In this document: in pieces, positions 1 through 64,000 of the stretch
Layout of the letters: each line of letters starts with the position of its first letter
Numbering within the stretch: the first letter of the stretch is position 1
Source of the DNA: Bdellovibrionales bacterium
GTDB lineage: Bacteria; Bdellovibrionota; Bdellovibrionia; Bdellovibrionales; JAUICD01
DNA length: 64,000 nucleotides
Assembly: GCA_965197425.1 (NCBI GenBank)
Contig: CBDANC010000012.1
Coordinates: 153,077 to 217,076, forward strand
Reading direction: 5' to 3'
Notes under the pieces: generated by a model
Seen by the model: only the letters and a program-made list of their open reading frames with translations
Databases searched by the model: none
What the model was told of the DNA's origin: nothing
Made by a program: the position numbers and the translations under genes

Positions 1-1394
1 TTAATACAGCCAATCCGTGTCAAGACACTTGTTGTCCTAGACCCAAAGCACTTTGTGAAGTACAGAGTGATAGCACATGTACAACAACATTGGATCCAAA
101 GGACTCAAGCACCCAAACAAATGTGAGCAGCGAAATACATGTAAACGGCAGATCAGATATAGGTTATAAGGTTAAGCTTTCGCTTGTAGTTCTTTGCGAC
201 AATCCGGCAGACCCCACTAAATGCAACAAAGATCCTGAAAAAGACGAAGATATTGAAATGCAATGTGATATGGATAGGGTTTTCTCCTATGCACCAGATA
301 CCATACCAATAAAATTCAAAGAAAAAATAGAACCCATAGAAGATGAAGGAGATCCAATTAGTGATGACGATTACAAGGCTGATAACAATGTAGAAATACT
401 TACAGTTCCTCCTACAATTGATCCAGCTTTAAAAAAATATATCTATGGCAAGTCGTATCTTTTTAGAGAAAATATACATGATGATGCCGCCCAATGCGGA
501 GTTTTAGAAGAAATAACACCTGGAACTAAAAGACTTTTTAAAGCAACCTTTGAGCTTCTTGAAACTACCGAAGAGTTACTATCTTCAGTTTTTTACTGTA
601 AAATTGATCACAAAGTTTTCCAGTCCGACTCAGGCAATCCGCCTAAAGCAAACCCTACTACACCCGGTTGGGATCTGAAAGAAGGAGAATGGAAACCATG
701 TGATAATAGTGCAAATAATGTTGGAGCAATAACAGAGATTAAAGTTTTTGTAGACACAGCTGACAAAGATGACTTTAGGGTTGAATTTTCTTATAAGCCT
801 GAAATTGATGCTGATCATAGAATACATCTGGTAGCAGTTGATCCTGCCGGAAATGCATCAGAAATAAAACGAATTAGTTTTGCCAGCAAAAACTGTAAAA
901 AATACTTAAACAACCTCAACGATCCTTTAGAAAAAATGCATTGTAAAGACAACCCCTATCAATGGTGTGAGAAGATCGATAGGAATCCGTGGGAAGATCT
1001 TCAAGATACACCAGACCCATTGAATAATTCAGTCAATATTTATGATCATAGAAAAAATGGAGCTAGTTGCAGGTATTATAAAATAGTAGAGAAGGATTAT
1101 ACAACCCCCACAGACACATTGGATCCCAATCTATGGAACACGTATGGTTGCAGTATAAGCTCTTGTTGCATCATAGGAAACAGCGGTTGTAGTTGCCCCA
1201 TCACAACAGAGGATCAATGCAACATATACACCTATAGTAGTGTAGCATGCACAGATATGCTTCCTAGGGATGGTTACGTTCGTAAGAGGGGTTGTGAACA
1301 ACCTAATAGTGGTCAATGCCAGTCAAAAACTTGCCAAACCAATCCCCCCCATCGGAAGCCAGGTGCACCACCACCACCTACCTGCCCTCTATAA
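1..1394 (+). CDS. Cys-rich, probably surface/secreted protein with an Ig-like motif (5'-partial; frame is open from the window start)
   Basis: Frame 3 has no stop from position 3; Big-type strand motif HLVAVDPAGNAS; many Cys; Pro-rich C-terminus. Confidence 0.6.
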   Translation, partial: NTANPCQDTCCPRPKALCEVQSDSTCTTTLDPKDSSTQTNVSSEIHVNGRSDIGYKVKLSLVVLCDNPADPTKCNKDPEKDEDIEMQCDMDRVFSYAPDTIPIKFKEKIEPIEDEGDPISDDDYKADNNVEILTVPPTIDPALKKYIYGKSYLFRENIHDDAAQCGVLEEITPGTKRLFKATFELLETTEELLSSVFYCKIDHKVFQSDSGNPPKANPTTPGWDLKEGEWKPCDNSANNVGAITEIKVFVDTADKDDFRVEFSYKPEIDADHRIHLVAVDPAGNASEIKRISFASKNCKKYLNNLNDPLEKMHCKDNPYQWCEKIDRNPWEDLQDTPDPLNNSVNIYDHRKNGASCRYYKIVEKDYTTPTDTLDPNLWNTYGCSISSCCIIGNSGCSCPITTEDQCNIYTYSSVACTDMLPRDGYVRKRGCEQPNSGQCQSKTCQTNPPHRKPGAPPPPTCPL

Positions 1395-1429
1395 TAGCTT
1401 TTAGTGTGGAGCTACAAATGAATGAAAAA

Positions 1430-1504
1430 TGGATGGGGCAGCAGGATTCGAACCTGCGCATCATGGGATCAAAACCCATTGCCTTACCGCTTGGCCATGC
1501 CCCA
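1430..1504 (-). tRNA. tRNA-Gln (TTG)
   Basis: Reverse complement TGGGGCATGGCCAAGCGGTAAGGCAATGGGTTTTGATCCCATGATGCGCAGGTTCGAATCCTGCTGCCCCATCCA: cloverleaf, TTG anticodon, GTTCGAATC T-loop, encoded CCA. Confidence 0.97.
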
Positions 1505-1578
1505 ATAAAAATAAACTTTCACCTAAAAAACCAAATTTGTCCATACTTAAAACATGGCCCCAAACACCAGATTTTTTG

Positions 1579-2019
1579 CTAAAAACTTAATACTATTTTT
1601 CTAAAATTGGGGTCTTCTACATAATCAATACTAACTTCTACCACAGGCATTTTTAAATCAACTTCCTTTAAAAGCCCTGGCCACTCCACTACTATTAACC
1701 TACAAATATTTTTATCACCCAACAAATTTACTACATCCCAAAATCCAGTAGAATCTAAGTCCACCAAACTCTTTAATCTATAAAAATCAAAGTGATCTAT
1801 GACATAATTTTCAAAAACATAACTGTTGTGAATAGAAAATGTAGGAGAACTTACCAAACTAAATTTTCCACCACTTAACCTATTAACCAAAAATTTTACA
1901 AACTGAGTTTTTCCAGAGCCTAAATTACCACTTAATAAAATAACACTACCAAAAGTTAAATTATCACAAAATTTATAAACAACATTCTCTAAACCCTTCA
2001 AATCAACTTGCTTTTCCAC
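1579..2019 (-). CDS. tsaE: tRNA threonylcarbamoyladenosine biosynthesis ATPase TsaE
   Basis: GNLGSGKT P-loop, SSPTF, HFDFYRL, VEWP; probable GTG start at 2019 (the ORF extension to 2094 reads through a repeat). Confidence 0.93.
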   Translation of the reverse strand: MEKQVDLKGLENVVYKFCDNLTFGSVILLSGNLGSGKTQFVKFLVNRLSGGKFSLVSSPTFSIHNSYVFENYVIDHFDFYRLKSLVDLDSTGFWDVVNLLGDKNICRLIVVEWPGLLKEVDLKMPVVEVSIDYVEDPNFRKIVLSF

Positions 2020-2193
2020 CACCTTGCAGGTGGAAGCATTTGATGGCGATTCAACATACATCATATTTTGTACTCCACCGGCCAAATGCCACACCCGTAG
2101 GGTGCCACCTTGCAGGTGGAGGCATTTTTAATATTATCTAAAACACACATCATATCTTGTACTCCACCAATTAAACACCTGTGCCGTAGGCAC
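2019..2193. repeat. Family A element, two tandem units (GNA-triloop mini-hairpins flanking a central imperfect stem)
   Basis: Hairpins CCACCT-TGC-AGGTGG (2019, 2105), CACCC-GTA-GGGTG (2092), GTGCC-GTA-GGCAC (2181); core CATCATAT(T/C)TTGTACTCCACC repeated. Confidence 0.9.
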
Positions 2194-2203
2194 TTGTAAG
2201 GCA

Positions 2204-3670
2204 CTAATTTTCTATACTTTTTAATATCTTGGGAAGAAGTTTTAAAACATCACTGGCCATCATAGAATTTTTTGAAAATCCCTGTTTTACCCATTCATCT
2301 GCAGTTTTGCCATGAACATAAGCTGCCAAGCCAGCAGCATCCAAAACATCCAAACCTTGTGAAATAAAACCAACAATCATACCAGATAAAACATCACCAG
2401 TACCAGCTGTGGCCAACGCAGAATTACCAGAGTTAATAATATCTACCCTTTTAGTATTACCAATCAAAGTTCTAAAACCCTTTAATAAAACATTACATCC
2501 ATACACCTCTGAACATTTTTTAAGAGCAAGAATCCTATTATTCTCCACTCCCGAAGCACTGCACCCAAGTAAACGAGCCATCTCACCACTGTGAGGAGTC
2601 AAAAGCCAACTAGGAGGAAGCTCTCTAATACCATACCTTGCTAAAACACTTAATCCATCTGCATCTAAAACCACATTTTTTATTCCCTTACTTTTTAAAA
2701 AATCAATTAACTCCTTAACCCTTTCATCTATACCCAAACCAGGGCCTATTGCATATGCCTTGTAATCAACACAAATCTCAGTAACACTTTCAATTTTTGA
2801 AGCAATAATATCAGGCGTTTCGGCCAAAAAACCTTTGGGATCATCAAAGCTATTTAAAAATACATAACCAGAACCAACTCTAAATGCACCACGACTAGCT
2901 AAAACCCCAGCACCCCACATACCATCTTTACCAGCCACTATACAGGTCTTTCCATTCGAACTCTTGTTGCTATCAAAAGCCCTTTGAGGAAACAAACTGC
3001 AAGCAGTTTTTTTATTAAACAAAAAAGTACTATCAGCAACCTTGTCTACATCAGTATACCCAATATCAACACAAAAAATTTCTCCAGCAAGCCCAGGGCC
3101 CTCGCATATATAAAGCCCAGGCTTAGCTAAACCAAAAGTCAATGTCCACTGAGCTTGTACCGCTTCATTCAAAATTCTACCAGTATCACAATCTAAACCA
3201 GAAGGTATATCCACACTAAGCACCGGAGCAAGAGACTGGTTCATACAAGATATAGCACTAGCATACAAACCATCCACATCTTTACTTAATCCCACACCAA
3301 AAATACCATCTAATATAAGACTTGCCTTATCAAACTTATCTTTAATAGCCTCCGATCTATTAAACTGAACAACATCAATACCCACATCATCCAAATGCTT
3401 ATTCTTATCTCCCAACAAAATAACACTGACATCTTCAAACCCAGCATCAATCAATAATTTTGCTGCATATAAAGCATCCCCGCCATTATTCCCAGGACCT
3501 ACCACAACCAAAATAGACTTAATCTCCAAATAAGAAGAAATTTGATTTTTTATAAATGAAAATAACTCACCCGCAGCCTTCGCCATAAGTTTTTTAGAAT
3601 CCCCAAGCTCATCAAGCCTCTTGCACTCCTCTCTTAAAGCAAGTCTAAACCTAAAATTTTCCCTCATCAT
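2204..3670 (-). CDS. nnr: Bifunctional NAD(P)H-hydrate epimerase/dehydratase (YjeF)
   Basis: GPGNNGGD, DIPSG, GPGLG, LTPHSGEMARL, AGTGDVLSG motifs. Confidence 0.95.
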   Translation of the reverse strand: MMRENFRFRLALREECKRLDELGDSKKLMAKAAGELFSFIKNQISSYLEIKSILVVVGPGNNGGDALYAAKLLIDAGFEDVSVILLGDKNKHLDDVGIDVVQFNRSEAIKDKFDKASLILDGIFGVGLSKDVDGLYASAISCMNQSLAPVLSVDIPSGLDCDTGRILNEAVQAQWTLTFGLAKPGLYICEGPGLAGEIFCVDIGYTDVDKVADSTFLFNKKTACSLFPQRAFDSNKSSNGKTCIVAGKDGMWGAGVLASRGAFRVGSGYVFLNSFDDPKGFLAETPDIIASKIESVTEICVDYKAYAIGPGLGIDERVKELIDFLKSKGIKNVVLDADGLSVLARYGIRELPPSWLLTPHSGEMARLLGCSASGVENNRILALKKCSEVYGCNVLLKGFRTLIGNTKRVDIINSGNSALATAGTGDVLSGMIVGFISQGLDVLDAAGLAAYVHGKTADEWVKQGFSKNSMMASDVLKLLPKILKSIEN

Positions 3671-3766
3671 ACCTCATACTCCACCGACTAAATACCAACC
3701 CTACCATAAATTACACCGTATTATAAATGTAAGGATTTAGGTGAGTGGCAATAGCTTTTATATAAT

Positions 3767-3884
3767 GGGATCGGCATCAGTGTCCAGAGCTGGGCAACCA
3801 TCAAGCTAAAAAGTGCCCTGGCTTCACTTGTACTTTGTACAATCGTTACGTCAGTCCATTTTTTAACTTGATTCGGAAGACCTT
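3767..3884 (-). repeat. Family B element (long-hairpin type)
   Basis: Reverse complement AAGGTCTTCCGAATCAAGTTAAAA...TTTTAGCTTGATGGTTGCCCAGCTCTGG...GATCCC matches copies at 30611 and 63848. Confidence 0.9.
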
Positions 3885-3957
3885 GAAAGGTTCAAGCAAA
3901 GCGTCCCAGAGTTAATGCTGTTGCCATGAACCTTATACCATAATGACAAAAAACGGT

Positions 3958-4103
3958 GAAGCCGAAAGGCTTCGAAAGCCCCCCGCAGGGGAATACTACG
4001 CCCGTAGGGCGCCACCTTGCAGGTGGAGGCATTTTTAATATTATCTAAAACACACATCATATTTTGTACTCCTTCAATTAAAAAATACTACGCCCGTAGG
4101 GCG
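3958..4103. repeat. Family A element with extra mini-hairpins; overlaps the pdxJ stop
   Basis: GAAGCC-GAAA-GGCTTC, CCCC-GCA-GGGG, CGCCC-GTA-GGGCG twice, CCACCT-TGC-AGGTGG; core nearly identical to 2105-2175. Confidence 0.9.
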
Positions 4104-4816
4104 GTTTTCATTTTTTTTACAGATGCTTTCAAGCCGCCATTTAAAGCATCACAGATCAAAAAGTGTCCTATGTTAACTTCCCTCAAATGAGGTAGCTTTG
4201 CTATTACCTTAGCATGCTCAAAGTCCAATCCATGTCCAGCATGAACCAATAAACCAAGTGAATGTGCCTTTAAAGCACTACCTTTAAGTCTCTGCAGCTC
4301 AGCCTTTTTGTTCTTAACCAAACAAAATCTTCCAGTATGAAGTTCAACTGCATCAGCACCAACATTCTTCGAAGCAACAACTTGTTTTATCACCGGGTTT
4401 ACAAATAAACTTACCTTAATACCAGCTTTTTTCAAAGCTGTAACAACTCTTTTGATTTTAACTTTGTTTTGAAAAACATCTAAACCACCCTCCGTAGTAA
4501 GCTCTTTTCTCTTCTCTGGTACCAAACATACCCAGTCAGGACAAAGCTTCAGTGCAATCTTAAGCATGCCACTAGTACAAGCCATCTCTAAATTAAGCGA
4601 AACTCTAGATTTACTTTTGATAAGGTGCTTTTTGATCTGAAAAAGATCTTCGTCCTGAATATGCCTTCTGTCCTCTCGTAAATGAACAGTGATTTGATCA
4701 GCACCACCCAAGGTAGCACTCTTAACCTGCTCCACTATATCAGGATACCAAGTAGTGCCACCTCTAACCTGCCTCAAAGTGGCTGCATGATCCAAATTGA
4801 CCCCAAGTAGGATCAC
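4088..4816 (-). CDS. pdxJ: Pyridoxine 5'-phosphate synthase
   Basis: LGVNLDHAATLRQ, HLREDRRHI, LTTEGGLD, HAGHGL, NIGH. Confidence 0.97.
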   Translation of the reverse strand: MILLGVNLDHAATLRQVRGGTTWYPDIVEQVKSATLGGADQITVHLREDRRHIQDEDLFQIKKHLIKSKSRVSLNLEMACTSGMLKIALKLCPDWVCLVPEKRKELTTEGGLDVFQNKVKIKRVVTALKKAGIKVSLFVNPVIKQVVASKNVGADAVELHTGRFCLVKNKKAELQRLKGSALKAHSLGLLVHAGHGLDFEHAKVIAKLPHLREVNIGHFLICDALNGGLKASVKKMKTALRA

Positions 4817-6171
4817 AGATCACACTCCTTTAGAAATTCACAGATTTCCTTAGATGCTTTAGATACCTTATCCTTATTAGAACCTTCAACCAAAACTCTT
4901 AAAATTGGTTCTGTACCAGAATATCTGATAAATATCCTACCCTCTTTTCCTAAATCCTTTTCTATTTTAGATATAAGATCACTATACCCAGACACACTAT
5001 CCAAAGACACTTTATTAGAAACTTTTAGGTTAGTTAATACCTGAGGGGTTTCAGGAACAAGCTTTCTTAAAGCACCAAGCTTTATTCCTTGATTAACCAT
5101 AATTGCAAGCACATTTAAAGCTGTTACCAAACCATCACCAGTTGTAGAGTGATCTAGAAAAATTATATGCCCGGACTGCTCTCCACCTAATGTAAGATTT
5201 CTTTTTTTAAGCTCACTAATGACATACCTATCACCTACATCAGTAGTCACAACATCTATACCATTATCAGACAAAAATTTTCTAAAACCAAAACTACTCA
5301 TGTGAGTTGCTACAATTTTATTGTCCACAAGCTTATTTTTTTTCTTTGCTTCCAACGCACAAATAGCCATTATATGATCGCCATTTAAAATACCACCCGA
5401 TTCATCACACATAATAACTCTATCACCATCACCATCTAAACTAATCCCTAAATCAGCAGAAGTTTCTTTCACAACCTTAACAAGTCCCTCTGGATACAAA
5501 GCACCACAGTTGTCATTAATGTTAAATCCATTAGGCTCATTATTTATCACCTTTACCTTAGCCCCAAGCTCTTCAAATATTCTAGGACCTACCTTGTAAC
5601 AAGCACCATTAGCACAATCTAATACCAAAGAAATTCCATCCAAACTCAAATTACTAGGAAATGTATTTTTGACAGAAACAATATACCTACCAGAAGCATC
5701 ATCTATTCTCTTAGTTCTACCAATCTCATCTTCTAAAGAAACCTTTGAGCTAAAATCCTCTTTTACCAACTGCTCTATCTTTTCTTCCAATGTTTTAGAA
5801 ATCTTAAAACCATTAGAGTCAAAAATTTTGATTCCATTGTCATAGTAAGGATTGTGAGAAGCAGATATAATAATACCAGCATCAACTCTCATACTTTGAG
5901 CCAAAAAACCAATCCCCGGAGTACTAAGAGGCCCTACTAACAAAACATCTATACCCATAGAATTGAAGCCACTAGCCAAAGCCATCTCTATCATATAACC
6001 AGATAAGCGAGTGTCCTTGCCTATCAACACCTTACGTCTCTTGGTAGTATTACTGCGGTTCTCTCTACCCCTTAAAATCAAACCAATGGCCTGCCCTACC
6101 TTTAAAACAAGCTCAGGAGTAATAGGATATACATTAGCCCTAGAACGAATACCATCCGTACCAAATAACAT
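4813..6171 (-). CDS. glmM: Phosphoglucosamine mutase
   Basis: FGTDGIR, SASHNP, DGDGDR, GGEQSGH, RYSGTEP. Confidence 0.97.
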   Translation of the reverse strand: MLFGTDGIRSRANVYPITPELVLKVGQAIGLILRGRENRSNTTKRRKVLIGKDTRLSGYMIEMALASGFNSMGIDVLLVGPLSTPGIGFLAQSMRVDAGIIISASHNPYYDNGIKIFDSNGFKISKTLEEKIEQLVKEDFSSKVSLEDEIGRTKRIDDASGRYIVSVKNTFPSNLSLDGISLVLDCANGACYKVGPRIFEELGAKVKVINNEPNGFNINDNCGALYPEGLVKVVKETSADLGISLDGDGDRVIMCDESGGILNGDHIMAICALEAKKKNKLVDNKIVATHMSSFGFRKFLSDNGIDVVTTDVGDRYVISELKKRNLTLGGEQSGHIIFLDHSTTGDGLVTALNVLAIMVNQGIKLGALRKLVPETPQVLTNLKVSNKVSLDSVSGYSDLISKIEKDLGKEGRIFIRYSGTEPILRVLVEGSNKDKVSKASKEICEFLKECDL

Positions 6172-6242
6172 CCAAAACCTCCCTAATCTAAGCTTCTTAA
6201 TAATACTTTACTTCTAGTACCCTAAGTCAGTTTAATAAACAA

Positions 6243-6329
6243 GTGCCTACGGCACAGGTATTTAATTGGTAAAGTACAAAATGTGATGTATGTTTTAGCT
6301 ACTGTTAAATGCCTCCACCCGCAGAGTGG
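6243..6329. repeat. Family A element, single unit (opposite orientation to the 2105 copy)
   Basis: GTGCC-TAC-GGCAC AGGTATTTAATTGGT...AAATGCCT CCACCC-GCA-GAGTGG. Confidence 0.88.
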
Positions 6330-6332
6330 TGG

Positions 6333-8288
6333 TTAGACGGTTGCTGGGGCTTTTGCGCCTATGGGTGTTTTTTTGTCTTCCTTTTCTTTCTCCAAACACT
6401 CTTCTCTTTGGATATTTTCTTCTTTTAGAGTTTTATCTCTTTTACTTCTCAAATTCTCGATATCCTCTGAGGTTCCACCTTTCATAAGCAGGTTAACCTC
6501 ATCCCCGTCTATAGTTTCATATTCTAGCAGAGTTTTTGCTATATTCTTTAAGATTTGTAAGTTTTGTTTTAGAAGATCTTGTGCTTTTTTATGTCCTTCA
6601 GTGACAAACTTTCTCACCTCGGTATCTATTTCTCTAGCCGTACTATCTGAGTAATCTTTTTCATGACTAGTTTGCATGCCTAAAAACACAGGGTCGTCCC
6701 GTTTTTCAAAGTGAAGAGGACCTAGCTTTTTACTCATCCCCCATTCACATACCATTCGCCTTGCTATTTCAGTAGCCCTTTCTATGTCATTGCCAGCACC
6801 TGTGGTGTAGTCCTTAAAAATAATTTCCTCTGCTGCTCTTCCTCCAAATAAAAAGGCTATCATATTGTGTGCCTTTTCCTTGGTTAGATTCAGCCTCTCT
6901 TCTTCTGGCAAAGTTTGAGTAACACCCAAAGCCATTCCTCTTGGAATAATTGTAACTTTGTGAATAGGATCAACAGAGGGCAAAAGCTTTCCTACCAAAG
7001 CATGTCCTGCTTCATGGTATGCAGTAATCTCTTTATCCTTTTTACTTACCACCATTGACTTTCTTTCAGCTCCCATCAACACCTTGTCTTTTGCAAGCTC
7101 CAGATCTTTCATATCAACTATGTTTTTATTAAACCTAGCTGCCAATAGGGCCCCTTCATTTACCAAGTTTCTTAAGTCAGCACCTGAAAATCCAGGGGTT
7201 CCTCTAGCTATGGTTTCCAAATCAACTTCTTTAGCAGTAGGAACTTTTTTGGTATGCACTTCTAAGATACTTTTTCTACCTTTAATATCTGGTTTGTTTA
7301 CAACCACTCTTCTATCAAAACGCCCTGGCCTTAAAAGTGCAGGATCCAAAACATCAGGTCTATTAGTTGCAGCTATTAAAATAACTCCTTCATTACTGGC
7401 AAAACCATCCATTTCCACCAAAAGCTGGTTTAGAGTTTGCTCCCTTTCATCGTGGCCTCCACCCATACCAGCACCCCTGTGCCTTCCAACTGCATCTATT
7501 TCATCTACAAAAATTAGGCATGGTGCATTTTTCTTTCCCTGTTCAAATAAATCTCTAACTCTAGAAGCACCAACACCCACAAACATCTCTACAAAGTCAG
7601 AACCTGAGATAGAAAAAAATGGAACCCCTGCCTCCCCAGCTACAGCCCTTGCAAGCAAAGTTTTACCCGTTCCAGGAGAACCTACCAATAAAACACCCTT
7701 CGGTATAACCCCTCCAAGCCTGGTGAATCTCTTTGGATCTTTCAGAAACATTATAATTTCATTTAACTCTTCTTTAGCCTCATCAACTCCAGCCACATCC
7801 TTAAATGTAATCTTGTTTTTATTCTCAGTAAGAAGCCTTGCTCTACTTTTACCAAAGCTCATAGCCTTCCCACCACCAGCCTGAAGCTGCCTGAAAAACA
7901 AAACAAATAATACGACTATGATAATCAGAGGAAGCCAACTTATTAACATACTCTGAAAAAAACTCTTTTTGTCATTACTCACATAATTTGGAATAATGTT
8001 ATTTTCCTTTAAAAACTTAAAACTCTCATCACCAGTGTTACCAATTATACTGAAACTGGTTCCACCATATTTGTCCTTAGCTTCCTGTGTAAATTCTCCT
8101 GTAATTTCACCTGTTTTTTCACTAAAAGTGACACTTGAAACATCTCCACTCAAAACCGCAGTGTGTAGTTTCTGGTAGTTAAAATCACTTACCAGTTCAT
8201 CTTGCTTTTTAGAGTAAAATTGAAAACTTAAAATAACTATAAGAAACAAGAACATCCATAGTGCAAAAGTCTTCTGAGCTTTTTTCAT
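6333..8288 (-). CDS. ftsH: ATP-dependent zinc metalloprotease FtsH
   Basis: Two TM segments, [16 protein letters not shown] region [23 protein letters not shown]. Confidence 0.98.
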
Positions 8289-8381
8289 AAACTAAAAATT
8301 TCCCTATTCGCTACTTCCACATTACTCTCTTACCGGATTGCCCGACTGAAATACCTTTAGTAACTCTTATCGTATTTATAC

Positions 8382-9311
8382 CTACAAAGCTGGGCAACTT
8401 TCAGTTCTTGCTGAGACCTTCAGTCTAACATGTGTTGTATTAACTAACCACAACCTTTTTGCAACCTTAAACTTAAAATTTTTTGTTTTACTCCTAAGTC
8501 TTTTCTCTATCTCATGTATTTGAGAGTGTGAATAATTTTTAATGTTTTTCAATAGCATGTATTTGGCTATGGCCTCATGTCTTAAATCAATACTAAACAG
8601 CGACATTGTATGCCTGTCTAAACCATCCTTAGTAATACAAAAGCTTAAATCTAGACGCTTAGCATTGCTAATTAAATCAAGAGATCTATGCATATTTTTG
8701 CTTGCCTTAGGGGCCTTCGTTTTAAGTGCATTAAGCCACACATTTCTAACCCAGTTTCTGATATTGGAGTTATCTTTGTTTGAAGGATCTTCTAAAAATT
8801 TGGGTTTAAATTTTAAAAGTTCATCCTTCGAAAAATTTAAAAGTGGTCTAAAAATATTATTATCCATGATCCTCATTGATACTAATCCATTTGCACCAAC
8901 CCCTCTTATAAGTCTTAAAATCCTTGTCTCCAAAAGATCTTCCATATGATGTGCTGTTACTATTAAAGCCTTTTCCCTTTTTGCTATACTTTTTAAAAAC
9001 TTTAATCGCTCCCTCCTACACTCTGTTTCAGTCTTTAAAGTTGTTTTGTGCTTTTTATAAAAAAACTCAAAGTCGTAAAGGGCTGTCTGTTTTTTTACAT
9101 GCAAGTATGCATTTTTTCTGTATGAACTTATGCCACCATGATGAAAATGAGCTACAGCTATTGTAATAGGGAACTTCTTTGATATGTGGTGCATAATCTT
9201 TAACAAAGCCATAGAGTCAAGCCCACCAGATACCGCAAGGATCATGTTGGTGTTTAAAAGATCGTACTCTAAGATTGTCTTTATAACCTTTTTTTCTAAT
9301 GCATTATACAT
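8382..9311 (-). CDS. tilS: tRNA(Ile)-lysidine synthetase
   Basis: AVSGGLDS PP-loop, TAHH.ED..ET, RPLL, EDPSN; upstream of ftsH. Confidence 0.92.
   Translation of the reverse strand: MYNALEKKVIKTILEYDLLNTNMILAVSGGLDSMALLKIMHHISKKFPITIAVAHFHHGGISSYRKNAYLHVKKQTALYDFEFFYKKHKTTLKTETECRRERLKFLKSIAKREKALIVTAHHMEDLLETRILRLIRGVGANGLVSMRIMDNNIFRPLLNFSKDELLKFKPKFLEDPSNKDNSNIRNWVRNVWLNALKTKAPKASKNMHRSLDLISNAKRLDLSFCITKDGLDRHTMSLFSIDLRHEAIAKYMLLKNIKNYSHSQIHEIEKRLRSKTKNFKFKVAKRLWLVNTTHVRLKVSARTESCPAL
8386..8420 (-). repeat. Miniature family B/C element inside the tilS 3' end
   Basis: Reverse complement AAGGTCTCAGCAAGAACTGAAAGTTGCCCAGCTTT carries both family end motifs. Confidence 0.65.
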
Positions 9312-9562
9312 TCATGCTTCCTAAAGAATAAATGCCTTCTAACACATAAAACCTCTACAAGATAGGAGTCAAAAAGAGTATATCAGTCCTAAATATTTTA
9401 CCTATAGTTTTTGTATCTAGACCTAGGTGTTGAATAAATATGTACACCTCCAGGTTATTATACATAATCTGAGATATTTTTGATAAGATTTGACGAGGTT
9501 TGAACAAGACTTAGAGCATAAGTATTTTTCTTTGAAAAGATAAATTTATAAGGGTAACTACA

Positions 9563-10540
9563 TTGAACATCTTTAAAAGACTTCCATTTTTTAGAAGTAG
9601 CGGCACCAGACAGAGCTTACGAGAGTCTATTAGAGAGTCTGGTTCTGAATTTTTAAGTGGCACTCGTATCAGGAGTTCTTATAACAAACCTCCATTCGAA
9701 AAATTTTATATTTATGCATTTTTGCTTCTCTTATCTTTTAGTATATCTGACATTGCTACATTGATTTTAAGAAACAAGATGATACCTGAAGAGGGTAAAT
9801 CTAGGAGTTTAAGAAGACCCAGACTCGCTAATAACAACCTGAACTTTCAAAACACATTGGATAGAAATATTTTTGATCCTACAGGAGAAATACCTCCCCC
9901 TTTTGCTAGTGAAGGTGTGGAAAATCTACTTATGGATCCTGTTCCTTCCTCACTACCTTTGAATTTAATAGGTACAATTGTACATGCAAATCCTGCTAGG
10001 TCGATTGCCACGATACAGGTACAAGGAAATAAAATTATCCCTTTTTCTGCTAGCGATAGCATAGGTGATATGGCAACTATGGTTAGAGTTGAAAGGAGAC
10101 GTGCTATATTTAAAAACTTAAGCAGTAATCAATTGGAGTTTATTCAGATAGACACTGATAGTTTGGCATTAGTGCCTGCAATTAAAAGTGTTCCAAAGGC
10201 CGACCAGGTTGCATCAAGCCAGAACAACCACCGCATAGACAGAGCTGATTTGCACAGATACATGGATGATTTACCTAACTTATTAATGCAAGCTAGAGCT
10301 ATCCCAAATGTTGTGGACGGCAGAGTACAAGGATTTAAAGTAGTAGATATTCAAGAAGGAAGCATATGGGAAACCTTAGGATTAAAAAAAAATGATGTGA
10401 TTAAAGGGGTAAATGGCGAAGCAGTAAATAGCCCTGCTAAAGCTATGGAACTTTACAATACACTAGCTGGTGATAGCGATGTAGGAATAGACATAGAACG
10501 AGACGGTAAGTCTGAAACGTTAAACTATACGATTTTTTAA
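9563..10540 (+). CDS. gspC: Type II secretion protein C (HR + PDZ domains)
   Basis: TM segment, LNLIGT HR domain, C-terminal PDZ (GLKKNDVIKGVNG); precedes gspD. Confidence 0.88.
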   Translation: MNIFKRLPFFRSSGTRQSLRESIRESGSEFLSGTRIRSSYNKPPFEKFYIYAFLLLLSFSISDIATLILRNKMIPEEGKSRSLRRPRLANNNLNFQNTLDRNIFDPTGEIPPPFASEGVENLLMDPVPSSLPLNLIGTIVHANPARSIATIQVQGNKIIPFSASDSIGDMATMVRVERRRAIFKNLSSNQLEFIQIDTDSLALVPAIKSVPKADQVASSQNNHRIDRADLHRYMDDLPNLLMQARAIPNVVDGRVQGFKVVDIQEGSIWETLGLKKNDVIKGVNGEAVNSPAKAMELYNTLAGDSDVGIDIERDGKSETLNYTIF

Positions 10541-10554
10541 AGGAGTAACGTATA

Positions 10555-12957
10555 ATGAAGGCAATTTCAATTTTAGTATTTTTATTAACTTTTATTTACT
10601 CAGAAAGTGTGAGGCTCCAGACACCGCTACCTCCTCCTCCTCCCCCACCCACTCCACCGTCACCACCGTCACCACCGCCACCACCGTCACCACCTTCTCC
10701 ACCTCCCGAAGTTAGTAGCAATGAAGGTAGTTCTGATGGCACATTTGATGTTAATGCTCCTGATAAGTCCATAAAATTTTCAGATGCTAATATAGAAGAT
10801 ATTAACAACGAGAATTTTCCTGACTTAATAGAAAACTTTGATTTTCCAAATGCTGATATTGGTAGTGTTATAAGTAGTATATCAGAGCTAACTGGAAAGA
10901 ATTTTATAATTGATCCTTCCATTAGTGGAAAAATAACCATAATGGCTCCTACTAAAATTACTGTTGCTGAAGCCTATCAAGCATTTTTATCTGCCCTTGC
11001 AATAAATGGTTTAGCGGTAGTACCCAGTGGTAAGTTTCTAAAAATTAAACCTGCCAAGCAGGCTCAAGCAGATAGTGAGATATATTCAGGTGCTTATACT
11101 CCTGATATGGATCAAATGATCACCAGAGTTATTCAGTTAAAATATATTCAAGCCAAGGATGTGAATCAATTTTTAAAACCTTTAGCTTCTAGAGAAGCTA
11201 ACTTTTTAGCGTATGAACCTACCAATACCATTATCATATCCGACTATGGCTCTAACATTAACAGGATGATACAGATCATTGAGAGAATAGATGTAGAAAG
11301 CTTTAACGAACAGATGTCAGTAATCCCAATCAAGTTTGCAAAAGCCAAGGATATTTCTGATATGATTGAAAAAATAATCAATAAAGGATCCCAAGGTGCA
11401 AGAGGCAGACTGTCTAGGCTTAGAAGGGCACCACCTCAAAATGAAACTAAACAAGCGTTATCTCTTGTAACCCCTGACGAAAGAACAAATTCCATAATTG
11501 TAGTTGGTAGCCAGGGTGGAATTGCTAGAGTAAGAAAACTTATATCACAGTTAGATTTTGAGATAGGGCTAGATGAGTCAGGCGGTGTACATGTCTACTA
11601 TGTTAAGTATGGTGAAGCAAAACAAATTGCTACAACTATAAACGGCATAAAAGAAACCCGTCGTACTGGTGGAGAGAACAGAGGAAGGCTTAGAGCACCA
11701 GTTGGAGCAACAGATGCATCTACTGGCATGTTTGATGATGATGTTAAGGTCACAGCTGATGAACAAACCAACAGCCTTGTGATCGCTGCTAGTAAACAGG
11801 ATTATGACATCATATTATCTCTTATATCAAAACTAGATGTTCCAAGGGATCAAGTGTTTGTTGAAGCAGTAATAATGGAGATGGAAGTTACAGATGGAAT
11901 GAGTTATGGATTTAGTGCTGGAATGTTTCAACCTGGCACTGGGGGACTTGGTAGAGCAGGATTTTTTAGTAATATTGCAGAAATGCTTGATGTGGCGGGT
12001 ACTACGGGTTTGGTATTAGGTTTTGGCAGGGGTGAGGATGTACAGATAAATCTTCCATCTCAAGAAAACCCATTTACCATAAAATCCCTAACAGGCTTTT
12101 TGAACTTTTTAAAAAGTGTAACCAACACAAATGTTCTGTCTACCCCTCAGATTCTAGCATTAGATAATGAAGAGGCAATGATAGAAGTTGGGGAAGAAGT
12201 TCCAGTTGCACAAAGATCCAGTGTGGTTGCTGGTGGAATACAAAACAATTCTGTAGAGTATAAAGATGCTACAATAAAATTAACCTTAACCCCTTACATC
12301 AGTCCAGACAAAGAAACAATAAGGCTAAAGATAGATCAGTCGATTAAACAAGTTTCTCAGAAAAGTGTAACAGCTCCAGCTTTAGCCAACGTCGCAGTTG
12401 GTATCAGTAAAAGAAATATGAAATCAAATGTGGTTGTCAGAAATGGAGACACTGTTGTTTTGGGAGGATTGTTGAAAGATCAAGACGCTCCTACCATAAG
12501 CAAAGTACCCCTTTTAGGTGACATACCAATCTTAGGTTGGTTATTTAAGTCAAAGCAAACCAATACACAAAAGCTAAACCTTATGGTATTTTTGACTCCT
12601 AGAATTGTCAGCACCAAAAGTGAGGCGAGGGATTTGTCTGATCTAAAACTAAGGGAAAGATTGCAATTTATTAAAGATAATATGGGCGGTGTAGATGCAC
12701 ACGGCAGAGTAGTAGAACAAATCAGACACTCTAATAGAACAGACAATGTTATGCTAACTGATCTAGTAGAAGAAGATGACCTATCTTTAGAGGATACAGA
12801 AGACTACGATTTTGATGCAGCAACAGAAGAAGATGATTTTGGTTTAGATGAAGTAGAAACTAGTGATCCTCTTGATGATGCCACCGATTTTGAACTAGAT
12901 TTGGATAGTGGTGAAACCGAAGAACCTATAGACATAGATGCAGGCGAGGTAATGTAA
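10555..12957 (+). CDS. gspD: Type II secretion secretin
   Basis: N0-N3 domains, QVFVEAVIME, KVPLLGDIPILGWLF, LMVFLTPRIV; poly-Pro N-terminus and acidic tail. Confidence 0.96.
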   Translation: MKAISILVFLLTFIYSESVRLQTPLPPPPPPPTPPSPPSPPPPPSPPSPPPEVSSNEGSSDGTFDVNAPDKSIKFSDANIEDINNENFPDLIENFDFPNADIGSVISSISELTGKNFIIDPSISGKITIMAPTKITVAEAYQAFLSALAINGLAVVPSGKFLKIKPAKQAQADSEIYSGAYTPDMDQMITRVIQLKYIQAKDVNQFLKPLASREANFLAYEPTNTIIISDYGSNINRMIQIIERIDVESFNEQMSVIPIKFAKAKDISDMIEKIINKGSQGARGRLSRLRRAPPQNETKQALSLVTPDERTNSIIVVGSQGGIARVRKLISQLDFEIGLDESGGVHVYYVKYGEAKQIATTINGIKETRRTGGENRGRLRAPVGATDASTGMFDDDVKVTADEQTNSLVIAASKQDYDIILSLISKLDVPRDQVFVEAVIMEMEVTDGMSYGFSAGMFQPGTGGLGRAGFFSNIAEMLDVAGTTGLVLGFGRGEDVQINLPSQENPFTIKSLTGFLNFLKSVTNTNVLSTPQILALDNEEAMIEVGEEVPVAQRSSVVAGGIQNNSVEYKDATIKLTLTPYISPDKETIRLKIDQSIKQVSQKSVTAPALANVAVGISKRNMKSNVVVRNGDTVVLGGLLKDQDAPTISKVPLLGDIPILGWLFKSKQTNTQKLNLMVFLTPRIVSTKSEARDLSDLKLRERLQFIKDNMGGVDAHGRVVEQIRHSNRTDNVMLTDLVEEDDLSLEDTEDYDFDAATEEDDFGLDEVETSDPLDDATDFELDLDSGETEEPIDIDAGEVM

Positions 12958-12960
12958 GTT

Positions 12961-14652
12961 TTGAAAAAAGAGCATATAGAAGGTTTTTTACTTAAAAACA
13001 CCAAGATTTCCAAAAGAGAAGTTATTGGGCTTATGAATTATAAGCTAGATGATGATCAAACTATTTGGAATACTTTGGAAGGCAAGGACTATGACAATGC
13101 CGAAGATATTTTAAGCCATGTATGTGGCTTAATTGAAGTCCCCTATGTAAAAGACATACCTATAAACGATATCTCCGTTGATCTGATCAAAAACTTACCG
13201 CTTAAATATGCAACCGATAATTTTATTTTACCCTTTAAGGAAGAACAAGACCATGTTCAAGTACTTACAAGTAATCCACTAGACACAAAAACTTTGGATA
13301 ATTTGAGAGTTTTGTTTGGCAAAAAAATTGTCCCAATGGTTTCCATTACTACCAAAATTCAAGATGCAGTCAATAAGGTGTATGAGAGGAGTGCAGGTGC
13401 ATTCGAGGGCCTTGATGAGGTAGATGAGGATGATGATTATGATCTGGAGCAACAGGAGGCAGACTTACTTGATGTAGGTGAGGATGATGCACCTGTAATT
13501 AAGTTGGTTAATAGATTATTTTCTAGAGCAATTAAAGAAAAAGCTTCTGACATACACATAGAACCCTACGAAGGCGATGTGGTGGTTAGATTTAGAATTG
13601 ATGGAATTTTATATGATGTATTCAAACCATCTAAAAGGTTACAAAACGCCATAATCTCCAGAATAAAAGTACTAGGTAATTTAAATATAGCAGAAAAAAG
13701 ACTCCCTCAAGACGGTAGAATTCAACTTAAGCTTGCAGGGCGATCTATAGATGTCAGGCTTAACACAGTTCCTATTATACATGGAGAAAGGTTGGTTATG
13801 CGTCTTCAGGACAGATCAAATGTAGTGCTTGAGTTAGAGCAACTTGGTTTTCCCAAAAGTACTTTAGATTCATTATCTGGCCAATTTAAAAAAACTCATG
13901 GAATTATTTTGGTAACAGGTCCTACTGGTAGTGGTAAGTCCACAACTTTGTATGCTGGTCTTATGAAAATAAATGGCGTTGAAAGAAATATTATTACAGT
14001 AGAAGATCCTGTAGAAAACAGAGTACATGGTATTGGACAAATACAGGTTAACAGTAAAATAGGATTAAATTTTGCAGATGGTTTAAGGGCAATTTTGCGT
14101 CAGGACCCAGATGTAATAATGATTGGTGAGATAAGGGACTTGGAAACAGCTGAAATTGCTATCAATGCATCTTTAACAGGTCACTTAGTATTAAGCACAA
14201 TTCACACCAATGATTCAGCTGGAGCTATACCCAGACTTGTGGATATGGGATGTGAGCCATTTTTGATCTCAAGTTCACTTTTAGGTGTAATAGCTCAGAG
14301 GCTAATAAGGCTTTTATGCGACAGTTGTAAAGAACCTTATGCTCTTACAGATGAAGATATTAAAGAGCTGGAGATTACACGAGAAGAGGCATCAAAGGGT
14401 ACTGTTTTTAGAGCAGTTGGTTGTGCAGATTGCGGCCAAAAAGGCTATAGAGGTAGAGCTGTAATTTCAGAATTTTTGTTGGTTACAGATAATGTAAGAA
14501 GATTAATTTTACAGAGAAAAGATGCGAACTCGATCAAAAAAGAGGCCAGAGCTTCTGGTATGAAAACCATAAGAGAAGATGGGGTTAGAAAAATTTTAGA
14601 TGGTGAAACCACCATTGAAGAAGTTTTAAGTAATTCACAAGTGGATAACTGA
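12961..14652 (+). CDS. gspE: Type II secretion ATPase
   Basis: ASDIHIEP, GPTGSGKS, LRQDPD, tetra-Cys motif. Confidence 0.96.
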   Translation: MKKEHIEGFLLKNTKISKREVIGLMNYKLDDDQTIWNTLEGKDYDNAEDILSHVCGLIEVPYVKDIPINDISVDLIKNLPLKYATDNFILPFKEEQDHVQVLTSNPLDTKTLDNLRVLFGKKIVPMVSITTKIQDAVNKVYERSAGAFEGLDEVDEDDDYDLEQQEADLLDVGEDDAPVIKLVNRLFSRAIKEKASDIHIEPYEGDVVVRFRIDGILYDVFKPSKRLQNAIISRIKVLGNLNIAEKRLPQDGRIQLKLAGRSIDVRLNTVPIIHGERLVMRLQDRSNVVLELEQLGFPKSTLDSLSGQFKKTHGIILVTGPTGSGKSTTLYAGLMKINGVERNIITVEDPVENRVHGIGQIQVNSKIGLNFADGLRAILRQDPDVIMIGEIRDLETAEIAINASLTGHLVLSTIHTNDSAGAIPRLVDMGCEPFLISSSLLGVIAQRLIRLLCDSCKEPYALTDEDIKELEITREEASKGTVFRAVGCADCGQKGYRGRAVISEFLLVTDNVRRLILQRKDANSIKKEARASGMKTIREDGVRKILDGETTIEEVLSNSQVDN

Positions 14653-15863
14653 TGCCAACATTTGAATATAGAGGAATAAACAAAAAAGGTGAGGATGTAA
14701 AGAGTAGAATAGATGCTGATACTATAAGATCTGCTCAAGCAAAGCTTAAAAAAGATGGCATCTTTATAACAGACATAAAAAGCTCAAAAACTGACAAGGC
14801 TAAGCGAAAAAAAGCTGCATCTAAAGGTAGAGTTTCTACTGAAGATTTATCCATGATGACAAGGCAGCTTGCCACCTTGTTGAAAGCAAACATTCCCTTG
14901 GTAGATACCCTAAGCGCTGTAAAAGATCAGGTGGAAAACCCTAATTTAAAGGAAGCACTGACAGATATAAGAAATCAGGTAAATGAAGGTAAACCTCTTT
15001 TTAAATCCATGGCTAAGTATCCTAAGTTTTTTAGCAAGATATATGTTTACATGTGTGAAGCTGGAGAGAAGTCAGGGACACTTGACTCCATTTTGATGAG
15101 GTTGGCTGAATTTGCAGAAGCTCAAGATGAATTAAACAAAAAGGTAAAGTCAGCCATGCTATATCCAATAATTATGTTGATATTTACTTTTGGTATGTTG
15201 ATTGGTTTGTTTGTATACGTTATCCCAAAAATTACTACTATATTTGAACAGGCTGATATGAAATTACCTTGGTATTCAGAAGCTATTATTGGTTTTAGCG
15301 ATATATTAGTCAATTATTGGTACATAATCGTAATTGCTATTGTTTCGTTTGTTTTATTGTTTAAAACATGGAAGAAAACTGATTCCGGTTCAAAACAATG
15401 GGATAGGTTATCTTTAAAACTACCTGTAACAGGTGAACTCACCAGAATGGTGGCTGTTAGTAGATTTACCAGAACCTTATCTACTCTATTAAATGGTGGT
15501 GTTCCAATGTTGGAGGCTTTGGATATTGTGAAGAATGTGGTTAACAACTATGTTTTGGCTTCAGCAATAGAGGATGCCAGAAACAACATAAGTGAGGGTG
15601 AAACAATAGCCAAACCGCTACAACAATCCAAACAGATACCACTTTTGGTTATTCACATGATAAACATTGGGGAAAGAACGGGTGAGCTAGAAAACATGCT
15701 ATCTCATGTGTCCGATTCATATGATTTTCAGGTTAAAACAAAAATAGCAGGTCTTACCAGCTTACTCGAACCTATGCTTATTGTAGTGATGGGTGTTGTG
15801 ATAGGAATCATCGTAGTTGCTATAATGATACCAATATTTGAAATGTCTAATATAAGCGGTTAA
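14652..15863 (+). CDS. gspF: Type II secretion inner-membrane platform protein
   Basis: RQLATLL, AGEKSGTL, A..YP, GERTGEL, LLEP. Confidence 0.96.
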   Translation: MPTFEYRGINKKGEDVKSRIDADTIRSAQAKLKKDGIFITDIKSSKTDKAKRKKAASKGRVSTEDLSMMTRQLATLLKANIPLVDTLSAVKDQVENPNLKEALTDIRNQVNEGKPLFKSMAKYPKFFSKIYVYMCEAGEKSGTLDSILMRLAEFAEAQDELNKKVKSAMLYPIIMLIFTFGMLIGLFVYVIPKITTIFEQADMKLPWYSEAIIGFSDILVNYWYIIVIAIVSFVLLFKTWKKTDSGSKQWDRLSLKLPVTGELTRMVAVSRFTRTLSTLLNGGVPMLEALDIVKNVVNNYVLASAIEDARNNISEGETIAKPLQQSKQIPLLVIHMINIGERTGELENMLSHVSDSYDFQVKTKIAGLTSLLEPMLIVVMGVVIGIIVVAIMIPIFEMSNISG

Positions 15864-15989
15864 CACTGAGATGTTTCGGCAATAAACTTGTCTTTGCCAG
15901 TTTTTATAGAAACCTTTACGTTTTAGCCTGTCTCAATGTCCTATCGATCTACTAAAAATATAAATAATAAGGTGTAGGAAGTTTTAGAG

Positions 15990-17759
15990 CTACTTCTTGC
16001 TATAGTTTTCTAAAATCTGGACCACTTCAATATTGCCATAATATCTTGCCATTTGCAAAGCTGTCTCACCCCATCTATTTTGCAAATCAATATTTGTTAC
16101 TTCGTGTTTTAGGAGAAGCTCAACCAAGTTTTTATTATTCAACATAACAGCCCACATTAGGGGTGTATAACTGTTAGAACTTCTAATATTTGTGTCTATA
16201 CCAGGTGTTATCAAAAGCTGTGATACAATATCTTCGTGATCGTGAATGACTGCAAGCCCCAGGGCAGATTCTTCTGTGTTACTTTTCAAGTTCACCATGA
16301 TGTTAGGAACTTCTAAAAGAATTTTAACGATTTCAAAATGCTTACCTCCAGCAGCCAGAATTAAGACGGTAAACCCGTTTTCGTTTCTAATGTTTACATC
16401 TGCACCTGAGTTTACAAGTTCTCTTACAATTTCAGGTGTCTGACTGAAGACAGCCGAAATTAAGGCTGTATTTTCTAACTTATCCTGAATATCAGTATCT
16501 ACGTTCTCTTGGGCAATTAGAGTTTTTGCAATCTCCACATGCCCATGAAAAGCCCCCCACATCAAAGCTGTTTGATGATGATCATCCTGCCAATTTATAT
16601 AATTTCCACTGTTATTGGACTCTAAAAGCAGTTTTACAATATCGAGGTTACCCATAATAGTTGCCAGTATAAGAGCGGTTTGCCCGTTTTCATGCTCAAT
16701 GTCTGTACCATCACCATGCGGTTCTTCAAGCATGAGCTTTGCGATATCTGTCTTGTTATTCACTATAGCCAGATAGAGCGCAGATATACCACGGCTACTT
16801 TGATAGTTTACATCCGCGTACACTTTTAAAAGAAATTCGACAACATCTATTTGATCATTTTTAACTGCTTTCATCAAAGCAGTGTATCCCTCATTATTTT
16901 CTTCATTTAAATTTATAACTCGGTTACTGGTAAATACAATGTTTATAACAATGTTGATGTAGCCATTTTCACTTGCTATTATCATTGCGGTATTTCCATC
17001 ATTGTCTTTTAAGTTAGCATCAGTGTCTGACCCTAGTGCTAAAAGATAAACCACTGCATTATTGTTTCCTAGTTCAGACGCAATTATTAAAGGAGTTTTG
17101 TCCTCTTCATCTGGCATATTTGTATTTGCATTGGATTTTAAAAGGCTTACTAAAACGTTCATATGATTATTCAAAATGGAAAGCATTAAAGGCGTTCGCA
17201 TCCTTCTATCCTGAATATCAGTATCTATATTAGGTTGTTGGAGCAGTACTTTAACTATATTGTTGTTTCCAATCTTGGATGCAATATGTAGAGCAGTTTC
17301 CCTTAGATTATTTTTTAAATTTGCATTTACTCCATGTCTTAGAAGCAAGTTGGTTGACGTTTCATTCTGGCTGAGAACTGCCCACATTAATGCAGTATTT
17401 CCGCTTGCATCCTTTTGATTGAGATACTCTACATCTAGATTTGAGTTCAAAAGCATTCTAACAAATGAGCTGTTCCGTTTTCTGCTTGCAAGTATTATTG
17501 TTGTATTATTAGATCCATCTTTTACATGTTTATCTATCTCGGGGACTGATAAAAGAAGCCTTGCAATATTTGTATATCCACCCTTAATGGCTGCCAGTAG
17601 TGCTGTTTCAGAATTAGAGTTTTGATAATTAACATCCACTGTTTTTTCTAATATAAGATCCTCAGCTTCTTCCAGGTGGCCCTTTTGAATTGCTTCTATC
17701 AAAGCATTGGGGTTTGCAAATACATTCGCACAGGCAAACGAAAGTACCAAGAAACTCAT
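15990..17759 (-). CDS. Secreted ankyrin-repeat protein (roughly 15-16 repeats)
   Basis: Repeated G.TAL/TPL..A...G...IV..LL units; signal-peptide-like MSFLVLSFACANVFA (alternative GTG start at 17807). Confidence 0.9.
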   Translation of the reverse strand: MSFLVLSFACANVFANPNALIEAIQKGHLEEAEDLILEKTVDVNYQNSNSETALLAAIKGGYTNIARLLLSVPEIDKHVKDGSNNTTIILASRKRNSSFVRMLLNSNLDVEYLNQKDASGNTALMWAVLSQNETSTNLLLRHGVNANLKNNLRETALHIASKIGNNNIVKVLLQQPNIDTDIQDRRMRTPLMLSILNNHMNVLVSLLKSNANTNMPDEEDKTPLIIASELGNNNAVVYLLALGSDTDANLKDNDGNTAMIIASENGYINIVINIVFTSNRVINLNEENNEGYTALMKAVKNDQIDVVEFLLKVYADVNYQSSRGISALYLAIVNNKTDIAKLMLEEPHGDGTDIEHENGQTALILATIMGNLDIVKLLLESNNSGNYINWQDDHHQTALMWGAFHGHVEIAKTLIAQENVDTDIQDKLENTALISAVFSQTPEIVRELVNSGADVNIRNENGFTVLILAAGGKHFEIVKILLEVPNIMVNLKSNTEESALGLAVIHDHEDIVSQLLITPGIDTNIRSSNSYTPLMWAVMLNNKNLVELLLKHEVTNIDLQNRWGETALQMARYYGNIEVVQILENYSKK

Positions 17760-18026
17760 CAACTCTAAGGGGAAATATCTGATATTGTCTGGTAGGTTAA
17801 GTTGCACGACCTTGGGTATAACCTTTTTCTAGATAATATGGTGTGTTTTTTAGATAATTTATAAAATTTTTATCCAAGCCCTCATCTTTTGTCCCAAGCA
17901 GCCATGGTGTTTCCGAGCAAAGCTCAAGAAAACGCGGTTGCTAGCTAGAAGATAAATAAATGTTTACACATTGTTGAGGGTTTTATATAAATAGACTGTG
18001 TTTAAGAAATGTATGAGGGAGATTTT

Positions 18027-18443
18027 ATGAAGAGAAGTTTTAAGCAAAAAGGGATGACATTAGTAGAGATAATGATTGTATTGGTCATTATTGCTGGTTT
18101 GGCTAGTGTGTTGATTACGCAAGTAAACTCGCAGCTTAAAAAGGCCAGGATGAATGAAGCAAAGATCCTTATTAAGGAAATAGGCAAATCTCTTGATATG
18201 TATTCAGCTGATTGTGGGAATTACCCAGATGCATCTGATGGTCTTTATGAGTTGATAGAGGATTCTGGTGCTTGTTCTAACTGGGGACCTGATCCTTACC
18301 TAAAACGTTTGCCAAAAGATCCTTGGAATAATGACCTTGTGTACGACATTGATGGTGGAGACTATATTTTAGTATCTTTAGGAGCAGATAGAAGAGAGGG
18401 TGGAACAGGTTTTGATGAAGATATATCTTCAGACGATCTATAA
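18027..18443 (+). CDS. gspG: T2SS major pseudopilin
   Basis: Prepilin motif KG/MTLVEIM, GPDPYL, PKDPW, SLGAD. Confidence 0.93.
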   Translation: MKRSFKQKGMTLVEIMIVLVIIAGLASVLITQVNSQLKKARMNEAKILIKEIGKSLDMYSADCGNYPDASDGLYELIEDSGACSNWGPDPYLKRLPKDPWNNDLVYDIDGGDYILVSLGADRREGGTGFDEDISSDDL

Positions 18444-18452
18444 TCTTTATGT

Positions 18453-19052
18453 ATGAATCTATCTAGGGGCTTTACTCTTGTTGAGATAATGGTTGTACTT
18501 GCCATCTTGGGTGCAATGGCAAGTATGATCCTTCCTAGGATGAGTTCTAGAAACAATAAAATAAAATCAACCGTTAGAAATTTATCTGTCGTAGGAAAAC
18601 AGTTGCAGAACAATGCGAGACTGTATAACAAAACATATAGAATAGTATTTAACCTTCCAGAGGATGAAGAACACTCCTTTTTTGTAGAAAGTGCAGAAGG
18701 TGTGCAATTAGTTGCAAATACGGAGGAAGAAAAAGAAAGGCAAGAGGAAACAGATGAAGACGAGGATGAAGAAGAACATGTGATTAAGGTTTTTAACCCT
18801 GATTTAAAAGTCATGAAAAAGCCAATTGTTCTTCCAGACCCACTTTACTTTGAAAAAATAGAGCTTTCTAGTGGCGAGGTATCAGAAGGAGAGGCTTATG
18901 TACACTTTTTTCCTCAAGGACTTGTAGAAGAGGTTGCAATACATATATCTGATGGTGACAATTTAAACTGGACGGTTACTTATAACACTCTTGTAGGAAC
19001 AGGGCACATTATAAGTAGCCATGTAAGCTTAAAGGATATTAGAGGCAGATGA
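18453..19052 (+). CDS. gspH: T2SS minor pseudopilin H-like
   Basis: G/FTLVEIM, FFPQG; position after gspG. Confidence 0.8.
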   Translation: MNLSRGFTLVEIMVVLAILGAMASMILPRMSSRNNKIKSTVRNLSVVGKQLQNNARLYNKTYRIVFNLPEDEEHSFFVESAEGVQLVANTEEEKERQEETDEDEDEEEHVIKVFNPDLKVMKKPIVLPDPLYFEKIELSSGEVSEGEAYVHFFPQGLVEEVAIHISDGDNLNWTVTYNTLVGTGHIISSHVSLKDIRGR

Positions 19053-19531
19053 ATAATCGAGCATTTTCATTGATGGAGGTTTTGGTAGCTATGATGTTGT
19101 TAACTGGTGCCATTGTAGCTTTGTCAAGTGCATGGTCAGGTAGTATGATGGCATATAGGAGGGGTAGACAGGTTGATATAGTAATCAATCTTTTGCAGCA
19201 AAAGATGACTGAGAAAGAACTTGAGTTTAAAGAAAATTTTCCATCTGATGAATTAGAAGAGGTTGGAGATTTTGGATCAGATTTTCCTAATATGTCTTGG
19301 AAATTGGTTGTTAAAAATAAAGAGTTTCCAGATTTAAGCTCTGTACTAATAACCCAAAATGAAGGTGCAGATCAATTAACCTTAAGCGTACTGGGACAGA
19401 TGACAGACTATATGTCTCAAACTGTAAAAGAAATGAAGGTATCAATTTTGTGGAATACCAGAGGCAAGATACAAGATTATAGTGCAACCACATATTTAGT
19501 GAAGTTTGACTTACCATTTACTCCAGGATAA
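19049..19531 (+). CDS. gspI: T2SS minor pseudopilin I-like
   Basis: A/FSLMEVLVA prepilin motif; position. Confidence 0.78.
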   Translation: MNNRAFSLMEVLVAMMLLTGAIVALSSAWSGSMMAYRRGRQVDIVINLLQQKMTEKELEFKENFPSDELEEVGDFGSDFPNMSWKLVVKNKEFPDLSSVLITQNEGADQLTLSVLGQMTDYMSQTVKEMKVSILWNTRGKIQDYSATTYLVKFDLPFTPG

Positions 19532-20211
19532 TGAAACAAACTGGTTTTACATTAGTAGAAGTTGTAATAGCAATAAGCATTCTAGCAATTTTATCATTGC
19601 TAACACAGCAATCTATTCAACAAGCTGTTAGACAAAAAACTAAGATACAGGGTAATTTGGAAAGATCTTCAGAGTTAAGATCAGCTTTCAGGGTTATGGA
19701 AAGAGATTTACAGATGGCATTTCATTACAACAGAGGCAATGACTTTAGATCTCCACCTACAACACAAGTTGATAAAACAGATGCTACTGTATTTAAAGGT
19801 ACGGAGGAAAGAGTAGATTTTACTTCATTAAACAATGCTAGAATATATACTGGTTCTCTTGAAAGTGATCAAAATGAAATAGGCTATTATACCTCAGAAT
19901 GTAGAAGATTAGTTAGACCAACTGAAACCTCAACCTGCCTGTGGAGGAGAGTTTCTAAGATAATTGATGATGATGTGACAAAAGGTGGTGCTGAAACCGT
20001 TTTATTAGAAAATGTATCCAACCTACAATTTAAATTCTATAACAATAGAACCCAAGAATGGCTTGAAGAGTGGAATTCGGATCAAACACAAGATAACAGA
20101 ACTTCAAATAAATTTCCTGATGCTGTCGAAGTTATGATAGAAACAGATGCTGATGAAAAACAGTTAAGTTTTAGTTCCGTCGTGCCTATAAGACATCCCA
20201 ACAATAACTAA
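19531..20211 (+). CDS. gspJ: T2SS minor pseudopilin J
   Basis: G/FTLVEVV, MERDL, W.EEW, P.AVEV. Confidence 0.85.
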   Translation: MKQTGFTLVEVVIAISILAILSLLTQQSIQQAVRQKTKIQGNLERSSELRSAFRVMERDLQMAFHYNRGNDFRSPPTTQVDKTDATVFKGTEERVDFTSLNNARIYTGSLESDQNEIGYYTSECRRLVRPTETSTCLWRRVSKIIDDDVTKGGAETVLLENVSNLQFKFYNNRTQEWLEEWNSDQTQDNRTSNKFPDAVEVMIETDADEKQLSFSSVVPIRHPNNN

Positions 20212-20267
20212 TAGCAAACACTATTACCGACACAACCACCTAACCAGGAAAAGATATTCGTAAGTTT

Positions 20268-21728
20268 TTATATCTGTGGTATGTAATTGACTTCTAGTTC
20301 AGTACGAGATGACACTCTTACATGTAACTGAATAGTTTTGTTGTTAAGCGTATATTCGTTAGATGAAAGTTTTCTCTTTTGACCATTGTCTATAATGTTT
20401 ACACTCAAAGTACCACTGACTGGAACACTTGCAAGTACAAATTGATCTATTACTCTTACTATATTTCTTCCTATATTTCTAAGTGTTGGTCCGTAGTCAG
20501 CATCACATATACTACCCGTTAATCCATTGGTAGCACTCACTAGGTCGGTAACCTCTAGTGCATATGATACGGTAAATTGTCGTCCATCATTAATGGAATT
20601 TTTTTGTTCATCTAAACAATTTCTATCTCCCTCTTCTATTACAATCCCATATACTGATACTTGTTTTCCTGCTCCCCAAACATTTCTTACAGCTGATATT
20701 ACATCATTTGGATTGTATATAGGGCTTGAAGCTTTTTTCGGAATTGATTCGTCTTCATCTGTTAGTACAACAACTGCCAAGTCAGCTTCATCTCTAAAAA
20801 ATCCTGCATTATGGGAGTCTTTTAGACTTATTGCGTTTACAATTGCACCTATTGGTTGTTCTTCTCCAGAAGGTAGTCCTTTACAATTTCTACTTCTTTT
20901 CCCTTGCCTTGTTTCAAAACAATCAATGGACTCTTGTCTTTGTATTGTATGCCTAAATAATTCTTCTTTGTTAGGTGTGTGTGTAGTTATGAATTTTATA
21001 TCAGTTTCGCCGTTAGCATCAGACATGTTTAAAAGTCTACCTCTGCTAGAATAAGGCCCATCATCACTTAGATCTGTGGTTGTAATACCAAGCTGCCAAT
21101 CTACATTTCGAAGTTCACCTATAAAGCTGTATAGCTTTTCGCTCATTTTTACTTGATCTTCACGCATTGAAACTGAGTTATCATTTACAAATAACACATC
21201 AACTTTACGCCTTTCAGGTATTGGCTGTTGGAATTGTTCTGAAACAAACAAACTTCTGTTTATATCTTTCTTCCAACAGGTAACCCCACTACTTTTTCTT
21301 ACAGATTCACATATTTGAATTCTAGATTTACTAGAATCACATGAATTTTTTGAATCAAATAGATTAAAATCAGAGCATGTTTTATTGACCAAGTGATAAC
21401 AGGTTCTGCCTGCAAACCTTGTTCTTGCACATTTTTTTACATCACTATTTTTACACTGGTTAGCTACAGAAAACAAGCCCCCTTCTTCACAGGTCTTATC
21501 TACTTGTGTGTAACAAGTAACTCTTCCATATTTTTGACCTACACACTTTTGTGAGTTAGTTGGTCTACATTCATCCAGGTTATACCTACCTTTACTAACT
21601 TGTTCACAAACGGCCACTGCCTCTGCTACACTAATTGTATAGTCTTCTGCTAGGGCAGAAAATGTAACTTTCCTTTCACAGCCAAAAGTAAAAATCAATA
21701 GTCCAGTTAAAAAGATTCGATTGAGCAT
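20268..21728 (-). CDS. Cys-rich vWA-domain lipoprotein (adhesin-like)
   Basis: Lipobox FTFGC, Cys-rich N-terminal half, MIDAS-like DVLFVNDNSVSM, GITTTD, VVLTDEDE. Confidence 0.75.
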   Translation of the reverse strand: MLNRIFLTGLLIFTFGCERKVTFSALAEDYTISVAEAVAVCEQVSKGRYNLDECRPTNSQKCVGQKYGRVTCYTQVDKTCEEGGLFSVANQCKNSDVKKCARTRFAGRTCYHLVNKTCSDFNLFDSKNSCDSSKSRIQICESVRKSSGVTCWKKDINRSLFVSEQFQQPIPERRKVDVLFVNDNSVSMREDQVKMSEKLYSFIGELRNVDWQLGITTTDLSDDGPYSSRGRLLNMSDANGETDIKFITTHTPNKEELFRHTIQRQESIDCFETRQGKRSRNCKGLPSGEEQPIGAIVNAISLKDSHNAGFFRDEADLAVVVLTDEDESIPKKASSPIYNPNDVISAVRNVWGAGKQVSVYGIVIEEGDRNCLDEQKNSINDGRQFTVSYALEVTDLVSATNGLTGSICDADYGPTLRNIGRNIVRVIDQFVLASVPVSGTLSVNIIDNGQKRKLSSNEYTLNNKTIQLHVRVSSRTELEVNYIPQI

Positions 21729-21894
21729 AGAGAAATGCTAAGTTCAAAGAAGTATTTCTGTCTATTAAGAATATTGAAAGCATTTTAAAATTACGACTAT
21801 AGTACCCAAAGTACTATACTTTGTTTTAGTTAGAAATAAAAAGTGTCACTTTAATGACTGATACATAAGTCTAACTTGCTAGACTAAAAGTCTT

Positions 21895-22791
21895 TTAGTT
21901 GTTTAGGCAGTAAGTCTGATGGATTTCAAAATCACGACCGTTATCTTTAACCTTAGCACATTCTATTGTCGGATCGTGTTGAAAGTAAAGGTACCAATTT
22001 TTTTTAGAAGCTTCTTTTAATAAAAGTTGTTTTTCTTTTACCACTAGCAAGGGGTTTACGTCGTACCCCATTCCCCACGCCAGTTTTACATGAGAAGTTG
22101 TGGGTATTGCATCTGAACAATAAATTAAGGTTGTATTGTCGTCGTGTATTTTTACTGCCTGCATGCCTACAGTATGTCCATCGAAGACAGCTACTGATAT
22201 GTTATCCATTAAGTCACAATCACCGTCTATTGTGTCCAATATTCCAAATTCCAAAAGAGGTTCAAAGTTTGCTTTATAATAACTTGCTTTTTCCCTTGGG
22301 TTGGGGTTTAAAGCATTTTCTAAATTACTTTTTTGTATAAAGTGTTTAGCGTTTTTAAAAGTTGGAACTAACTTGCTCTTTTTACCCTTTGTGGTGGCCC
22401 CGCCTGCATGATCAAAGTGTAAATGGGTTAAAATAACATGTGTTACATCATCTGGCTTTATACCATGTTTAGCTAAGTTATCTATAAGAAGAGTTTCTGG
22501 TATATTATAGAGGCTTGCAAATTTAGAGCCTAGCCTTTCTCCATGTTTTAGTATGAAGTCTCCACCATTTCCTGTATCTATTATTATTTTGTGTTGCATT
22601 GATTCTAGTAACAAAACTCTACTTTCCAATGCAATTCTGTTTTGTTCATCTGGTTTATGTTTAATGGCCCACAAATTTTTTGGAACTACTCCAAACATAG
22701 CTCCACCATCCAAACCAAATATTCCTGTAGGAATAGATTTTAGGGTATAGTCCCCTATTTTTAAGTTTATTTTTTCCACTCTCACCAACAC
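21895..22791 (-). CDS. MBL-fold metallo-hydrolase (YtnP-like)
   Basis: LDGGAMFGVVPK, THLHFDHAGG, GHT, F.HDP. Confidence 0.9.
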   Translation of the reverse strand: MLVRVEKINLKIGDYTLKSIPTGIFGLDGGAMFGVVPKNLWAIKHKPDEQNRIALESRVLLLESMQHKIIIDTGNGGDFILKHGERLGSKFASLYNIPETLLIDNLAKHGIKPDDVTHVILTHLHFDHAGGATTKGKKSKLVPTFKNAKHFIQKSNLENALNPNPREKASYYKANFEPLLEFGILDTIDGDCDLMDNISVAVFDGHTVGMQAVKIHDDNTTLIYCSDAIPTTSHVKLAWGMGYDVNPLLVVKEKQLLLKEASKKNWYLYFQHDPTIECAKVKDNGRDFEIHQTYCLNN

Positions 22792-22838
22792 ACCATTTAG
22801 TATTTAAAGATTTAATATTTGATCAGCAAAAAGTTTTA

Positions 22839-23180
22839 TCACCCAGGAGGCCATGTCATTTGCCTTCCGCCCAGTATATGGATGTGCAGGTGATCAACCT
22901 CTTGCCCTCCATATTTTTTGCAATTTATAACTAGCCTGTAGCCTGTAGCATCTATTTTAAGCTTTTTTGCAATTTTTGGTATTTGTACCATGATATGGCC
23001 AATTAAATCCTTATCACCATCTGCTAGCCTCTGCATATTGGGTATTGGCTTTTTTGGTATCAACAAAATATGTACCGGAGCTTTAGGTGAAATATCCTTA
23101 AATGAAAGACACAGCTCATCCTCATGAACTATATCAGCCAGAATCTCTTTATTGATTATCTTTGTAAAAATAGTACCCAA
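22839..23180 (-). CDS. HIT-family nucleotide-binding protein (HinT-like)
   Basis: TIFTKII..EI, HLHIHILGGR..TWPPG; probable TTG start at 23180. Confidence 0.92.
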   Translation of the reverse strand: MGTIFTKIINKEILADIVHEDELCLSFKDISPKAPVHILLIPKKPIPNMQRLADGDKDLIGHIMVQIPKIAKKLKIDATGYRLVINCKKYGGQEVDHLHIHILGGRQMTWPPG

Positions 23181-23424
23181 AAACAACCTACTTTTTGTAT
23201 AAAGTTTGCACAGTTTTTCTAGAACCAAACCATTGACTTGTCCATTGTTGTAAATGATGCATAGCACACTTTTATATCTGGTAAAAGATACAATTTTGTG
23301 TCATACATGACCTTAGAGTTCGAGGAGGGGGTTACCGTCAAAAGTCTATCCTGTTTTTGGGCTTAATCAAGAACTAACGATTTAATTATGCACCGTTGGT
23401 GCAAAGGGATGGGGAGGGCGATGT

Positions 23425-24567
23425 ATGACAGTATCACTGTTTGTTAGGTTCTTTTTATGTCGATCTTTGGTATTTAGTCCAGTGCTGCTTATGCTTCTTG
23501 TTTTTAGTAGTGCAAGTGCAAATGATGATGAACTCTATTACTACGAGTTAGCTAGGTATCATGCTCCTGTGATTTATCAACAAACTGATGCAGAACACCC
23601 TAATTCCAATTACATTACCAGCTTCGATTTTGATGGTGATTTTGTAGGTGATAACAACTGGGATAATACTAATGTTTTTGAGCAGCCGGCATATGTCTAC
23701 TATTCTGTTTTTGATACCACAAAGTTTTATTACATATTTTATGGAGTTTTTCATCCTAGAAGATATAACTCTCGTTGTTTAAGTTTCATTTCACCTTGCC
23801 ATGAGAATGATTTTTCTGGGGCTATGGTTGTTGTAAGGAAGACTAATGAGCCTTATGGAACTATTGACCTTGTGGAAACATTTGTGAATAATAATTTTTA
23901 TACGCACCAGCCCAGCATGACAACTCATTATAGTAGAAGTGTTCATGCTAATTCTAGACCCAGATTAGCATTGTGGAGTCAGGCTAGAGGTCACAATTTA
24001 TATGTGTTAAATGAGAGCAGATATCAGGTAAACCATCTATGTGGAGGTGGCAATCTAAGTGTCAGCCAAGAAGACAACCAAGCAATGGAAAATATTGAGC
24101 ATTCTGAAGCTGGTCATATAAAGTATGTTCCTTCGGACATGGATGTTGTTGAAGTTCCTGGTGAGGGTATGACTGAAGGGACAGTTAGATATCAACTGCT
24201 AAACATGAAATCAGAGTTTTTTGACAAAATAGAGCATGCTATGGAGTATCACTCTTTTTACAGAAAAACTCGAAAATATCAGGGGACCAGATTTGGGATT
24301 GAATATCCTCTTGTACCTGACAACTTTCATGGAAGCAAATACCAAAACAACCAGGCTTCTTTCCCTTGGGCTTGGTTTGACGGATCTTGTACTAGGGTAA
24401 AAAGGGGGGACTGGTTTTTTGACCCTGCGTACGCTGTTAACACTCACTTAAGAAGACCAATAAATGATGTGGATGATTACATTTACAATCCATACTTGGG
24501 AATATATCCTGCTGATTACCCCACTACTACACAAGTGGCTTCCCAATCTCCTGGAAACAACCGATAA
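23425..24567 (+). CDS. Secreted hypothetical protein (Vps62/NPP1-like motif)
   Basis: Signal peptide; APVIYQ, VYYSV, HENDF motifs. Confidence 0.5.
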   Translation: MTVSLFVRFFLCRSLVFSPVLLMLLVFSSASANDDELYYYELARYHAPVIYQQTDAEHPNSNYITSFDFDGDFVGDNNWDNTNVFEQPAYVYYSVFDTTKFYYIFYGVFHPRRYNSRCLSFISPCHENDFSGAMVVVRKTNEPYGTIDLVETFVNNNFYTHQPSMTTHYSRSVHANSRPRLALWSQARGHNLYVLNESRYQVNHLCGGGNLSVSQEDNQAMENIEHSEAGHIKYVPSDMDVVEVPGEGMTEGTVRYQLLNMKSEFFDKIEHAMEYHSFYRKTRKYQGTRFGIEYPLVPDNFHGSKYQNNQASFPWAWFDGSCTRVKRGDWFFDPAYAVNTHLRRPINDVDDYIYNPYLGIYPADYPTTTQVASQSPGNNR

Positions 24568-24583
24568 AACAAGAGATCTTATA

Positions 24584-26029
24584 CTAAATATTTCCTCTGA
24601 AACTTAAGTTTCTAGAAATACGAGAGTTATTTACTGCATCTTCTCTGAACTTGTTTAAGATTTCTGTTTTGTATTCTTCATTGGCGTTTTCTATAAACTC
24701 ATAGGCTACCTGACTTTTATCAGCTAAGGTTTTTTTCTTTAGAAAAATAACATATAAGTCGTGGCCATCTTGTATTAGTTTGTCATAGAGAGGTTTTTCT
24801 TTTGAGAGCTTATAACCAGCTTCTAGGATCATTGGCTTTGTACCAATGTTAGGTATTTCCTCATCATTCAACGAATACTCTCCCGTTTCCTGCCAACTAA
24901 AACCGTACTCTTTTATTAGTTTATCTATTCCAGATTTCTGCCCCTCTTTCAGATATGAATTAAGCTTATCTGTAAAGAGAGCCTTCTTTTTCTTGGTTAT
25001 TAAGTTTTTTGCGATGCTAAAAGAAGCTTCACTTAGGGATTGTAAAGAAGATGTTTTTTTGTCCAGAAGTTTTATAATGTGGTAACCAAACTGTGTCTTA
25101 ATAGGGCCTTTTATCTCCCCTACATTCATGCTAAATGTCGCATCCTCAAATTCTTTTACCATGGTACCTTTAGAAAAATAACCTAAGTCTCCACCATTCT
25201 CCCCTGATCCTGGGTCATCAGAAATAGATTTTGCAATTTGAGCAAAGTCTTCTTTTTTGGTTTTATCTAATACAGTATTTGCAAGCTCCAGAGCTTTTTT
25301 ATCTGTCATTCCTTCTTTTTGTGTGGAGATCAAAATATGACTTGCTTTAATTTGTTCATCTTCTGAAAATTTGTTTTGGTTGTTTTGATAGTACTTAAGT
25401 ATATCTTCTTTATTTTCAGCCATGAATTTTTCTATCTCACTAGTCTGGATATCCATATTTAGGTCTTTATCTATTTTTACAAATTCCAAGTTAAATTTCG
25501 TATTTTCCAGTACCCACAAATTCTCAACCTCTTTTCTTGTAAGACTAATGCCTTTGGAAATTAGATCATTGGCCATCCGTACCAGGACAGATTTTTTAAT
25601 TTGTTCTTCAAATTTGGCAGGAGTCAGTCCTTGATTTGAAAGATAAGTTTCATAGTATGGCCTGCTAAAAATTCCTTCTGGCTTAAAAGCTTCAATTGCT
25701 AAAATTTCATCTCTAATTATTTCTGGAGCAACAACTAAGCCGATTTCACTAGCCTTCTGAGATAGAGCCTCTTCACCTATCAACTGTTCCAACGCAGTCT
25801 GCCTAATCTGTTCAATCTGAGTTTCGGACATATCAAAACTATCTCCAAACATCTCAGAGTAAAAATTGATCATTCTGTTAGATAAATTTTGGTGCTCATA
25901 CAAGGTTATAATAGAGTTATTTACAACTGCAGCGTAACCAGAGGTAGTAGGTCCAAAAGTATTGTAGCCCATAAAGATAAACACAAACGAAATACCACCA
26001 AAAATTACAACCACACCAATTTTTTTCAT
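24584..26029 (-). CDS. ppiD: PpiD/SurA-N-domain parvulin peptidyl-prolyl isomerase
   Basis: N-terminal [27 protein letters not shown]. Confidence 0.88.
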
Positions 26030-26177
26030 TTATCAATACCTCAAAGATTTATTAAATAAAAAACCAACAGCCTATAATAACACCCACGCCTTATGTCATA
26101 AACTATCTTATTAAAAAAATAATACATAAACTTGGAAATTTTATGGGAGTTTGTTAATTTTAATCCAGGAGTTCACC

Positions 26178-26987
26178 TTGGGTAACCTACAACTAGACAT
26201 TAGAAAAATACTCATCGTACTATTTGTATTCATACTGCCTATCCTATCTATTAACATGCAGCGTAAACGGAGTATAACATCTGATATAGTTAACAGTATA
26301 AATTATTCTTTAGGTCTGGTTCAAAAAGGTTACATAGGTTTTAGCAACAACATATCGGACACTGTAAATACATACACCAATCTGATTGATATAAAAAAAC
26401 ACAACTTGGAGTTAAAAAGAAGCCTTGTCTCGAAAGAGGCTTTGATTGCCACTTTAAGCGAGCTTACAGTGGAGAACAATCGCTTAAGGGAGCTTTTGGA
26501 TTTTAGACAAAAGTCTTCAATGAGCCTGATTACCGCCAGTGTAATTGCCTACGATTTACTGATAGAGAATAACTCTACTGTTAGAATAGACAGGGGACTA
26601 GAGCATGGCATAGAAGTTGATCAAGCTGTAATAACCTCGGAGGGTATAGCAGGATATATATTAAAAGTTTATGAGACATTTTCTGATGTTTTACTCATCA
26701 CAGATAGCCGTAGTTCGATTGATGCCGTTGTACAAAGAACCAGAGCAAGGGGAATTATCCAGGGAAATAAAACCTTTTGTATTTTAAAATATTTAAATAG
26801 ATCGGATGATGTACAAGTTGGTGATTTAGTTGTAGCCAGTGGTTTAGATAATGTTTTTCCAGAAGGCTATCCTATAGGTACTGTGTCATTAGTAAATAAA
26901 AAAAGCTATGGAATAACTCAAGAAGTAGAATTAAAGCCTCACATTAACCCACTTAAACTGGAAGAGGTTTTTGTGGTTATGAACTAG
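26178..26987 (+). CDS. mreC: Rod shape-determining protein MreC
   Basis: ENNRLRELL, IDRG..HG, SGLD.VFP.GYPIG; AGGAG plus TTG at 26178. Confidence 0.93.
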   Translation: MGNLQLDIRKILIVLFVFILPILSINMQRKRSITSDIVNSINYSLGLVQKGYIGFSNNISDTVNTYTNLIDIKKHNLELKRSLVSKEALIATLSELTVENNRLRELLDFRQKSSMSLITASVIAYDLLIENNSTVRIDRGLEHGIEVDQAVITSEGIAGYILKVYETFSDVLLITDSRSSIDAVVQRTRARGIIQGNKTFCILKYLNRSDDVQVGDLVVASGLDNVFPEGYPIGTVSLVNKKSYGITQEVELKPHINPLKLEEVFVVMN

Positions 26988-27005
26988 GATGATGATAAAT
27001 TAGAT

Positions 27006-27500
27006 ATGATGGTACCCCAAATACATTTTTTTGCATGTTTGTTACTACTAATTCTAACAGTGTCTGCACAAACCTCTTTTATGTACAACCTGCTGGGAAC
27101 GACCTCCCATATGTGGCTTGCAATTACAGTCTATATATCCATATACAGGAGTTTAACTTTTTGTATAACCTGGGTTTATATAAGTACCATTATACTTTTA
27201 TTATTTTCATATTCACAACTTTCATACTTCTTGGCAGGACAGATGATTTTGATCTTTACTATAAGACTTATAGTTAAAAATGTTTTTTACAACACTCTAT
27301 CTTACTTTATCAGAATGTATTTATTTTCGATAATTTTATTTTATCTAACAACTGTTACACTAGATTATATCTTACATAATCTACCAATTCATATAGGAAG
27401 TAATTTGATCCTCCAGGCAATTCAATCTATTCTTACGGGTACGGTTATATTTTATACTATGAGAATTTTAGACACCATTCGAACCAGAACTAGTGAGTAG
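27006..27500 (+). CDS. mreD: MreD-like membrane protein
   Basis: Hydrophobic 164-aa protein between mreC and mrdA. Confidence 0.65.
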   Translation: MMVPQIHFFACLLLLILTVSAQTSFMYNLLGTTSHMWLAITVYISIYRSLTFCITWVYISTIILLLFSYSQLSYFLAGQMILIFTIRLIVKNVFYNTLSYFIRMYLFSIILFYLTTVTLDYILHNLPIHIGSNLILQAIQSILTGTVIFYTMRILDTIRTRTSE

Positions 27501-27502
27501 CT

Positions 27503-29395
27503 ATGAATTTATATTTAGATGATGAAAAGGATGTTAAAAGTTTAAAGGACAAGTTTAAACTTTTATATATTATTATCTTATCCTTCTCTTCCATTTTTTT
27601 GATAAGACTTTTTTACCTGCAAGTAATAAAAGGAGGTGAACTAAAGGAATGGTCTGACAACAACCACATTAAACCTCAAACTGTAAGAGCTACTAGAGGT
27701 ATGATCTTTGATAGAAATGGAGAGGTCTTAGTGGACAATATTCCAGGCTTTGTTGCGGTTATAGTGCCTCAGTATACTAGTGATTTGAGAAAGACATCTA
27801 AGGAAGTTGCAAAAATTATAGATATTGACCCAGAACAAATTATTAAAACAGTTGAAAAAAATAGAGGGGCCCTATTTAGACCTGTAATCATAAAAGAAAA
27901 TTTAACCAGAGATGAAGTAGCTCTATTAGAAAAAATTAGAATAACAAATCCAGGACTCAGAGTAGAAATGAAAAGTAAAAGGAACTACACCCTGGGTGAA
28001 AGTGGAGTACAGTTATTTGGATATGTAGGTGAGATTACAAAAAATCAATTAGAAAAAAACAATAAACTGAAGCAAGGGGATATCATAGGCAGGAGAGGCA
28101 TTGAACAATATTTTGATGCGGAATTAAGAGGGGTTGATGGATATGTACCGGTAAAAGTAGATGCTTTTGGACGAGAGTCAAAAGACATTAATACACCAGA
28201 AGTAATATCTTTTTTATACGAGCAGTATTATAAAGAATCCAAACCTGGTCACTCTATGTTTCTTACAATAGATAAAAAAATACAACAAGCCGCCTACAAC
28301 GCATTTAAAAACAGAAACCGGATTGGTGCGGCAGTTGTACTGGAGAATAAAACAGGTGCAGTGTTAGCTTGGGTAAATTCTCCAAGTTTTGATCCACACA
28401 TGTTTTGGCCTAGAATTAGTACTCACAACTGGCAAAACTTAATAAGCCAGGAGTTCAAGCCTTTAAGAAATAAAGTTGTACAAGACCATTATGCTCCAGG
28501 CTCGACCTTTAAAACAACTGTTGCGTTGGCAGGTTTGCAAGAAGGTATTATAACCAAAAATACAGAGCATCATTGTCCTGGATATTTTAGATTTGGAAGA
28601 AGGTTATACCATTGCTGGAGAAGAGGTGGTCATGGTTCTTTAAATGTAATAGATGCATTAGCCAAGTCTTGTAATGTATTTTTCTATAAACTGGGAAATG
28701 ACCTTGGAATTGATAAAATTGCTAAATATGCAAGGGCATTGGGTTTTGGCAAAAAAACTCAAATAACCTCTAGCCAAGAGACTACAGGTTTAGTACCTGA
28801 CTCTGAATGGAAAAAGGAAAACACAAATGAACAATGGCAACCAGGAGAAACATTAAGTGTATCTGTTGGCCAGGGTTTTTTGTTAGCAACTCCAATACAA
28901 GTTGCAAATGTTTTTTCTAATATTGCGAATAATGGATATAGTTTTAAACCTTATTTTGTAGATAAATTTACTAGAGCTGATGGTTTGGTCATAAAGGAGT
29001 TCAACAAAACCTTAGAAGTCTCAACTGATGTAAGAACAGAGACAGGTGATGAAATTGTAATTTCCAATGACAACTTTCAGATCGTAAAGCAAGGTCTTTG
29101 GAAAAGTGTTAATGCCACAGGAGGAACTGGAAGAGCACATGCTCTTAAAGAGATTATTTTTGCCGGTAAAACAGGAACAAGTCAGATAATTAATTTCTCT
29201 TCAAAAGAACTTTTTGAAAGGTGTCAAGATAGACCAATAAATTTAAGGCACCATGGTTGGTTTGTAGGTTTTGCACCGTTTGAAGATCCCAAAATTACAG
29301 TGGCAGTCTTAGCACAGCATTCGTGTTCTGGTTCAGGTGGTGCCGCACCTATTGCCAGGGACATTATTAAAACATTCAGTGACATTGAGGAATAG
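27503..29395 (+). CDS. mrdA: Penicillin-binding protein 2
   Basis: RG.IFDRNG, STFK, SCN, KTGT. Confidence 0.96.
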   Translation: MNLYLDDEKDVKSLKDKFKLLYIIILSFSSIFLIRLFYLQVIKGGELKEWSDNNHIKPQTVRATRGMIFDRNGEVLVDNIPGFVAVIVPQYTSDLRKTSKEVAKIIDIDPEQIIKTVEKNRGALFRPVIIKENLTRDEVALLEKIRITNPGLRVEMKSKRNYTLGESGVQLFGYVGEITKNQLEKNNKLKQGDIIGRRGIEQYFDAELRGVDGYVPVKVDAFGRESKDINTPEVISFLYEQYYKESKPGHSMFLTIDKKIQQAAYNAFKNRNRIGAAVVLENKTGAVLAWVNSPSFDPHMFWPRISTHNWQNLISQEFKPLRNKVVQDHYAPGSTFKTTVALAGLQEGIITKNTEHHCPGYFRFGRRLYHCWRRGGHGSLNVIDALAKSCNVFFYKLGNDLGIDKIAKYARALGFGKKTQITSSQETTGLVPDSEWKKENTNEQWQPGETLSVSVGQGFLLATPIQVANVFSNIANNGYSFKPYFVDKFTRADGLVIKEFNKTLEVSTDVRTETGDEIVISNDNFQIVKQGLWKSVNATGGTGRAHALKEIIFAGKTGTSQIINFSSKELFERCQDRPINLRHHGWFVGFAPFEDPKITVAVLAQHSCSGSGGAAPIARDIIKTFSDIEE

Positions 29396-29400
29396 TTAAA

Positions 29401-30510
29401 GTGTTGGTAGATAGAGGAACATTTTTAAAAAGAGTAGATTGGCCTCTGATCTTAGTTATTTTTATTATACAGGTTTTGGGGTTAATTAACTTGTGGAGCA
29501 CAATACACAATGTAGACACCCCACTTTTTGAATTTGAGCAAAAGTTTGTCGCACAGATAATTTGGATTTCAATAGGTTGGGTTGTGTTTATCTTAGCAAC
29601 TGTGATCAACTACAACTACTTTTTAAAATTTAGTTTTTTAATTTATTTTATAAATCTTCTGCTTTTGTTGTTGGTGTTTTTTGTGGGGGAATCTAGTTAT
29701 GGAGCAAAAAGATGGATAGATCTTGGTTTTTTTAAACTACAGCCATCGGAACCTATGAAGTATGTGTTGGTACTTGTGTTAGCCAAAGTGCTTTCTAAGT
29801 TTTCAGATGAGGTACAGTTAAAAAATCTTACCAAACCTCTCATATTAACCGTACTTCCTTTTATATTAACCGTTAGACAACCAGACTTAGGTACGGCCAT
29901 GGTGTTTGTGGGCATATTGGCAGTAATGCTCTTATTTATAGGAATCTCTAAAAAGTTGTTATTGTCGGGGATACTGCTATGTATGGTGATTGTGCCTGTA
30001 GCTTGGAAATTTGGATTGAAACAATATCAAAAAGAAAGAGTCATGACTTTTGTAAATCCATCTAAGGATCCTCAAGGCACTGGTTATAATTCAAATCAAT
30101 CCAAGATAGCAGTAGGATCAGGTGGCATTTATGGAAAAGGCTTTCATAAGGGCACGCAGTCCCAGCTAGAGTTTCTGCCAGAAAGACACACTGATTTTGT
30201 TTTTAGTGTGCTAAGTGAGGAACATGGCTTTATAGGTAGCATGTTTGTTATATCCTTATTTGTTATTTTAATTGGCATGGGAATAAAAATAGCATCTCTT
30301 GCAACAGATAAAAGTGGGGCTATTATGGCAGTAGGTTGTTCGATGACAATTTTTATTCATATGTCAATTAACATAGCCATGGTGATAGGTTTATTGCCCA
30401 TTGTGGGAATACCTTTGCCATTATTATCATACGGGGGATCAAATTTAGTACCAACCATGTTAGCACTAGGTTTTATATCCAGTATTTCCGCACGAAAAAA
30501 TCTTTTTTAA
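29401..30510 (+). CDS. rodA: Rod shape-determining SEDS protein RodA
   Basis: GAKRW, QPSE, QPDLGT, LPERHTDF, SYGGS. Confidence 0.96.
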   Translation: MLVDRGTFLKRVDWPLILVIFIIQVLGLINLWSTIHNVDTPLFEFEQKFVAQIIWISIGWVVFILATVINYNYFLKFSFLIYFINLLLLLLVFFVGESSYGAKRWIDLGFFKLQPSEPMKYVLVLVLAKVLSKFSDEVQLKNLTKPLILTVLPFILTVRQPDLGTAMVFVGILAVMLLFIGISKKLLLSGILLCMVIVPVAWKFGLKQYQKERVMTFVNPSKDPQGTGYNSNQSKIAVGSGGIYGKGFHKGTQSQLEFLPERHTDFVFSVLSEEHGFIGSMFVISLFVILIGMGIKIASLATDKSGAIMAVGCSMTIFIHMSINIAMVIGLLPIVGIPLPLLSYGGSNLVPTMLALGFISSISARKNLF

Positions 30511-30515
30511 TACTC

Positions 30516-30604
30516 AAGGTCTTCCGAACGAGGCAAAAATAAGGAGGCTATGCCTACTTATTTTGCTGAGTGGTTGCCCAGCTTTCTACCACGATGCTAA
30601 TCCC
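30516..30604 (+). repeat. Family C element (short-hairpin variant of B)
   Basis: AAGGTCTTCCGAA CGAGGCAAAAATAAGGAGGCTATGCCTACTTATTTTGCTGAG TGGTTGCCCAGCT...CACGATGCTAATCCC. Confidence 0.9.
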
Positions 30605-30610
30605 GACACA

Positions 30611-30727
30611 AAGGTCTTCCGAATCAAGTTAAAAGATGGATTGGTGAAATGTAAGACGAAGTCCAAATGTAACCAAGACATCTTTTAGCTTGATGGTTGC
30701 CCAGCTCTGGAACACGATGCTGATCCC
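30611..30727 (+). repeat. Family B element
   Basis: Nearly identical to 63848-63962. Confidence 0.92.
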
Positions 30728-30738
30728 GGCACATTGAT

Positions 30739-30786
30739 CAGGCATTCTGGCAATCAGGCAATCGAGCAAACTGGCAGACAGGTAAT
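30739..30786 (+). repeat. Degenerate 8-bp tandem repeat (six units, consensus CAGGCAAT)
   Basis: CAGGCATT CTGGCAAT CAGGCAAT CGAGCAAA CTGGCAGA CAGGTAAT; another CAGGCAAT at 31169-31176. Confidence 0.8.
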
Positions 30787-30787
30787 G

Positions 30788-30859
30788 GTCTCTTATTTTA
30801 AAAAAATATTTCCTCCTAGATAAAAACTATAGAGCAAATATTTTTTTAAAATAGGAGAC
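30788..30859 (+). promoter_or_regulatory. 24-bp inverted repeat covering the RBS of the four-helix-bundle gene
   Basis: GTCTCTTATTTTAAAAAAATATTT / AAATATTTTTTTAAAATAGGAGAC, 23 of 24 complementary plus one T-G; AGGAGA at 30853-30858. Confidence 0.75.
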
Positions 30860-30867
30860 AACATAGT

Positions 30868-31161
30868 ATGAAAAAATTAAAAACTTACCAGCTTGCAATT
30901 AACTTTTATCACAAAGCTGAAAACCTACACCTAAAGGAACCGCTTAGAAGCCAATTCCAAAGAGCTATCCTAAGCATTGTGCTAAATATTGCAGAGGGAA
31001 GTGCGAAGCCAACAGCTAAAGATAGAAGGAAGTTTTATTCTATAAGCCTTGGGTCACTTAGAGAAACACAGGCAATACTAGAAATCATAGACCACAAAAA
31101 CCTAATAGAAAAAGCAAATACACTGGGAGGATATCTATACAAACTATGCAAAAATACATAA
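30868..31161 (+). CDS. Four-helix-bundle protein (23S rRNA IVP / Avd-like fold family)
   Basis: LRSQFQRA..SI.LNIAEG, F..ISLGSL.E signature. Confidence 0.9.
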   Translation: MKKLKTYQLAINFYHKAENLHLKEPLRSQFQRAILSIVLNIAEGSAKPTAKDRRKFYSISLGSLRETQAILEIIDHKNLIEKANTLGGYLYKLCKNT

Positions 31162-31190
31162 GATTAATCAGGCAATGATCTGCTTTTTTC

Positions 31191-31270
31191 AAGGTCTTCC
31201 GAACGAAGTCAAACAAATGGACTGGTATAACGAGTGTACGAAGTCCAAGTGAACCCAAGCTCACCTTTAG
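31191..31270 (+). repeat. Truncated family B element
   Basis: AAGGTCTTCCGAA...ATGGACTG...GTACGAAGTCCAAGTGAA; lacks the 3' end motif. Confidence 0.8.
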
Positions 31271-31478
31271 TGGAAATTTTAGAATTAAGTTTTTGTTATT
31301 ATCTATCCAAGCTTTACAACATAATGTCCCGTATCTATTATCTTAACCACCTATAGGCTTCAGCTTCTGATGTGTCACGGCTTACGTAGGAGAAATTATG
31401 TAAAGGTTGACTTGTCCCATTGTTTTAAATAGAAATCTTGGATTGTTATGTTTTGTGTGTTGAGATCCTGGGAGTTTT

Positions 31479-32216
31479 ATGGGTAGGAGCAAAAGGAAAG
31501 CAAAAAAGTCAATATTTTCTGGTTTTAGCTCAATAGCCTTGGCCGTCCTGGCAGCACTGTCTGTGAGATGGCTTTTGATAGAAGCGTATGTAATTCCCTC
31601 TGGTAGTATGTTACCTACCCTGCTAATACATGACCATATTTTTGTAAACAAAATTAAATACGGCATTAGAGCCCCTTTTGGCAAAACCTGGATTTTAGAT
31701 TTTGAAAAACCCAAAAAAAATGATGTTGTAGTATTCAGATACCCCAAGGATGAAAAAATATTTTTTATAAAAAGAGTAATAGGCACGCCGGGGGATGAAA
31801 TTCACTATGATGATGGAATTTTATACATTAATCAGGTAGAGGTAGAAAGAATACAGCCTCCAACTGGGAAAGACGGGTACAAATGGATGACAGATAGTGA
31901 TGTTCCAGGCGGAAAACAAGACTATGATTATTTTTACGAGCTTATGGACCAGGAAAGTCACCCCACTTTGCTCAGAAGAAGTGAATACCACATGAGCTGG
32001 GGTCCTGAACAAATACCTAATGGCTATATATTTGTCATGGGCGATAATAGAGACAACTCAAATGATAGTAGACACTGGGGTTTTGTACCTATGGAAAATA
32101 TTCTAGGTAAGGCCATGTTTGTATGGTTAAGTTGCAATGACACTCTACCAATTGTAAGTTTTCTATGTAACCCAATAAAACTTAGATGGGGCAGGTTCTT
32201 TGACTGGATAAGGTAA
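31479..32216 (+). CDS. lepB: Signal peptidase I
   Basis: IPSGSM.PTL, IKRVIG.PGD, MGDNRDNSNDSR. Confidence 0.97.
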   Translation: MGRSKRKAKKSIFSGFSSIALAVLAALSVRWLLIEAYVIPSGSMLPTLLIHDHIFVNKIKYGIRAPFGKTWILDFEKPKKNDVVVFRYPKDEKIFFIKRVIGTPGDEIHYDDGILYINQVEVERIQPPTGKDGYKWMTDSDVPGGKQDYDYFYELMDQESHPTLLRRSEYHMSWGPEQIPNGYIFVMGDNRDNSNDSRHWGFVPMENILGKAMFVWLSCNDTLPIVSFLCNPIKLRWGRFFDWIR

Positions 32217-32289
32217 TCAAAAAGATACAAAAATTGCACAAAATGTTGTATTATTGAGCAACTAGCTCTTCCTTTTTTTGGAGGTTATT

Positions 32290-32880
32290 ATGAGATGGTT
32301 ATTATTATTATTATTTTTGCCTATTAATGCTGAGGCTATGACTTCTTTGTTTGAATCTGGAAGCGTGGTTAATAGAGGTGAGTATAAGACCACATTGTCT
32401 ACTCAGTTTTTAAATGGCAACGATACTTCTTCTATACAGTTAGTTGGCCAGGTAGAAACTGGTGTATCTGAAAGCGAGTCCTTTAAACTATCCTTAGGGG
32501 CAGGCGGATCTTCTTATGCACAATTTGGCGGCAGTTATAAGTGGATCCCATATCCTGACATAGCAGGCCAACCTGCACTAGGTGGTGTTGCAGCTGTGAG
32601 ATATTCTGCTAATAGATCCACTGACAACGATTTTGTCATACAAGTAGGGCCTATTGTTTCTAAGTACATACAATTTGCTACAGGTGCATTTGATGTCTAC
32701 TCCTCTATGCTATTTGGAACCAAAGTATCTAGTGAATGGGAATTACCTATTAACTTTAACCTCGGTGCTGAAATTGAGACCATTAGAATACCAGACCTTA
32801 AGCTATACGCTGAATTGGCAATTGCACTAAACAGTGCATCTAGCCATATTTTTGGTATTGGAATTTCTAGACTTTTTTAA
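32290..32880 (+). CDS. Putative outer-membrane beta-barrel protein
   Basis: Signal peptide, alternating strands, terminal Phe; paralog of the next gene. Confidence 0.6.
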   Translation: MRWLLLLLFLPINAEAMTSLFESGSVVNRGEYKTTLSTQFLNGNDTSSIQLVGQVETGVSESESFKLSLGAGGSSYAQFGGSYKWIPYPDIAGQPALGGVAAVRYSANRSTDNDFVIQVGPIVSKYIQFATGAFDVYSSMLFGTKVSSEWELPINFNLGAEIETIRIPDLKLYAELAIALNSASSHIFGIGISRLF

Positions 32881-32945
32881 AACCCTAAATTTTCTTGCAT
32901 AAGCACTGTACACTACATATCAATTAGGGTTTTGGTGGACATACT

Positions 32946-33650
32946 TTGAAATTAAAAATATTTTTTGTATTGTTACTTATGCCTATTGTTTTCAAAGGAA
33001 CAGAGGCTTTATCTCAAACTCCCTTTCAAACAACCCCAGCTTATGGCTCTCTACCTCCAAACCCGGTACTTCAAGACAATTTGATTCAAACACCTCTTCT
33101 CCAAACAGGAAAAGTAGTTGAAAAGAGAACTTATAAGGTAGGTGCATTTATTCCTTTTATCAAGACCAATACCAAGGCTAATATTACACTTCAAGCAGAA
33201 ACAGGCATAACAGATAGTACCTCCGCTAATGCTATTATAAGTTTAGGCGCTTTTACTTCTATAACTGGTGGATATAAGTGGATCCCGTACCCCGATATAG
33301 AAAGTCAACCTGCAATTGGTGCTATTTTCTACATAAACTATTATCCTGGCGACTTTACTATGGCCAATGTTCTAAGGCTACTTGCAGGACCAATTATATC
33401 TAAAGAAATAGATTTTTCTTCTATGGCACTTAATTTGTACTCATCAGTTTTGGTCATCCTACAAAATGCCGAAACAAAACATAGGCTTAGTGTTCATTTA
33501 GGAGCTGAGACTACCTTTGAGAGTTTAGAAAATTTTAGCTTTCTTTTAGAGTGGGGTTTTGGTTTTGGTAATTTGCAAAATGGGCTTCCGAGGTTTAATA
33601 CAGTTGGTACTTCTAATACTGTAATACTAGGGGCATCTATGGTTTTTTAA
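32946..33650 (+). CDS. Putative outer-membrane beta-barrel protein (paralog)
   Basis: Shares YKWIPYPDI..QPA.G with the upstream gene; terminal Phe. Confidence 0.6.
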   Translation: MKLKIFFVLLLMPIVFKGTEALSQTPFQTTPAYGSLPPNPVLQDNLIQTPLLQTGKVVEKRTYKVGAFIPFIKTNTKANITLQAETGITDSTSANAIISLGAFTSITGGYKWIPYPDIESQPAIGAIFYINYYPGDFTMANVLRLLAGPIISKEIDFSSMALNLYSSVLVILQNAETKHRLSVHLGAETTFESLENFSFLLEWGFGFGNLQNGLPRFNTVGTSNTVILGASMVF

Positions 33651-34218
33651 GCTTTGCTATACTAAATGTATAGTTTGGCTTGTCCTTTACCACTCCCACT
33701 CCTGTGATCTGTGTATTTAAAACAGATATAAATTTATAAGTTAAAAACTTATTGGCTTTGTCAAAAAAGTCTTTTTCTATACGAATGTTTGATATTAAAG
33801 AATCTTTGTTAAAGTGGTTTGAAATGGCTTTAAAAGATGCCTCCTTAGCTGACCAATATAGGTGGTTCATTTTATTTTCTATAAAAAATCTGGAATCATC
33901 CAAAACATCCAATCGGTTACAAACTTTATCTGTTATCTTTTTATTTTCTAAGTCAAATCCATAACTTCCTTCAAAGGATATTAGATATCCTCCTATATTT
34001 TTAGAATGGCTTATACTAATGCAGCATGATTTTACCCTGGGTTTTTGTGATAGATCTAGCAATGATGATTTGTTAAATGGAATTTCCGATTTTTCTAAAA
34101 ACTGAAAAATACTGTTTCTAATTTTAAGTCTATTGTTTGCTTCATTAGAACCCCATTTGCTATAAGCTTCTATATGAACATTGAAACATGTTGGTAGTGT
34201 GTGCTCTGTAACCAGCAT
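33637..34218 (-). CDS. 4'-phosphopantetheinyl transferase (Sfp/EntD type)
   Basis: SISHS, G.DLE, WSAKEASFKA. Confidence 0.8.
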   Translation of the reverse strand: MLVTEHTLPTCFNVHIEAYSKWGSNEANNRLKIRNSIFQFLEKSEIPFNKSSLLDLSQKPRVKSCCISISHSKNIGGYLISFEGSYGFDLENKKITDKVCNRLDVLDDSRFFIENKMNHLYWSAKEASFKAISNHFNKDSLISNIRIEKDFFDKANKFLTYKFISVLNTQITGVGVVKDKPNYTFSIAKLKKP

Positions 34219-34310
34219 TTTTTTAAAGTATCAGTTGTAGTTTAATTGTCAAATGCAAATACAAATTCTAATGTTTGACGATTTTTAAAACTACGATTAA
34301 AAGAACTTAA

Positions 34311-35717
34311 ATGGAACTAAGAAGCTTACTGAAAAAATGCGGTTTAAGGAGTTTGGATATTTCTAATATCGAAGGCATAACTGTTAATTCCAAGGATACT
34401 AAAAACAAGTTATTTGTTGCAATTAAGGGATTAAATCAAGATGGCCATGATTACATAGAAGAAGCTTTGCAAAATGGTGCATTGGCAGTTGTAGCTCAAA
34501 AAACAAATTTTAAGCACTCAAAAATAATTTTGGTCAAAGATACTCCCACTATGTTAAGTAAGCTTTCTAGTATCTATTATCAATATGATCCTACTAAAAT
34601 GATATGTGTTGGAATAACCGGCACAAACGGAAAGACAACTTTGTCCTATATGCTAGAAAATATTTTAACCTATCTTGGTGTTAAAGTAGGAGTCATTGGA
34701 ACAATAGACTCACACTATAAAAATCATAAGTTAGAAAGCACATTGACTACTCCAGACGCTATTACCCTTCACAAAATTTTAAACGCAATCCAAAAACTAG
34801 GTGGCAATACCTGCGTTATGGAAGTTTCAAGCCATGCAATTATACAGTCTAGAGTGAGTAGCATTATTTTTAATTGCGCCTTATTTACCAATCTTACAGC
34901 CGATCACTTAGATTACCACAAAGATATGGATGATTACTTTAGAGTTAAAAAGAAGCTCTTTTCTTCCAATAGTCTATCGATTATAAACACAGACTGTCAG
35001 TGGGGAAGTAAATTATCTAACACACTTAGTAACAAAGTTACATATGGCACCAAAGATCAAGATGTGGTAGTTACTAATATTAAGTCTCACATAACTTATG
35101 TTCAGTTCGACATTTTATATAAAACCACTACCTATAAGAAAAAAATAAATATGACAGGCAAGCATAATGCAATCAATTTTGCTGGAAGTTTTGCAACTTG
35201 TGTTGGTCTGGGATATAAACCAGAAGAAATATTGAAAGCAAAGATAAATCCAGTACCTGGTCGTATGGAGCTTGTAACCAAAAATGAAGTTTATTGTTTT
35301 GTTGATTATTCTCACACTGAAGATGCACTTTTATCTGCGCTTAAGTCATTAAATGAGATCAAACCAGTGAATTCTAAAATCATAACGGTGTTTGGATGCG
35401 GAGGCGGTAGAGACAGAGATAAAAGACCAAAGATGGCAAAAGTGTCGGAATCTTTTAGTGATTATGTTATTGTGACTTCAGATAACCCTAGGTTTGAGCA
35501 AATGGAAGACATAATTTTAGAGATCAAATCTGGTTTTAAAAATTTAGAAAAGAAAGAATTTATAAAGGATAGAGCCAAGGCTATAGGCAGAGCTTTAGAA
35601 ATTGCCAAACCAAAAGATATAATTTTAGTTGCAGGGAAAGGGCATGAGAAATATCAAATAATAAAAAACAAAAAAATTAAATTTTGTGATAAGACTACAA
35701 TTTTAAATGCAAAATAA
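34311..35717 (+). CDS. murE: UDP-MurNAc-tripeptide synthetase
   Basis: GITGTNGKTT, TTPD, MEVSSH, FGCGG.RD, DNPR, AGKGHE. Confidence 0.96.
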   Translation: MELRSLLKKCGLRSLDISNIEGITVNSKDTKNKLFVAIKGLNQDGHDYIEEALQNGALAVVAQKTNFKHSKIILVKDTPTMLSKLSSIYYQYDPTKMICVGITGTNGKTTLSYMLENILTYLGVKVGVIGTIDSHYKNHKLESTLTTPDAITLHKILNAIQKLGGNTCVMEVSSHAIIQSRVSSIIFNCALFTNLTADHLDYHKDMDDYFRVKKKLFSSNSLSIINTDCQWGSKLSNTLSNKVTYGTKDQDVVVTNIKSHITYVQFDILYKTTTYKKKINMTGKHNAINFAGSFATCVGLGYKPEEILKAKINPVPGRMELVTKNEVYCFVDYSHTEDALLSALKSLNEIKPVNSKIITVFGCGGGRDRDKRPKMAKVSESFSDYVIVTSDNPRFEQMEDIILEIKSGFKNLEKKEFIKDRAKAIGRALEIAKPKDIILVAGKGHEKYQIIKNKKIKFCDKTTILNAK

Positions 35718-37110
35718 TGATATGTTAAACTACGACCAAATATACAAAGCCTTAGATGCTGATAAAGCTCTAAAAACCCATATTGTTAGACCTACTCTAA
35801 GACCTATAGAAGGTGCTTCCATTGACACAAGAGAAAATTTAAAAAATAAAATTTTTTTTCCTATAAAAGGTGATGTTTTTGATGGAAGTAATTTTTTACT
35901 AGATGCAATTAAAGCCGATGCTTCCGTTGTAATATGTCAGAAAGATAGAATACCGAACACAACAGATGATGTAGGCATTATTGTTGTAGAAGACCCTTTA
36001 AAGGCCTACCAAACATTAGCAAGTTATGTAGTCAAGCTATATGGTCCTAAGACAGTTGGTATTACTGGCTCTAATGGTAAATCAACTTCAAAAGTAATGT
36101 TATACGCTGTAGTTAAAAATTTTTATAACTGCATAGTATCTGAAAAAAGTTTTAATAATCATATTGGGGTTCCCCATACCTTACTAAAAACAAAAAAAGA
36201 CACAGAGGTGGTGATAGTGGAGCTGGGCTCTAACATGAAAGGAGATATTGAGAATCTTACTAGAATCATAAACCCTGATATTGCCGTAGTAACGAATGTT
36301 TCAAGTTCACATTTAGAGGGATTAGGTAATTTAAGTGGTGTAGCATATGAAAAGGAACACATATATAAAAAGGCAAAAGTTGGAATATTCAATCTGGACA
36401 ATGAGTGGACAAAAAAAATGTATGATTCATTTATAGGTGATAAAATTACTTTTTCTAGTACAAAAAGTGCAGATGTTTTCTTGAAAGTTTCAGATATGAA
36501 TATGCAGTCTTTGGCTATATCTGGAACTATTGGCGGCGTAGATGGAAAAATTAGCTTAGGTATTTTTGGCAAGCACAATGTATACAATGTTATGGCTGCT
36601 GCGGGGTTAGCCTTGGCCTTGGGCATTAAACCTATTGATATCTGGAATACTTTATCTGACTGCAGGGGGATTTGGGGCAGAAATCAAAGAGTACTACTTT
36701 CAAATAAGGCTACGGTGGTATTTGATGGTTACAACGCAAATCCATCTAGTGTCATCGCTATGCTAGAGAATGCCAAAGTACTCTCTTCTGAAAACAGAAT
36801 ATTTTTATGTTTAGCAGACATGCTTGAGTTAGGAGATAAAAGCGACAAACTACATGAAGAGTGTGGGTCTATTGCAGGCAAACTTCCATTTGAAGCTATG
36901 TTTTTTGTAGGACAAAATGCCAAGGCCTTTAAACGTGGAGTAGCAAAATCAGGATTTAAAAAAAGTTTAGTTATTTTTGATAGTTACAAACAAGACCTTG
37001 CATTTAGATTAGAAAATATGCTAAAGGAAGGGGATATTTTGTTTGTGAAAGGGTCTAGAGGTCTGAAGTTAGAAAACTTGATTTTTGATCTTAAGCCTAT
37101 GGATTTTTAA
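35707..37110 (+). CDS. murF: UDP-MurNAc-pentapeptide synthetase
   Basis: GITGSNGK, NNHIGVP, D.YNANP, MLELG, KGSRG. Confidence 0.95.
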   Translation: MQNNDMLNYDQIYKALDADKALKTHIVRPTLRPIEGASIDTRENLKNKIFFPIKGDVFDGSNFLLDAIKADASVVICQKDRIPNTTDDVGIIVVEDPLKAYQTLASYVVKLYGPKTVGITGSNGKSTSKVMLYAVVKNFYNCIVSEKSFNNHIGVPHTLLKTKKDTEVVIVELGSNMKGDIENLTRIINPDIAVVTNVSSSHLEGLGNLSGVAYEKEHIYKKAKVGIFNLDNEWTKKMYDSFIGDKITFSSTKSADVFLKVSDMNMQSLAISGTIGGVDGKISLGIFGKHNVYNVMAAAGLALALGIKPIDIWNTLSDCRGIWGRNQRVLLSNKATVVFDGYNANPSSVIAMLENAKVLSSENRIFLCLADMLELGDKSDKLHEECGSIAGKLPFEAMFFVGQNAKAFKRGVAKSGFKKSLVIFDSYKQDLAFRLENMLKEGDILFVKGSRGLKLENLIFDLKPMDF

Positions 37111-37125
37111 CCTTAGGTTCTAGCT

Positions 37126-38202
37126 ATGTTTTTTAAATTTCTATATGGATTATCTGAAGATATATCTGGCTTCAATGTCTTTAGGTATATAACATTTAGA
37201 ACTTTCTTATCATTTATAACTTCATTTATTGTTTGTTACCTTGGGTATCCCTATTTCATAAAGCATCTTGCAAGTAAAAATGCATCCCAAGTTATAAGAA
37301 ATGATGGTCCTAAGAGTCACTTCAAAAAGCGAGGCACTCCCACTATGGGAGGTGTACTAGTTTTGTTTAGTTTATTGATAACAAGTATTCTGTGGGCTGA
37401 TTTACAAAATCCCCTGGTAATTTCTCTACTAACTATAACCTTTGGTTTTGGAGTTATTGGTTGTTTAGATGATTATTCTAAAATCTCCAACAATAGTTCT
37501 AAGGGAATTTCTGGAAAGTTGAGACTTATATTAGAATTTTGTCTATCGATTCTTGTGGTTTTTTTATTGGTAAAATTTGATAAGTTGTCCACTACTGTTT
37601 CAATTCCATTTTTAAAAAATGTAGAGTTACAATTAGGTTGGTTTTATTTAATATTTGCAAGTCTGGTTATTGTAGGTTGTGCAAATGCTGTTAACCTAAC
37701 AGATGGTTTGGATGGATTAGCAACTCTGCCTTTAATAATTGCTATTGGAACATATGCAATTTTAACTTATATAGCAGGTCACTTTGAGATTTCAAATTAT
37801 TTGCAAATACCATTTATAAATGGTGCCAGTGAGCTATCGGTGGTAGCGTCTATGACCATGGCTGCTGGGTTGGGATTTTTATGGTACAACACTTACCCCG
37901 CTCAAATTACTATGGGCGACATAGGTTCTCTTAGTATGGGTGGGCTTTTAGGCATGATGGCTGTACTTACTAAAAACGAGCTATTGCTTATATTGATAGG
38001 TGGCATATTTGTGGTTGAAGCTTTAAGTGTAATTACTCAAGTTGTGTCGTTTAAGTTAACAGGAAAAAGAATTTTTAAAATGGCTCCAATACATCATCAC
38101 TATGAGTTGAAAGGCATGGATGAGAGTAAAATAATAGTAAGGTTTTGGATAGTTTCTATTTTATTGGCAGTACTAAGTCTAAGTACATTAAAGATGAGGT
38201 GA
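37126..38202 (+). CDS. mraY: Phospho-MurNAc-pentapeptide transferase
   Basis: [30 protein letters not shown]. Confidence 0.97.
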
Positions 38203-38206
38203 TTTG

Positions 38207-39634
38207 ATGTCCCAGGAAAATAATCAAGTAAATCAAATTTCAAAGGATCTTGCTGGCAAGAAGGTAATGGTAGTAGGTCTATCTACTACAGGAATTTCTT
38301 TAATCAAGTTTTTGGTTTCTAAAAAGGCAGAAATAACTGTGAGTGATCACAAGTCGGCAGCAGAGCTAGCAGACAACCTAGAGCAAGTGGAACATTTGGA
38401 TATACATTATGATCTGGGAGGTCACACTCCTAAGGCAATGTTGAATCAAGAGTTAATTATACTAAGTCCTGGAGTTTCTATTGATCTTAAAATATTTGAG
38501 TATGTAAAACAAAATGGCATTGCTATTACTGGTGATATTGAATTTGCTTCACAGTTTATAGAAGAGCCAATAATAGCAATAACAGGTACCAACGGAAAAA
38601 CCACTACTGCCAATATTGCCTATAAATTTTTGAAAAGATCCGGTGTAGATGTTTGGATAGGAGGTAATTTTGGCAGACCTTTGGTAGAATATCTGTTAGA
38701 AGACAAAAAGTATTCTGTAATAATCTGTGAAGTATCTAGTTTTCAACTCGAACATGCAAAAACTTTCTCACCTAAAGTTATTGTGTTCACAAACATTTCA
38801 GAAAATCATTTGGATAGACATAAAAGCTTTGATGCTTACTCTAATGCAAAAAGGCGCATATTTTTAAATACCAATAAAGCTATGACAAGCATTCTTAATG
38901 CTGATGACAACGGAATAGTTAGCATGGCAAGAGATCCTATTGTACAGAGAGGTAGAATTTTTTATTTTTCAAAGCGAAAAGGATTAGAACCTCAGATAAT
39001 GAACATAGGTGGAACAGTGTGCAGCGATGATGAGATAAGTCTTAGAGTTGGCCCTGAAATAGAAAAATACTCAGTTAAGAATACAAAATTTAAAGGCTCT
39101 CACCTAGTAGAAAATATAATGGCAGCTATGTGTGCAACCCGAGACTTTGGTTCAGATCCAAAAGTAATTCAACAAGTTATAAATTCGTATGTAGGTCTCC
39201 CACATAGAATAGAGTATGTTGGAAAAGCTCACGGTGTTGATTTTTATAATGACTCAAAAGCCACTAACATTCATGCTGTTCATAGAGCATTGAGTTCTTT
39301 TGACGGCAATGTAATTTTGCTAGCAGGTGGAAAAGATGCTAACATTAATTTTGCAGGGCTTTCTGATATTATCCGTCAAAAAGTTAAAATGTTGATTTTG
39401 TTTGGGGAAGCAAAAGAAAAAATCAATAGAGCTATTGGCAATCATACTGAAACATTTTTGATGGGAACATTTGAAGAGGCGGTATATCAGGCCTATCAAA
39501 GATCAAGTATGGGTGATGTGGTGTTATTGTCACCGGGTTGTCCTAGTTTTGATTTGTTTGACAGTTATATTGAGCGTGGCAACTATTTTAAAAAACTTAT
39601 TAAAAACTATCAAAGAGAAACCCTTAATAGATAA
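38207..39634 (+). CDS. murD: UDP-MurNAc-L-Ala-D-Glu ligase
   Basis: TGTNGKTT, EVSSFQL, NDSKATN, LSPGC.SFD. Confidence 0.96.
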   Translation: MSQENNQVNQISKDLAGKKVMVVGLSTTGISLIKFLVSKKAEITVSDHKSAAELADNLEQVEHLDIHYDLGGHTPKAMLNQELIILSPGVSIDLKIFEYVKQNGIAITGDIEFASQFIEEPIIAITGTNGKTTTANIAYKFLKRSGVDVWIGGNFGRPLVEYLLEDKKYSVIICEVSSFQLEHAKTFSPKVIVFTNISENHLDRHKSFDAYSNAKRRIFLNTNKAMTSILNADDNGIVSMARDPIVQRGRIFYFSKRKGLEPQIMNIGGTVCSDDEISLRVGPEIEKYSVKNTKFKGSHLVENIMAAMCATRDFGSDPKVIQQVINSYVGLPHRIEYVGKAHGVDFYNDSKATNIHAVHRALSSFDGNVILLAGGKDANINFAGLSDIIRQKVKMLILFGEAKEKINRAIGNHTETFLMGTFEEAVYQAYQRSSMGDVVLLSPGCPSFDLFDSYIERGNYFKKLIKNYQRETLNR

Positions 39635-40715
39635 TAAAGGGATTTTATTACTAACATCCATTTTTTTTCTAATGGGCGTTGGATTGGTTCAGATTTACAG
39701 TTCAAGTTTTATCTATGCAACTGACATGTATGGTGATGGATTGTTTTTTTTCAAAAAGCAATTATTATTTGTATTTGCTGGTGTCATAGCTCTTTTTGTT
39801 GTATCTAAAGTCCCTTACAAATATTTGTTTAATTTTGGTCTTATTTTATTTGTCTTATCTATTATTCTTTTGATTCTGACCACTATTCCAGGTGTTGGAG
39901 TTAAAGCTGGTGGTGCTTCTAGGTGGCTTCCCCTTTTTTATGGATTTAGAATAGAACCAGCAGAATTTTTTAAAGTAACTTTCCCTTTTTGTGCGTCATT
40001 ATTCTTACATAAATTTTGGGGAAGACTAAAGATGAAAAACACTCTTTTTCTTTTGTTTCTCTTATTATTTCCTTCTTGGATTTTGCTTATGCAACCTGAT
40101 ATGGGAACTTTGGTAATTTATTTTTCAGTGTTCTTGTGCATGTTATTTATTAAAGGTTTAAAATGGCGGTATTTGTTTGTTAGTTTCTTACTACTAGTTG
40201 CTATGTTTTCCTTTTTTATTATGACTTCTAACTATAGAATGGAAAGAGTAAAGGCTTTCTTGGATCCTTGGGAATCCCAATCTGCTGGTGGACTTCAAAC
40301 AATTCAAAGCTTGCTAGGGCTGCATGCTGGAGGTTTAACTGGTATTGGATTAGGTGAAGGGCAATCTAAGTTGTATTTCCTACCTGAAGCGCACACTGAT
40401 TTTACTATTTCGGTCTTAGGTGAAGAGTTAGGTTTTATTGGAGTTTCTTGTATTTTAATAATATTTGGAATTATCATTTTTAGGATGTTTTATTTATCAA
40501 GTAGAATTATGGACGATAGGTTAAGGTTTGTATCTTTAGGTATGGCATTTACCTTTGGATTGCAAGTTTTTATAAACTTTGGTGTTTCGCTCGGCCTTTT
40601 ACCTGTTAAGGGACTTGCTTTACCTTTTTTAAGTTATGGTGGCTCCTCCCTTCTGTCTACTTGTATACTATTTGGTTTATTTTTTGCCATACAAAGTAGA
40701 AGATCACTGAGGTAG
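39576..40715 (+). CDS. ftsW: Cell division SEDS protein FtsW (start codon uncertain)
   Basis: GASRW, QPDMGT, LPEAHTDF, SYGGSS; lies between murD and murG. Confidence 0.93.
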   Translation: MATILKNLLKTIKEKPLIDNKGILLLTSIFFLMGVGLVQIYSSSFIYATDMYGDGLFFFKKQLLFVFAGVIALFVVSKVPYKYLFNFGLILFVLSIILLILTTIPGVGVKAGGASRWLPLFYGFRIEPAEFFKVTFPFCASLFLHKFWGRLKMKNTLFLLFLLLFPSWILLMQPDMGTLVIYFSVFLCMLFIKGLKWRYLFVSFLLLVAMFSFFIMTSNYRMERVKAFLDPWESQSAGGLQTIQSLLGLHAGGLTGIGLGEGQSKLYFLPEAHTDFTISVLGEELGFIGVSCILIIFGIIIFRMFYLSSRIMDDRLRFVSLGMAFTFGLQVFINFGVSLGLLPVKGLALPFLSYGGSSLLSTCILFGLFFAIQSRRSLR

Positions 40716-40719
40716 TTTC

Positions 40720-41769
40720 TTGAAAAAGCAAAACAAAATAGTATTTGCATGTGGTGGAACAGGTGGGCATATCTATCCTGCAATATCAATGGCCAATCTT
40801 TTAGGTGAAAAAAATGTAGATTCAATTTTTATAGGATCAAAAGGTGGATTAGAAGAAGACATTGTGCCTAAGCTTGGTTTTAAACTTCATCTTATCAGTG
40901 TAAAGGGTCTAAATAGAGTTTCAAGTGTACAAAGAATATTCTCACTTGCTTTACTTCCTATAGCAATTTTTAAAAGTTTTATTTTACTTTTAAAGGAAAG
41001 GCCTAATTATGTTATGGGAACAGGGGGGTATGTTTCAGGTCCTGTATTATTTGCTGCAAGTATTATGAGAATGAACACCGGTATTTGGGAGTTAAATTCC
41101 AAACCAGGACTAGCCAATAGAATTCTTTACCATTTTGTAAAGGACTGTTGGGTTGTATTTGAAAAAACTAAAGAGTTTTTTCCTAAATGTAAGTTATCAG
41201 GTTTTCCTGTAAGAAGCAGGATTATAAATATAAAAAACAGAGCAGGCAGAACTTATAAAAATATTTTTATATTTGGAGGTAGCCTTGGAGCAAGAGCTAT
41301 AAATGAAACTGTCCATGCTATGTTGAAACAAAGACCTGATTTGTTAGATGATGTAAAAATAAAGCTTCAGATAGGAAAAAAGAATGTTAATGAATTTAAA
41401 AAAATAGATTTTAAAAATTTGGAAGTGTTGCCTTATATTGATGATATTGCGCCTTATTATGAGTGGGCTGATATTGTAATTTGTAGAGCTGGAGCTAGTA
41501 CCATAGCAGAACTTTCAGCTGCTAAGAAGGCATCCATATTGATTCCACTACCTACAGCTGGAAATGATCATCAGATGACAAATGCAGAATCTATCAAAAA
41601 TGCAGTTATTATCATTGAACAAAAAGACCTAACTCCTGAACTCTTATTAGACAAGCTTACAACGCTTATAGGGAACAAAGAAAAAATAGAGCAATTAGAA
41701 AATTCTATTTCCTCTTTTCACGATAGCAAAGTTATAGACAAAACCATAGACACACTATGTTCTTCGTAA
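40720..41769 (+). CDS. murG: Undecaprenyl-PP-MurNAc-pentapeptide GlcNAc transferase
   Basis: GGTGGHIYP, GGYVS, GGSLGA, RAGASTIAE, HQ..NA. Confidence 0.96.
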   Translation: MKKQNKIVFACGGTGGHIYPAISMANLLGEKNVDSIFIGSKGGLEEDIVPKLGFKLHLISVKGLNRVSSVQRIFSLALLPIAIFKSFILLLKERPNYVMGTGGYVSGPVLFAASIMRMNTGIWELNSKPGLANRILYHFVKDCWVVFEKTKEFFPKCKLSGFPVRSRIINIKNRAGRTYKNIFIFGGSLGARAINETVHAMLKQRPDLLDDVKIKLQIGKKNVNEFKKIDFKNLEVLPYIDDIAPYYEWADIVICRAGASTIAELSAAKKASILIPLPTAGNDHQMTNAESIKNAVIIIEQKDLTPELLLDKLTTLIGNKEKIEQLENSISSFHDSKVIDKTIDTLCSS

Positions 41770-41780
41770 CAGTAATATCT

Positions 41781-42560
41781 TCACCTATTTTTGTTATATA
41801 GCAAGTTGTAGGCTCGTATATCATTGGAGCTTAGTTCTTCTATTATCTCAAAGCTTTCGAAATTTTCTTGCATAAGACTTGAATTGCCTTCCACATGCTC
41901 TACGCCTAATAGATGTCCAAGTTCATGTGCTATAACAGTCCTAAAATGTCCAAACTCAGTAGGTTTATTATAAGCAAGGTTTTCTACCAAATGTTGGGCA
42001 AATACTTTTTGGACAGGATTGGAGTCAATATTGCAATCTATACAGTCAAAAAATAACTTATTTGCATTGATAATAACATTACCTTTAATAAATACTTCCG
42101 TATCTGAATCAACCCATACAAAAGTTATAGCAAGAGCGTCTTCAAGATTGTTGTTGTCCACAAAAAAATCTTTATTCCACTGAATAATAGTAGCTCCCTC
42201 TTCTATATTTGATTCGTATTGTTCTATATTGCTATACTCAATAACATTAAATATATTCTTTCCTACACCATGTTCCCAAATTGAGGTAGCTTCATTTATC
42301 AGACTTACAAATCTATCATAGACTTCAGGGTCTGGATCTAAATCAAAAAAACTTTTACCTAACAACAAATCTATTGATGTTTCAGATTTGTTTTTTTTGT
42401 AATTTATTAGTTCCGGTGTTGGAGGTCTTAGAACATCCAGACTGTTACTTAGAGTTGAGTGTCTGTTGTTGGAATTAATGATTAACTGTAATTCCTGTGC
42501 GTGTATTTGTTGTGAATAAAGCTGGCTACAAAGTAACAGAACAAATGAATATAATTTCAA
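41781..42560 (-). CDS. Secreted matrixin-family (metzincin) metalloprotease
   Basis: Signal peptide; HELGHLLGVEH and Met-turn SLM. Confidence 0.85.
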   Translation of the reverse strand: MKLYSFVLLLCSQLYSQQIHAQELQLIINSNNRHSTLSNSLDVLRPPTPELINYKKNKSETSIDLLLGKSFFDLDPDPEVYDRFVSLINEATSIWEHGVGKNIFNVIEYSNIEQYESNIEEGATIIQWNKDFFVDNNNLEDALAITFVWVDSDTEVFIKGNVIINANKLFFDCIDCNIDSNPVQKVFAQHLVENLAYNKPTEFGHFRTVIAHELGHLLGVEHVEGNSSLMQENFESFEIIEELSSNDIRAYNLLYNKNR

Positions 42561-42728
42561 TTGAACCCCCAGGTGTTGCGTGCACGTATATTACAATGAT
42601 CATGCTTTCTAACGGTTTTTGCAATGATGCAAATAGTCGCACACGACTATAGTTTTATTGGGAAATCATCCGTTGTAATAAACTATGTTTGTGATAAACA
42701 CCACAGGTGTGTAGAGGACTATGAGTTT

Positions 42729-42814
42729 GATGACACGTGTTGTGGTGCTGGACAACCACGCGGCAAAATAATTAGGCAAAGCCTCCTTATTTTTTGCCTC
42801 GTTAAGAAGGTCTT
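42729..42814 (-). repeat. Degenerate family C element
   Basis: GGACAACCACGCGGCAAAA...AGGCAAAGCCTCCTTATTTTTTGCCTC matches 50704-50755. Confidence 0.82.
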
Positions 42815-42819
42815 TGGAT

Positions 42820-44145
42820 ATGAAAAACTTTAAAAATATTCATTTTATAGGAATTGGTGGCGTAGGCATGAGTGGCTTAGCTGAGCTGGTTTATTTATTG
42901 GGGGTTAAGGTCACCGGGAGTGATATAGCACGAAGTGAAAATACAGACAGACTAGAGAAACTTTGTGTTAAGATCACTTTTGGGCATAAGAAAGACAACG
43001 TTGAAAATCCTGATACCGTAGTTTATTCAAGCGTGATTAGACCTGACAATCCAGAAATTTTAGAGTCACAGAGTAGAAACATACCCACAATATCAAGAGC
43101 TGATTTACTGGCACTTATGATGAGTCTTAAAAAAAGTATAGGTATAGCTGGTAGCCATGGAAAGACAACTACCACTAGTATGCTAGCTTCAATTTTAATA
43201 AAAAGTGATTTTGATCCAACAGTTGTTGTAGGAGGCAGATTAAATTTGATAAAAAGCACAGCAAGGTTGGGTCGTGGACCTTGGCTTATTGCGGAGGCAG
43301 ATGAAAGTGACGGAAGTTTCATAAAACTTTCACCAGAGATAGCAGTAATTACTAATATCGATAATGACCATCTGGATCATTATGGTAGTATGGATAAATT
43401 AAACGAATATATGAGGAAGTTTGCAAAAAAGGCAAAAACTTCAATAGTAAATACTCAAAATTCAAATATATTTGATGGTTTGGAGAACATAATTACTTGT
43501 GGGTTTGAGCCTGAGAGTGACTATAGACTAGAAAAGATACCTAACAAAAACTGGATCTATACAGCTTACAAAGGCCAAAAGAAGTTATTTCAATTTAGTG
43601 CTTGTGGTGATTTTAATGCATTAAATGCTCTGATGGCCATAGCTGTGGCGCTAGAAATTGAGATAGATAAAGATAGTGTACAAAATGGTATAAGTAATTT
43701 TGGTGGTCTTGATAGAAGATTTGAGTTTAAAGGTGAGCATAAAGAGATTTTATTTTATGATGATTATGCCCACCACCCAACTGAGATAAAAAGCATTCTA
43801 AGTGCGTTGAAGCCTAGCAAAAAGCTGGTAGTTGCATTTCAGCCTCATAGGTACTCCAGAACTCAAATTTGTTGGGATGAATTTACAAAAAGTTTTGATA
43901 AAGCAGATAAGTTTTTTTTATTTGATATATATCCTGCAAGTGAGTTTCCAATAAGGGGGATCACTTCTGAGAAACTTTTTGTAGACATCCAGCATAAGGA
44001 TAAAAAGTATTTTAAATCTTTCAAAGATGGTGCAAGTTCTATAGCAAAAGAGCTCGAACCTGGAGATATTTTTCTAACCTTAGGAGCAGGAGATATATAC
44101 ACAATCGGTGATATGGTAAAGGGTATATTGTGCAAACAAAAGTAA
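42820..44145 (+). CDS. murC: UDP-MurNAc-L-alanine ligase
   Basis: GIGGVGMSG, GSHGKTTT, EADESD, DDYAHHPTE, FQPHRYSR. Confidence 0.97.
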   Translation: MKNFKNIHFIGIGGVGMSGLAELVYLLGVKVTGSDIARSENTDRLEKLCVKITFGHKKDNVENPDTVVYSSVIRPDNPEILESQSRNIPTISRADLLALMMSLKKSIGIAGSHGKTTTTSMLASILIKSDFDPTVVVGGRLNLIKSTARLGRGPWLIAEADESDGSFIKLSPEIAVITNIDNDHLDHYGSMDKLNEYMRKFAKKAKTSIVNTQNSNIFDGLENIITCGFEPESDYRLEKIPNKNWIYTAYKGQKKLFQFSACGDFNALNALMAIAVALEIEIDKDSVQNGISNFGGLDRRFEFKGEHKEILFYDDYAHHPTEIKSILSALKPSKKLVVAFQPHRYSRTQICWDEFTKSFDKADKFFLFDIYPASEFPIRGITSEKLFVDIQHKDKKYFKSFKDGASSIAKELEPGDIFLTLGAGDIYTIGDMVKGILCKQK

Positions 44146-45008
44146 GTTTAAAAAAATATTCTTCTTGGGGAGTTGGAGGCTATGCAGATTTTTTTTGTGA
44201 ACCAACAAGCCTAGAGGAGTTGGCAGAAGCTGAAGCTATAGCAAAAAAAAGAAACCTAAATTTAACAGTTATAGGAAGGGGTACAAATTCTCTTATATCT
44301 GATGAAGGTATAGATGGGCTGGTGATTTGTACAAGAAAACTTGTTGGAATCAGAGAGTTTGTTAACAAAAAACTTAGGCTTGAGTGTTTAGCTGGAACTC
44401 CTAAAATTTTAGTTAAAAAAAAGTTTTTAGATCATGGCCTTTCCCCTGCCCTTTTTTTAGCTGGCATTCCTGGGGATGTTGCAGGAGGAGTTGTTATGAA
44501 TGCCGGAGTTAGCGAAATAATAACTCCAAATGAGTTTGGACAAATTGTAGATTGGGTTGAAGTTGTAGAGAACGGAGTAATAACAAGAATAGAAGCATCG
44601 GATATAGAATGGACATATAGAAAGTCTAAAATTCCAGCTCCTGGGATAATAACAAAGGTTTCTGTAAGTTGGAAGATGAACAAGATGGACGGTTTAGAAA
44701 AACAAATGCAGGAGGCTGCAAAAAATAGGTTAAAAAAACAACCTTTGGATGAGAAAAGTTGTGGCTCTGTCTTTGTAAATCCAAAATCAGGTAAAGCAGC
44801 AAAGTTCATTGAAGAGTGTGGGTTAAAAGGCTTTAGAGTAGGAGGTGCGATGGTAAGTACCAAACATGCTAACTTCATTATAAATAAAGAAAATGCCAAA
44901 GCTACAGATATAGACAAAATCATAAAACATATAAAAAATACTGTTTTTACAAAAAAGAAAATAAAACTAGATTGTGAGATAAAATATATAGGTAGATGGC
45001 AAACTTGA
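44130..45008 (+). CDS. murB: UDP-N-acetylenolpyruvoylglucosamine reductase
   Basis: GIPG..GG..MNAG, QP...SCGSVF.NP, KHANFI. Confidence 0.95.
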   Translation: MQTKVSLKKYSSWGVGGYADFFCEPTSLEELAEAEAIAKKRNLNLTVIGRGTNSLISDEGIDGLVICTRKLVGIREFVNKKLRLECLAGTPKILVKKKFLDHGLSPALFLAGIPGDVAGGVVMNAGVSEIITPNEFGQIVDWVEVVENGVITRIEASDIEWTYRKSKIPAPGIITKVSVSWKMNKMDGLEKQMQEAAKNRLKKQPLDEKSCGSVFVNPKSGKAAKFIEECGLKGFRVGGAMVSTKHANFIINKENAKATDIDKIIKHIKNTVFTKKKIKLDCEIKYIGRWQT

Positions 45009-45152
45009 TTGCTATGTGTCATGTAATACATGTCATATGGTGTTGTCTTATGTTGATAATTACAGGCTAATATTAATGGTGAGCAATTAGCCCTAGTTTA
45101 TGCGGTATGGGAGAGTTGCCAAAACAGTTTATAAGTTTTAGTCTCTTTTTCT

Positions 45153-45962
45153 ATGTATTATTTTTTGTTATTAATTTTATCTTTATTTAATTTTTCTTAT
45201 GTTTTTGCATATGTACCCAACTCTGATTTTATTTTAAAAGAAGTAGTTAAAAACAATGGTGATGGGAATTATGAGATAAAAAAACAGTTATCCTTTGGTG
45301 GCTTAAATAACACAATTGTTACTGAGACATGGAATATAACAAGTGCTAAACAAATGCATTTGGTGGCTGTTGGCAAAGATATTTATGTCGATCGCTATTA
45401 TGAATATCCTTTTGTCCATGAAAAGATCAGAGGCAAGATAAGAAGGTTAAGTTGGCCTGATGAGTTTTTCGAAGATTTATTTTCTGCTAGATCTCTTAAC
45501 CATTTTAAAAATCTTATAGTAAAAAAATCTCTTACTAGCCGGCAGGTGTTGAGGTGGGATCCAACTTCAAAAGCTGGTGATAAAATTATTCTTACTCAGA
45601 ATGAAGCCAAAACAAATTATACATATTTGAGAACTCCACCATCTAGAAATGATTTGATAAAAATGTCGCAACTTAAATATAAAAAACCAGGGCTATGGAT
45701 CGAGCAAGACAAGTTTGTGATAAGCAAGATTGGTTTACCAAAAGCTATGGTGGTTGCTGAAGACTATGCAGAGTTTTCAAAAAACTTATTATTTCCAAAA
45801 AACAGACATGTTAAGTATGGTCAGTATGAGACCACAATCAGTGTAGTGGGTCTCAGCTTCAGGTCAAAGGGTTTGATTCCATTACGAGAATTTAGACAGA
45901 AGGTCAAAAATACATCTTTTAATAATGATAAAGTAGCTCTTTTCTACAAGAGGTTTAGGTGA
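45153..45962 (+). CDS. Secreted hypothetical protein
   Basis: Signal-peptide-like N-terminus; overlaps the priA start. Confidence 0.6.
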   Translation: MYYFLLLILSLFNFSYVFAYVPNSDFILKEVVKNNGDGNYEIKKQLSFGGLNNTIVTETWNITSAKQMHLVAVGKDIYVDRYYEYPFVHEKIRGKIRRLSWPDEFFEDLFSARSLNHFKNLIVKKSLTSRQVLRWDPTSKAGDKIILTQNEAKTNYTYLRTPPSRNDLIKMSQLKYKKPGLWIEQDKFVISKIGLPKAMVVAEDYAEFSKNLLFPKNRHVKYGQYETTISVVGLSFRSKGLIPLREFRQKVKNTSFNNDKVALFYKRFR

Positions 45963-47929
45963 CAGGTAAAGAGTGTTTTTTTGAAGTGGCAGTAGAGGCA
46001 CCAATATTTGAACCATTAACCTATTCAAGCAACTTAGATATAAAAGAAGGCATGTCAGTTACAGCACCTTTGGGATCACGGAAGGCAAATGGCATTGTAT
46101 TAAATAAAACAACTAAAAAACCTTTTAAGTTAAAATCAATAGATAGTATTAGAGATGATCTGCCCGTAATAAACAAACCTTACCTGGATTGGGTTAAGTG
46201 GCTATCCTCCTACTATGTATATCCAATAGGTCAGGTGTTTAAAAATACAACTCCAAGCCTAAAAAAAAAAATTACTACACTAAGTCCAGCACTAGACAAG
46301 ACAAAAAAAGAAACAGTATTAAATAAAGCTCAACAAAAGATAGTAGATTCTATAAAGCTCTGCGGTTTTGATGTCCATTTGATACATGGAATAACAGGTT
46401 CTGGAAAAACAGAAGTTTATTTAAGTTTAATTGAGCAAGTTGAACATCAGGTATTAGTATTGGTTCCTGAGATTTCCTTAACTCCCCAATTAGTTTCTAG
46501 ATTTAGAGAGAAGTTTTCAGATGATGTATCAGTAATTCATTCTAGATTGACAACAAGAGAGAGAACAAATCAATGGTGGAATGTTATAGATAGAAAAACC
46601 AAAATACTGGTGGGTGCAAGATCTGCCATTTTTTGCCCAATACAAAAAATAGGTTTGATAATTGTAGATGAAGAACATGATGCAAGTTTCAAACAAAATG
46701 AAGGTTTTAGATATAATGCAAAACATGCAGCAATAATGTTAGCTAAACTACATGATTGTCCGATCATACTTGGCTCAGCAACTCCTAGTGTTGAAAGTTG
46801 GTTTAACACGAAACGAAGCTACAAGTTACACACTTTGTCTAGTAGGTTTGGTGGCGCAAAACTACCAAAAGTAATTTTAGAGGATATGACAAAAAACCAA
46901 GAAAAATCTCTACCTTCCTGGTTAAGCAAAACATTGTTTGATAAAATGAATGTACACTTAAACTCGAATCGCCAAGTAGCTTTGTTTTTAAACAGAAGAG
47001 GTCAGTCTTATTTGATTTGTTGTCCCGAATGTGGTGAAGGGGTCAAGTGCCCAAACTGCTCTGTATCTTTAATAAGGCATGGAGATAAGCATTTGGTTTG
47101 CCACTATTGCAACTATCATAAAAATTTTGGAAAATGTGACTACTGTAATCTTGATTCTTTAAAGGTAGTAGGTATTGGTACTGAAGGAATCCAAAAAGAT
47201 TTAGAAGAGTTATTTCCTAATCATAAAATTATAAGAGCTGATAGAGATGTTATAAGTAACAATCAGCAGCTAAATGAATTTATCAAGACTGTAGAACAAA
47301 ACAAAGCAGATATATTGGTGGGCACACAGATGATCTCTAAGGGTCTTAATTTTCCTAACCTTACTTTAGTAGGGGTGGTTAGTTTAGATATGAGTATGAA
47401 CATGCCAGACTTTAGGGCAGAGGAGAAGACGTTTCAACTTTTGTTACAAGTGTCAGGTAGAGCAGGAAGATATGGCACTCAAAGTGAAGTTGTTATTCAA
47501 ACCCTAAAGCCACAAGATGAGATCTTAAACATGGCTACCTCTTATGAATATGATCTTTTTTTTAAAAGAGAGTTGAAGATAAGAAAAGCACTTTTTTATC
47601 CTCCGTATGGACGACTTGCCATGGTAAGAGCAACGGGCATAAATGAAAAAAAAGTGATAAGCACCATTCAGCAAGCAGCAGCACTTGCAAAAAATATAAG
47701 AGGAGAAGTTGGATGGTTTGACATACTAGGGCCAGCACCGTCTCCTATTTCTAAGTTGAGAGGAAAATATAGATTTCAAGCATTGCTAAAAGCAAAAAGA
47801 AATACTGGCAAAGATGTTAATACAAAAAAAGTTAATTTAAGTGAAGTTTGTTTTAAAATAAGAAAAGAACTAAAAAAGCATCCAGGAGTTAGACTGTCTT
47901 TTGATATAGATCCTATAAACACATTGTAG
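45959..47929 (+). CDS. priA: Primosomal protein N'
   Basis: GITGSGKTEVY, DEEH, SATPS, Cys clusters, QVSGRAGR, DIDP. Confidence 0.96.
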   Translation: MTGKECFFEVAVEAPIFEPLTYSSNLDIKEGMSVTAPLGSRKANGIVLNKTTKKPFKLKSIDSIRDDLPVINKPYLDWVKWLSSYYVYPIGQVFKNTTPSLKKKITTLSPALDKTKKETVLNKAQQKIVDSIKLCGFDVHLIHGITGSGKTEVYLSLIEQVEHQVLVLVPEISLTPQLVSRFREKFSDDVSVIHSRLTTRERTNQWWNVIDRKTKILVGARSAIFCPIQKIGLIIVDEEHDASFKQNEGFRYNAKHAAIMLAKLHDCPIILGSATPSVESWFNTKRSYKLHTLSSRFGGAKLPKVILEDMTKNQEKSLPSWLSKTLFDKMNVHLNSNRQVALFLNRRGQSYLICCPECGEGVKCPNCSVSLIRHGDKHLVCHYCNYHKNFGKCDYCNLDSLKVVGIGTEGIQKDLEELFPNHKIIRADRDVISNNQQLNEFIKTVEQNKADILVGTQMISKGLNFPNLTLVGVVSLDMSMNMPDFRAEEKTFQLLLQVSGRAGRYGTQSEVVIQTLKPQDEILNMATSYEYDLFFKRELKIRKALFYPPYGRLAMVRATGINEKKVISTIQQAAALAKNIRGEVGWFDILGPAPSPISKLRGKYRFQALLKAKRNTGKDVNTKKVNLSEVCFKIRKELKKHPGVRLSFDIDPINTL

Positions 47930-48127
47930 AAAATGCCAAAACCACTATTGCTCCTATTTTTTGCAAATAAAAGCGAGGCCTCCGCCATTACTCCTAGTGA
48001 TTGTATTGACAGGTTTCAAAAATAAGCGTAAAACCTTAAGTAATTCAAACAGTCATAAAGTTGCTATATATACTTAGATTGTAATAGACTTAAAATATAA
48101 TATACTACAAGTTTTGGGAGGCGTCGT

Positions 48128-50632
48128 ATGTTTTTTAGTAAACTAAAAAACTTTAGGTTCATGGTTTTATCTATTAGTTTTTTATTAGTTTCTTGTAATG
48201 ATTTTAAGTATAAAATTCCACTTTCTTTTGATCGTTTGGATGATGATACTGCAAATATACCTTTGGATGTTACTAATCCTGATATGCTTTCAAGGGATGT
48301 GCAGTCAGGTAGTCACTATAACCATGAAATCTCTAGGGACGATGTAGAAAAATATTTTAAGGATGCAGATCTTTCCACTCTTGAAATTACAGAAGGGCCG
48401 AATTGGCTTAGTTATGAGTTTGACAGACCTAGAAACCAAGCTTCTTTTTCAGGCAGCATACCTGAACTTCAAGCTAGCGAGATGCCTAAAACAATTGTAG
48501 TCAAAGGTGTAATTGAAGATTTGGAAGGTGCAGATCATAACTGGGAGTTTCCTCTTGTTATTAAAGAAGATACATCTCCTGTGATTTATACAAGGGATAT
48601 CTTATTATCCTTAGGCTCAGAGTTTAGGTTTAATTTTACTGAGGAAATGATAAGTGATTTAACTCAAGCTGAGGTGGATAATGAACAGTATGAAATAACT
48701 GTGATGGAGAAACCAGATTGGCTGGAAAAAGAGAATCAAAATAGTTTGTTGGGTATCGTACCTCATGTTGGTTTTAATGGCGCTGTGATAAGTGGCTTCA
48801 TTCATGATAGCACTGGAAATAAGTCTGAATGGTCATTTAATCTTTTAGCTCCAAGTACTTCTTTGAGTGTAAGTGATCACATTACAGAGGCTGGCAGTCC
48901 GTTTTCTGATCAGATATCTCTTAGAAAAGATGGGGTGCCTGATATAACGGAAGATAGACTTTCAGATGTAGAACTATATGTAACCAACCTACCATGTTGG
49001 TTGGGTTACACCTATGACTATGCTAACAAAACCATAACTTTTAGTGGTGTCCCTACAGATGATGACCTTGGAGATAATATTGTAGCTGGTGTGGTAGTAA
49101 ATGGATACAATGTATCATCCGGCTGGTCTTTTGAGGTTCATGTTATGGAGGATATTGCTCCAACAATTTCCTCATTGAGCATAGATGGAACAACCCCTAG
49201 TAGAAACCAAACCCCAACATTACTTGTAGGTTTAGAAAGATCAAACAAAAACACAGTTGTAAAAATCCATTCTGACCCTTCTTGTGAGATCGACATAGGT
49301 ACACTGTTACTAGATGATGTAAAAAAACAGGCTAGTATTACAATAGAGTCTAGGTTGTCTGAAGGAAACCATAACTTGTATGCCTCAGCAACTGACTTAT
49401 CCAACAAAAACATTAGTTGCTATGAATTGCCAGAACCCTATGTTGTGGATTTGAACAAGCCAGTTGTATCTGGTCTTGTAATTGAGACCTTGGAGCAAAA
49501 AAACAATGACAAAAATCCAAATTTAACTGTGCACTTTAATGGTGCTGACAGAGGTAGTGTTGTAAAGATCTTTGATAAAAATCAGTGTGTTAATCCTATA
49601 GCACAGACAAGGTTAGAGGATTCTACTGACAAAATAGATATTAAGTTAAATGATCTTCAAGATGGCGTACATACTTTTTATGCTAGAGTAATTGACTTTG
49701 CTGGAAATGAATCTAGCTGCATAAAAACTCCTGGTCCTTACAGATTAGATACCGAGGCCCCTTCTATTTTGTCCGCAGCTTTATTGGATACTACTCCTAA
49801 TACTGGTAAGACACCTACATTTAAAGTTACACTGCTATCTAGTTCTGGCTCTCATGTAAAGCTTTTCAGTGACGAAGCTTGCAGGAATGAACTTGGAATC
49901 GCAAGTGTTGGAGGTATAACTACTGCTGATGTGTTGGTAGATAAAGAGCTTAACGATGGCACACATACCATTTATGCACAAGCTTACGACTCTGCTGGGA
50001 ACGCCTCTTCTTGCACCCCCGGTGATAGACCATATGTTGTAGATACTTTTGAACCTGCATGCAGTATTACTGGTTTATCTGATTCCTATACACCTACTAA
50101 AGTTAAAACTTTCAATTGGACCGGGTGTGGTGAGTATCGATATATTGTTACAAGCGGTAGAGCACTTGATGACTCCGTAGTTTGGAGTAGATGGTCTACA
50201 CAATCATCTGCTCAAGTTGATGGTTTACAGAATGTAGATGATACATACTACCTGCATATTCAGGGTAGAAATGTAGATGAACTAGGCAATGTATCTGAGA
50301 TTTCTAGTTCTGTTGCTAGCACTCACATTGATGCCAAAAAACCTGAAGTGCTAGGTTTAAGAGACGATTCCATCACTCAGGTACAGAATCGAACATGGAG
50401 CTGGAGATGTGATGAAAGAAACTGTGTTTATCGCTATGAGATAACCACCTCTCCTACTGCACCTTCAATGACACATAAATATTCTGGGGTTACCAGTGTA
50501 AGCAAAAACTGTGGTGAAGGTACTTACTATTTACATGTGCAGGCCAAAGATTTAGCTGGCAATGAATCTTTAGTTGTAACCAAGAAGGTAGAGATGACCA
50601 GAAACGATGACCTTGATGACACGTGTAGGTAA
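48128..50632 (+). CDS. Ig-like repeat surface lipoprotein
   Basis: Lipobox LVSC; putative-Ig (P.WL...SG.P) and Big-type (DG.H..YA...D.AGN.S.C) repeats. Confidence 0.75.
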   Translation: MFFSKLKNFRFMVLSISFLLVSCNDFKYKIPLSFDRLDDDTANIPLDVTNPDMLSRDVQSGSHYNHEISRDDVEKYFKDADLSTLEITEGPNWLSYEFDRPRNQASFSGSIPELQASEMPKTIVVKGVIEDLEGADHNWEFPLVIKEDTSPVIYTRDILLSLGSEFRFNFTEEMISDLTQAEVDNEQYEITVMEKPDWLEKENQNSLLGIVPHVGFNGAVISGFIHDSTGNKSEWSFNLLAPSTSLSVSDHITEAGSPFSDQISLRKDGVPDITEDRLSDVELYVTNLPCWLGYTYDYANKTITFSGVPTDDDLGDNIVAGVVVNGYNVSSGWSFEVHVMEDIAPTISSLSIDGTTPSRNQTPTLLVGLERSNKNTVVKIHSDPSCEIDIGTLLLDDVKKQASITIESRLSEGNHNLYASATDLSNKNISCYELPEPYVVDLNKPVVSGLVIETLEQKNNDKNPNLTVHFNGADRGSVVKIFDKNQCVNPIAQTRLEDSTDKIDIKLNDLQDGVHTFYARVIDFAGNESSCIKTPGPYRLDTEAPSILSAALLDTTPNTGKTPTFKVTLLSSSGSHVKLFSDEACRNELGIASVGGITTADVLVDKELNDGTHTIYAQAYDSAGNASSCTPGDRPYVVDTFEPACSITGLSDSYTPTKVKTFNWTGCGEYRYIVTSGRALDDSVVWSRWSTQSSAQVDGLQNVDDTYYLHIQGRNVDELGNVSEISSSVASTHIDAKKPEVLGLRDDSITQVQNRTWSWRCDERNCVYRYEITTSPTAPSMTHKYSGVTSVSKNCGEGTYYLHVQAKDLAGNESLVVTKKVEMTRNDDLDDTCR

Positions 50633-50768
50633 GCATAGCTTCCTTATTTTTGCCTCATTGAGAAGACCTTGATGAAAAGGATCAGCATCGTGTTAGAGAG
50701 CTGGGCAACCACTCGGCAAAAAAAAGTAGGCAAAGCCTCCTTATTTTTTGCCTCATTCGGAAGACCTT
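50615..50768 (-). repeat. Family C elements: one full (50679-50768) and one partial (about 50615-50670)
   Basis: Reverse complement AAGGTCTTCCGAATGAGGCAAAAAATAAGGAGGCTTTGCCT...TGGTTGCCCAGCTCT...CACGATGCTGATCC; TTTTCATC precedes both copies. Confidence 0.9.
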
Positions 50769-50769
50769 G

Positions 50770-51618
50770 ATGAAAAATGAAGGTTATTTTGGAAAGTCTC
50801 CTAGACTGTTTTGGAGGTCCTGGGAACAGCAAGATTTTCAGTATATTTTTGTAGTAGTGCATGGCTTTGGGGAGCACTCAGCTAACTACGAAAAATTATT
50901 TAATGGTCTAAGATTACCTTTAAAACTTTATGCATTTGATCTTTTAGGACATGGTAAATCTGAAGGTAAACGTGGGGTTGTAAGCAGTTTTTCAGATTAC
51001 ACGGATGGACTTAAAACATTTCTTCAGATTGTAAAAAAACAAAATCCAAGATTTCCAATTTTTTTGGTAGGACATTCTATGGGTGGACTAGTTGTAATAA
51101 AATATTTATTAGAAAACCCTAATGAAACCATAAAAGGAATTATACTTAGCTCACCGCTTTTAGGTTTAACATTGTCAGTATCTGGATTCAAAAAGGTTCT
51201 GGGAAATTTATTAAGTAAATTTATTCCCAGCCTTGTTTTAGATAGCGGCATAAAGTATGGTCGCCTTATAAAAGATGAAGAGATTATGAATGAGTATAGA
51301 CAAGATAAGCTCAGACACAAGGTGATGAGCACTAGATTATTTACGGAAATGCAAAAAACAATTAAATTTGTGTTGGGCAAAGGGAATACCGTGCCTAATG
51401 AAGTGAAAAAATGTTTGCCAGCCCCTCTATTGGTTTTGAGGGGCTTGGGTGATAAGGTGGTAAGTACTCCCGCCATAGAAAAATTTTATGATCTTATAAA
51501 AAGTCCCAAAGATATAAGACGATATGGTAATACCTTACATGAGCCTTTTAATGATATTGAAAGACAATTAGTTTATGATGATATCAGAAAATGGGTTAGT
51601 AAGGTTAGACTACAATAA
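50770..51618 (+). CDS. Alpha/beta hydrolase (lysophospholipase-like)
   Basis: HGFGEH, D..GHGKS.G, GHSMGG, HE. Confidence 0.9.
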   Translation: MKNEGYFGKSPRLFWRSWEQQDFQYIFVVVHGFGEHSANYEKLFNGLRLPLKLYAFDLLGHGKSEGKRGVVSSFSDYTDGLKTFLQIVKKQNPRFPIFLVGHSMGGLVVIKYLLENPNETIKGIILSSPLLGLTLSVSGFKKVLGNLLSKFIPSLVLDSGIKYGRLIKDEEIMNEYRQDKLRHKVMSTRLFTEMQKTIKFVLGKGNTVPNEVKKCLPAPLLVLRGLGDKVVSTPAIEKFYDLIKSPKDIRRYGNTLHEPFNDIERQLVYDDIRKWVSKVRLQ

Positions 51619-51633
51619 ACTGTTATAAAGAGA

Positions 51634-52188
51634 ATGAGTATGAATAAGTCAAAAAGCAAGCTTGTAGCTTTAATAAGAAAGCATGGTTTAAAGCGAGGCA
51701 ATGTTACTTTGGCATCTGGCATTTCAAGTGATTTTTATGTTGATATGAAAAATATTCTGTTACTACCTCAGGGAATCAACATAATTTCTCAAATGATCCT
51801 GGAATTTTTGAAGAATAAAACAGTTATTGGTATTGGGGGTACATCGCTTGGTGCAATGCCTATTAGTGTTGGAGTATCTATAATGTCTCTAAAAGAATTT
51901 GATCATCCACTAAAAGCTTTTTTTATCAGAAAAGAGTTAAAAACCCACGGTATGAAAAGGTGGGTTGAAGGACTTGATAACTTTAAAAAAGGTGATAAAG
52001 TTTGGATAATGGAGGATGTTGTAACTACTGGAGGCTCTAGTTTGCACGCAGTCTCTAAAGCTAGAGACGCAGGCTTAAGTGTTTCAGGCATTATTACATG
52101 TGTGGATCGAAAAGAGGGTGGAGGAGATCTAATAGTAAGCAGAGGTTTGGAATATTTACCACTGATAACTAAATCTGATCTAGTATAA
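51634..52188 (+). CDS. pyrE: Orotate phosphoribosyltransferase
   Basis: TLASG..S.FY.D, RK..K.HG, EDVVTTGGS. Confidence 0.93.
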   Translation: MSMNKSKSKLVALIRKHGLKRGNVTLASGISSDFYVDMKNILLLPQGINIISQMILEFLKNKTVIGIGGTSLGAMPISVGVSIMSLKEFDHPLKAFFIRKELKTHGMKRWVEGLDNFKKGDKVWIMEDVVTTGGSSLHAVSKARDAGLSVSGIITCVDRKEGGGDLIVSRGLEYLPLITKSDLV

Positions 52189-52192
52189 GTCT

Positions 52193-52789
52193 TTGAATTT
52201 GAAGAAACTAATTATGAGAATATTGGTGCCTGTTTTTGCTATTATAGTAACAGGCTGTCAACACACTCCTAGGTCTCAGGCTGAGATCCAGGTGTTTGGT
52301 TCTAATATATCAAAAACTGACTATAACTTTCATTTCAAAAAACACTCATCTTATAGAGCATATTCTGGCTTAGAAAACATTTTTCAAATGAAAGCTAAGT
52401 TTCTAAGTTATAAAACCCTGGAGCTTATAAATAGAAAAAAAGCATCAATATATCAATGGGATACATCCAAATTAGAAGAACAAATACTCAAAACAAATTC
52501 TACTGCAGCCTCATCTAGTACTGTATTTATAAGTTTCTATTCTAAAAAACTCCCTAATCTAAAAGACTGGGAAGTTACCATTGAGGTAGGCGATACAAAA
52601 TATAAAGCTAGTTTGATGGAGAAGAAGGAGGCTTTCGGGCAAGTTTTCCCTTTTCATGATCATTGGAGCAAAGGTTACTATGCCAAATTTTTACTACCTA
52701 CAACCAAACTTGAGTCTGACTTAGCAGGATTAGATGTTAAGTTAATAGTAACCAGCAAAATTGGAGGGGGCTTTACCTCTCTTCACTGA
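52193..52789 (+). CDS. Hypothetical lipoprotein
   Basis: Lipobox VTGC. Confidence 0.6.
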   Translation: MNLKKLIMRILVPVFAIIVTGCQHTPRSQAEIQVFGSNISKTDYNFHFKKHSSYRAYSGLENIFQMKAKFLSYKTLELINRKKASIYQWDTSKLEEQILKTNSTAASSSTVFISFYSKKLPNLKDWEVTIEVGDTKYKASLMEKKEAFGQVFPFHDHWSKGYYAKFLLPTTKLESDLAGLDVKLIVTSKIGGGFTSLH

Positions 52790-52941
52790 TCTGTTGAATA
52801 TTACTAAAGAAAATTAATATAGGACAGTTGCTACATGACAACAAACTCTTTCTATTTATTATGGGCATTGTTCCAGGGCCTTAGTCTTGGTTTTGCTTTA
52901 TACATGCTTGATCCATACTTTGGTATGTATGATAATTTTTC

Positions 52942-54612
52942 ATGCTGATGAAGCTTAAACAGACCAGGCTACTTATTCTATGCTGTGGAAGTTTGTCTAT
53001 TGCTATTTTAGTTATCTTGCTTGTAACCAGAAATAGTTTGATCAACACACAATATCAGTTTGTGAAAAATGAATCACAAAAAGTAAACCATATATTTTCT
53101 TTATTGGTAAGTGAATCTCTAAAAGAGAAGCATGTGGATCTTATCAATGTTGCGACAGATAAAAGGAATAACAGATTATCATTTTATGATTTTATTGCTG
53201 TTTTTGTAATGGGTAATAAGGATGGTAAACTGGTAGAGAAATTTTCTGATTCCATCACACATATACCAAGCGGTTATGGACATGTAATTTTAAATAAGCT
53301 TCCCACACAGGTGGAGTATCCACTACGAGTGGAGTATCCACATTTGGAGTCTCAGATTAATTTGCAGCCGATCAAGTCTACTGATGGTGTAGATTTAATA
53401 GCGATGATAACAAAGCACAAGGGCAATATTTTGATTGGCCTGTTTAAAAACAAATTTCCTGCTATGGTTCAAAAGTTTATTTTAGATCACAGTGAAGTTG
53501 TGCTTATGAACAAGCAGGGGTTTGTGCTGGCAAGCTCATCTACTTATGGTCAAAAAATAGAAAGCCCGATAACCAGAGCAATCCAAAATAATAGCTTTAA
53601 CACCCAAGAGCTATTTCATTACTCTGATCACTTTCAGGAAATGGTATCTAGTATTGCATCTCTAGCAGACACAAACTTGTATGCTTCTGTATCTACCTCT
53701 CATGGAATAATTTATTCCTATGCAAATAAGGTATCTAAAAACATCCTTATGATTGGTATTGCTGTGGTGTTGATTAGCGTAGGCATTATATTGGCCTTTT
53801 CAATTAAGTTATCTGAAGAGTCTAAAGAGCCTGAAAGGCATAAACCAAAACCTGCCAATAATACTGAAGATATTAAGAAAGGCTTTAAAAGATATGAGTC
53901 TTTAGAGAGGGTGACATTGTCTGAGTTGGGCAATCAAAGAAAAAACGCTTTCAGAGAATTTAGCTCCTTTGTGTCTTCAAAAACCACAGGGCCCTTAGCC
54001 AGTGCAATTGGGCATATACAAATAATAAAGGCTAAAAACTCTAATCAAACACTAGAAAGGCACCTTGAAAAAGGAGAGCGAGCTATAAGGGATGTGCAAG
54101 ATATAGTAAGTAAGCTTGCTCAATTTTCAAATACTGATTTCAGAGAAAAAACAACTTTGGATGTAAATCAAACTTTAAATGATACAATCAGGCTTATGGA
54201 GTATAACTTAACTGGTATAGCTATAAATACCAATTTTAACAAGCCTAAACCAGTGCTTGCCAACCAGGCCCAGTTAAAACAAGTTTTCTATGATCTGATA
54301 TCTAAAATATTGGATGATATGAAACTAGTAAATACCAGTGAGCTTTTTTTAGAGACAAAAAATATTGATACCTTAGTAAACATAACCTTTAAATATTTAT
54401 CTAATGAAGGCTTTGACCCCCTACCCTACAGCGATAAAAACCTGAATTTAGCAGCATGCTTAGGTATTATAGAAGAACATGGAGGTAGTATCACCCCTAG
54501 CCTTGATGGTGGTGGTACAGTGATTACCCTAACATTGCCCGTCTTGAACAAGGATGTCTATTTAAAAAATCAAGTATTAACAAATGTTAATATATCCAGC
54601 CCAACTGTTTAA
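52942..54612 (+). CDS. Membrane sensor with a degenerate histidine-kinase core (pseudokinase)
   Basis: Two TMs around a Cache-like domain; HK scaffold (QLKQVF, IIEEHGGSI, T.LP) but H, N and G boxes eroded. Confidence 0.65.
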   Translation: MLMKLKQTRLLILCCGSLSIAILVILLVTRNSLINTQYQFVKNESQKVNHIFSLLVSESLKEKHVDLINVATDKRNNRLSFYDFIAVFVMGNKDGKLVEKFSDSITHIPSGYGHVILNKLPTQVEYPLRVEYPHLESQINLQPIKSTDGVDLIAMITKHKGNILIGLFKNKFPAMVQKFILDHSEVVLMNKQGFVLASSSTYGQKIESPITRAIQNNSFNTQELFHYSDHFQEMVSSIASLADTNLYASVSTSHGIIYSYANKVSKNILMIGIAVVLISVGIILAFSIKLSEESKEPERHKPKPANNTEDIKKGFKRYESLERVTLSELGNQRKNAFREFSSFVSSKTTGPLASAIGHIQIIKAKNSNQTLERHLEKGERAIRDVQDIVSKLAQFSNTDFREKTTLDVNQTLNDTIRLMEYNLTGIAINTNFNKPKPVLANQAQLKQVFYDLISKILDDMKLVNTSELFLETKNIDTLVNITFKYLSNEGFDPLPYSDKNLNLAACLGIIEEHGGSITPSLDGGGTVITLTLPVLNKDVYLKNQVLTNVNISSPTV

Positions 54613-54726
54613 TATAACAAAAACTCACAACAAAATGTATTTGCCATTGACAAGAATGGCTTGATAGCATGAATAGAAACTGAAGTTAATACTATATATC
54701 AGGTTCTCATTTAGAGGATAGGCACT

Positions 54727-55632
54727 ATGGCAGATCAAAACATATCAAACCTTGAAGCTCAAAATAATTTTTCTCACTCTAATAAATCATTAAAACTCCA
54801 CAGCAAAATGTTTTTTTCTAAACTAAGGACCCTTACTAAGTACAGTGATATAATTAGCCATTTTGTAGAAAATCTTTATGAATTGACAAAGGCCAATATA
54901 ATTTACTTGGATTATCATAGAACGCACTCTCTTTTAAGTATATTGCACTATACGGGCAACCTAGAATTTGAATATAAAATTGGCATAACCTGTACACCTA
55001 ACGAAGCTGAAAGGATACTGTTTAAAAATAAGCTTCCAAATCTAGATAAAATCAAAGGACTTACTACTTATGAGACCATACCTATTCAATATGATAACAA
55101 TTTGCATGGAATTGTAATATTAGATGGGATTAAAAATTTACAAGCATCTGGTTTCAGTTACCAGTTGAGCTGCCAATATGCAGCTCATTTTGCAAGTTTT
55201 TTGCATGCATTTAAGTTAGCAGCACTTAATAAAAAAATAATTGACCCAACTACCGGAGCTTATTCTAAAAGGCATTTTTATAAAACTCTATATGAAACAT
55301 TTGATAAATCAAAAAAGCTGAGTTTGGTTTCAATTTGTTTATCCAATATAAAATCAATAGATCAAATAAATCATAGAATCTATAGAATGAGAGAGAAAGA
55401 ATTTGTGATTCTTTTTAGAAAAAACCTAATAGATACAGCTTCCCTCGCAGAAAAAATAAGGAGAAGCTTGTTGGTAGGAGGTTCGAAAGCAAGTATAGGT
55501 GTTTCTGCATACCCAGAAACTTGTCATGATGCAGATTCTTTATTATATACTGCTCAGTCCGCAATGCTTGCGGTAAAAAATAAGTATAGAGTATGTACTG
55601 CAAAACCCATGGGTAAAGAAATTAACTTATGA
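54727..55632 (+). CDS. Degenerate GGDEF-domain protein
   Basis: DPTTGAY..RHF, YRMREKEF in place of RYGGEEF, AEKIR, SIGVSAYP. Confidence 0.7.
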   Translation: MADQNISNLEAQNNFSHSNKSLKLHSKMFFSKLRTLTKYSDIISHFVENLYELTKANIIYLDYHRTHSLLSILHYTGNLEFEYKIGITCTPNEAERILFKNKLPNLDKIKGLTTYETIPIQYDNNLHGIVILDGIKNLQASGFSYQLSCQYAAHFASFLHAFKLAALNKKIIDPTTGAYSKRHFYKTLYETFDKSKKLSLVSICLSNIKSIDQINHRIYRMREKEFVILFRKNLIDTASLAEKIRRSLLVGGSKASIGVSAYPETCHDADSLLYTAQSAMLAVKNKYRVCTAKPMGKEINL

Positions 55633-56684
55633 GTTTTGAAATATCTCTGTCAAACTTGGATTACAACATCAATTCAATCCGAACTTATATCGGCAAAGAT
55701 ACATTTTGTTGCCCAATGGTAAAAGCAAATGCTTACGGCCATGGAGATATTCTTATTTCGAATAGATTAGTCAAACAGGGTATAAATACTTTAGGAATTG
55801 CAACAATTCAGGAGGGAATAAAGCTTAGAAAAAATTTCTCTGATATAAAAATTTTAGTTTTTAGTTCAAACTATGATGTTCAAAACATTATTGATTATAA
55901 ACTTACCCCTGTTATTAGTGACATGAACGATCTTAAAAGATTTGAAAATCATAAAATAAATATTCATTTAAAATTTGACACTGGTATTGGTAGATTTGGT
56001 TTTGACATAGAAGATCCTCCCATAATCAAAGAGATTTTATCTAAAAGCAAACTGAAGCTAAAGGGCTTAGCAACTCATTTTGCCAGTGGTTTTGACATAA
56101 ACAATCCTGAAGGTTTTAGTAGAAAACAGATTACTAGGTTTAACAAGATAAAATCACATTGGAAGAATAATATACAAGCTCACTATCACAACTCTGTAAG
56201 CCTGATGGCAAGAAAATATAGTGATAATATTGGGGCAAGACCAGGATTGTGTATGTATGGTGCATATCCTCCTAAATTAGACACATTTAACTTCAAGATA
56301 AAACCTGTGATGAGTATTACATCAGAAGTTATACAGATAAAATCTTTAGCACAAAATACACCAATATCATACTCACAATCCTATGTATTAGATAAAAATT
56401 CAAAAATAGCGGTGGTAGCTTTTGGCTATGCAAATGGTATTATTAGAAATGCCTCAAATAAACTACAGGTTTTGATAAACGGAAAAAAATATCCTCAGAT
56501 AGGTTTCATAACCATGAACTCTATGATTATAAAAGTTGATAATAGCGTTAATATAGGTGACAAAGTGACTATCCTTGGTCAAGACGCAAACAACAGCATT
56601 ACTGCATTGGATATAGCTAGCTTTGCTGGTACAATACCCAATGAGGTATTGACCAGCTTTGGCAATGGAAAAATTGATACATAA
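55629..56684 (+). CDS. alr: Alanine racemase
   Basis: VKANAYGHG, HLKFDTG..R.G, RPGL..YG, GYANG. Confidence 0.95.
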   Translation: MSFEISLSNLDYNINSIRTYIGKDTFCCPMVKANAYGHGDILISNRLVKQGINTLGIATIQEGIKLRKNFSDIKILVFSSNYDVQNIIDYKLTPVISDMNDLKRFENHKINIHLKFDTGIGRFGFDIEDPPIIKEILSKSKLKLKGLATHFASGFDINNPEGFSRKQITRFNKIKSHWKNNIQAHYHNSVSLMARKYSDNIGARPGLCMYGAYPPKLDTFNFKIKPVMSITSEVIQIKSLAQNTPISYSQSYVLDKNSKIAVVAFGYANGIIRNASNKLQVLINGKKYPQIGFITMNSMIIKVDNSVNIGDKVTILGQDANNSITALDIASFAGTIPNEVLTSFGNGKIDT

Positions 56685-57447
56685 CATTGGTAATACAGCA
56701 ATAAGCTTTACAAAAAAAACAGGTGAAGTAATCCTTCACTTTTATAGCTCTTTTATAAATATTAAACCATTTAGGTTTAAAGAGCTGTTGTTACAAATTG
56801 AGTTTGTAGGTAACAAATCTATTTTAATAATTTGTATTACCGGTTTATTTACTGGATTTGTGTTTGCTTATCAAACATGGCTAGGGCTTAATTTATTTGA
56901 TGTAGAAAATATAGTTGGCACAGTTTCTGCTCTAAGTATATTTAGAGAAATTGGACCTGTAATGACAGGAATTATTTTATCAGCCAGAGCAGGAGGAGCA
57001 ATTGCCGCAAGACTGGGGGCAATGGTTGTGACAGATCAAGTAGATGCCATAGAAGTGATGGGAATTAGTAGCAAAAACTACCTTATAGCTCCCAGAATAT
57101 TAGCCAGTATAATTGCAACTCCACTATTAACGGTTGTGTTTAGTATATTTGCTATGCTTGGTTGTTATGTATTGGCAGTAAAGTTAAACAATTTAGATGA
57201 AGCAGTATTTTGGAGTAAAACCTTAATGTGGCTTGGGCCTAGAGATATTATAGAAGGTCTCATTAAAGCAAGTGTGTTTGGGTTATTATTTTCGGTAATA
57301 TGTACTTACATTGGGATGAACACCAAAAAAGGTGCAGCGGGGGTTGGAGAAGCAACCAACAACAGCATTGTAACCAGTATCGTATGCATAATTGTAGCCG
57401 ACTATTTTATAACTAGAATTATAGGATTATTTTGGGGTTTTATATGA
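56665..57447 (+). CDS. mlaE: MlaE-family ABC permease
   Basis: REIGPV, RAG.AIAA.LG.M...QVDA, GAAGVG.AT. Confidence 0.92.
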   Translation: MEKLIHNIGNTAISFTKKTGEVILHFYSSFINIKPFRFKELLLQIEFVGNKSILIICITGLFTGFVFAYQTWLGLNLFDVENIVGTVSALSIFREIGPVMTGIILSARAGGAIAARLGAMVVTDQVDAIEVMGISSKNYLIAPRILASIIATPLLTVVFSIFAMLGCYVLAVKLNNLDEAVFWSKTLMWLGPRDIIEGLIKASVFGLLFSVICTYIGMNTKKGAAGVGEATNNSIVTSIVCIIVADYFITRIIGLFWGFI

Positions 57448-58205
57448 AAAATGCCATAGAATGTATTGGGCTAAAAAAAACTTTTGATAATAATGAAAAA
57501 GTTTTAAATGGAATAAATCTTAAAATAGAAAAAGGTTCTATAACAGTCATTTTAGGTTTAAGTGGAGCTGGTAAAAGTATCCTATTAAAACATTTATTAG
57601 GCCTGATGCTACCAACTGATGGAGTGATAAAAATACTTGGGAATGATCTACAAGCTCTTAACCCAGAACAATTAAAGGAACTAAGAGGAAGATTTGGAGT
57701 TTTATTTCAAAACTCAGCTTTATTCAATGACATGACAGTAATAGAAAATGTTATGTTTCCTCTAAAAGAAAAAAATAGATCCACCAAATCATCAAATTAT
57801 GATTTATATAGCAAGGCTTCTAAAATGCTAGAGTCCCTTGGAATAGAACCCATTCAATTTGAAAAGTTACCATCTCAAATTAGTGGTGGTATGCAGAAAA
57901 GAGTGGGATTAGCACGAGCTTTAGTGATTCAACCACAAATTTTGTTCTATGATGAGCCTGTAACAGGGTTGGACCCTATTACAACATCCATGGTCAACAA
58001 ACTAATTGTAAACACACACAAAAAAAGTTCAGGACTTACGTCTGTAATTGTTTCTCATGATCTACTATCATCGCTCTATATAGCCGATAAGATTGCGATG
58101 ATACATGATGGGAAAGTGTTGTTATTTGGCACTCCTTTGGAGTTTAAAAACAGCAAAAACTCACATGTAAGAAGGTTTATGGAAACACATTATGAGAACG
58201 CTTGA
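57444..58205 (+). CDS. mlaF: MlaF-family ABC ATPase
   Basis: GLSGAGKS, SGGMQKRVGLARA, YDEP.TGLDP. Confidence 0.92.
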   Translation: MKNAIECIGLKKTFDNNEKVLNGINLKIEKGSITVILGLSGAGKSILLKHLLGLMLPTDGVIKILGNDLQALNPEQLKELRGRFGVLFQNSALFNDMTVIENVMFPLKEKNRSTKSSNYDLYSKASKMLESLGIEPIQFEKLPSQISGGMQKRVGLARALVIQPQILFYDEPVTGLDPITTSMVNKLIVNTHKKSSGLTSVIVSHDLLSSLYIADKIAMIHDGKVLLFGTPLEFKNSKNSHVRRFMETHYENA

Positions 58206-59457
58206 ATTTCGTGTTGGACTTTTGGTTATAACAATTTTGAGCATAGTTGTATCTATGCTTTTTGTTGTTGGAGATAATTTTGGTAATTTTGGAGCCAATC
58301 AAAGCTTTTATTTTTTTCTAAATGATGCAAATGGAATTACTAAAAAGAGCAAAGTAAAATTAGCTGGCTTAGATATTGGTTATGTAGAAGATATTGACCT
58401 CGTAAAAAATAGAGCAAAAATAAACCTAGTTCTCAATAGAAAAGATATAACCTCTGATGCATTCGTAGAGATTAGAGATGATGGATTACTTGGAGATAGA
58501 TATATAACCATAGTAAACGGCACTTCAAATGAGTTATTAAAAACCAATCAAGAGATAACCCAGGTTGTAGATGGAGGAACTTTTGATAGAGCGGTGGATA
58601 AAATTGCATCTGTTGCAAGTTCAATAGAACTTATACCGGAACTATTAGGTGAATCTAAGAACACAAAATCTCCTTTAATAAACACAATAAAAAATTTGGA
58701 AAACATGACTCATGCATTAAGTGAAGTTACAACCAAACACAAAGAAGAAATATCAAATCTATTAGTTTCAATGAATCGCATAACTAGTAGAGTAGATAGT
58801 GGATTAGAAGGTTGGGATGAATCATGGAATAGAATAATGAAGTCAGTTGACAACATGGATATTGCATTTGAAAACATAAAAGATATAACAGAAAAAATAC
58901 AAAATGGTGAAGGGGCCTTGGGTAAGTTAATCTACGAAGATGAAACTGTGGATAACATTAACACAGCTGTTTCAGGTATCAGTGAACTTGTTGAACAGTC
59001 TAATCAAATAAAAACATTTTTGGATTTAAGGGGCGATTATTTTACATCTGATTTGAGGGCAAAAACAAATCTATCTATTGTAGTACAACCAGGTCCAGAC
59101 AGACAATTTGAAGCCTCCATAGTTGATGATCCTATAATTGGAAATAACAGTAAAATAAGATTTAGTGCATTGTATGAGCAAAAATTATATGACCTTGCAA
59201 TTAAGGCAGGTATTATAGAAAACACTGTAGGGCTTGGATTAAGTTATTTTGCTCTTCCAAAGCTAAAACTAACTTTAGAGTCATTTAAGCTTGCTGAGAG
59301 TTTACCAAGGTTACGAAGCTATTTAAAATATGGTTTTACTAATAGTATATATTTAGTAAGTGGAATGGATAGACTACTACAAACCCCTTCTTTTTTTGTT
59401 GGGCTAGGCATAATGCTTTCAAACGATGATCTGAAAACACTATTTCTCTTACCTTGA
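58192..59457 (+). CDS. mlaD: MlaD/MCE-family protein with helical and C-terminal beta-rich extension
   Basis: E.RVG, MCE motifs V.LAG..IG.V and GLLGDRY. Confidence 0.85.
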   Translation: MRTLEFRVGLLVITILSIVVSMLFVVGDNFGNFGANQSFYFFLNDANGITKKSKVKLAGLDIGYVEDIDLVKNRAKINLVLNRKDITSDAFVEIRDDGLLGDRYITIVNGTSNELLKTNQEITQVVDGGTFDRAVDKIASVASSIELIPELLGESKNTKSPLINTIKNLENMTHALSEVTTKHKEEISNLLVSMNRITSRVDSGLEGWDESWNRIMKSVDNMDIAFENIKDITEKIQNGEGALGKLIYEDETVDNINTAVSGISELVEQSNQIKTFLDLRGDYFTSDLRAKTNLSIVVQPGPDRQFEASIVDDPIIGNNSKIRFSALYEQKLYDLAIKAGIIENTVGLGLSYFALPKLKLTLESFKLAESLPRLRSYLKYGFTNSIYLVSGMDRLLQTPSFFVGLGIMLSNDDLKTLFLLP

Positions 59458-59465
59458 GGGTTACA

Positions 59466-61169
59466 ATGTCTTCTGACTTGAAATGGATTATATTAAAAAA
59501 TCATGAAATACTAGGGCCTTTTACTACCTCTCAAATAATAACTAGCATATATGAAGGAAAATACAGACCAAATGATCAAGTTAGCATGAGAGTAAATGAC
59601 TCTGCTACCACAGTATCTGATGACAAAGGTTCTAATAGTTATTTTTTAAATTGGCGAAAGTTAGCTGAAGTATCTGAGTTTGCAATATTCAGAGGTAATC
59701 AAGAAGATACACTGGTGAATGACACACAAGATGACTGTACTGATCCAGGAGATGGGTATACAGAACCAAGTATCGATGACACAAAAGTAACTGACTTTAG
59801 TTATAATGATAGTGGAACAGGGAAAGTTAGTAGAGATGGCCATTATCAAGTATCGTCTAAAAAAACCAGATTAATTGTAAATACAATTTTGGTTTCAGCT
59901 GCTGTGATATTATTAGGTTTAGCTGTATATAAGAGGATGGTTAAAATTTCAAATGAGGACAAAGATTGGCATAAAATAGGGCTAAGCCATAAAAAAATTG
60001 GAAACTACAATAATGCCATTACCAGTTTAAAAGAAGCATATAAAAATACACCCTCTGATATTGATGTAGCTTTTAACTATGCTGAAGTTTTAATAGAAAG
60101 AGGGCAGTTAAATAAAACATCAGAAGTTTTAGATAAAATAACCGCAGCCGGAGCAGAACAAAGAAAGTTAAATTTACTTGGTATAATTAATTTGAAGAGG
60201 AAAAACTTACATGAGGCCAAAAGTTTATTTAACAAAGCTTTGGATATTGATCCATCATATACACCTGCACTCATCAACTCTGGAATTGCAAATTTACATG
60301 CTTTTCAATATACAAACTCACATAGTAAATTCGAGTTAGCGTATCGATCAGGTTCTAGGGATCCGATACTGATAATGAGCAAATTTTTAGCTACTGTTAA
60401 GCTGTTTGAACAAACAAAAAATCCCACACTGCTGCAATATATGAAAAGAGTTTTAGCATCAGCTTTAAATGCACAAACTGGATATAGAATTCACTATCAC
60501 TTGGCATTATCTTATTTAGAAATTTTACTAGGTAATACTGAGGCTGCTGAAAAATGGTTTACAAATATTATTGTTTTAGATGCTGATTTAGAACCTAGTG
60601 ATTTCTTGTATGATTTAGAAATCTTTAGAGATCATTTAAGCTGGGATACTATGTATTCACTAAGCACAGAGTTTGATGATTCGTTAGCTGATGAACCTAG
60701 AATTGAGGCTATAAAGGGTATATTGCTGCTTAAAAGCAAAAAATACGACGAAGCTGAAAGCACTTTATCCAACGCAATTTTACGAAACAGTGAAGACATA
60801 GGTATTAGATTACTATACTCCTATCTAAAAATGAAGTTGGGAGTTTTATCAGAAGCCAAAGCTAATATAGATCTTGTTTTACACGCTGACCATCCTCTAT
60901 TAGTTTTAATAAAATCAAAACTATGTACTGAAAGCCAAGAAAATTGTCCTAGTTTTTTTGAAGAGATGTCACAAACTGATCACTACAAATTACAAGGTAT
61001 TACTGGTTTAGCTGAGCATTTTATAAGTGCTAAACAATATAGTAAAGCCAGTAGTTTAGTAAACACAGGTCTTGAAGCTTCAGACTCATACATCCCGTTG
61101 CTTATTCTTAATCAAAAACTTGAAAGCATAAGTAAAAGTCCAATACGAGTGGAGTACCCACCAAAATAA
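59466..61169 (+). CDS. Membrane-anchored TPR protein with an N-terminal GYF-like domain
   Basis: W......LGPF, one TM, several TPRs. Confidence 0.7.
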   Translation: MSSDLKWIILKNHEILGPFTTSQIITSIYEGKYRPNDQVSMRVNDSATTVSDDKGSNSYFLNWRKLAEVSEFAIFRGNQEDTLVNDTQDDCTDPGDGYTEPSIDDTKVTDFSYNDSGTGKVSRDGHYQVSSKKTRLIVNTILVSAAVILLGLAVYKRMVKISNEDKDWHKIGLSHKKIGNYNNAITSLKEAYKNTPSDIDVAFNYAEVLIERGQLNKTSEVLDKITAAGAEQRKLNLLGIINLKRKNLHEAKSLFNKALDIDPSYTPALINSGIANLHAFQYTNSHSKFELAYRSGSRDPILIMSKFLATVKLFEQTKNPTLLQYMKRVLASALNAQTGYRIHYHLALSYLEILLGNTEAAEKWFTNIIVLDADLEPSDFLYDLEIFRDHLSWDTMYSLSTEFDDSLADEPRIEAIKGILLLKSKKYDEAESTLSNAILRNSEDIGIRLLYSYLKMKLGVLSEAKANIDLVLHADHPLLVLIKSKLCTESQENCPSFFEEMSQTDHYKLQGITGLAEHFISAKQYSKASSLVNTGLEASDSYIPLLILNQKLESISKSPIRVEYPPK

Positions 61170-61175
61170 AAAACA

Positions 61176-61976
61176 TTATCTGGTATTAACCAGTGATTTT
61201 ATATTTTCACCTGCCAGCATTCTTACGAGTAAGCCTAATGTTTTTAATACCGAGCCTGTTACATCTATCATTCCTTGATGTTTTTCACCTGTTCTAAGTC
61301 TCTCTTGCTCTATTTTATCACACACACTACCCATACTGCGATTGGTCTCTTTTAAACGATCTTTTAACTCCAAAAGTCCCTTTATCTCAAATTCATTTCT
61401 TACAAACTGAATAAGCCAATAGAAATTTCTTATAGTTTTTCTCAAACTATGGTAGTCCGAATAGGTTAATCTGACCTGTGCTTCACCACCCTTTTCTATC
61501 ACATCGATTGCCTGTTCTAGGCGTGATTTTAAAAACGCATGTAGCTCAACTGTGGACGTACTGATAAAGTCCTTTTTAAAATCAAGCTTTATTATATGCT
61601 CTAGATTATCACCCAACAATTTATCGATAAATTTATTTGTTTTTCTGGCTTGTTCTTCTACCTTAGCCTTTGCTATAACTGCATCTTTTAACTTCCCCAA
61701 CTTAACTACCAGTTTGTTGAGATCACGTGGAATAGAGTGAGATATATCAAACATAAAATATGCTGCTCTTAACCTTTGTGCATGTCGCCTCATCTGCAGA
61801 AGTTTCCTAAAATCATCTGTGCTGGCATACTTGCCAGAAACAAGCTTTGATAAAAGCTCTTTAAATTCTACTAGTTTCTCTAGGGAAAATGACTTTTCAA
61901 ACCTAGATACGCAGATATTAAATATAAAAGACATATCACCGTCTAAAAGATCCAGTATCTCACCGAACGATATCAC
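61176..61976 (-). CDS. CHAD-domain-like protein
   Basis: R...QRLRA, LG.LKD, YHSLRK..R, MG...D pattern. Confidence 0.6.
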   Translation of the reverse strand: MISFGEILDLLDGDMSFIFNICVSRFEKSFSLEKLVEFKELLSKLVSGKYASTDDFRKLLQMRRHAQRLRAAYFMFDISHSIPRDLNKLVVKLGKLKDAVIAKAKVEEQARKTNKFIDKLLGDNLEHIIKLDFKKDFISTSTVELHAFLKSRLEQAIDVIEKGGEAQVRLTYSDYHSLRKTIRNFYWLIQFVRNEFEIKGLLELKDRLKETNRSMGSVCDKIEQERLRTGEKHQGMIDVTGSVLKTLGLLVRMLAGENIKSLVNTR

Positions 61977-62014
61977 CCTATGCTTTTTTATATCTTCTTT
62001 AATAAGACTCCCAA

Positions 62015-62331
62015 GTGCCTACGGCACAAGCATTTAGTTGGTGGAGTACAAAGTATAATTTTTGTTCTCACCTCCACAAACCGCCTCCACCCGCAGGGTG
62101 GTGCCTACAGCACGGGTATTTAACTGGCACCTTACAGGTGCAGGTATTTAATTAGTGGAATACAAAATATAACGTATGTTTTCGCCACCATCAAATACCT
62201 CCCCCGTAGGGGGTGCCTTACAGGCACTGCTATTAGCTGGTGGAGTACAAGATATGATTTATGTTTTACCACCACTAAATACCTCCCCCGTAGGGGGTGC
62301 CGAAGGCACAAACACCAGCACCCGTAGGGTG
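62015..62331. repeat. Family A cluster (three units plus fragments, nine mini-hairpins)
   Basis: GTGCC-TAC-GGCAC, CCACCC-GCA-GGGTGG, GCACCT-TAC-AGGTGC, CCCCC-GTA-GGGGG twice, GTGCCT-TAC-AGGCAC, GTGCC-GAA-GGCAC, CACCC-GTA-GGGTG. Confidence 0.92.
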
Positions 62332-62416
62332 TAAATCTAGTTGTAATGTACAATGAACACTACCCTGTTTCAAGCAATTTTGTTATCCTGACAGTACAGT
62401 AGAGGATAAGATTTTT

Positions 62417-63718
62417 ATGTTAGAGAACAGAACTCACTCTAAGAGCTCTATAAAGAATCGTGGAGTTGCCTTATTAATATCACTATTTAGCATAATGATG
62501 TTAAGTTTTATTGCAGTTGAGGTAAGTTACGATACTAGTATTGACTACATTATATCGAGCAAAGAGTACCATAAACTAAGAGCATATTATGCGGCTAAGT
62601 CTGGTGTAGAATTATCATTACTTAGAATTTCATTATATCAAAAGGCAGTATTTGCTTTAAATAACCTTCCTCCCGCACTGAAAGGTGTATTAAAAAAGAG
62701 TATGTTAAACATGATATGGAATTTCCCACTATCTTGGCCTATTACTTTACCCGCTGATTTATCTACTGTAGATAAACAAAGTATAGATGAAATTAGTGGT
62801 GAATCTCTTTTAGAAGGTGTTAAGTATGAAACCAAAATTACCAGTGAAGGTTCTAAAATTGATCTAACTTCTTTTACCTATGGCAAGCCTGCACTAGCCG
62901 ATGCCACCAAACAACAACTAGTAAGTCTATTTAGAAATTACTTAGACTCATTGGAGACAGATTCTCCATTAGAAGATGTAGACTATGAAAGAGTAATAGG
63001 AAATATTCAGGATTGGGTAGATCATGATGAAAAAAGTTTCGATAACAGAAGTGAATCTTCACTATATGAAGAAGAGAATTTACCCCCAAACAGAGCGTTT
63101 AGGACTGTCGAGGAATTAAGAATGGTAAGTGGGATTACCAATGATGTATTTAATTTTTTACTGCCTCATATAACAGTATATGGAGCAGCTGGTATTAACC
63201 CAAACAACGCAAGTGATATAATATTAGCATCCATTCATCCTAACATTACAGATCAAGTAGTGGCCCGTATGCATGACTACTTTGATCAAACAGGTCCTTT
63301 TAACGATGTGAATGAATTTTTTAATTTTTTAAGCAGATTTAATGTACCCACAAATGAAATAGAAAGGTCTAGTCTCTATTTTTCTGATACAGACGGAGAA
63401 ATAAATTTTTCAATAAAAAGCGTGGGGCAATCTGGAAGCATTAACAAAGAAATTCAGGTAGTGGTTTATGACAAAAGCAAGATAAGTGCTAAATTAGGGC
63501 TAAACCAAAACCCTCAAAATAATCCGGGGCAAAATCCGCCTGGTGGTGCAACACAACCTCCCTCCGGAGGCACTACAGCACAAAATCCCACTCCTGGAGG
63601 TAATCCAGGACAAAATCCGCCTGGTGGTGCAGGACAACCTACTCCAGGAGCTAATCCAGCACAAAATACTGCTCCACCGGATAAAAGGCCTACCATCATC
63701 TACTGGTACGAAAATTAA
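62417..63718 (+). CDS. gspK: T2SS minor pseudopilin K
   Basis: RG/VALL, AYYAAKSG, KIDL, DWVD.D, EEL.MV.G, INPN.A. Confidence 0.9.
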   Translation: MLENRTHSKSSIKNRGVALLISLFSIMMLSFIAVEVSYDTSIDYIISSKEYHKLRAYYAAKSGVELSLLRISLYQKAVFALNNLPPALKGVLKKSMLNMIWNFPLSWPITLPADLSTVDKQSIDEISGESLLEGVKYETKITSEGSKIDLTSFTYGKPALADATKQQLVSLFRNYLDSLETDSPLEDVDYERVIGNIQDWVDHDEKSFDNRSESSLYEEENLPPNRAFRTVEELRMVSGITNDVFNFLLPHITVYGAAGINPNNASDIILASIHPNITDQVVARMHDYFDQTGPFNDVNEFFNFLSRFNVPTNEIERSSLYFSDTDGEINFSIKSVGQSGSINKEIQVVVYDKSKISAKLGLNQNPQNNPGQNPPGGATQPPSGGTTAQNPTPGGNPGQNPPGGAGQPTPGANPAQNTAPPDKRPTIIYWYEN

Positions 63719-63722
63719 AACA

Positions 63723-64000
63723 AAGGTCTTCCTAATCAAACCAAAAAATGGATTTGTGAAATGATTGGACGAAGTCCAAATGTAGCCAAGACATTTTTTA
63801 GTTTGATGGTTGCCCAGCTCTGGAACACGATGCTGATCTAGTAACTTAAGGTCTTCCGAATCAAGTTAAAAGATGTCTTGGTGAAATGTAAGACGAAGTC
63901 CAAATGTAACCAAGACACCTTTTAGCTTGATGGTTGCCCAGCTCTGGAACACGATGCTGATCTAGTAACTTAAGGTCTTCCAAACGAGGCAAATAAGGGA
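63723..64000 (+). repeat. Head-to-tail array of family B, B and C elements (runs off the window end)
   Basis: Units 63723-63838, 63848-63962 and 63972->64000, joined by the identical linker TAGTAACTT. Confidence 0.93.

Follow-up and report, generated by a model that had tools for sequence, protein, structure and literature searches.

A dispersed 87-bp repeat with GNA-triloop hairpin ends in a Bdellovibrionales bacterium and its relation to REPIN-like elements

Introduction

Characterised HUH systems need a conserved foot or a target tetranucleotide, and PATEs are non-autonomous derivatives of IS200/IS605 elements, which leave no target duplication and show head-to-tail junctions as in an excised circle. 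REP, BIME and REPIN repeats consist of short GC-rich hairpins set as an inverted doublet round a central stem; as far as the accessible text of the cited papers describes them, they are extragenic and lineage-specific, form tandem clusters and lie often 3′ of genes and sometimes in frame (PMC6006769, PMC3479197, PMC3733652). According to the same partial sources, an unpaired GTAG precedes the foot of REP hairpins on the 5′ side (PMC6006769, PMC3479197), and the TnpA-REP of E. coli cleaves single-stranded DNA and transfers strands (PMC3479197). For IS200/IS605, the available sections mention ends defined by hairpins (PMC6006769). The Correia, ERIC, RUP and RPE MITEs are portrayed in the excerpted text as elements of less than 200 bp with inverted ends, fused to ORF ends and with in-frame intragenic copies (PMC2229807). 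GNA mini-hairpins with blunt ends withstand 3′ exonuclease, their stability is much greater in DNA than in RNA, and phage N4 promoters and G4/ssiA priming sites have the loop C(GNA)G or T(GNA)A on a stem of 5-6 bp, in the portion of the source at hand (PMC13037366).

Features of structure and arrangement listed for REPINs, IS200/IS605, MITEs and the N4-type hairpins recur in family A, an 87-bp non-coding dispersed repeat in which each strand ends 3′ with a GNA hairpin. We analysed it in a 64,000-nucleotide stretch of a Bdellovibrionales genome (the window) and in the genome as a whole. A sequence-only reading of the window had suggested an unusual REP/REPIN class. The inverted doublets, the extragenic position and the clustering are in keeping with this, yet there is neither a GTAG foot nor a RAYT, so that family A works like a REPIN or BIME and nevertheless fails REP membership. 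In contrast to REPs as the accessible text presents them, family A lacks GT[AG]G 0–2 nt 5′ of the foot, has stems of 5-6 bp that covary within one family, places the hairpin at the very end of the unit and parks base-exactly at indispensable sequence. The link to RAYT-associated REPs that had been drawn from a GTAG motif does not hold, as GTAG here crosses the loop and does not lie unpaired 5′ of the foot. The CGTC REP super-family, defined by a CGTC tag, a stem of 8-9 bp, a loop of 4-5 nt and a CCA tail at the 3′ side, differs in stem length, in loop length (3 nt in family A) and in its tag, CGTC being absent here. Unlike IS200/IS605 ends, as far as these are described in the available sections (PMC6006769), family A hairpins are terminal, not subterminal, and each strand has a single GNA hairpin where IS200/IS605 has both ends on the same strand; a fixed target tetranucleotide is lacking, and neither TnpA nor TnpB was found in the genome. 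The MITEs named above differ, in the excerpted account (PMC2229807), in that family A has no TA termini or shared target duplication and conserves the structure of its tips, not their sequence. The N4 and G4/ssiA hairpins are single functional sites in the portion consulted (PMC13037366), whereas those of family A cap a dispersed repeat. A diversity-generating retroelement (DGR) target hairpin does not apply, since the reverse transcriptase profile PF00078 finds nothing in this genome or its nearest relative (congener), so that no DGR was found.

Results

Structure and genomic occurrence of family A

GC-rich triloop hairpins in the window carried a GNA/TNC loop in 18 of 24 cases, compared to an average of 0.62 and at most 2 in 50 dinucleotide shuffles; across the genome, such a loop was present in 45 of 106 perfect hairpins of this GC-rich triloop type against a trinucleotide background of 11%. 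The claim that these loops are non-random is thereby confirmed. All four clusters proposed by the sequence-only reading were found where it had placed them, and its count of 19 hairpins was reproduced by 17 perfect GNA/TNC triloop hairpins recovered inside its intervals and two one-mismatch stems read from the sequence (6315-6329 and 62102-62114). Its further claim, that stems change while pairing is kept, was also supported. In 23 distinct hairpins, 110 of 115 inner stem cells were Watson-Crick, where shuffles averaged 74.9 and reached at most 87; the figure of 110 is inflated because the hairpin set was picked partly for pairing. When arms were chosen on the leader and 5′ half alone, a pairing 3′ half was present in 30 of 46, with a GTA or GCA loop in 29 of these 30 and a one-base register shift in the remaining one. 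The closing pair was C-G in 18 and T-A in five of the 23 hairpins.

Fifteen full units occur genome-wide in about 16-20 loci, almost all intergenic, with copies also between divergent genes and in frame within prepilin leaders. Pairwise identity among the 15 ranges from 55 to 97% (median 71%), and the most similar units belong to a single tandem array. Tandems run head to tail without spacer, and the unit ends stop at the hairpin foot. The terminal inverted repeats of ~23 bp are imperfect and their tips covary. The strand-symmetric layout proposed earlier is supported, and so is the description as a dispersed, non-coding and non-autonomous element. Few hairpins have terminator-like tails, and Rfam covariance models matched a single tRNA in the whole window and nothing at E ≤ 1 in 1900-6500. 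A description of family A was not found in the literature searched, which mostly excluded subscription journals.

The coordinates of all parts in the window are given in Table 1. One proposed cluster (3958-4103) was found to be composite: 3992-4103 belongs to family A, whereas the hairpins at 3958-3973 and 3981-3991 form the terminus of another element, F, which is nested between two pieces of family A. Element F has AATAC on either flank and four other copies, and was likely inserted into the arm of a family A unit; sequencing contigs from two runs contain a joint skipping the family B insert (3759-3884). The family HMM did not pick up the possible remnant proposed at 17837-17858. Family A had been described as built from GNA-loop hairpins. 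Such loops are indeed present but not special to it, because other repeat families (B, D and F in this genome and the family of the congener) carry them as well, and in an 18-bp repeat family with a GNA cap and a sequence different from family A, 42 of 49 hairpins lie within ORFs.

Table 1. Family A and associated elements in the window.
Feature	Position	Strand	Remarks
Family A unit 1	2019-2104	+	Left hairpin 2019-2033 (TGC), central imperfect stem, right hairpin 2092-2104 (GTA); HMM E 2.9e-19
Family A unit 2	2105-2193	+	Head to tail with unit 1, no spacer; HMM E 2e-20
Partial right-hairpin copy after unit 2	2194-2203	+	Abuts nnr stop codon (2204-2206, - strand)
Right-half remnant of family A unit (core and arm)	3677-3695	+	Ends in AATAC; from sequence
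Element F, distinct from family A	3696-3991	+	~170 bp plus family B insert at about 3759-3884; ends in GNA hairpins
Remainder of split family A unit	3992-4011	+	Arm and right hairpin CGCCC-GTA-GGGCG
Family A unit 3	4012-4103	+	HMM E 1.4e-17
Family A unit 4, single copy	6243-6329	-	HMM E 4.1e-22; left foot 3 nt (CCA) past ftsH stop
Possible centre remnant	17837-17858	-	No family HMM match
Family A unit 5	62015-62101	-	HMM E 1.9e-21
Half unit: right arm and one-mismatch hairpin	62102-62127	-	
Family A unit 6	62128-62213	-	HMM E 1.1e-22
Family A unit 7	62214-62297	-	HMM E 4.5e-19
Two more hairpins	62297-62331	+	GAA loop 62297-62309; GTA loop 62319-62331

Distribution in the congener and in other phyla

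Empty sites in relatives had been named as a check, and syntenic sites of the congener were indeed without family A units. Beside nnr, the congener has a 13-bp spacer at the site of units 1 and 2; its ftsH spacer is ~100 nt shorter and lacks unit 4; and the site between divergent genes that holds the cluster 62015-62331 is without it. The congener carries a sister repeat family. A clean empty allele of family A was not found in the contigs of four sequencing runs, among which there was no sufficiently close strain pair.

The left-type end GCCT-CCACC[C/T]-GCA-[G/A]GGTGG occurred 67 times (≤1 mismatch) in a Nitrospinota genome, with one match in the control. At the closing pair, T-A and C-G are exchanged in these ends (52 and 29 of 89), and the 8-10 nt arm beside the hairpin is conserved in sequence between the two phyla, which suggests protein recognition and horizontal spread. 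The distribution is patchy, with 0-1 match in 400 further genomes of the phylum and 0-3 matches in 32 relatives of the Nitrospinota genome. A Poribacteria-centred search gave one match each in five of 101 genomes. Viral pattern scans yielded no matches, chance 14-mers and one unexplained match, a viral scan using a housekeeping protein found nothing, and blastn against plasmids and phages returned only chance matches. The metagenome scan produced 27 loci without a full unit, 19 of them one identical coding stretch.

Ends at gene boundaries

Ends in the Nitrospinota genome lie at offset 0 from a stop codon in 22 of 87 cases compared to 14 summed across offsets 1-30, and four lie at tRNA 3′ ends. 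In the Bdellovibrionales genome, four of 22 family A ends abut stops and five are read into by a gene. The pdxJ gene runs 16 nt into the right hairpin of unit 3 (stop at 4088-4090), unit 3 sequence replacing the C-terminal codons of the congener orthologue; an orthologue C-terminus is lost in infB as well. The foot base 2019 of unit 1 doubles as the opening base of a candidate GTG start for tsaE (- strand), and GGAG..ATG inside unit 1, at 2064, is in frame with tsaE. Hairpin feet meet the prepilin Gly-1 in both this genome and the congener. All four exact abutments in this genome are TAG, whose G may be element-derived, and three of the four orthologues end in TAA, so that direct insertion after TA also fits.

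A direct repeat common to both flanks was absent from the nine clusters examined, where later deletions might have erased one. Neither a conserved GTAG/GTGG foot nor a target tetranucleotide was present at family A or Nitrospinota ends. The bases 5′ of family A hairpins vary (TAG, CAA, AAA, CCA, CTA), and GTGG occurs only at tandem junctions, contributed by the neighbouring hairpin. The 87 Nitrospinota ends are followed by 32 different trinucleotides, with just a purine bias at the adjacent base on the other strand, and a CT dinucleotide rule was not seen there.

Search for a mobilising enzyme

The sequence-only reading had expected a cognate enzyme outside the window. Profiles for Y1, DUF559, IS110, TnpB and reverse transcriptase (PF01797, PF04480, PF02371, PF07282 and PF00078) gave no match in the genome, which is 99% complete in 15 contigs, and PF01797 gave none in the congener, where the searches for IS110, TnpB and reverse transcriptase were negative too. 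Searches by tblastn with four Y1 proteins reached a best E of 0.12, and the HUH motif scan was negative. The five Y1 matches of the Nitrospinota genome had no family A-type hairpin in the loci fetched, no ORF lay between two inward-facing ends in the stretches fetched from part of that genome, and the flanks of Y1 genes in two same-family genomes differ from family A ends. A repeat flanking a Y1 gene (RAYT) in another genome, L319, shares its polarity with family A (TGC on the left, GCA on the right), resembles it in the arm, and shows that HUH-linked repeats can have such a layout; it carries a GTGG foot, which family A does not. Four-helix-bundle/heptamer elements were rejected as mobiliser, the link being weak (4/15 versus 51/583 spacers, p = 0.04).

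Discussion

We tentatively favour, as an explanation a little short of probable, that family A is a REPIN-like, non-autonomous element whose single-stranded DNA is mobilised in trans by an HUH (Y1-type) enzyme that was not found in the genome. Such an enzyme would read the hairpin shape and the short arm, not the stem sequence, and would cut and rejoin at the 3′ foot, a place at which the GNA cap would in addition hold off 3′ exonucleases. Flanking DNA may be deleted repeatedly from the foot outwards until purifying selection halts the deletions at the first indispensable base, which, we propose, would explain the base-exact parking; the near-identical tandems would stem from local duplication after loss of the enzyme. 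Dispersal, absence from the congener, covarying stems, the missing target duplication, the recurrence of the end in a second phylum and the parked feet speak for the HUH reading. Against it stand the lack of a Y1 gene in this genome and the congener and of a fixed foot or target tetranucleotide.

GNA caps recurring in sequence-unlike families (B, D, F and that of the congener) could point to host-level selection for stable hairpins and not to one enzyme. Without any dedicated enzyme, the 3′-terminal caps might let the unit survive host DNA repair, resection from a break close by stopping at the blunt foot on either side, rejoining fixing the deletion and capped fragments being recaptured elsewhere. 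The hairpin polarity is exactly that which protects both 3′ ends, the exonuclease resistance of blunt GNA hairpins is on record in the available part of PMC13037366, no candidate enzyme lies beside the ends in three genomes, and the cap extends even to the 18-bp family. We nevertheless consider this route unlikely, as the arm is conserved across two phyla, the distribution is patchy and a description of such a route was not found in the literature searched.

Family A might instead depend, as a non-autonomous partner, on a small nuclease or recombinase of a different kind (GIY-YIG, DUF559/Vsr, Rpn or an unknown family), types often flanked by their own palindromic repeats. In the Nitrospinota genome such flanks accompany both L351, a small GIY-YIG gene, and L453, a fragment of DUF559, and tblastn places Rpn-like genes at 14 sites in the congener in addition to one in this genome. 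The L351 and L453 repeats, however, are not family A-type ends; DUF559 is missing here and has its sole congener match inside a 1408-aa ORF; GIY-YIG is confined in this genome to a 612-aa ORF of UvrC size and in both genomes to ORFs of about 610 aa; and no family A copy is near the Rpn gene of this genome, all of which makes the partnership quite doubtful.

A classical DDE-transposase MITE, TA-targeting or of the IS1634/IS1595 type and with coincidental hairpin ends, would account for the terminal inverted repeats, for the WA that precedes many right-type ends and for TAG stops as TA plus an element G; the genome has a putative IS1634-like ORF and a putative IS1595-like fragment. This origin is improbable, since no target duplication is shared, stem sequences change with pairing kept, complete TAA, TAG and TGA codons abut ends beginning with C in the Nitrospinota genome, and the ends of both IS elements are unlike family A. 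Least probable is that the units are retained chiefly for a role in RNA at gene ends, as terminators or as 3′ stabilisers: half of the outer ends (11 of 22) overlap a gene 3′ end or are no more than 9 nt from it, the transcripts fold and a loose scan called six of 18 family hairpins terminator-like, one on both strands, but these are only loose calls with broken T tails and no proper U-tracts, the layout is strand-symmetric, some copies separate divergent genes and others are in frame within prepilin leaders, the GNA triloop is a DNA feature with loops not readable as GNRA given the stems, and syntenic congener sites lack the units.

As a repeat family alone, family A is ordinary. New are the left-type end common to the Nitrospinota genome, with a sister family in the congener, and hairpin feet set base-exactly against indispensable sequence. 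The sharply defined end, its presence in two phyla and the exact footprint at gene boundaries make two mechanisms, an enzyme in trans and repair halted by the GNA cap, directly testable. It is conceivable, if rather unlikely, that family A is one of a class of "self-capped" mini-elements extending across phyla, whose exonuclease-proof GNA ends would let them persist, spread and eat their flanks as far as a base that the host cannot lose (in a stop codon, tRNA 3′ end, start codon or prepilin cleavage glycine), by way of host repair or of enzymes from a family so far without a link to mobile DNA. Family A replaces the protein C-termini of infB and pdxJ, supplies parts of pilin leaders and possibly the start signal of tsaE; if the self-capped reading were true, such elements would rewrite protein termini and pilin leaders.

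Family A and Its Hairpin Ends

In the source genome (1.6 Mb, 35% GC, 99% complete), the clusters of the window are flanked by housekeeping genes (tsaE, nnr, pdxJ, glmM, ftsH, gspK). All 19 GNA hairpins reported by the sequence-only reading are present, 17 being perfect and two, as read from the sequence, carrying one mismatch. Most belong to a single family as proposed, with the exception of one that is part of the nested element F; the remnant placed at window 17837 was not confirmed by the family HMM search. The claimed bias of the loops was borne out, GNA/TNC occurring in 18 of the 24 GC-rich triloop hairpins of the whole window vs 0.62 in shuffles. With arms (the short conserved stretches beside the terminal hairpins) chosen blind to the loop, GTA or GCA was found in 29 of 30 pairing matches; the pattern is loose, and 16 more matches were unpaired chance hits. 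Stem covariation was likewise observed, including C-G/T-A at the closing pair, in a hairpin set partly selected for pairing.

An HMM built from 12 units recovered 16 loci at E<1e-3 (best E in the reversed genome 1.6), and about four further loci consist of arm and hairpin alone or match weakly. The 15 full units measure 84-92 bp with a median identity of 71%, the most similar ones (93-97%) forming a single tandem array. Units are joined head to tail without spacer and stop, on the outside, at the foot of the hairpin. Copies are intergenic almost throughout and occur in both orientations; no target duplication common to the flanks was seen at nine clusters. Prepilin leader regions contain four arm-only loci, of which three are in frame inside a called ORF. 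A blast search found no copies in 40 relatives, and the arm pattern gave 22 matches in the source genome vs 0-1 across 400 further genomes from its phylum.

Family A is absent from the congener G001, whose proteins show a median identity of 67%, and units are lacking at its syntenic sites. The nnr-tsaE spacer has 13 bp there vs 185 bp of element in the source genome, and the ftsH-glmM spacer, counted from the sequence, is ~100 nt shorter. G001 harbours a sister family based on the hairpin CCAACC-NNN-GGTTGG, with a similar arm and GNA/TNC in 21 of 22 loops; among its 29 listed hairpins, which include internal and duplicate ones, two abut a prepilin Gly-1 codon and three a stop. Downstream of its pdxJ, a small two-gene insert was observed, after which the 3' end of this gene is repeated.

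The Same End in Other Genomes

A scan for the shared end, with each species represented by one genome, yielded 22 loci. Six come from one Bdellovibrionales record and six from a Lysobacterales genome, where they represent a canonical GTGG-footed REPIN that has the TGC-left/GCA-right polarity of family A and whose copies flank a Y1 gene. One locus led to the Nitrospinota genome G474, in which the left end of family A, GCCT-CCACC[C/T]-GCA-[G/A]GGTGG, occurs in 67 copies (at most 1 mismatch; control 1 match) on mosaic elements of ~100-130 bp, the far end often degenerate or interrupted. Since 32 phylum relatives of G474 showed 0-3 matches, this end is amplified in one genome from each of two phyla, the source genome being the other. 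Many G474 elements are cut, at contig ends, by the terminus of a single multi-copy sequence, likely an IS targeting them.

Parking at Gene Ends

From 122 G474 matches at ≤3 mismatches, 89 distinct ends were recovered at ≤2 mismatches, of which two had flanks too short for scoring; a stop was counted when an ORF of at least 80 codons points at the element. Exact abutment of a stop codon was found for 22 of the 87 scored ends (TAG 11, TAA 7, TGA 4; binomial p ~4e-24), a stop 1-30 nt off for 14, an abutted tRNA 3' end for four and a more distant tRNA for one; the other 46 are partly junctions with other copies. A preference for the triplet itself fails to explain this parking, because 22 of the 23 stop-like triplets following an end are real stops.

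The 22 outer ends in the source genome comprise four that abut a stop, five that a gene reads into, one each at a distance of 3 and of 9 nt, and 11 with nothing of the kind; the foot coordinate used for one of them is ~10 nt off with its class unchanged, and a right-type foot can be placed only to within one base. In three of the abutted genes the end matches that of the G001 orthologue exactly; infB and pdxJ no longer have their final codons. Cluster 1 occupies, to the base, the whole interval between the nnr stop and a candidate tsaE start codon, GTG; its core contains GGAG, 8 nt and ATG in frame with tsaE, and may supply the ribosome-binding site and start codon, adding ~15 residues. At one prepilin gene a family A end overlaps the Gly-1 codon, the leader of the paralogue being normal. 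Independently in the two congeners, some prepilin-like genes have leader regions that consist partly of repeat ends reaching the cleavage glycine.

Some parked sites may be explained by direct insertion at the sole tolerated base of coupled genes. This is possible at an ABC-permease gene, as the stop of its G001 orthologue overlaps the next start, but it leaves the tRNA ends and Gly-1 unexplained.

Positions of family A sites and of other repeats (G000, source genome)
Feature	Genome	Position
Cluster 1 (units 1 and 2, partial right hairpin)	G000	window 2019-2203
Core with GGAG and ATG	G000	window 2019-2064 (- strand)
End overlapping Gly-1 codon	G000	C13:112270
ABC-permease gene	G000	C12:125729
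Prepilin-like genes with repeat-built leaders	G000	C12:83033, C15:151364, C14:350406, C13:112380
Prepilin-like genes with repeat-built leaders	G001	L183, L227
Insert 3' of pdxJ	G001	L179:4081-5200
Elements cut by multi-copy sequence	G474	L333, L340, L344, L376, L409, L413, L422, L434, L441, L447
Element F copies	G000	window 3696-3991; C6:6597, C15:87148-87320, C15:392380, C15:426460
Family B, one locus	G000	window 3759-3884
Family C copies	G000	C1:3766-4968, C4:8028-8497, C11:36966-37653
Family D, example	G000	window 53310 (C12:206386)
~97-aa ORF, example	G000	window 30868-31161 (C12:183944)

Other Repeats of the Source Genome

Element F is a ~170-bp structured repeat with two GNA hairpins at its end; it adjoins family A in two of five copies, and its window copy has no Rfam match. 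Family B, an abundant modular repeat (~100 loci), has the ends AAGGTCTTC/AAGGTGAGG and GTTGCCCAGC and an internal GNA hairpin; near stops, 11 of 212 end-motif matches are at offset -1 and 15 at +4/+5, and an Rpn-like ORF of G001 has a related element at its end. Family C is a palindromic repeat of ~150 bp with few copies. Family D has an 18-bp unit made up of RGTGGA-TAC/AAC-TCCACY and three more nucleotides; its copies are often in tandem and in frame, and of its 49 hairpins 42 lie within ORFs. ORFs of ~97 aa flanked by heptamer arrays (18 loci), presumably a four-helix-bundle-like family, have no homologue in G001, and several directly follow stop codons or a tRNA end. Contig C9 (7.3 kb) looks eukaryotic, with telomere-like repeats and an ORF that we take to be piggyBac-like, and may be contamination; contig C10 (7.9 kb) looks phage-like.

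Known Systems and Possible Mode of Movement

In the literature searched, no description of family A was found. It works like REPIN/BIME elements but has neither their GT[AG]G foot nor their linked RAYT, so the suggested REP/REPIN membership was rejected. A PATE was discarded because family A lacks a target motif and the genome a TnpA. The cognate enzyme expected elsewhere in the genome did not turn up: Y1, IS110, TnpB and RT gave no match in either congener, DUF559 none in the source genome, and GIY-YIG only a UvrC-sized ORF, both genomes being draft assemblies that may lack some repeats. In G474, Y1, GIY-YIG and DUF559 genes are flanked by other repeats or none.

Family A is shown to be dispersed and to form tandems, with ends that keep their structure and polarity and with feet that are precise and parked. 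Tentatively, and with somewhat less than even confidence, we favour movement of the unit as ssDNA by an HUH-type enzyme acting in trans and later lost from the genome. Cutting and joining would take place at the hairpin feet, and foot-anchored deletions would ratchet the ends up to the first indispensable base. PMC3479197 and PMC6006769 describe HUH TnpA enzymes as binding ssDNA hairpins and requiring a 5' guide tetranucleotide; PMC13037366 describes blunt GNA mini-hairpins as resistant to 3' exonuclease and far stabler as DNA than as RNA.

As guide and enzyme are missing, there is real room for other explanations. Host repair alone, which the hairpin polarity fits exactly, is an unlikely route, and the action of another nuclease is less probable again. 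A DDE MITE is improbable, the MITE assignment having been rejected for want of a shared target duplication at the nine clusters, and an RNA role is the faintest prospect. Base-exact parking, together with an end found across phyla, raises family A above an ordinary repeat family.

Follow-up and report, generated by a model that had tools for sequence, protein, structure and literature searches.

A high-copy hairpin repeat with one fixed end, probably a non-autonomous single-stranded DNA element, in the two genomes of a Bdellovibrionales genus

In the 1.6-Mb genome (G000) containing the 64,000-nucleotide stretch of DNA analysed here (the window), a gene-less hairpin repeat with units of about 95–165 nt occupies about 180 loci, so that the family extends, as anticipated, beyond the ten window copies, which are a small part of it. 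A diverged homologous family with at least 150 copies is present in a relative (G001), the sole other genome of the genus, which is assembled as a single contig. The units covary in structure and form head-to-tail arrays with sharp 5′ and ragged 3′ ends, and arrays are present or absent at paralogous sites and between strains. On these features the repeat appears to be a non-autonomous single-stranded DNA (ssDNA) element. It matches no Rfam family, in line with the original prediction, which recognised no named one: a search of Rfam 15 returned only a tRNA in the window and placed the repeat in no family above its gathering threshold, the best E-values being 0.06–0.35, far short of the thresholds. 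The combination of one fixed end with ragged stops suggests that the family is likely to spread as ssDNA, through a copying enzyme that the searches did not identify in either genome. The chances seem about even that it is a non-autonomous, one-ended ssDNA mobile repeat, like REP/BIME or of the IS91 type, whose enzyme is missing or unrecognised, and we infer that this enzyme would be HUH-like and join the fixed AAGG end to its target.

Searches for the ends with nhmmer (at least 12 bits) detected 149 left and 154 right ends genome-wide, while reversal of the genome sequence left 1 and 0. A stricter, k-mer-validated count in G000 yielded 228 left and 183 right marks in 177 arrays. Identical units were found at different loci, as in the case of the unit at 30611, which shows 100% identity over 119 nt with C6:21213, and one array is absent from the contig of one related strain. 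The occurrence of identical units at separate loci, together with the strain contig lacking an array, suggests recent movement of the family.

The two "ends" of the original prediction correspond to the arms of a single irregular basal stem with a T·T/T·T loop, and they covary in both genomes. The left end pairs with the right core at five or more of six positions in 100 of 106 distinct units, and the two T·T oppositions are seen in 88 and 81 of the 106 units of G000 and in 76 and 74 of the 76 units of G001, the loop being retained across a distance at which the proteins of both genomes are about 68% identical. Left and right end types are coupled in both genomes (0/2000 shuffles each), and in the two-genome alignment double changes occur at 20 of 24 pairs, with 95.7% of positions paired versus 35–41% when the arms are slid. 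In the inner stem, 334 of 518 cells are Watson-Crick, compared to 212 in shuffled stems. As judged from these alignments, the repeat structure is under selection. Covariation, which had been put forward as a check, is hence strong, but it concerns the left end/right core stem and not the proposed GTCTTCC/GGAACAC end pairing, which forms at six of seven positions in only 9 of the 106 distinct units and at all seven in none. The three-way junction fares no better: its TGG/CCA helix is complete in 81/106 G000 units, but pairs at one of three positions in all 76 G001 units. The case for the basal stem rests on covariation, because nearest-neighbour folding of single copies mostly yields a minimum-energy fold without it.

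The notion of a conserved scaffold with swappable inner stems was borne out. Types B and C, described earlier as two unrelated hairpins, are indeed exchangeable, but they are two of at least four inner modules (C in 71, B in 37, D in 20 and E in 19 of 154 units, with 7 other or nested) and share a common stem foot and A/T tracts. Mosaic and nested units are present, and some tails run into the middle of a hairpin. The unit extends ~8–10 nt past the 3′ end noted earlier; the tail that follows the right arm measures ~29 nt (27–31 nt in 70 of 74 tandem junctions), and units join head-to-tail.

The plus strand gives the more stable fold in 87–88 of 106 units. Loop caps are mostly of DNA mini-hairpin types, with cGNAg/cANAg caps in 40 of 45 parsed type-B apices and 45 of 71 G001 apices; the DNA versions of GNA mini-hairpins are described as far exceeding the RNA ones in stability (PMC13037366). 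Type-C apices carry an R-N-A triloop on the opposite strand (31/32), and folding is thus not confined to one strand. DNA-specific motifs listed for the unit comprise GNA triloops, tandem G·A pairs, a GNA/GNA internal loop and the T·T/T·T basal loop. A functional structured RNA (ribozyme, cis-regulator or small RNA) kept for host benefit would agree with the strong covariation, with the RNA fold of 30611-30735 (z = -4.2) and with the enrichment of arrays just past stop codons (26 of 113, versus a background of 2.7%). We nonetheless hold it very unlikely, given the absence of an Rfam match, the mixed orientation relative to flanking genes (43/26/24/18 of 111) and the many truncated copies. Moreover, insertions occur inside Rpn genes, sites are largely different between the species (38 orthologue neighbourhoods with arrays in both, versus 31 expected), and inspection revealed no HDV-like or hammerhead core.

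All ten copies originally listed for the window are present at their positions, those at 31191, 42729, 50615 and 63972 being incomplete or degenerate. A full type-B unit on the minus strand (3760..3884; 82 bits), with its left end at 3872-3884, right core at 3789-3798, an inner hairpin and a ~28-nt tail, has inserted into a repeat of a different family; comparison with its empty paralogous sites at C15:87253, C15:426571 and C6:6665 reveals no target duplication. On the plus strand, a head-to-tail pair is formed by a full type-C unit (30516..30610; tail 30583-30610), whose left end begins 5 nt past the stop codon of a rodA-like gene, and a full type-B unit (30611..30734; right core 30696-30705, tail 30706-30734; 88 bits). 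Downstream lies a four-helix-bundle (23S_rRNA_IVP) gene on the plus strand (30868..31161; Pfam PF05635, E=7.5e-17), part of a separate multi-copy cassette between repeat copies, with 19 matches in G000; since tblastn found no match for it in G001, which bears the repeat, this gene is not required for the family. It is followed by a 3′-truncated type-B unit (31191..31256, plus strand) that has the left end and part of the hairpin but lacks the right core, fused to an inverted left end of a second type, read from the sequence as AAGGTGAGCTT (31257..31267, minus strand), the same type as the L2 family of ends. Three further units lie on the minus strand: a type-C unit (42718..42815) with a degenerate left end (42806-42815), a right core at 42747-42756 and a T2-type tail; a full type-C unit (50671..50768) whose left end adjoins the ATG of an opposite-strand hydrolase gene, and which, unlike most copies, shows a duplication between flank and tail (8 nt); and the partial second unit of that tandem (50606..50670), consisting of a left end, half a hairpin, a T2 tail fragment and an AAGG stub. 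The last array, on the plus strand, starts 4 nt past the stop codon of a T2SS-K-like gene with a full type-B unit (63723..63847), continues with a second one in tandem (63848..63971; DNA fold z = -4.0) and enters a third, type C-like unit (63972..64000) that is ended by the end of contig C12, where the window also ends.

The two ends of the arrays behave unlike each other. In G000, 165 of 177 arrays open with an AAGG end, intact or degenerate, and 8 begin within a unit. Their far ends are distributed over the tail end (29 arrays), the tail interior (58) and a stub or partial copy of the following unit (90); in G001, 86 of 98 start at the fixed end and 23 stop at the tail end. The flank preceding AAGG (n=105) has G at -3 in 2 cases, T at -2 in 79 and A/C at -1 in 96, which amounts to a weak, loose H-T-M target preference and not to a strict tetranucleotide target of the IS91/IS608 kind. 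If the repeat were an ordinary MITE, mobilised by a DDE transposase and duplicating AAGGTCTT-like target sequence, this might explain the second AAGGTC stub that ends 26 of 177 arrays and the flank/tail matches of at least 5 nt in 7 of 105 arrays (5–10 nt, versus 2.1 expected), and the two arms could be taken for a degenerate inverted repeat. However, empty-site alignments are clean and revealed no target duplication of fixed length, and AAGGTCTT is absent from the empty sites, and hence belongs to the element and not to the target. In addition, flank and tail match by 2 nt or less in 77/105 arrays, and the arms are mismatched, with the right arm ~29 nt inside the 3′ terminus. As originally noted, terminal inverted repeats are absent, in that perfect repeats do not occur at the termini. 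Lacking both inverted repeats at the two termini and a fixed-length target-site duplication, the MITE reading is largely refuted and retains little probability.

In the proposed mechanism, a putative strand-transfer enzyme would copy the repeat in as ssDNA, in a one-ended, rolling-circle-like manner. It would recognise the folded basal stem, with the T·T/T·T loop in the role of the REP bulge, nick 5′ of AAGG and join the new 5′ end to a target 3′-OH after H-T(-M); copying would halt at or before the tail end, or continue into the next unit, and resolution would be left to repair, sometimes via microhomology. The resemblance of tail ends to targets would direct new units behind older ones and generate mixed arrays, in which inner hairpins might be swapped through nested insertion and template switching. 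Target-primed reverse transcription, with the minus strand as template, would be expected to produce the same polarity. A retro-element of this kind, in which the CCTT 3′ end of a minus-strand transcript would be where reverse transcription starts at the target, yielding a sharp end, truncations and a plus strand that is hairpin cDNA, agrees with the end polarity and the occasional short duplications, and finds a parallel in UG27 RT arrays, whose structure-conserved, sequence-diverse units are reported to template hairpin cDNA (bioRxiv 10.64898/2026.09.22.753630). Yet RVT_1 had 0 matches in G000 and G001 although controls matched, and the units are dispersed over the genome in mixed gene orientation and not beside an RT, making this an improbable origin.

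Searches for a mobilising enzyme gave similar results for Y1_Tnp (PF01797; 0 matches in G000 and G001, controls matched), for Rep_trans (not found in either) and for IS110 (no match in G000). The Y2/IS91 profiles PF04986 (G000) and NF033538 (5 genomes) had no match, their controls likewise remaining without one. Small, stand-alone GIY-YIG genes were not found, with one match of ~610 aa in each of G000 and G001, and paralogue censuses disclosed no multi-copy transposase-like ORF family. As to the sought-after autonomous version, an ORF enclosed by the same ends, no gene other than one housekeeping-type pair has the repeat on both sides in both genomes. The preference of the original prediction for a structured mobile ncRNA or ssDNA element copied by a rolling-circle/HUH or retro mechanism over a MITE holds insofar as the repeat is mobile and fits ssDNA, rolling-circle-like copying better, but a functional ncRNA or ribozyme is unsupported, given the mixed orientation and DNA-type caps, and neither an RT nor a Y1-type HUH enzyme was found in G000 or G001. 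Integron attC sites that have escaped and are mobilised as folded ssDNA by a tyrosine recombinase would also be irregular single-strand hairpins, and the Leptospirales attC-like site L228 begins with AAC-N4-AAGGT, a register also seen at the G001 tail start. This origin is hardly credible: attC sites are described as having paired R″/R′ boxes (AAC...GTT) around L boxes (PMC3607928), but here no paired AAC/GTT boxes surround the hairpin and AAC has no fixed place on the left, Phage_integrase (PF00589) had 0 matches in G000 and G001, pattern scans stayed at chance level, and neither an IntI recombinase nor co-oriented gene cassettes accompany the repeat.

The absence of known mobilisers from two genomes, one a single contig, also favours the alternative that no dedicated enzyme exists, and that the hairpin stalls replication or repair and is copied by host template switching and single-strand annealing, perhaps with an Rpn nuclease or a serine resolvase. 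Mosaic and nested units, tails entering the hairpin middle, and the local deletions or replacements at empty sites in G001 Rpn genes point the same way, and a study of RpnA reports that it promotes template-switch joining independent of RecA (PMC5350276). Rpn is present in four family genomes with high-copy modular repeats (1/16/16/19 copies), accompanied by a stand-alone serine resolvase, and both are missing from G003, a co-occurrence that spans two genera. Against it, RpnA is described in the same source as non-specific, with no cruciform preference seen, the resolvase is not flanked by repeat ends, and the sharp 5′ end, the target bias and the conservation of the T·T/T·T loop argue for specific recognition. 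We therefore regard purely host-driven copying as unlikely, if not negligibly so. More speculatively, the one-ended ssDNA repeat favoured here might be a self-propagating ~125-nt hairpin replicon, active in two species without known transposase, recombinase or RT, that is driven by strand-transfer enzymes of a new class or by a housekeeping enzyme it has hijacked, and that incidentally equips host genes with ribosome-binding sites. Arrays adjoin conserved start codons in 9 of 113 cases, mostly with the variant whose end sequence can be read as a ribosome-binding site, and the repeat thus reshapes gene boundaries. Counting against the favoured reading, replication-strand bias was not found in G001 (64 vs 54), and the G000 distribution (33 vs 61) is confounded by gene orientation.

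How small bacterial repeats spread without a partner transposase is an open question, noted for CGTC repeats (PMC3733652), and the present family offers an unusually clean case: both genomes are small and one is a single contig, copies number in the hundreds, the recognition structure is defined by covariation and the fixed end has been mapped. The short list of genes common to both genomes could include the mobiliser. If this proved to belong to the host or to a new class of enzymes, it would amount to a novel way of moving DNA and might serve as a compact tool for single-strand insertion; if an HUH transposase has merely been lost or left unassembled, the family would be a well-characterised REP-like one of modest interest.

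Among described systems, UG27 arrays resemble the repeat in their ~125–165-nt units of conserved structure and diverse sequence, their asymmetric internal loop and their gain and loss of units (bioRxiv 10.64898/2026.09.22.753630), but they adjoin a three-gene RT locus in prophages, whereas the units here are dispersed, with no RT beside an array. Ssn-related NTS/dRS3 and CGTC-REPs with SsnA are likewise high-copy hairpin repeats recognised as ssDNA (PMC11893778), although these measure ~30 nt, bear CGTC as a tag and are found around a small GIY-YIG gene, a gene that the present repeat lacks. By description, Streptococcus BOX elements (boxA-boxBn-boxC) share outer modules that pair around exchangeable inner ones and affect gene ends and starts (PMC3049150); here, in contrast, a single hairpin out of several alternatives takes the place of the boxB tandem, and units form head-to-tail arrays with a ragged end. 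REP/BIME/REPIN sequences likewise occur between genes in hundreds of copies, as imperfect hairpins that encode no gene, fold asymmetrically between strands and conserve a mismatch in the stem (PMC3333891, PMC8266576, PMC3733652), in mosaic tandem arrays often just past stop codons. The REP stem mismatch, needed for TnpA binding in these accounts, which model BIME amplification as rolling-circle-like (PMC3333891, PMC8266576), has a counterpart in the repeat, but its single hairpin is longer (65–130 nt), with swappable inner modules, a 29-nt tail and one fixed insertion end; its units are head-to-tail and not inverted pairs, its foot is preceded by (A/C)AA or AAG and not by a GTAG/CGTC tetranucleotide, and no repeat-flanked Y1 transposase gene was found in G000 or G001. 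Compared with the IS91 family and its one-ended miniatures (IS801), the repeat differs in lacking a strict tetranucleotide at target or end, in forming one hairpin as a whole unit and in reaching hundreds of copies, but it shares the absence of true terminal inverted repeats and of target duplication, the read-through into adjacent DNA, and the one fixed, essential end with a variable other end that one-ended transposition is reported to maintain (PMC3189936).

All ten copies in the original prediction were recovered as described in the window, the final 64 kb of contig C12 in a 99%-complete, 1.6-Mb genome of 15 contigs (G000), and the repeat also occurs well outside it, in 177 k-mer-validated arrays of head-to-tail units genome-wide (228 left-end and 183 right-end marks). 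With a cut-off of 12 bits, profile searches located 149 left ends and 154 right ends, whereas the reversed genome returned 1 and 0; arrays with both ends make up about 1.2% of the genome. The copies gave nothing near threshold in Rfam, where a tRNA was the only match in the window. The window also holds a second modular family of tandem hairpins capped by C-GTA-G or C-GCA-G, in both orientations (~2029–2197, 3992–4097, 6240–6331 and 62012–62330), and two 75-nt coding repeats, 80% alike, that encode the proline/glycine-rich C-terminus of a T2SS-K-like protein (63520–63675). The small contigs C2, C3, C5, C8, C9 and C10 contain no copy; they carry few ORFs or, in C9, a eukaryote-like transposase and, in C10, phage-like genes, and they probably lie outside the chromosome.

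Each unit follows the plan AAGG-T-N5-NN-A, inner hairpin, T-N6-CC-AGC and a tail, which measures 27–31 nt in 70/74 tandem junctions and falls into at least five sequence families. Among 154 units, the inner module is of type C in 71, B in 37, D (C plus an inserted segment) in 20 and E in 19, the other 7 being of other or nested kinds. Entire units are also found within other units. The inner stem covaries strongly, with Watson-Crick pairs in 334 of 518 cells versus 212 with shuffled partners (0/2000 shuffles), and its positions 2–3 alternate between tandem GA/AG (61/106 units) and ordinary pairs. The ends first described as asymmetric are the two arms of a single basal stem, which runs G-C, G-C, T·C, C-G, T·T, T·T, C-G, C-G, a 2-nt bulge and A-T. 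Of its six pairs, five or more form in 100 of the 106 distinct units; the GTCTTCC/GGAACAC pairing first proposed for them reaches 6/7 positions in only 9/106. In a second end family (GGTGAG.. with GCCTG.. or GGCTG..) both arms are swapped jointly (240 vs. 225.5 shuffled; 0/2000). Because single-sequence folding mostly favors other local folds at the unit ends, against the basal stem, the case for this stem rests on covariation.

A homologous family is present in G001, the only other genome of the genus (one contig, read over 1,600,000 of 1,600,901 bases; median protein identity 68.5%). It was missed by a blastn search of one copy against 60 relatives, which returned no match, and was detected afterwards by k-mer census. 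This abundant repeat has the same plan, AAGG(T/C)C(T/C)TTC, hairpin, GTTG(CC/TG)CAAC and tail, with tails of 28–31 nt in 101/115 junctions and three left-end types, each coupled to its own right-end type (299 vs. 254 shuffled; 0/2000). The two T·T mismatches of the basal stem are retained in 76/76 and 74/76 units, and RNAalifold recovered the long stem, basal pairs included, from a 33-sequence alignment of both genomes. In the two-genome alignment, both partners have changed in 20/24 pairs, and pairing holds in 95.7% of cells, versus 35–41% when slid, a test biased in favor of the structure, which was derived from the same alignment. To avoid this circularity, an HMM was also built only from G001 units; its top three matches in G000 fell on family copies (E 0.003–0.03), and neither the reversed genome nor 400 kb from each of two genomes of the next genus (G002 and G004) gave a match of 12 bits or more. 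A two-genome covariance model found at least 150 copies in G001 and 103 in G000, none in the other 59 of 61 genomes searched, and 0/3 at E ≤ 1 in three other genomes of the family. Two matches in a genome-contig collection were chance hits within coding DNA, metagenome-contig scans gave 0 and 0 matches, viral-contig scans gave 0, 45 and 7 (the model gave no score to any of the 45, and the 7 were without such a hairpin by eye), and plasmid and phage blastn gave only matches at E ≥ 3. A covariation search of the G001 tail yielded nothing convincing (top z = 3.5 among 192 column pairs). G002 and G004 carry a different high-copy modular repeat, in tandem arrays and inverted pairs and often adjoining 7-mer tandem repeats, of which one 13-mer matched 590 and 142 times; it has a few matches on G000 contigs C1, C4, C11 and C13. 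The k-mer census of G001 also showed two CRISPR-array-like repeats (about 36 and 29 copies), and an ORF at 1277042 (1583 aa) is Cas9-like by eye.

The arrays are polar. Of 177 in G000, 165 begin at an AAGG end, whether intact or degenerate, and 8 within a unit, while the 3' side is ragged, 29 stopping at the tail end, 90 in a stub or an incomplete following unit, and 58 within a tail, a class that takes in rare tails missing from the tail library; in G001, 86/98 start at an AAGG end and 23/98 stop at a tail end. The 5' flank is weakly biased (of 105 arrays, 2 have G at position -3, 79 have T at -2 and 96 have A/C at -1), and flank and tail match over 2 nt or fewer in 77/105 arrays and over 5 nt or more in 7 (2.1 expected). 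Insertion was clean and without duplication for the window copy at 3760–3884, compared with three empty paralogous sites, and at C12:75042, compared with the empty site C6:46532; flanking DNA was locally lost or replaced at two insertions in Rpn (YhgA-like nuclease) genes of G001, and one insertion site has a 10-nt duplication. The absence of AAGGTCTT from the empty sites identifies it as element DNA and counts against a MITE moved by a DDE transposase, which we consider very unlikely; paralogue censuses contained no DDE transposases. The 3760–3884 copy sits in a dispersed repeat (window ~3690–3935, C15:87253, C15:426571 and C6:6665; closer copies 83–92% alike). At C13:71580–71700, the final 10 nt of a T3 tail are identical to host flank conserved in G001 and other T3 copies share this ending, hinting that tails may capture host DNA and carry it onward.

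Recent movement is suggested by units of identical sequence in distinct locations (sets of 3, 2, 2, 2, 2 and 2 among 154). Insertion sites mostly differ between the two genomes (38 shared orthologue neighborhoods, 31 expected). In public runs that hold related strains, a contig of depth 7.85 has 40 other letters at the position of the C12:93857 array, and another holds 146 nt where G000 holds 458; these presence/absence calls rest on single low-depth contigs and leave out uncovered parts and a 162-nt skip inside a tandem that could be a repeat artifact. Taking structure, polarity, mobility and lack of fixed duplication as observed, we infer, with about even confidence, that the repeat spreads by one-ended copy-in of single-stranded DNA. 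A nick 5' of AAGG would start the process, the intermediate would be single-stranded, and an HUH-like enzyme, since lost, unassembled or unrecognized, would act in trans.

Several features bear on whether the DNA or an RNA is the active form. The plus strand gives the more stable fold in 87 (RNA) or 88 (DNA) of 106 units. B-type apices are C-G-closed GNA or ANA triloops in 40/45 parsed units (45/71 in G001), and an internal loop opposes GNA to GNA, with N variable on each side, in 41 units (48/76 in G001); both GNA/GNA zippers and tandem G·A pairs count as motifs of DNA. Among type-C apices, 31/32 carry this kind of loop on the minus strand, which counts against a single functional strand. Published work on GNA/GNNA mini-hairpins describes the DNA form as much more stable than the RNA form (PMC13037366). 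Relative to the genes beside them, arrays show no uniform orientation (43, 26, 24 and 18 of 111), which argues against a cis-acting RNA. Among the sequencing runs listed, none was of RNA, a result that weighs on neither side. That the family is a functional RNA is highly improbable.

Some arrays lie at gene boundaries. For 26/113 the start is -2 to +7 nt from a stop codon on the same strand, compared with a background of 2.7% (p = 3e-17), an enrichment that may reflect selection on which insertions survive. Nine of 113 adjoin the conserved ATG of an opposite-strand gene, and 7 of these have a CCT end variant, compared with 25/104 others (Fisher p = 0.002); its complement, AGGAAG, lies a few bases before the ATG, so the variant likely serves as a ribosome-binding site.

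Searches for a mobilizing enzyme in G000 and G001 found no Y1_Tnp, RVT_1, Phage_integrase or Rep_trans by profile and no small GIY-YIG gene, and IS110 was likewise not found by profile in G000; Y2/IS91 profiles gave no match, but neither did their controls. With no RVT_1 in either genome, target-primed reverse transcription seems quite improbable. A motif-regex screen for HUH, RT and recombinases produced nothing convincing and was insensitive, since it missed the serine resolvase. Filtering 1058 orthologue pairs for basic proteins of 90–480 aa, at most 80% identical and without a membrane segment left 192 shared proteins, of which 170 were scanned with Pfam; none was a transposase and 19 had no family. 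The four-helix-bundle (PF05635) gene between window copies, which has 19 matches in G000, belongs to a separate cassette and was rejected as mobilizer, having no match in G001 though the repeat is present there. This cassette (30735–31190; 18–19 copies, several adjoining the repeat; no tblastn match in G001) is flanked by 7–8-nt tandem repeats and an upstream hairpin and behaves like a separate mobile unit.

Rpn and stand-alone serine resolvase genes share the distribution of modular repeats within the family, a comparison of two genera only, too few for a statistic, and as mobilizers they have only this circumstantial link. The resolvase has no flanking repeat ends. Spread by host replication or repair, with no dedicated enzyme, is unlikely; against it stands the reported non-specific action of RpnA (PMC5350276). 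Rpn/YhgA-like (PF04754) copies number 16 in G001, 16 in G002, 19 in G004 and 1 in G000, none is present in a further 27 genomes from the order, and the repeat interrupts at least two G001 copies. The resolvase (C12:4669–5388; G001 1095237–1095929; 77% identical) lies beside a dCTP-deaminase-like gene and might take over chromosome dimer resolution, neither genome having an XerC/D-type Phage_integrase match.

Searches of the openly accessible literature returned no account of this family, and the G001 homologue, paired ends, polarity and absence of fixed duplication are new here. An attC lead was tested and dropped, and attC identity has a negligible chance; on the features tested, the family is distinct from MITEs, attC sites, Ssn repeats and known RNAs. 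That a new or hijacked enzyme drives it is possible but doubtful. The proposed mechanism draws on REP sequences, for which published work describes a stem mismatch required for binding and array growth by a rolling-circle-like route (PMC3333891; PMC8266576), and on one-ended transposition of the IS91 family (PMC3189936). The repeat family differs from REP/BIME in lacking the GTAG/CGTC tag and RAYT, and from IS91 miniatures in having no fixed tetranucleotide, but its mode of action would be like that of both.
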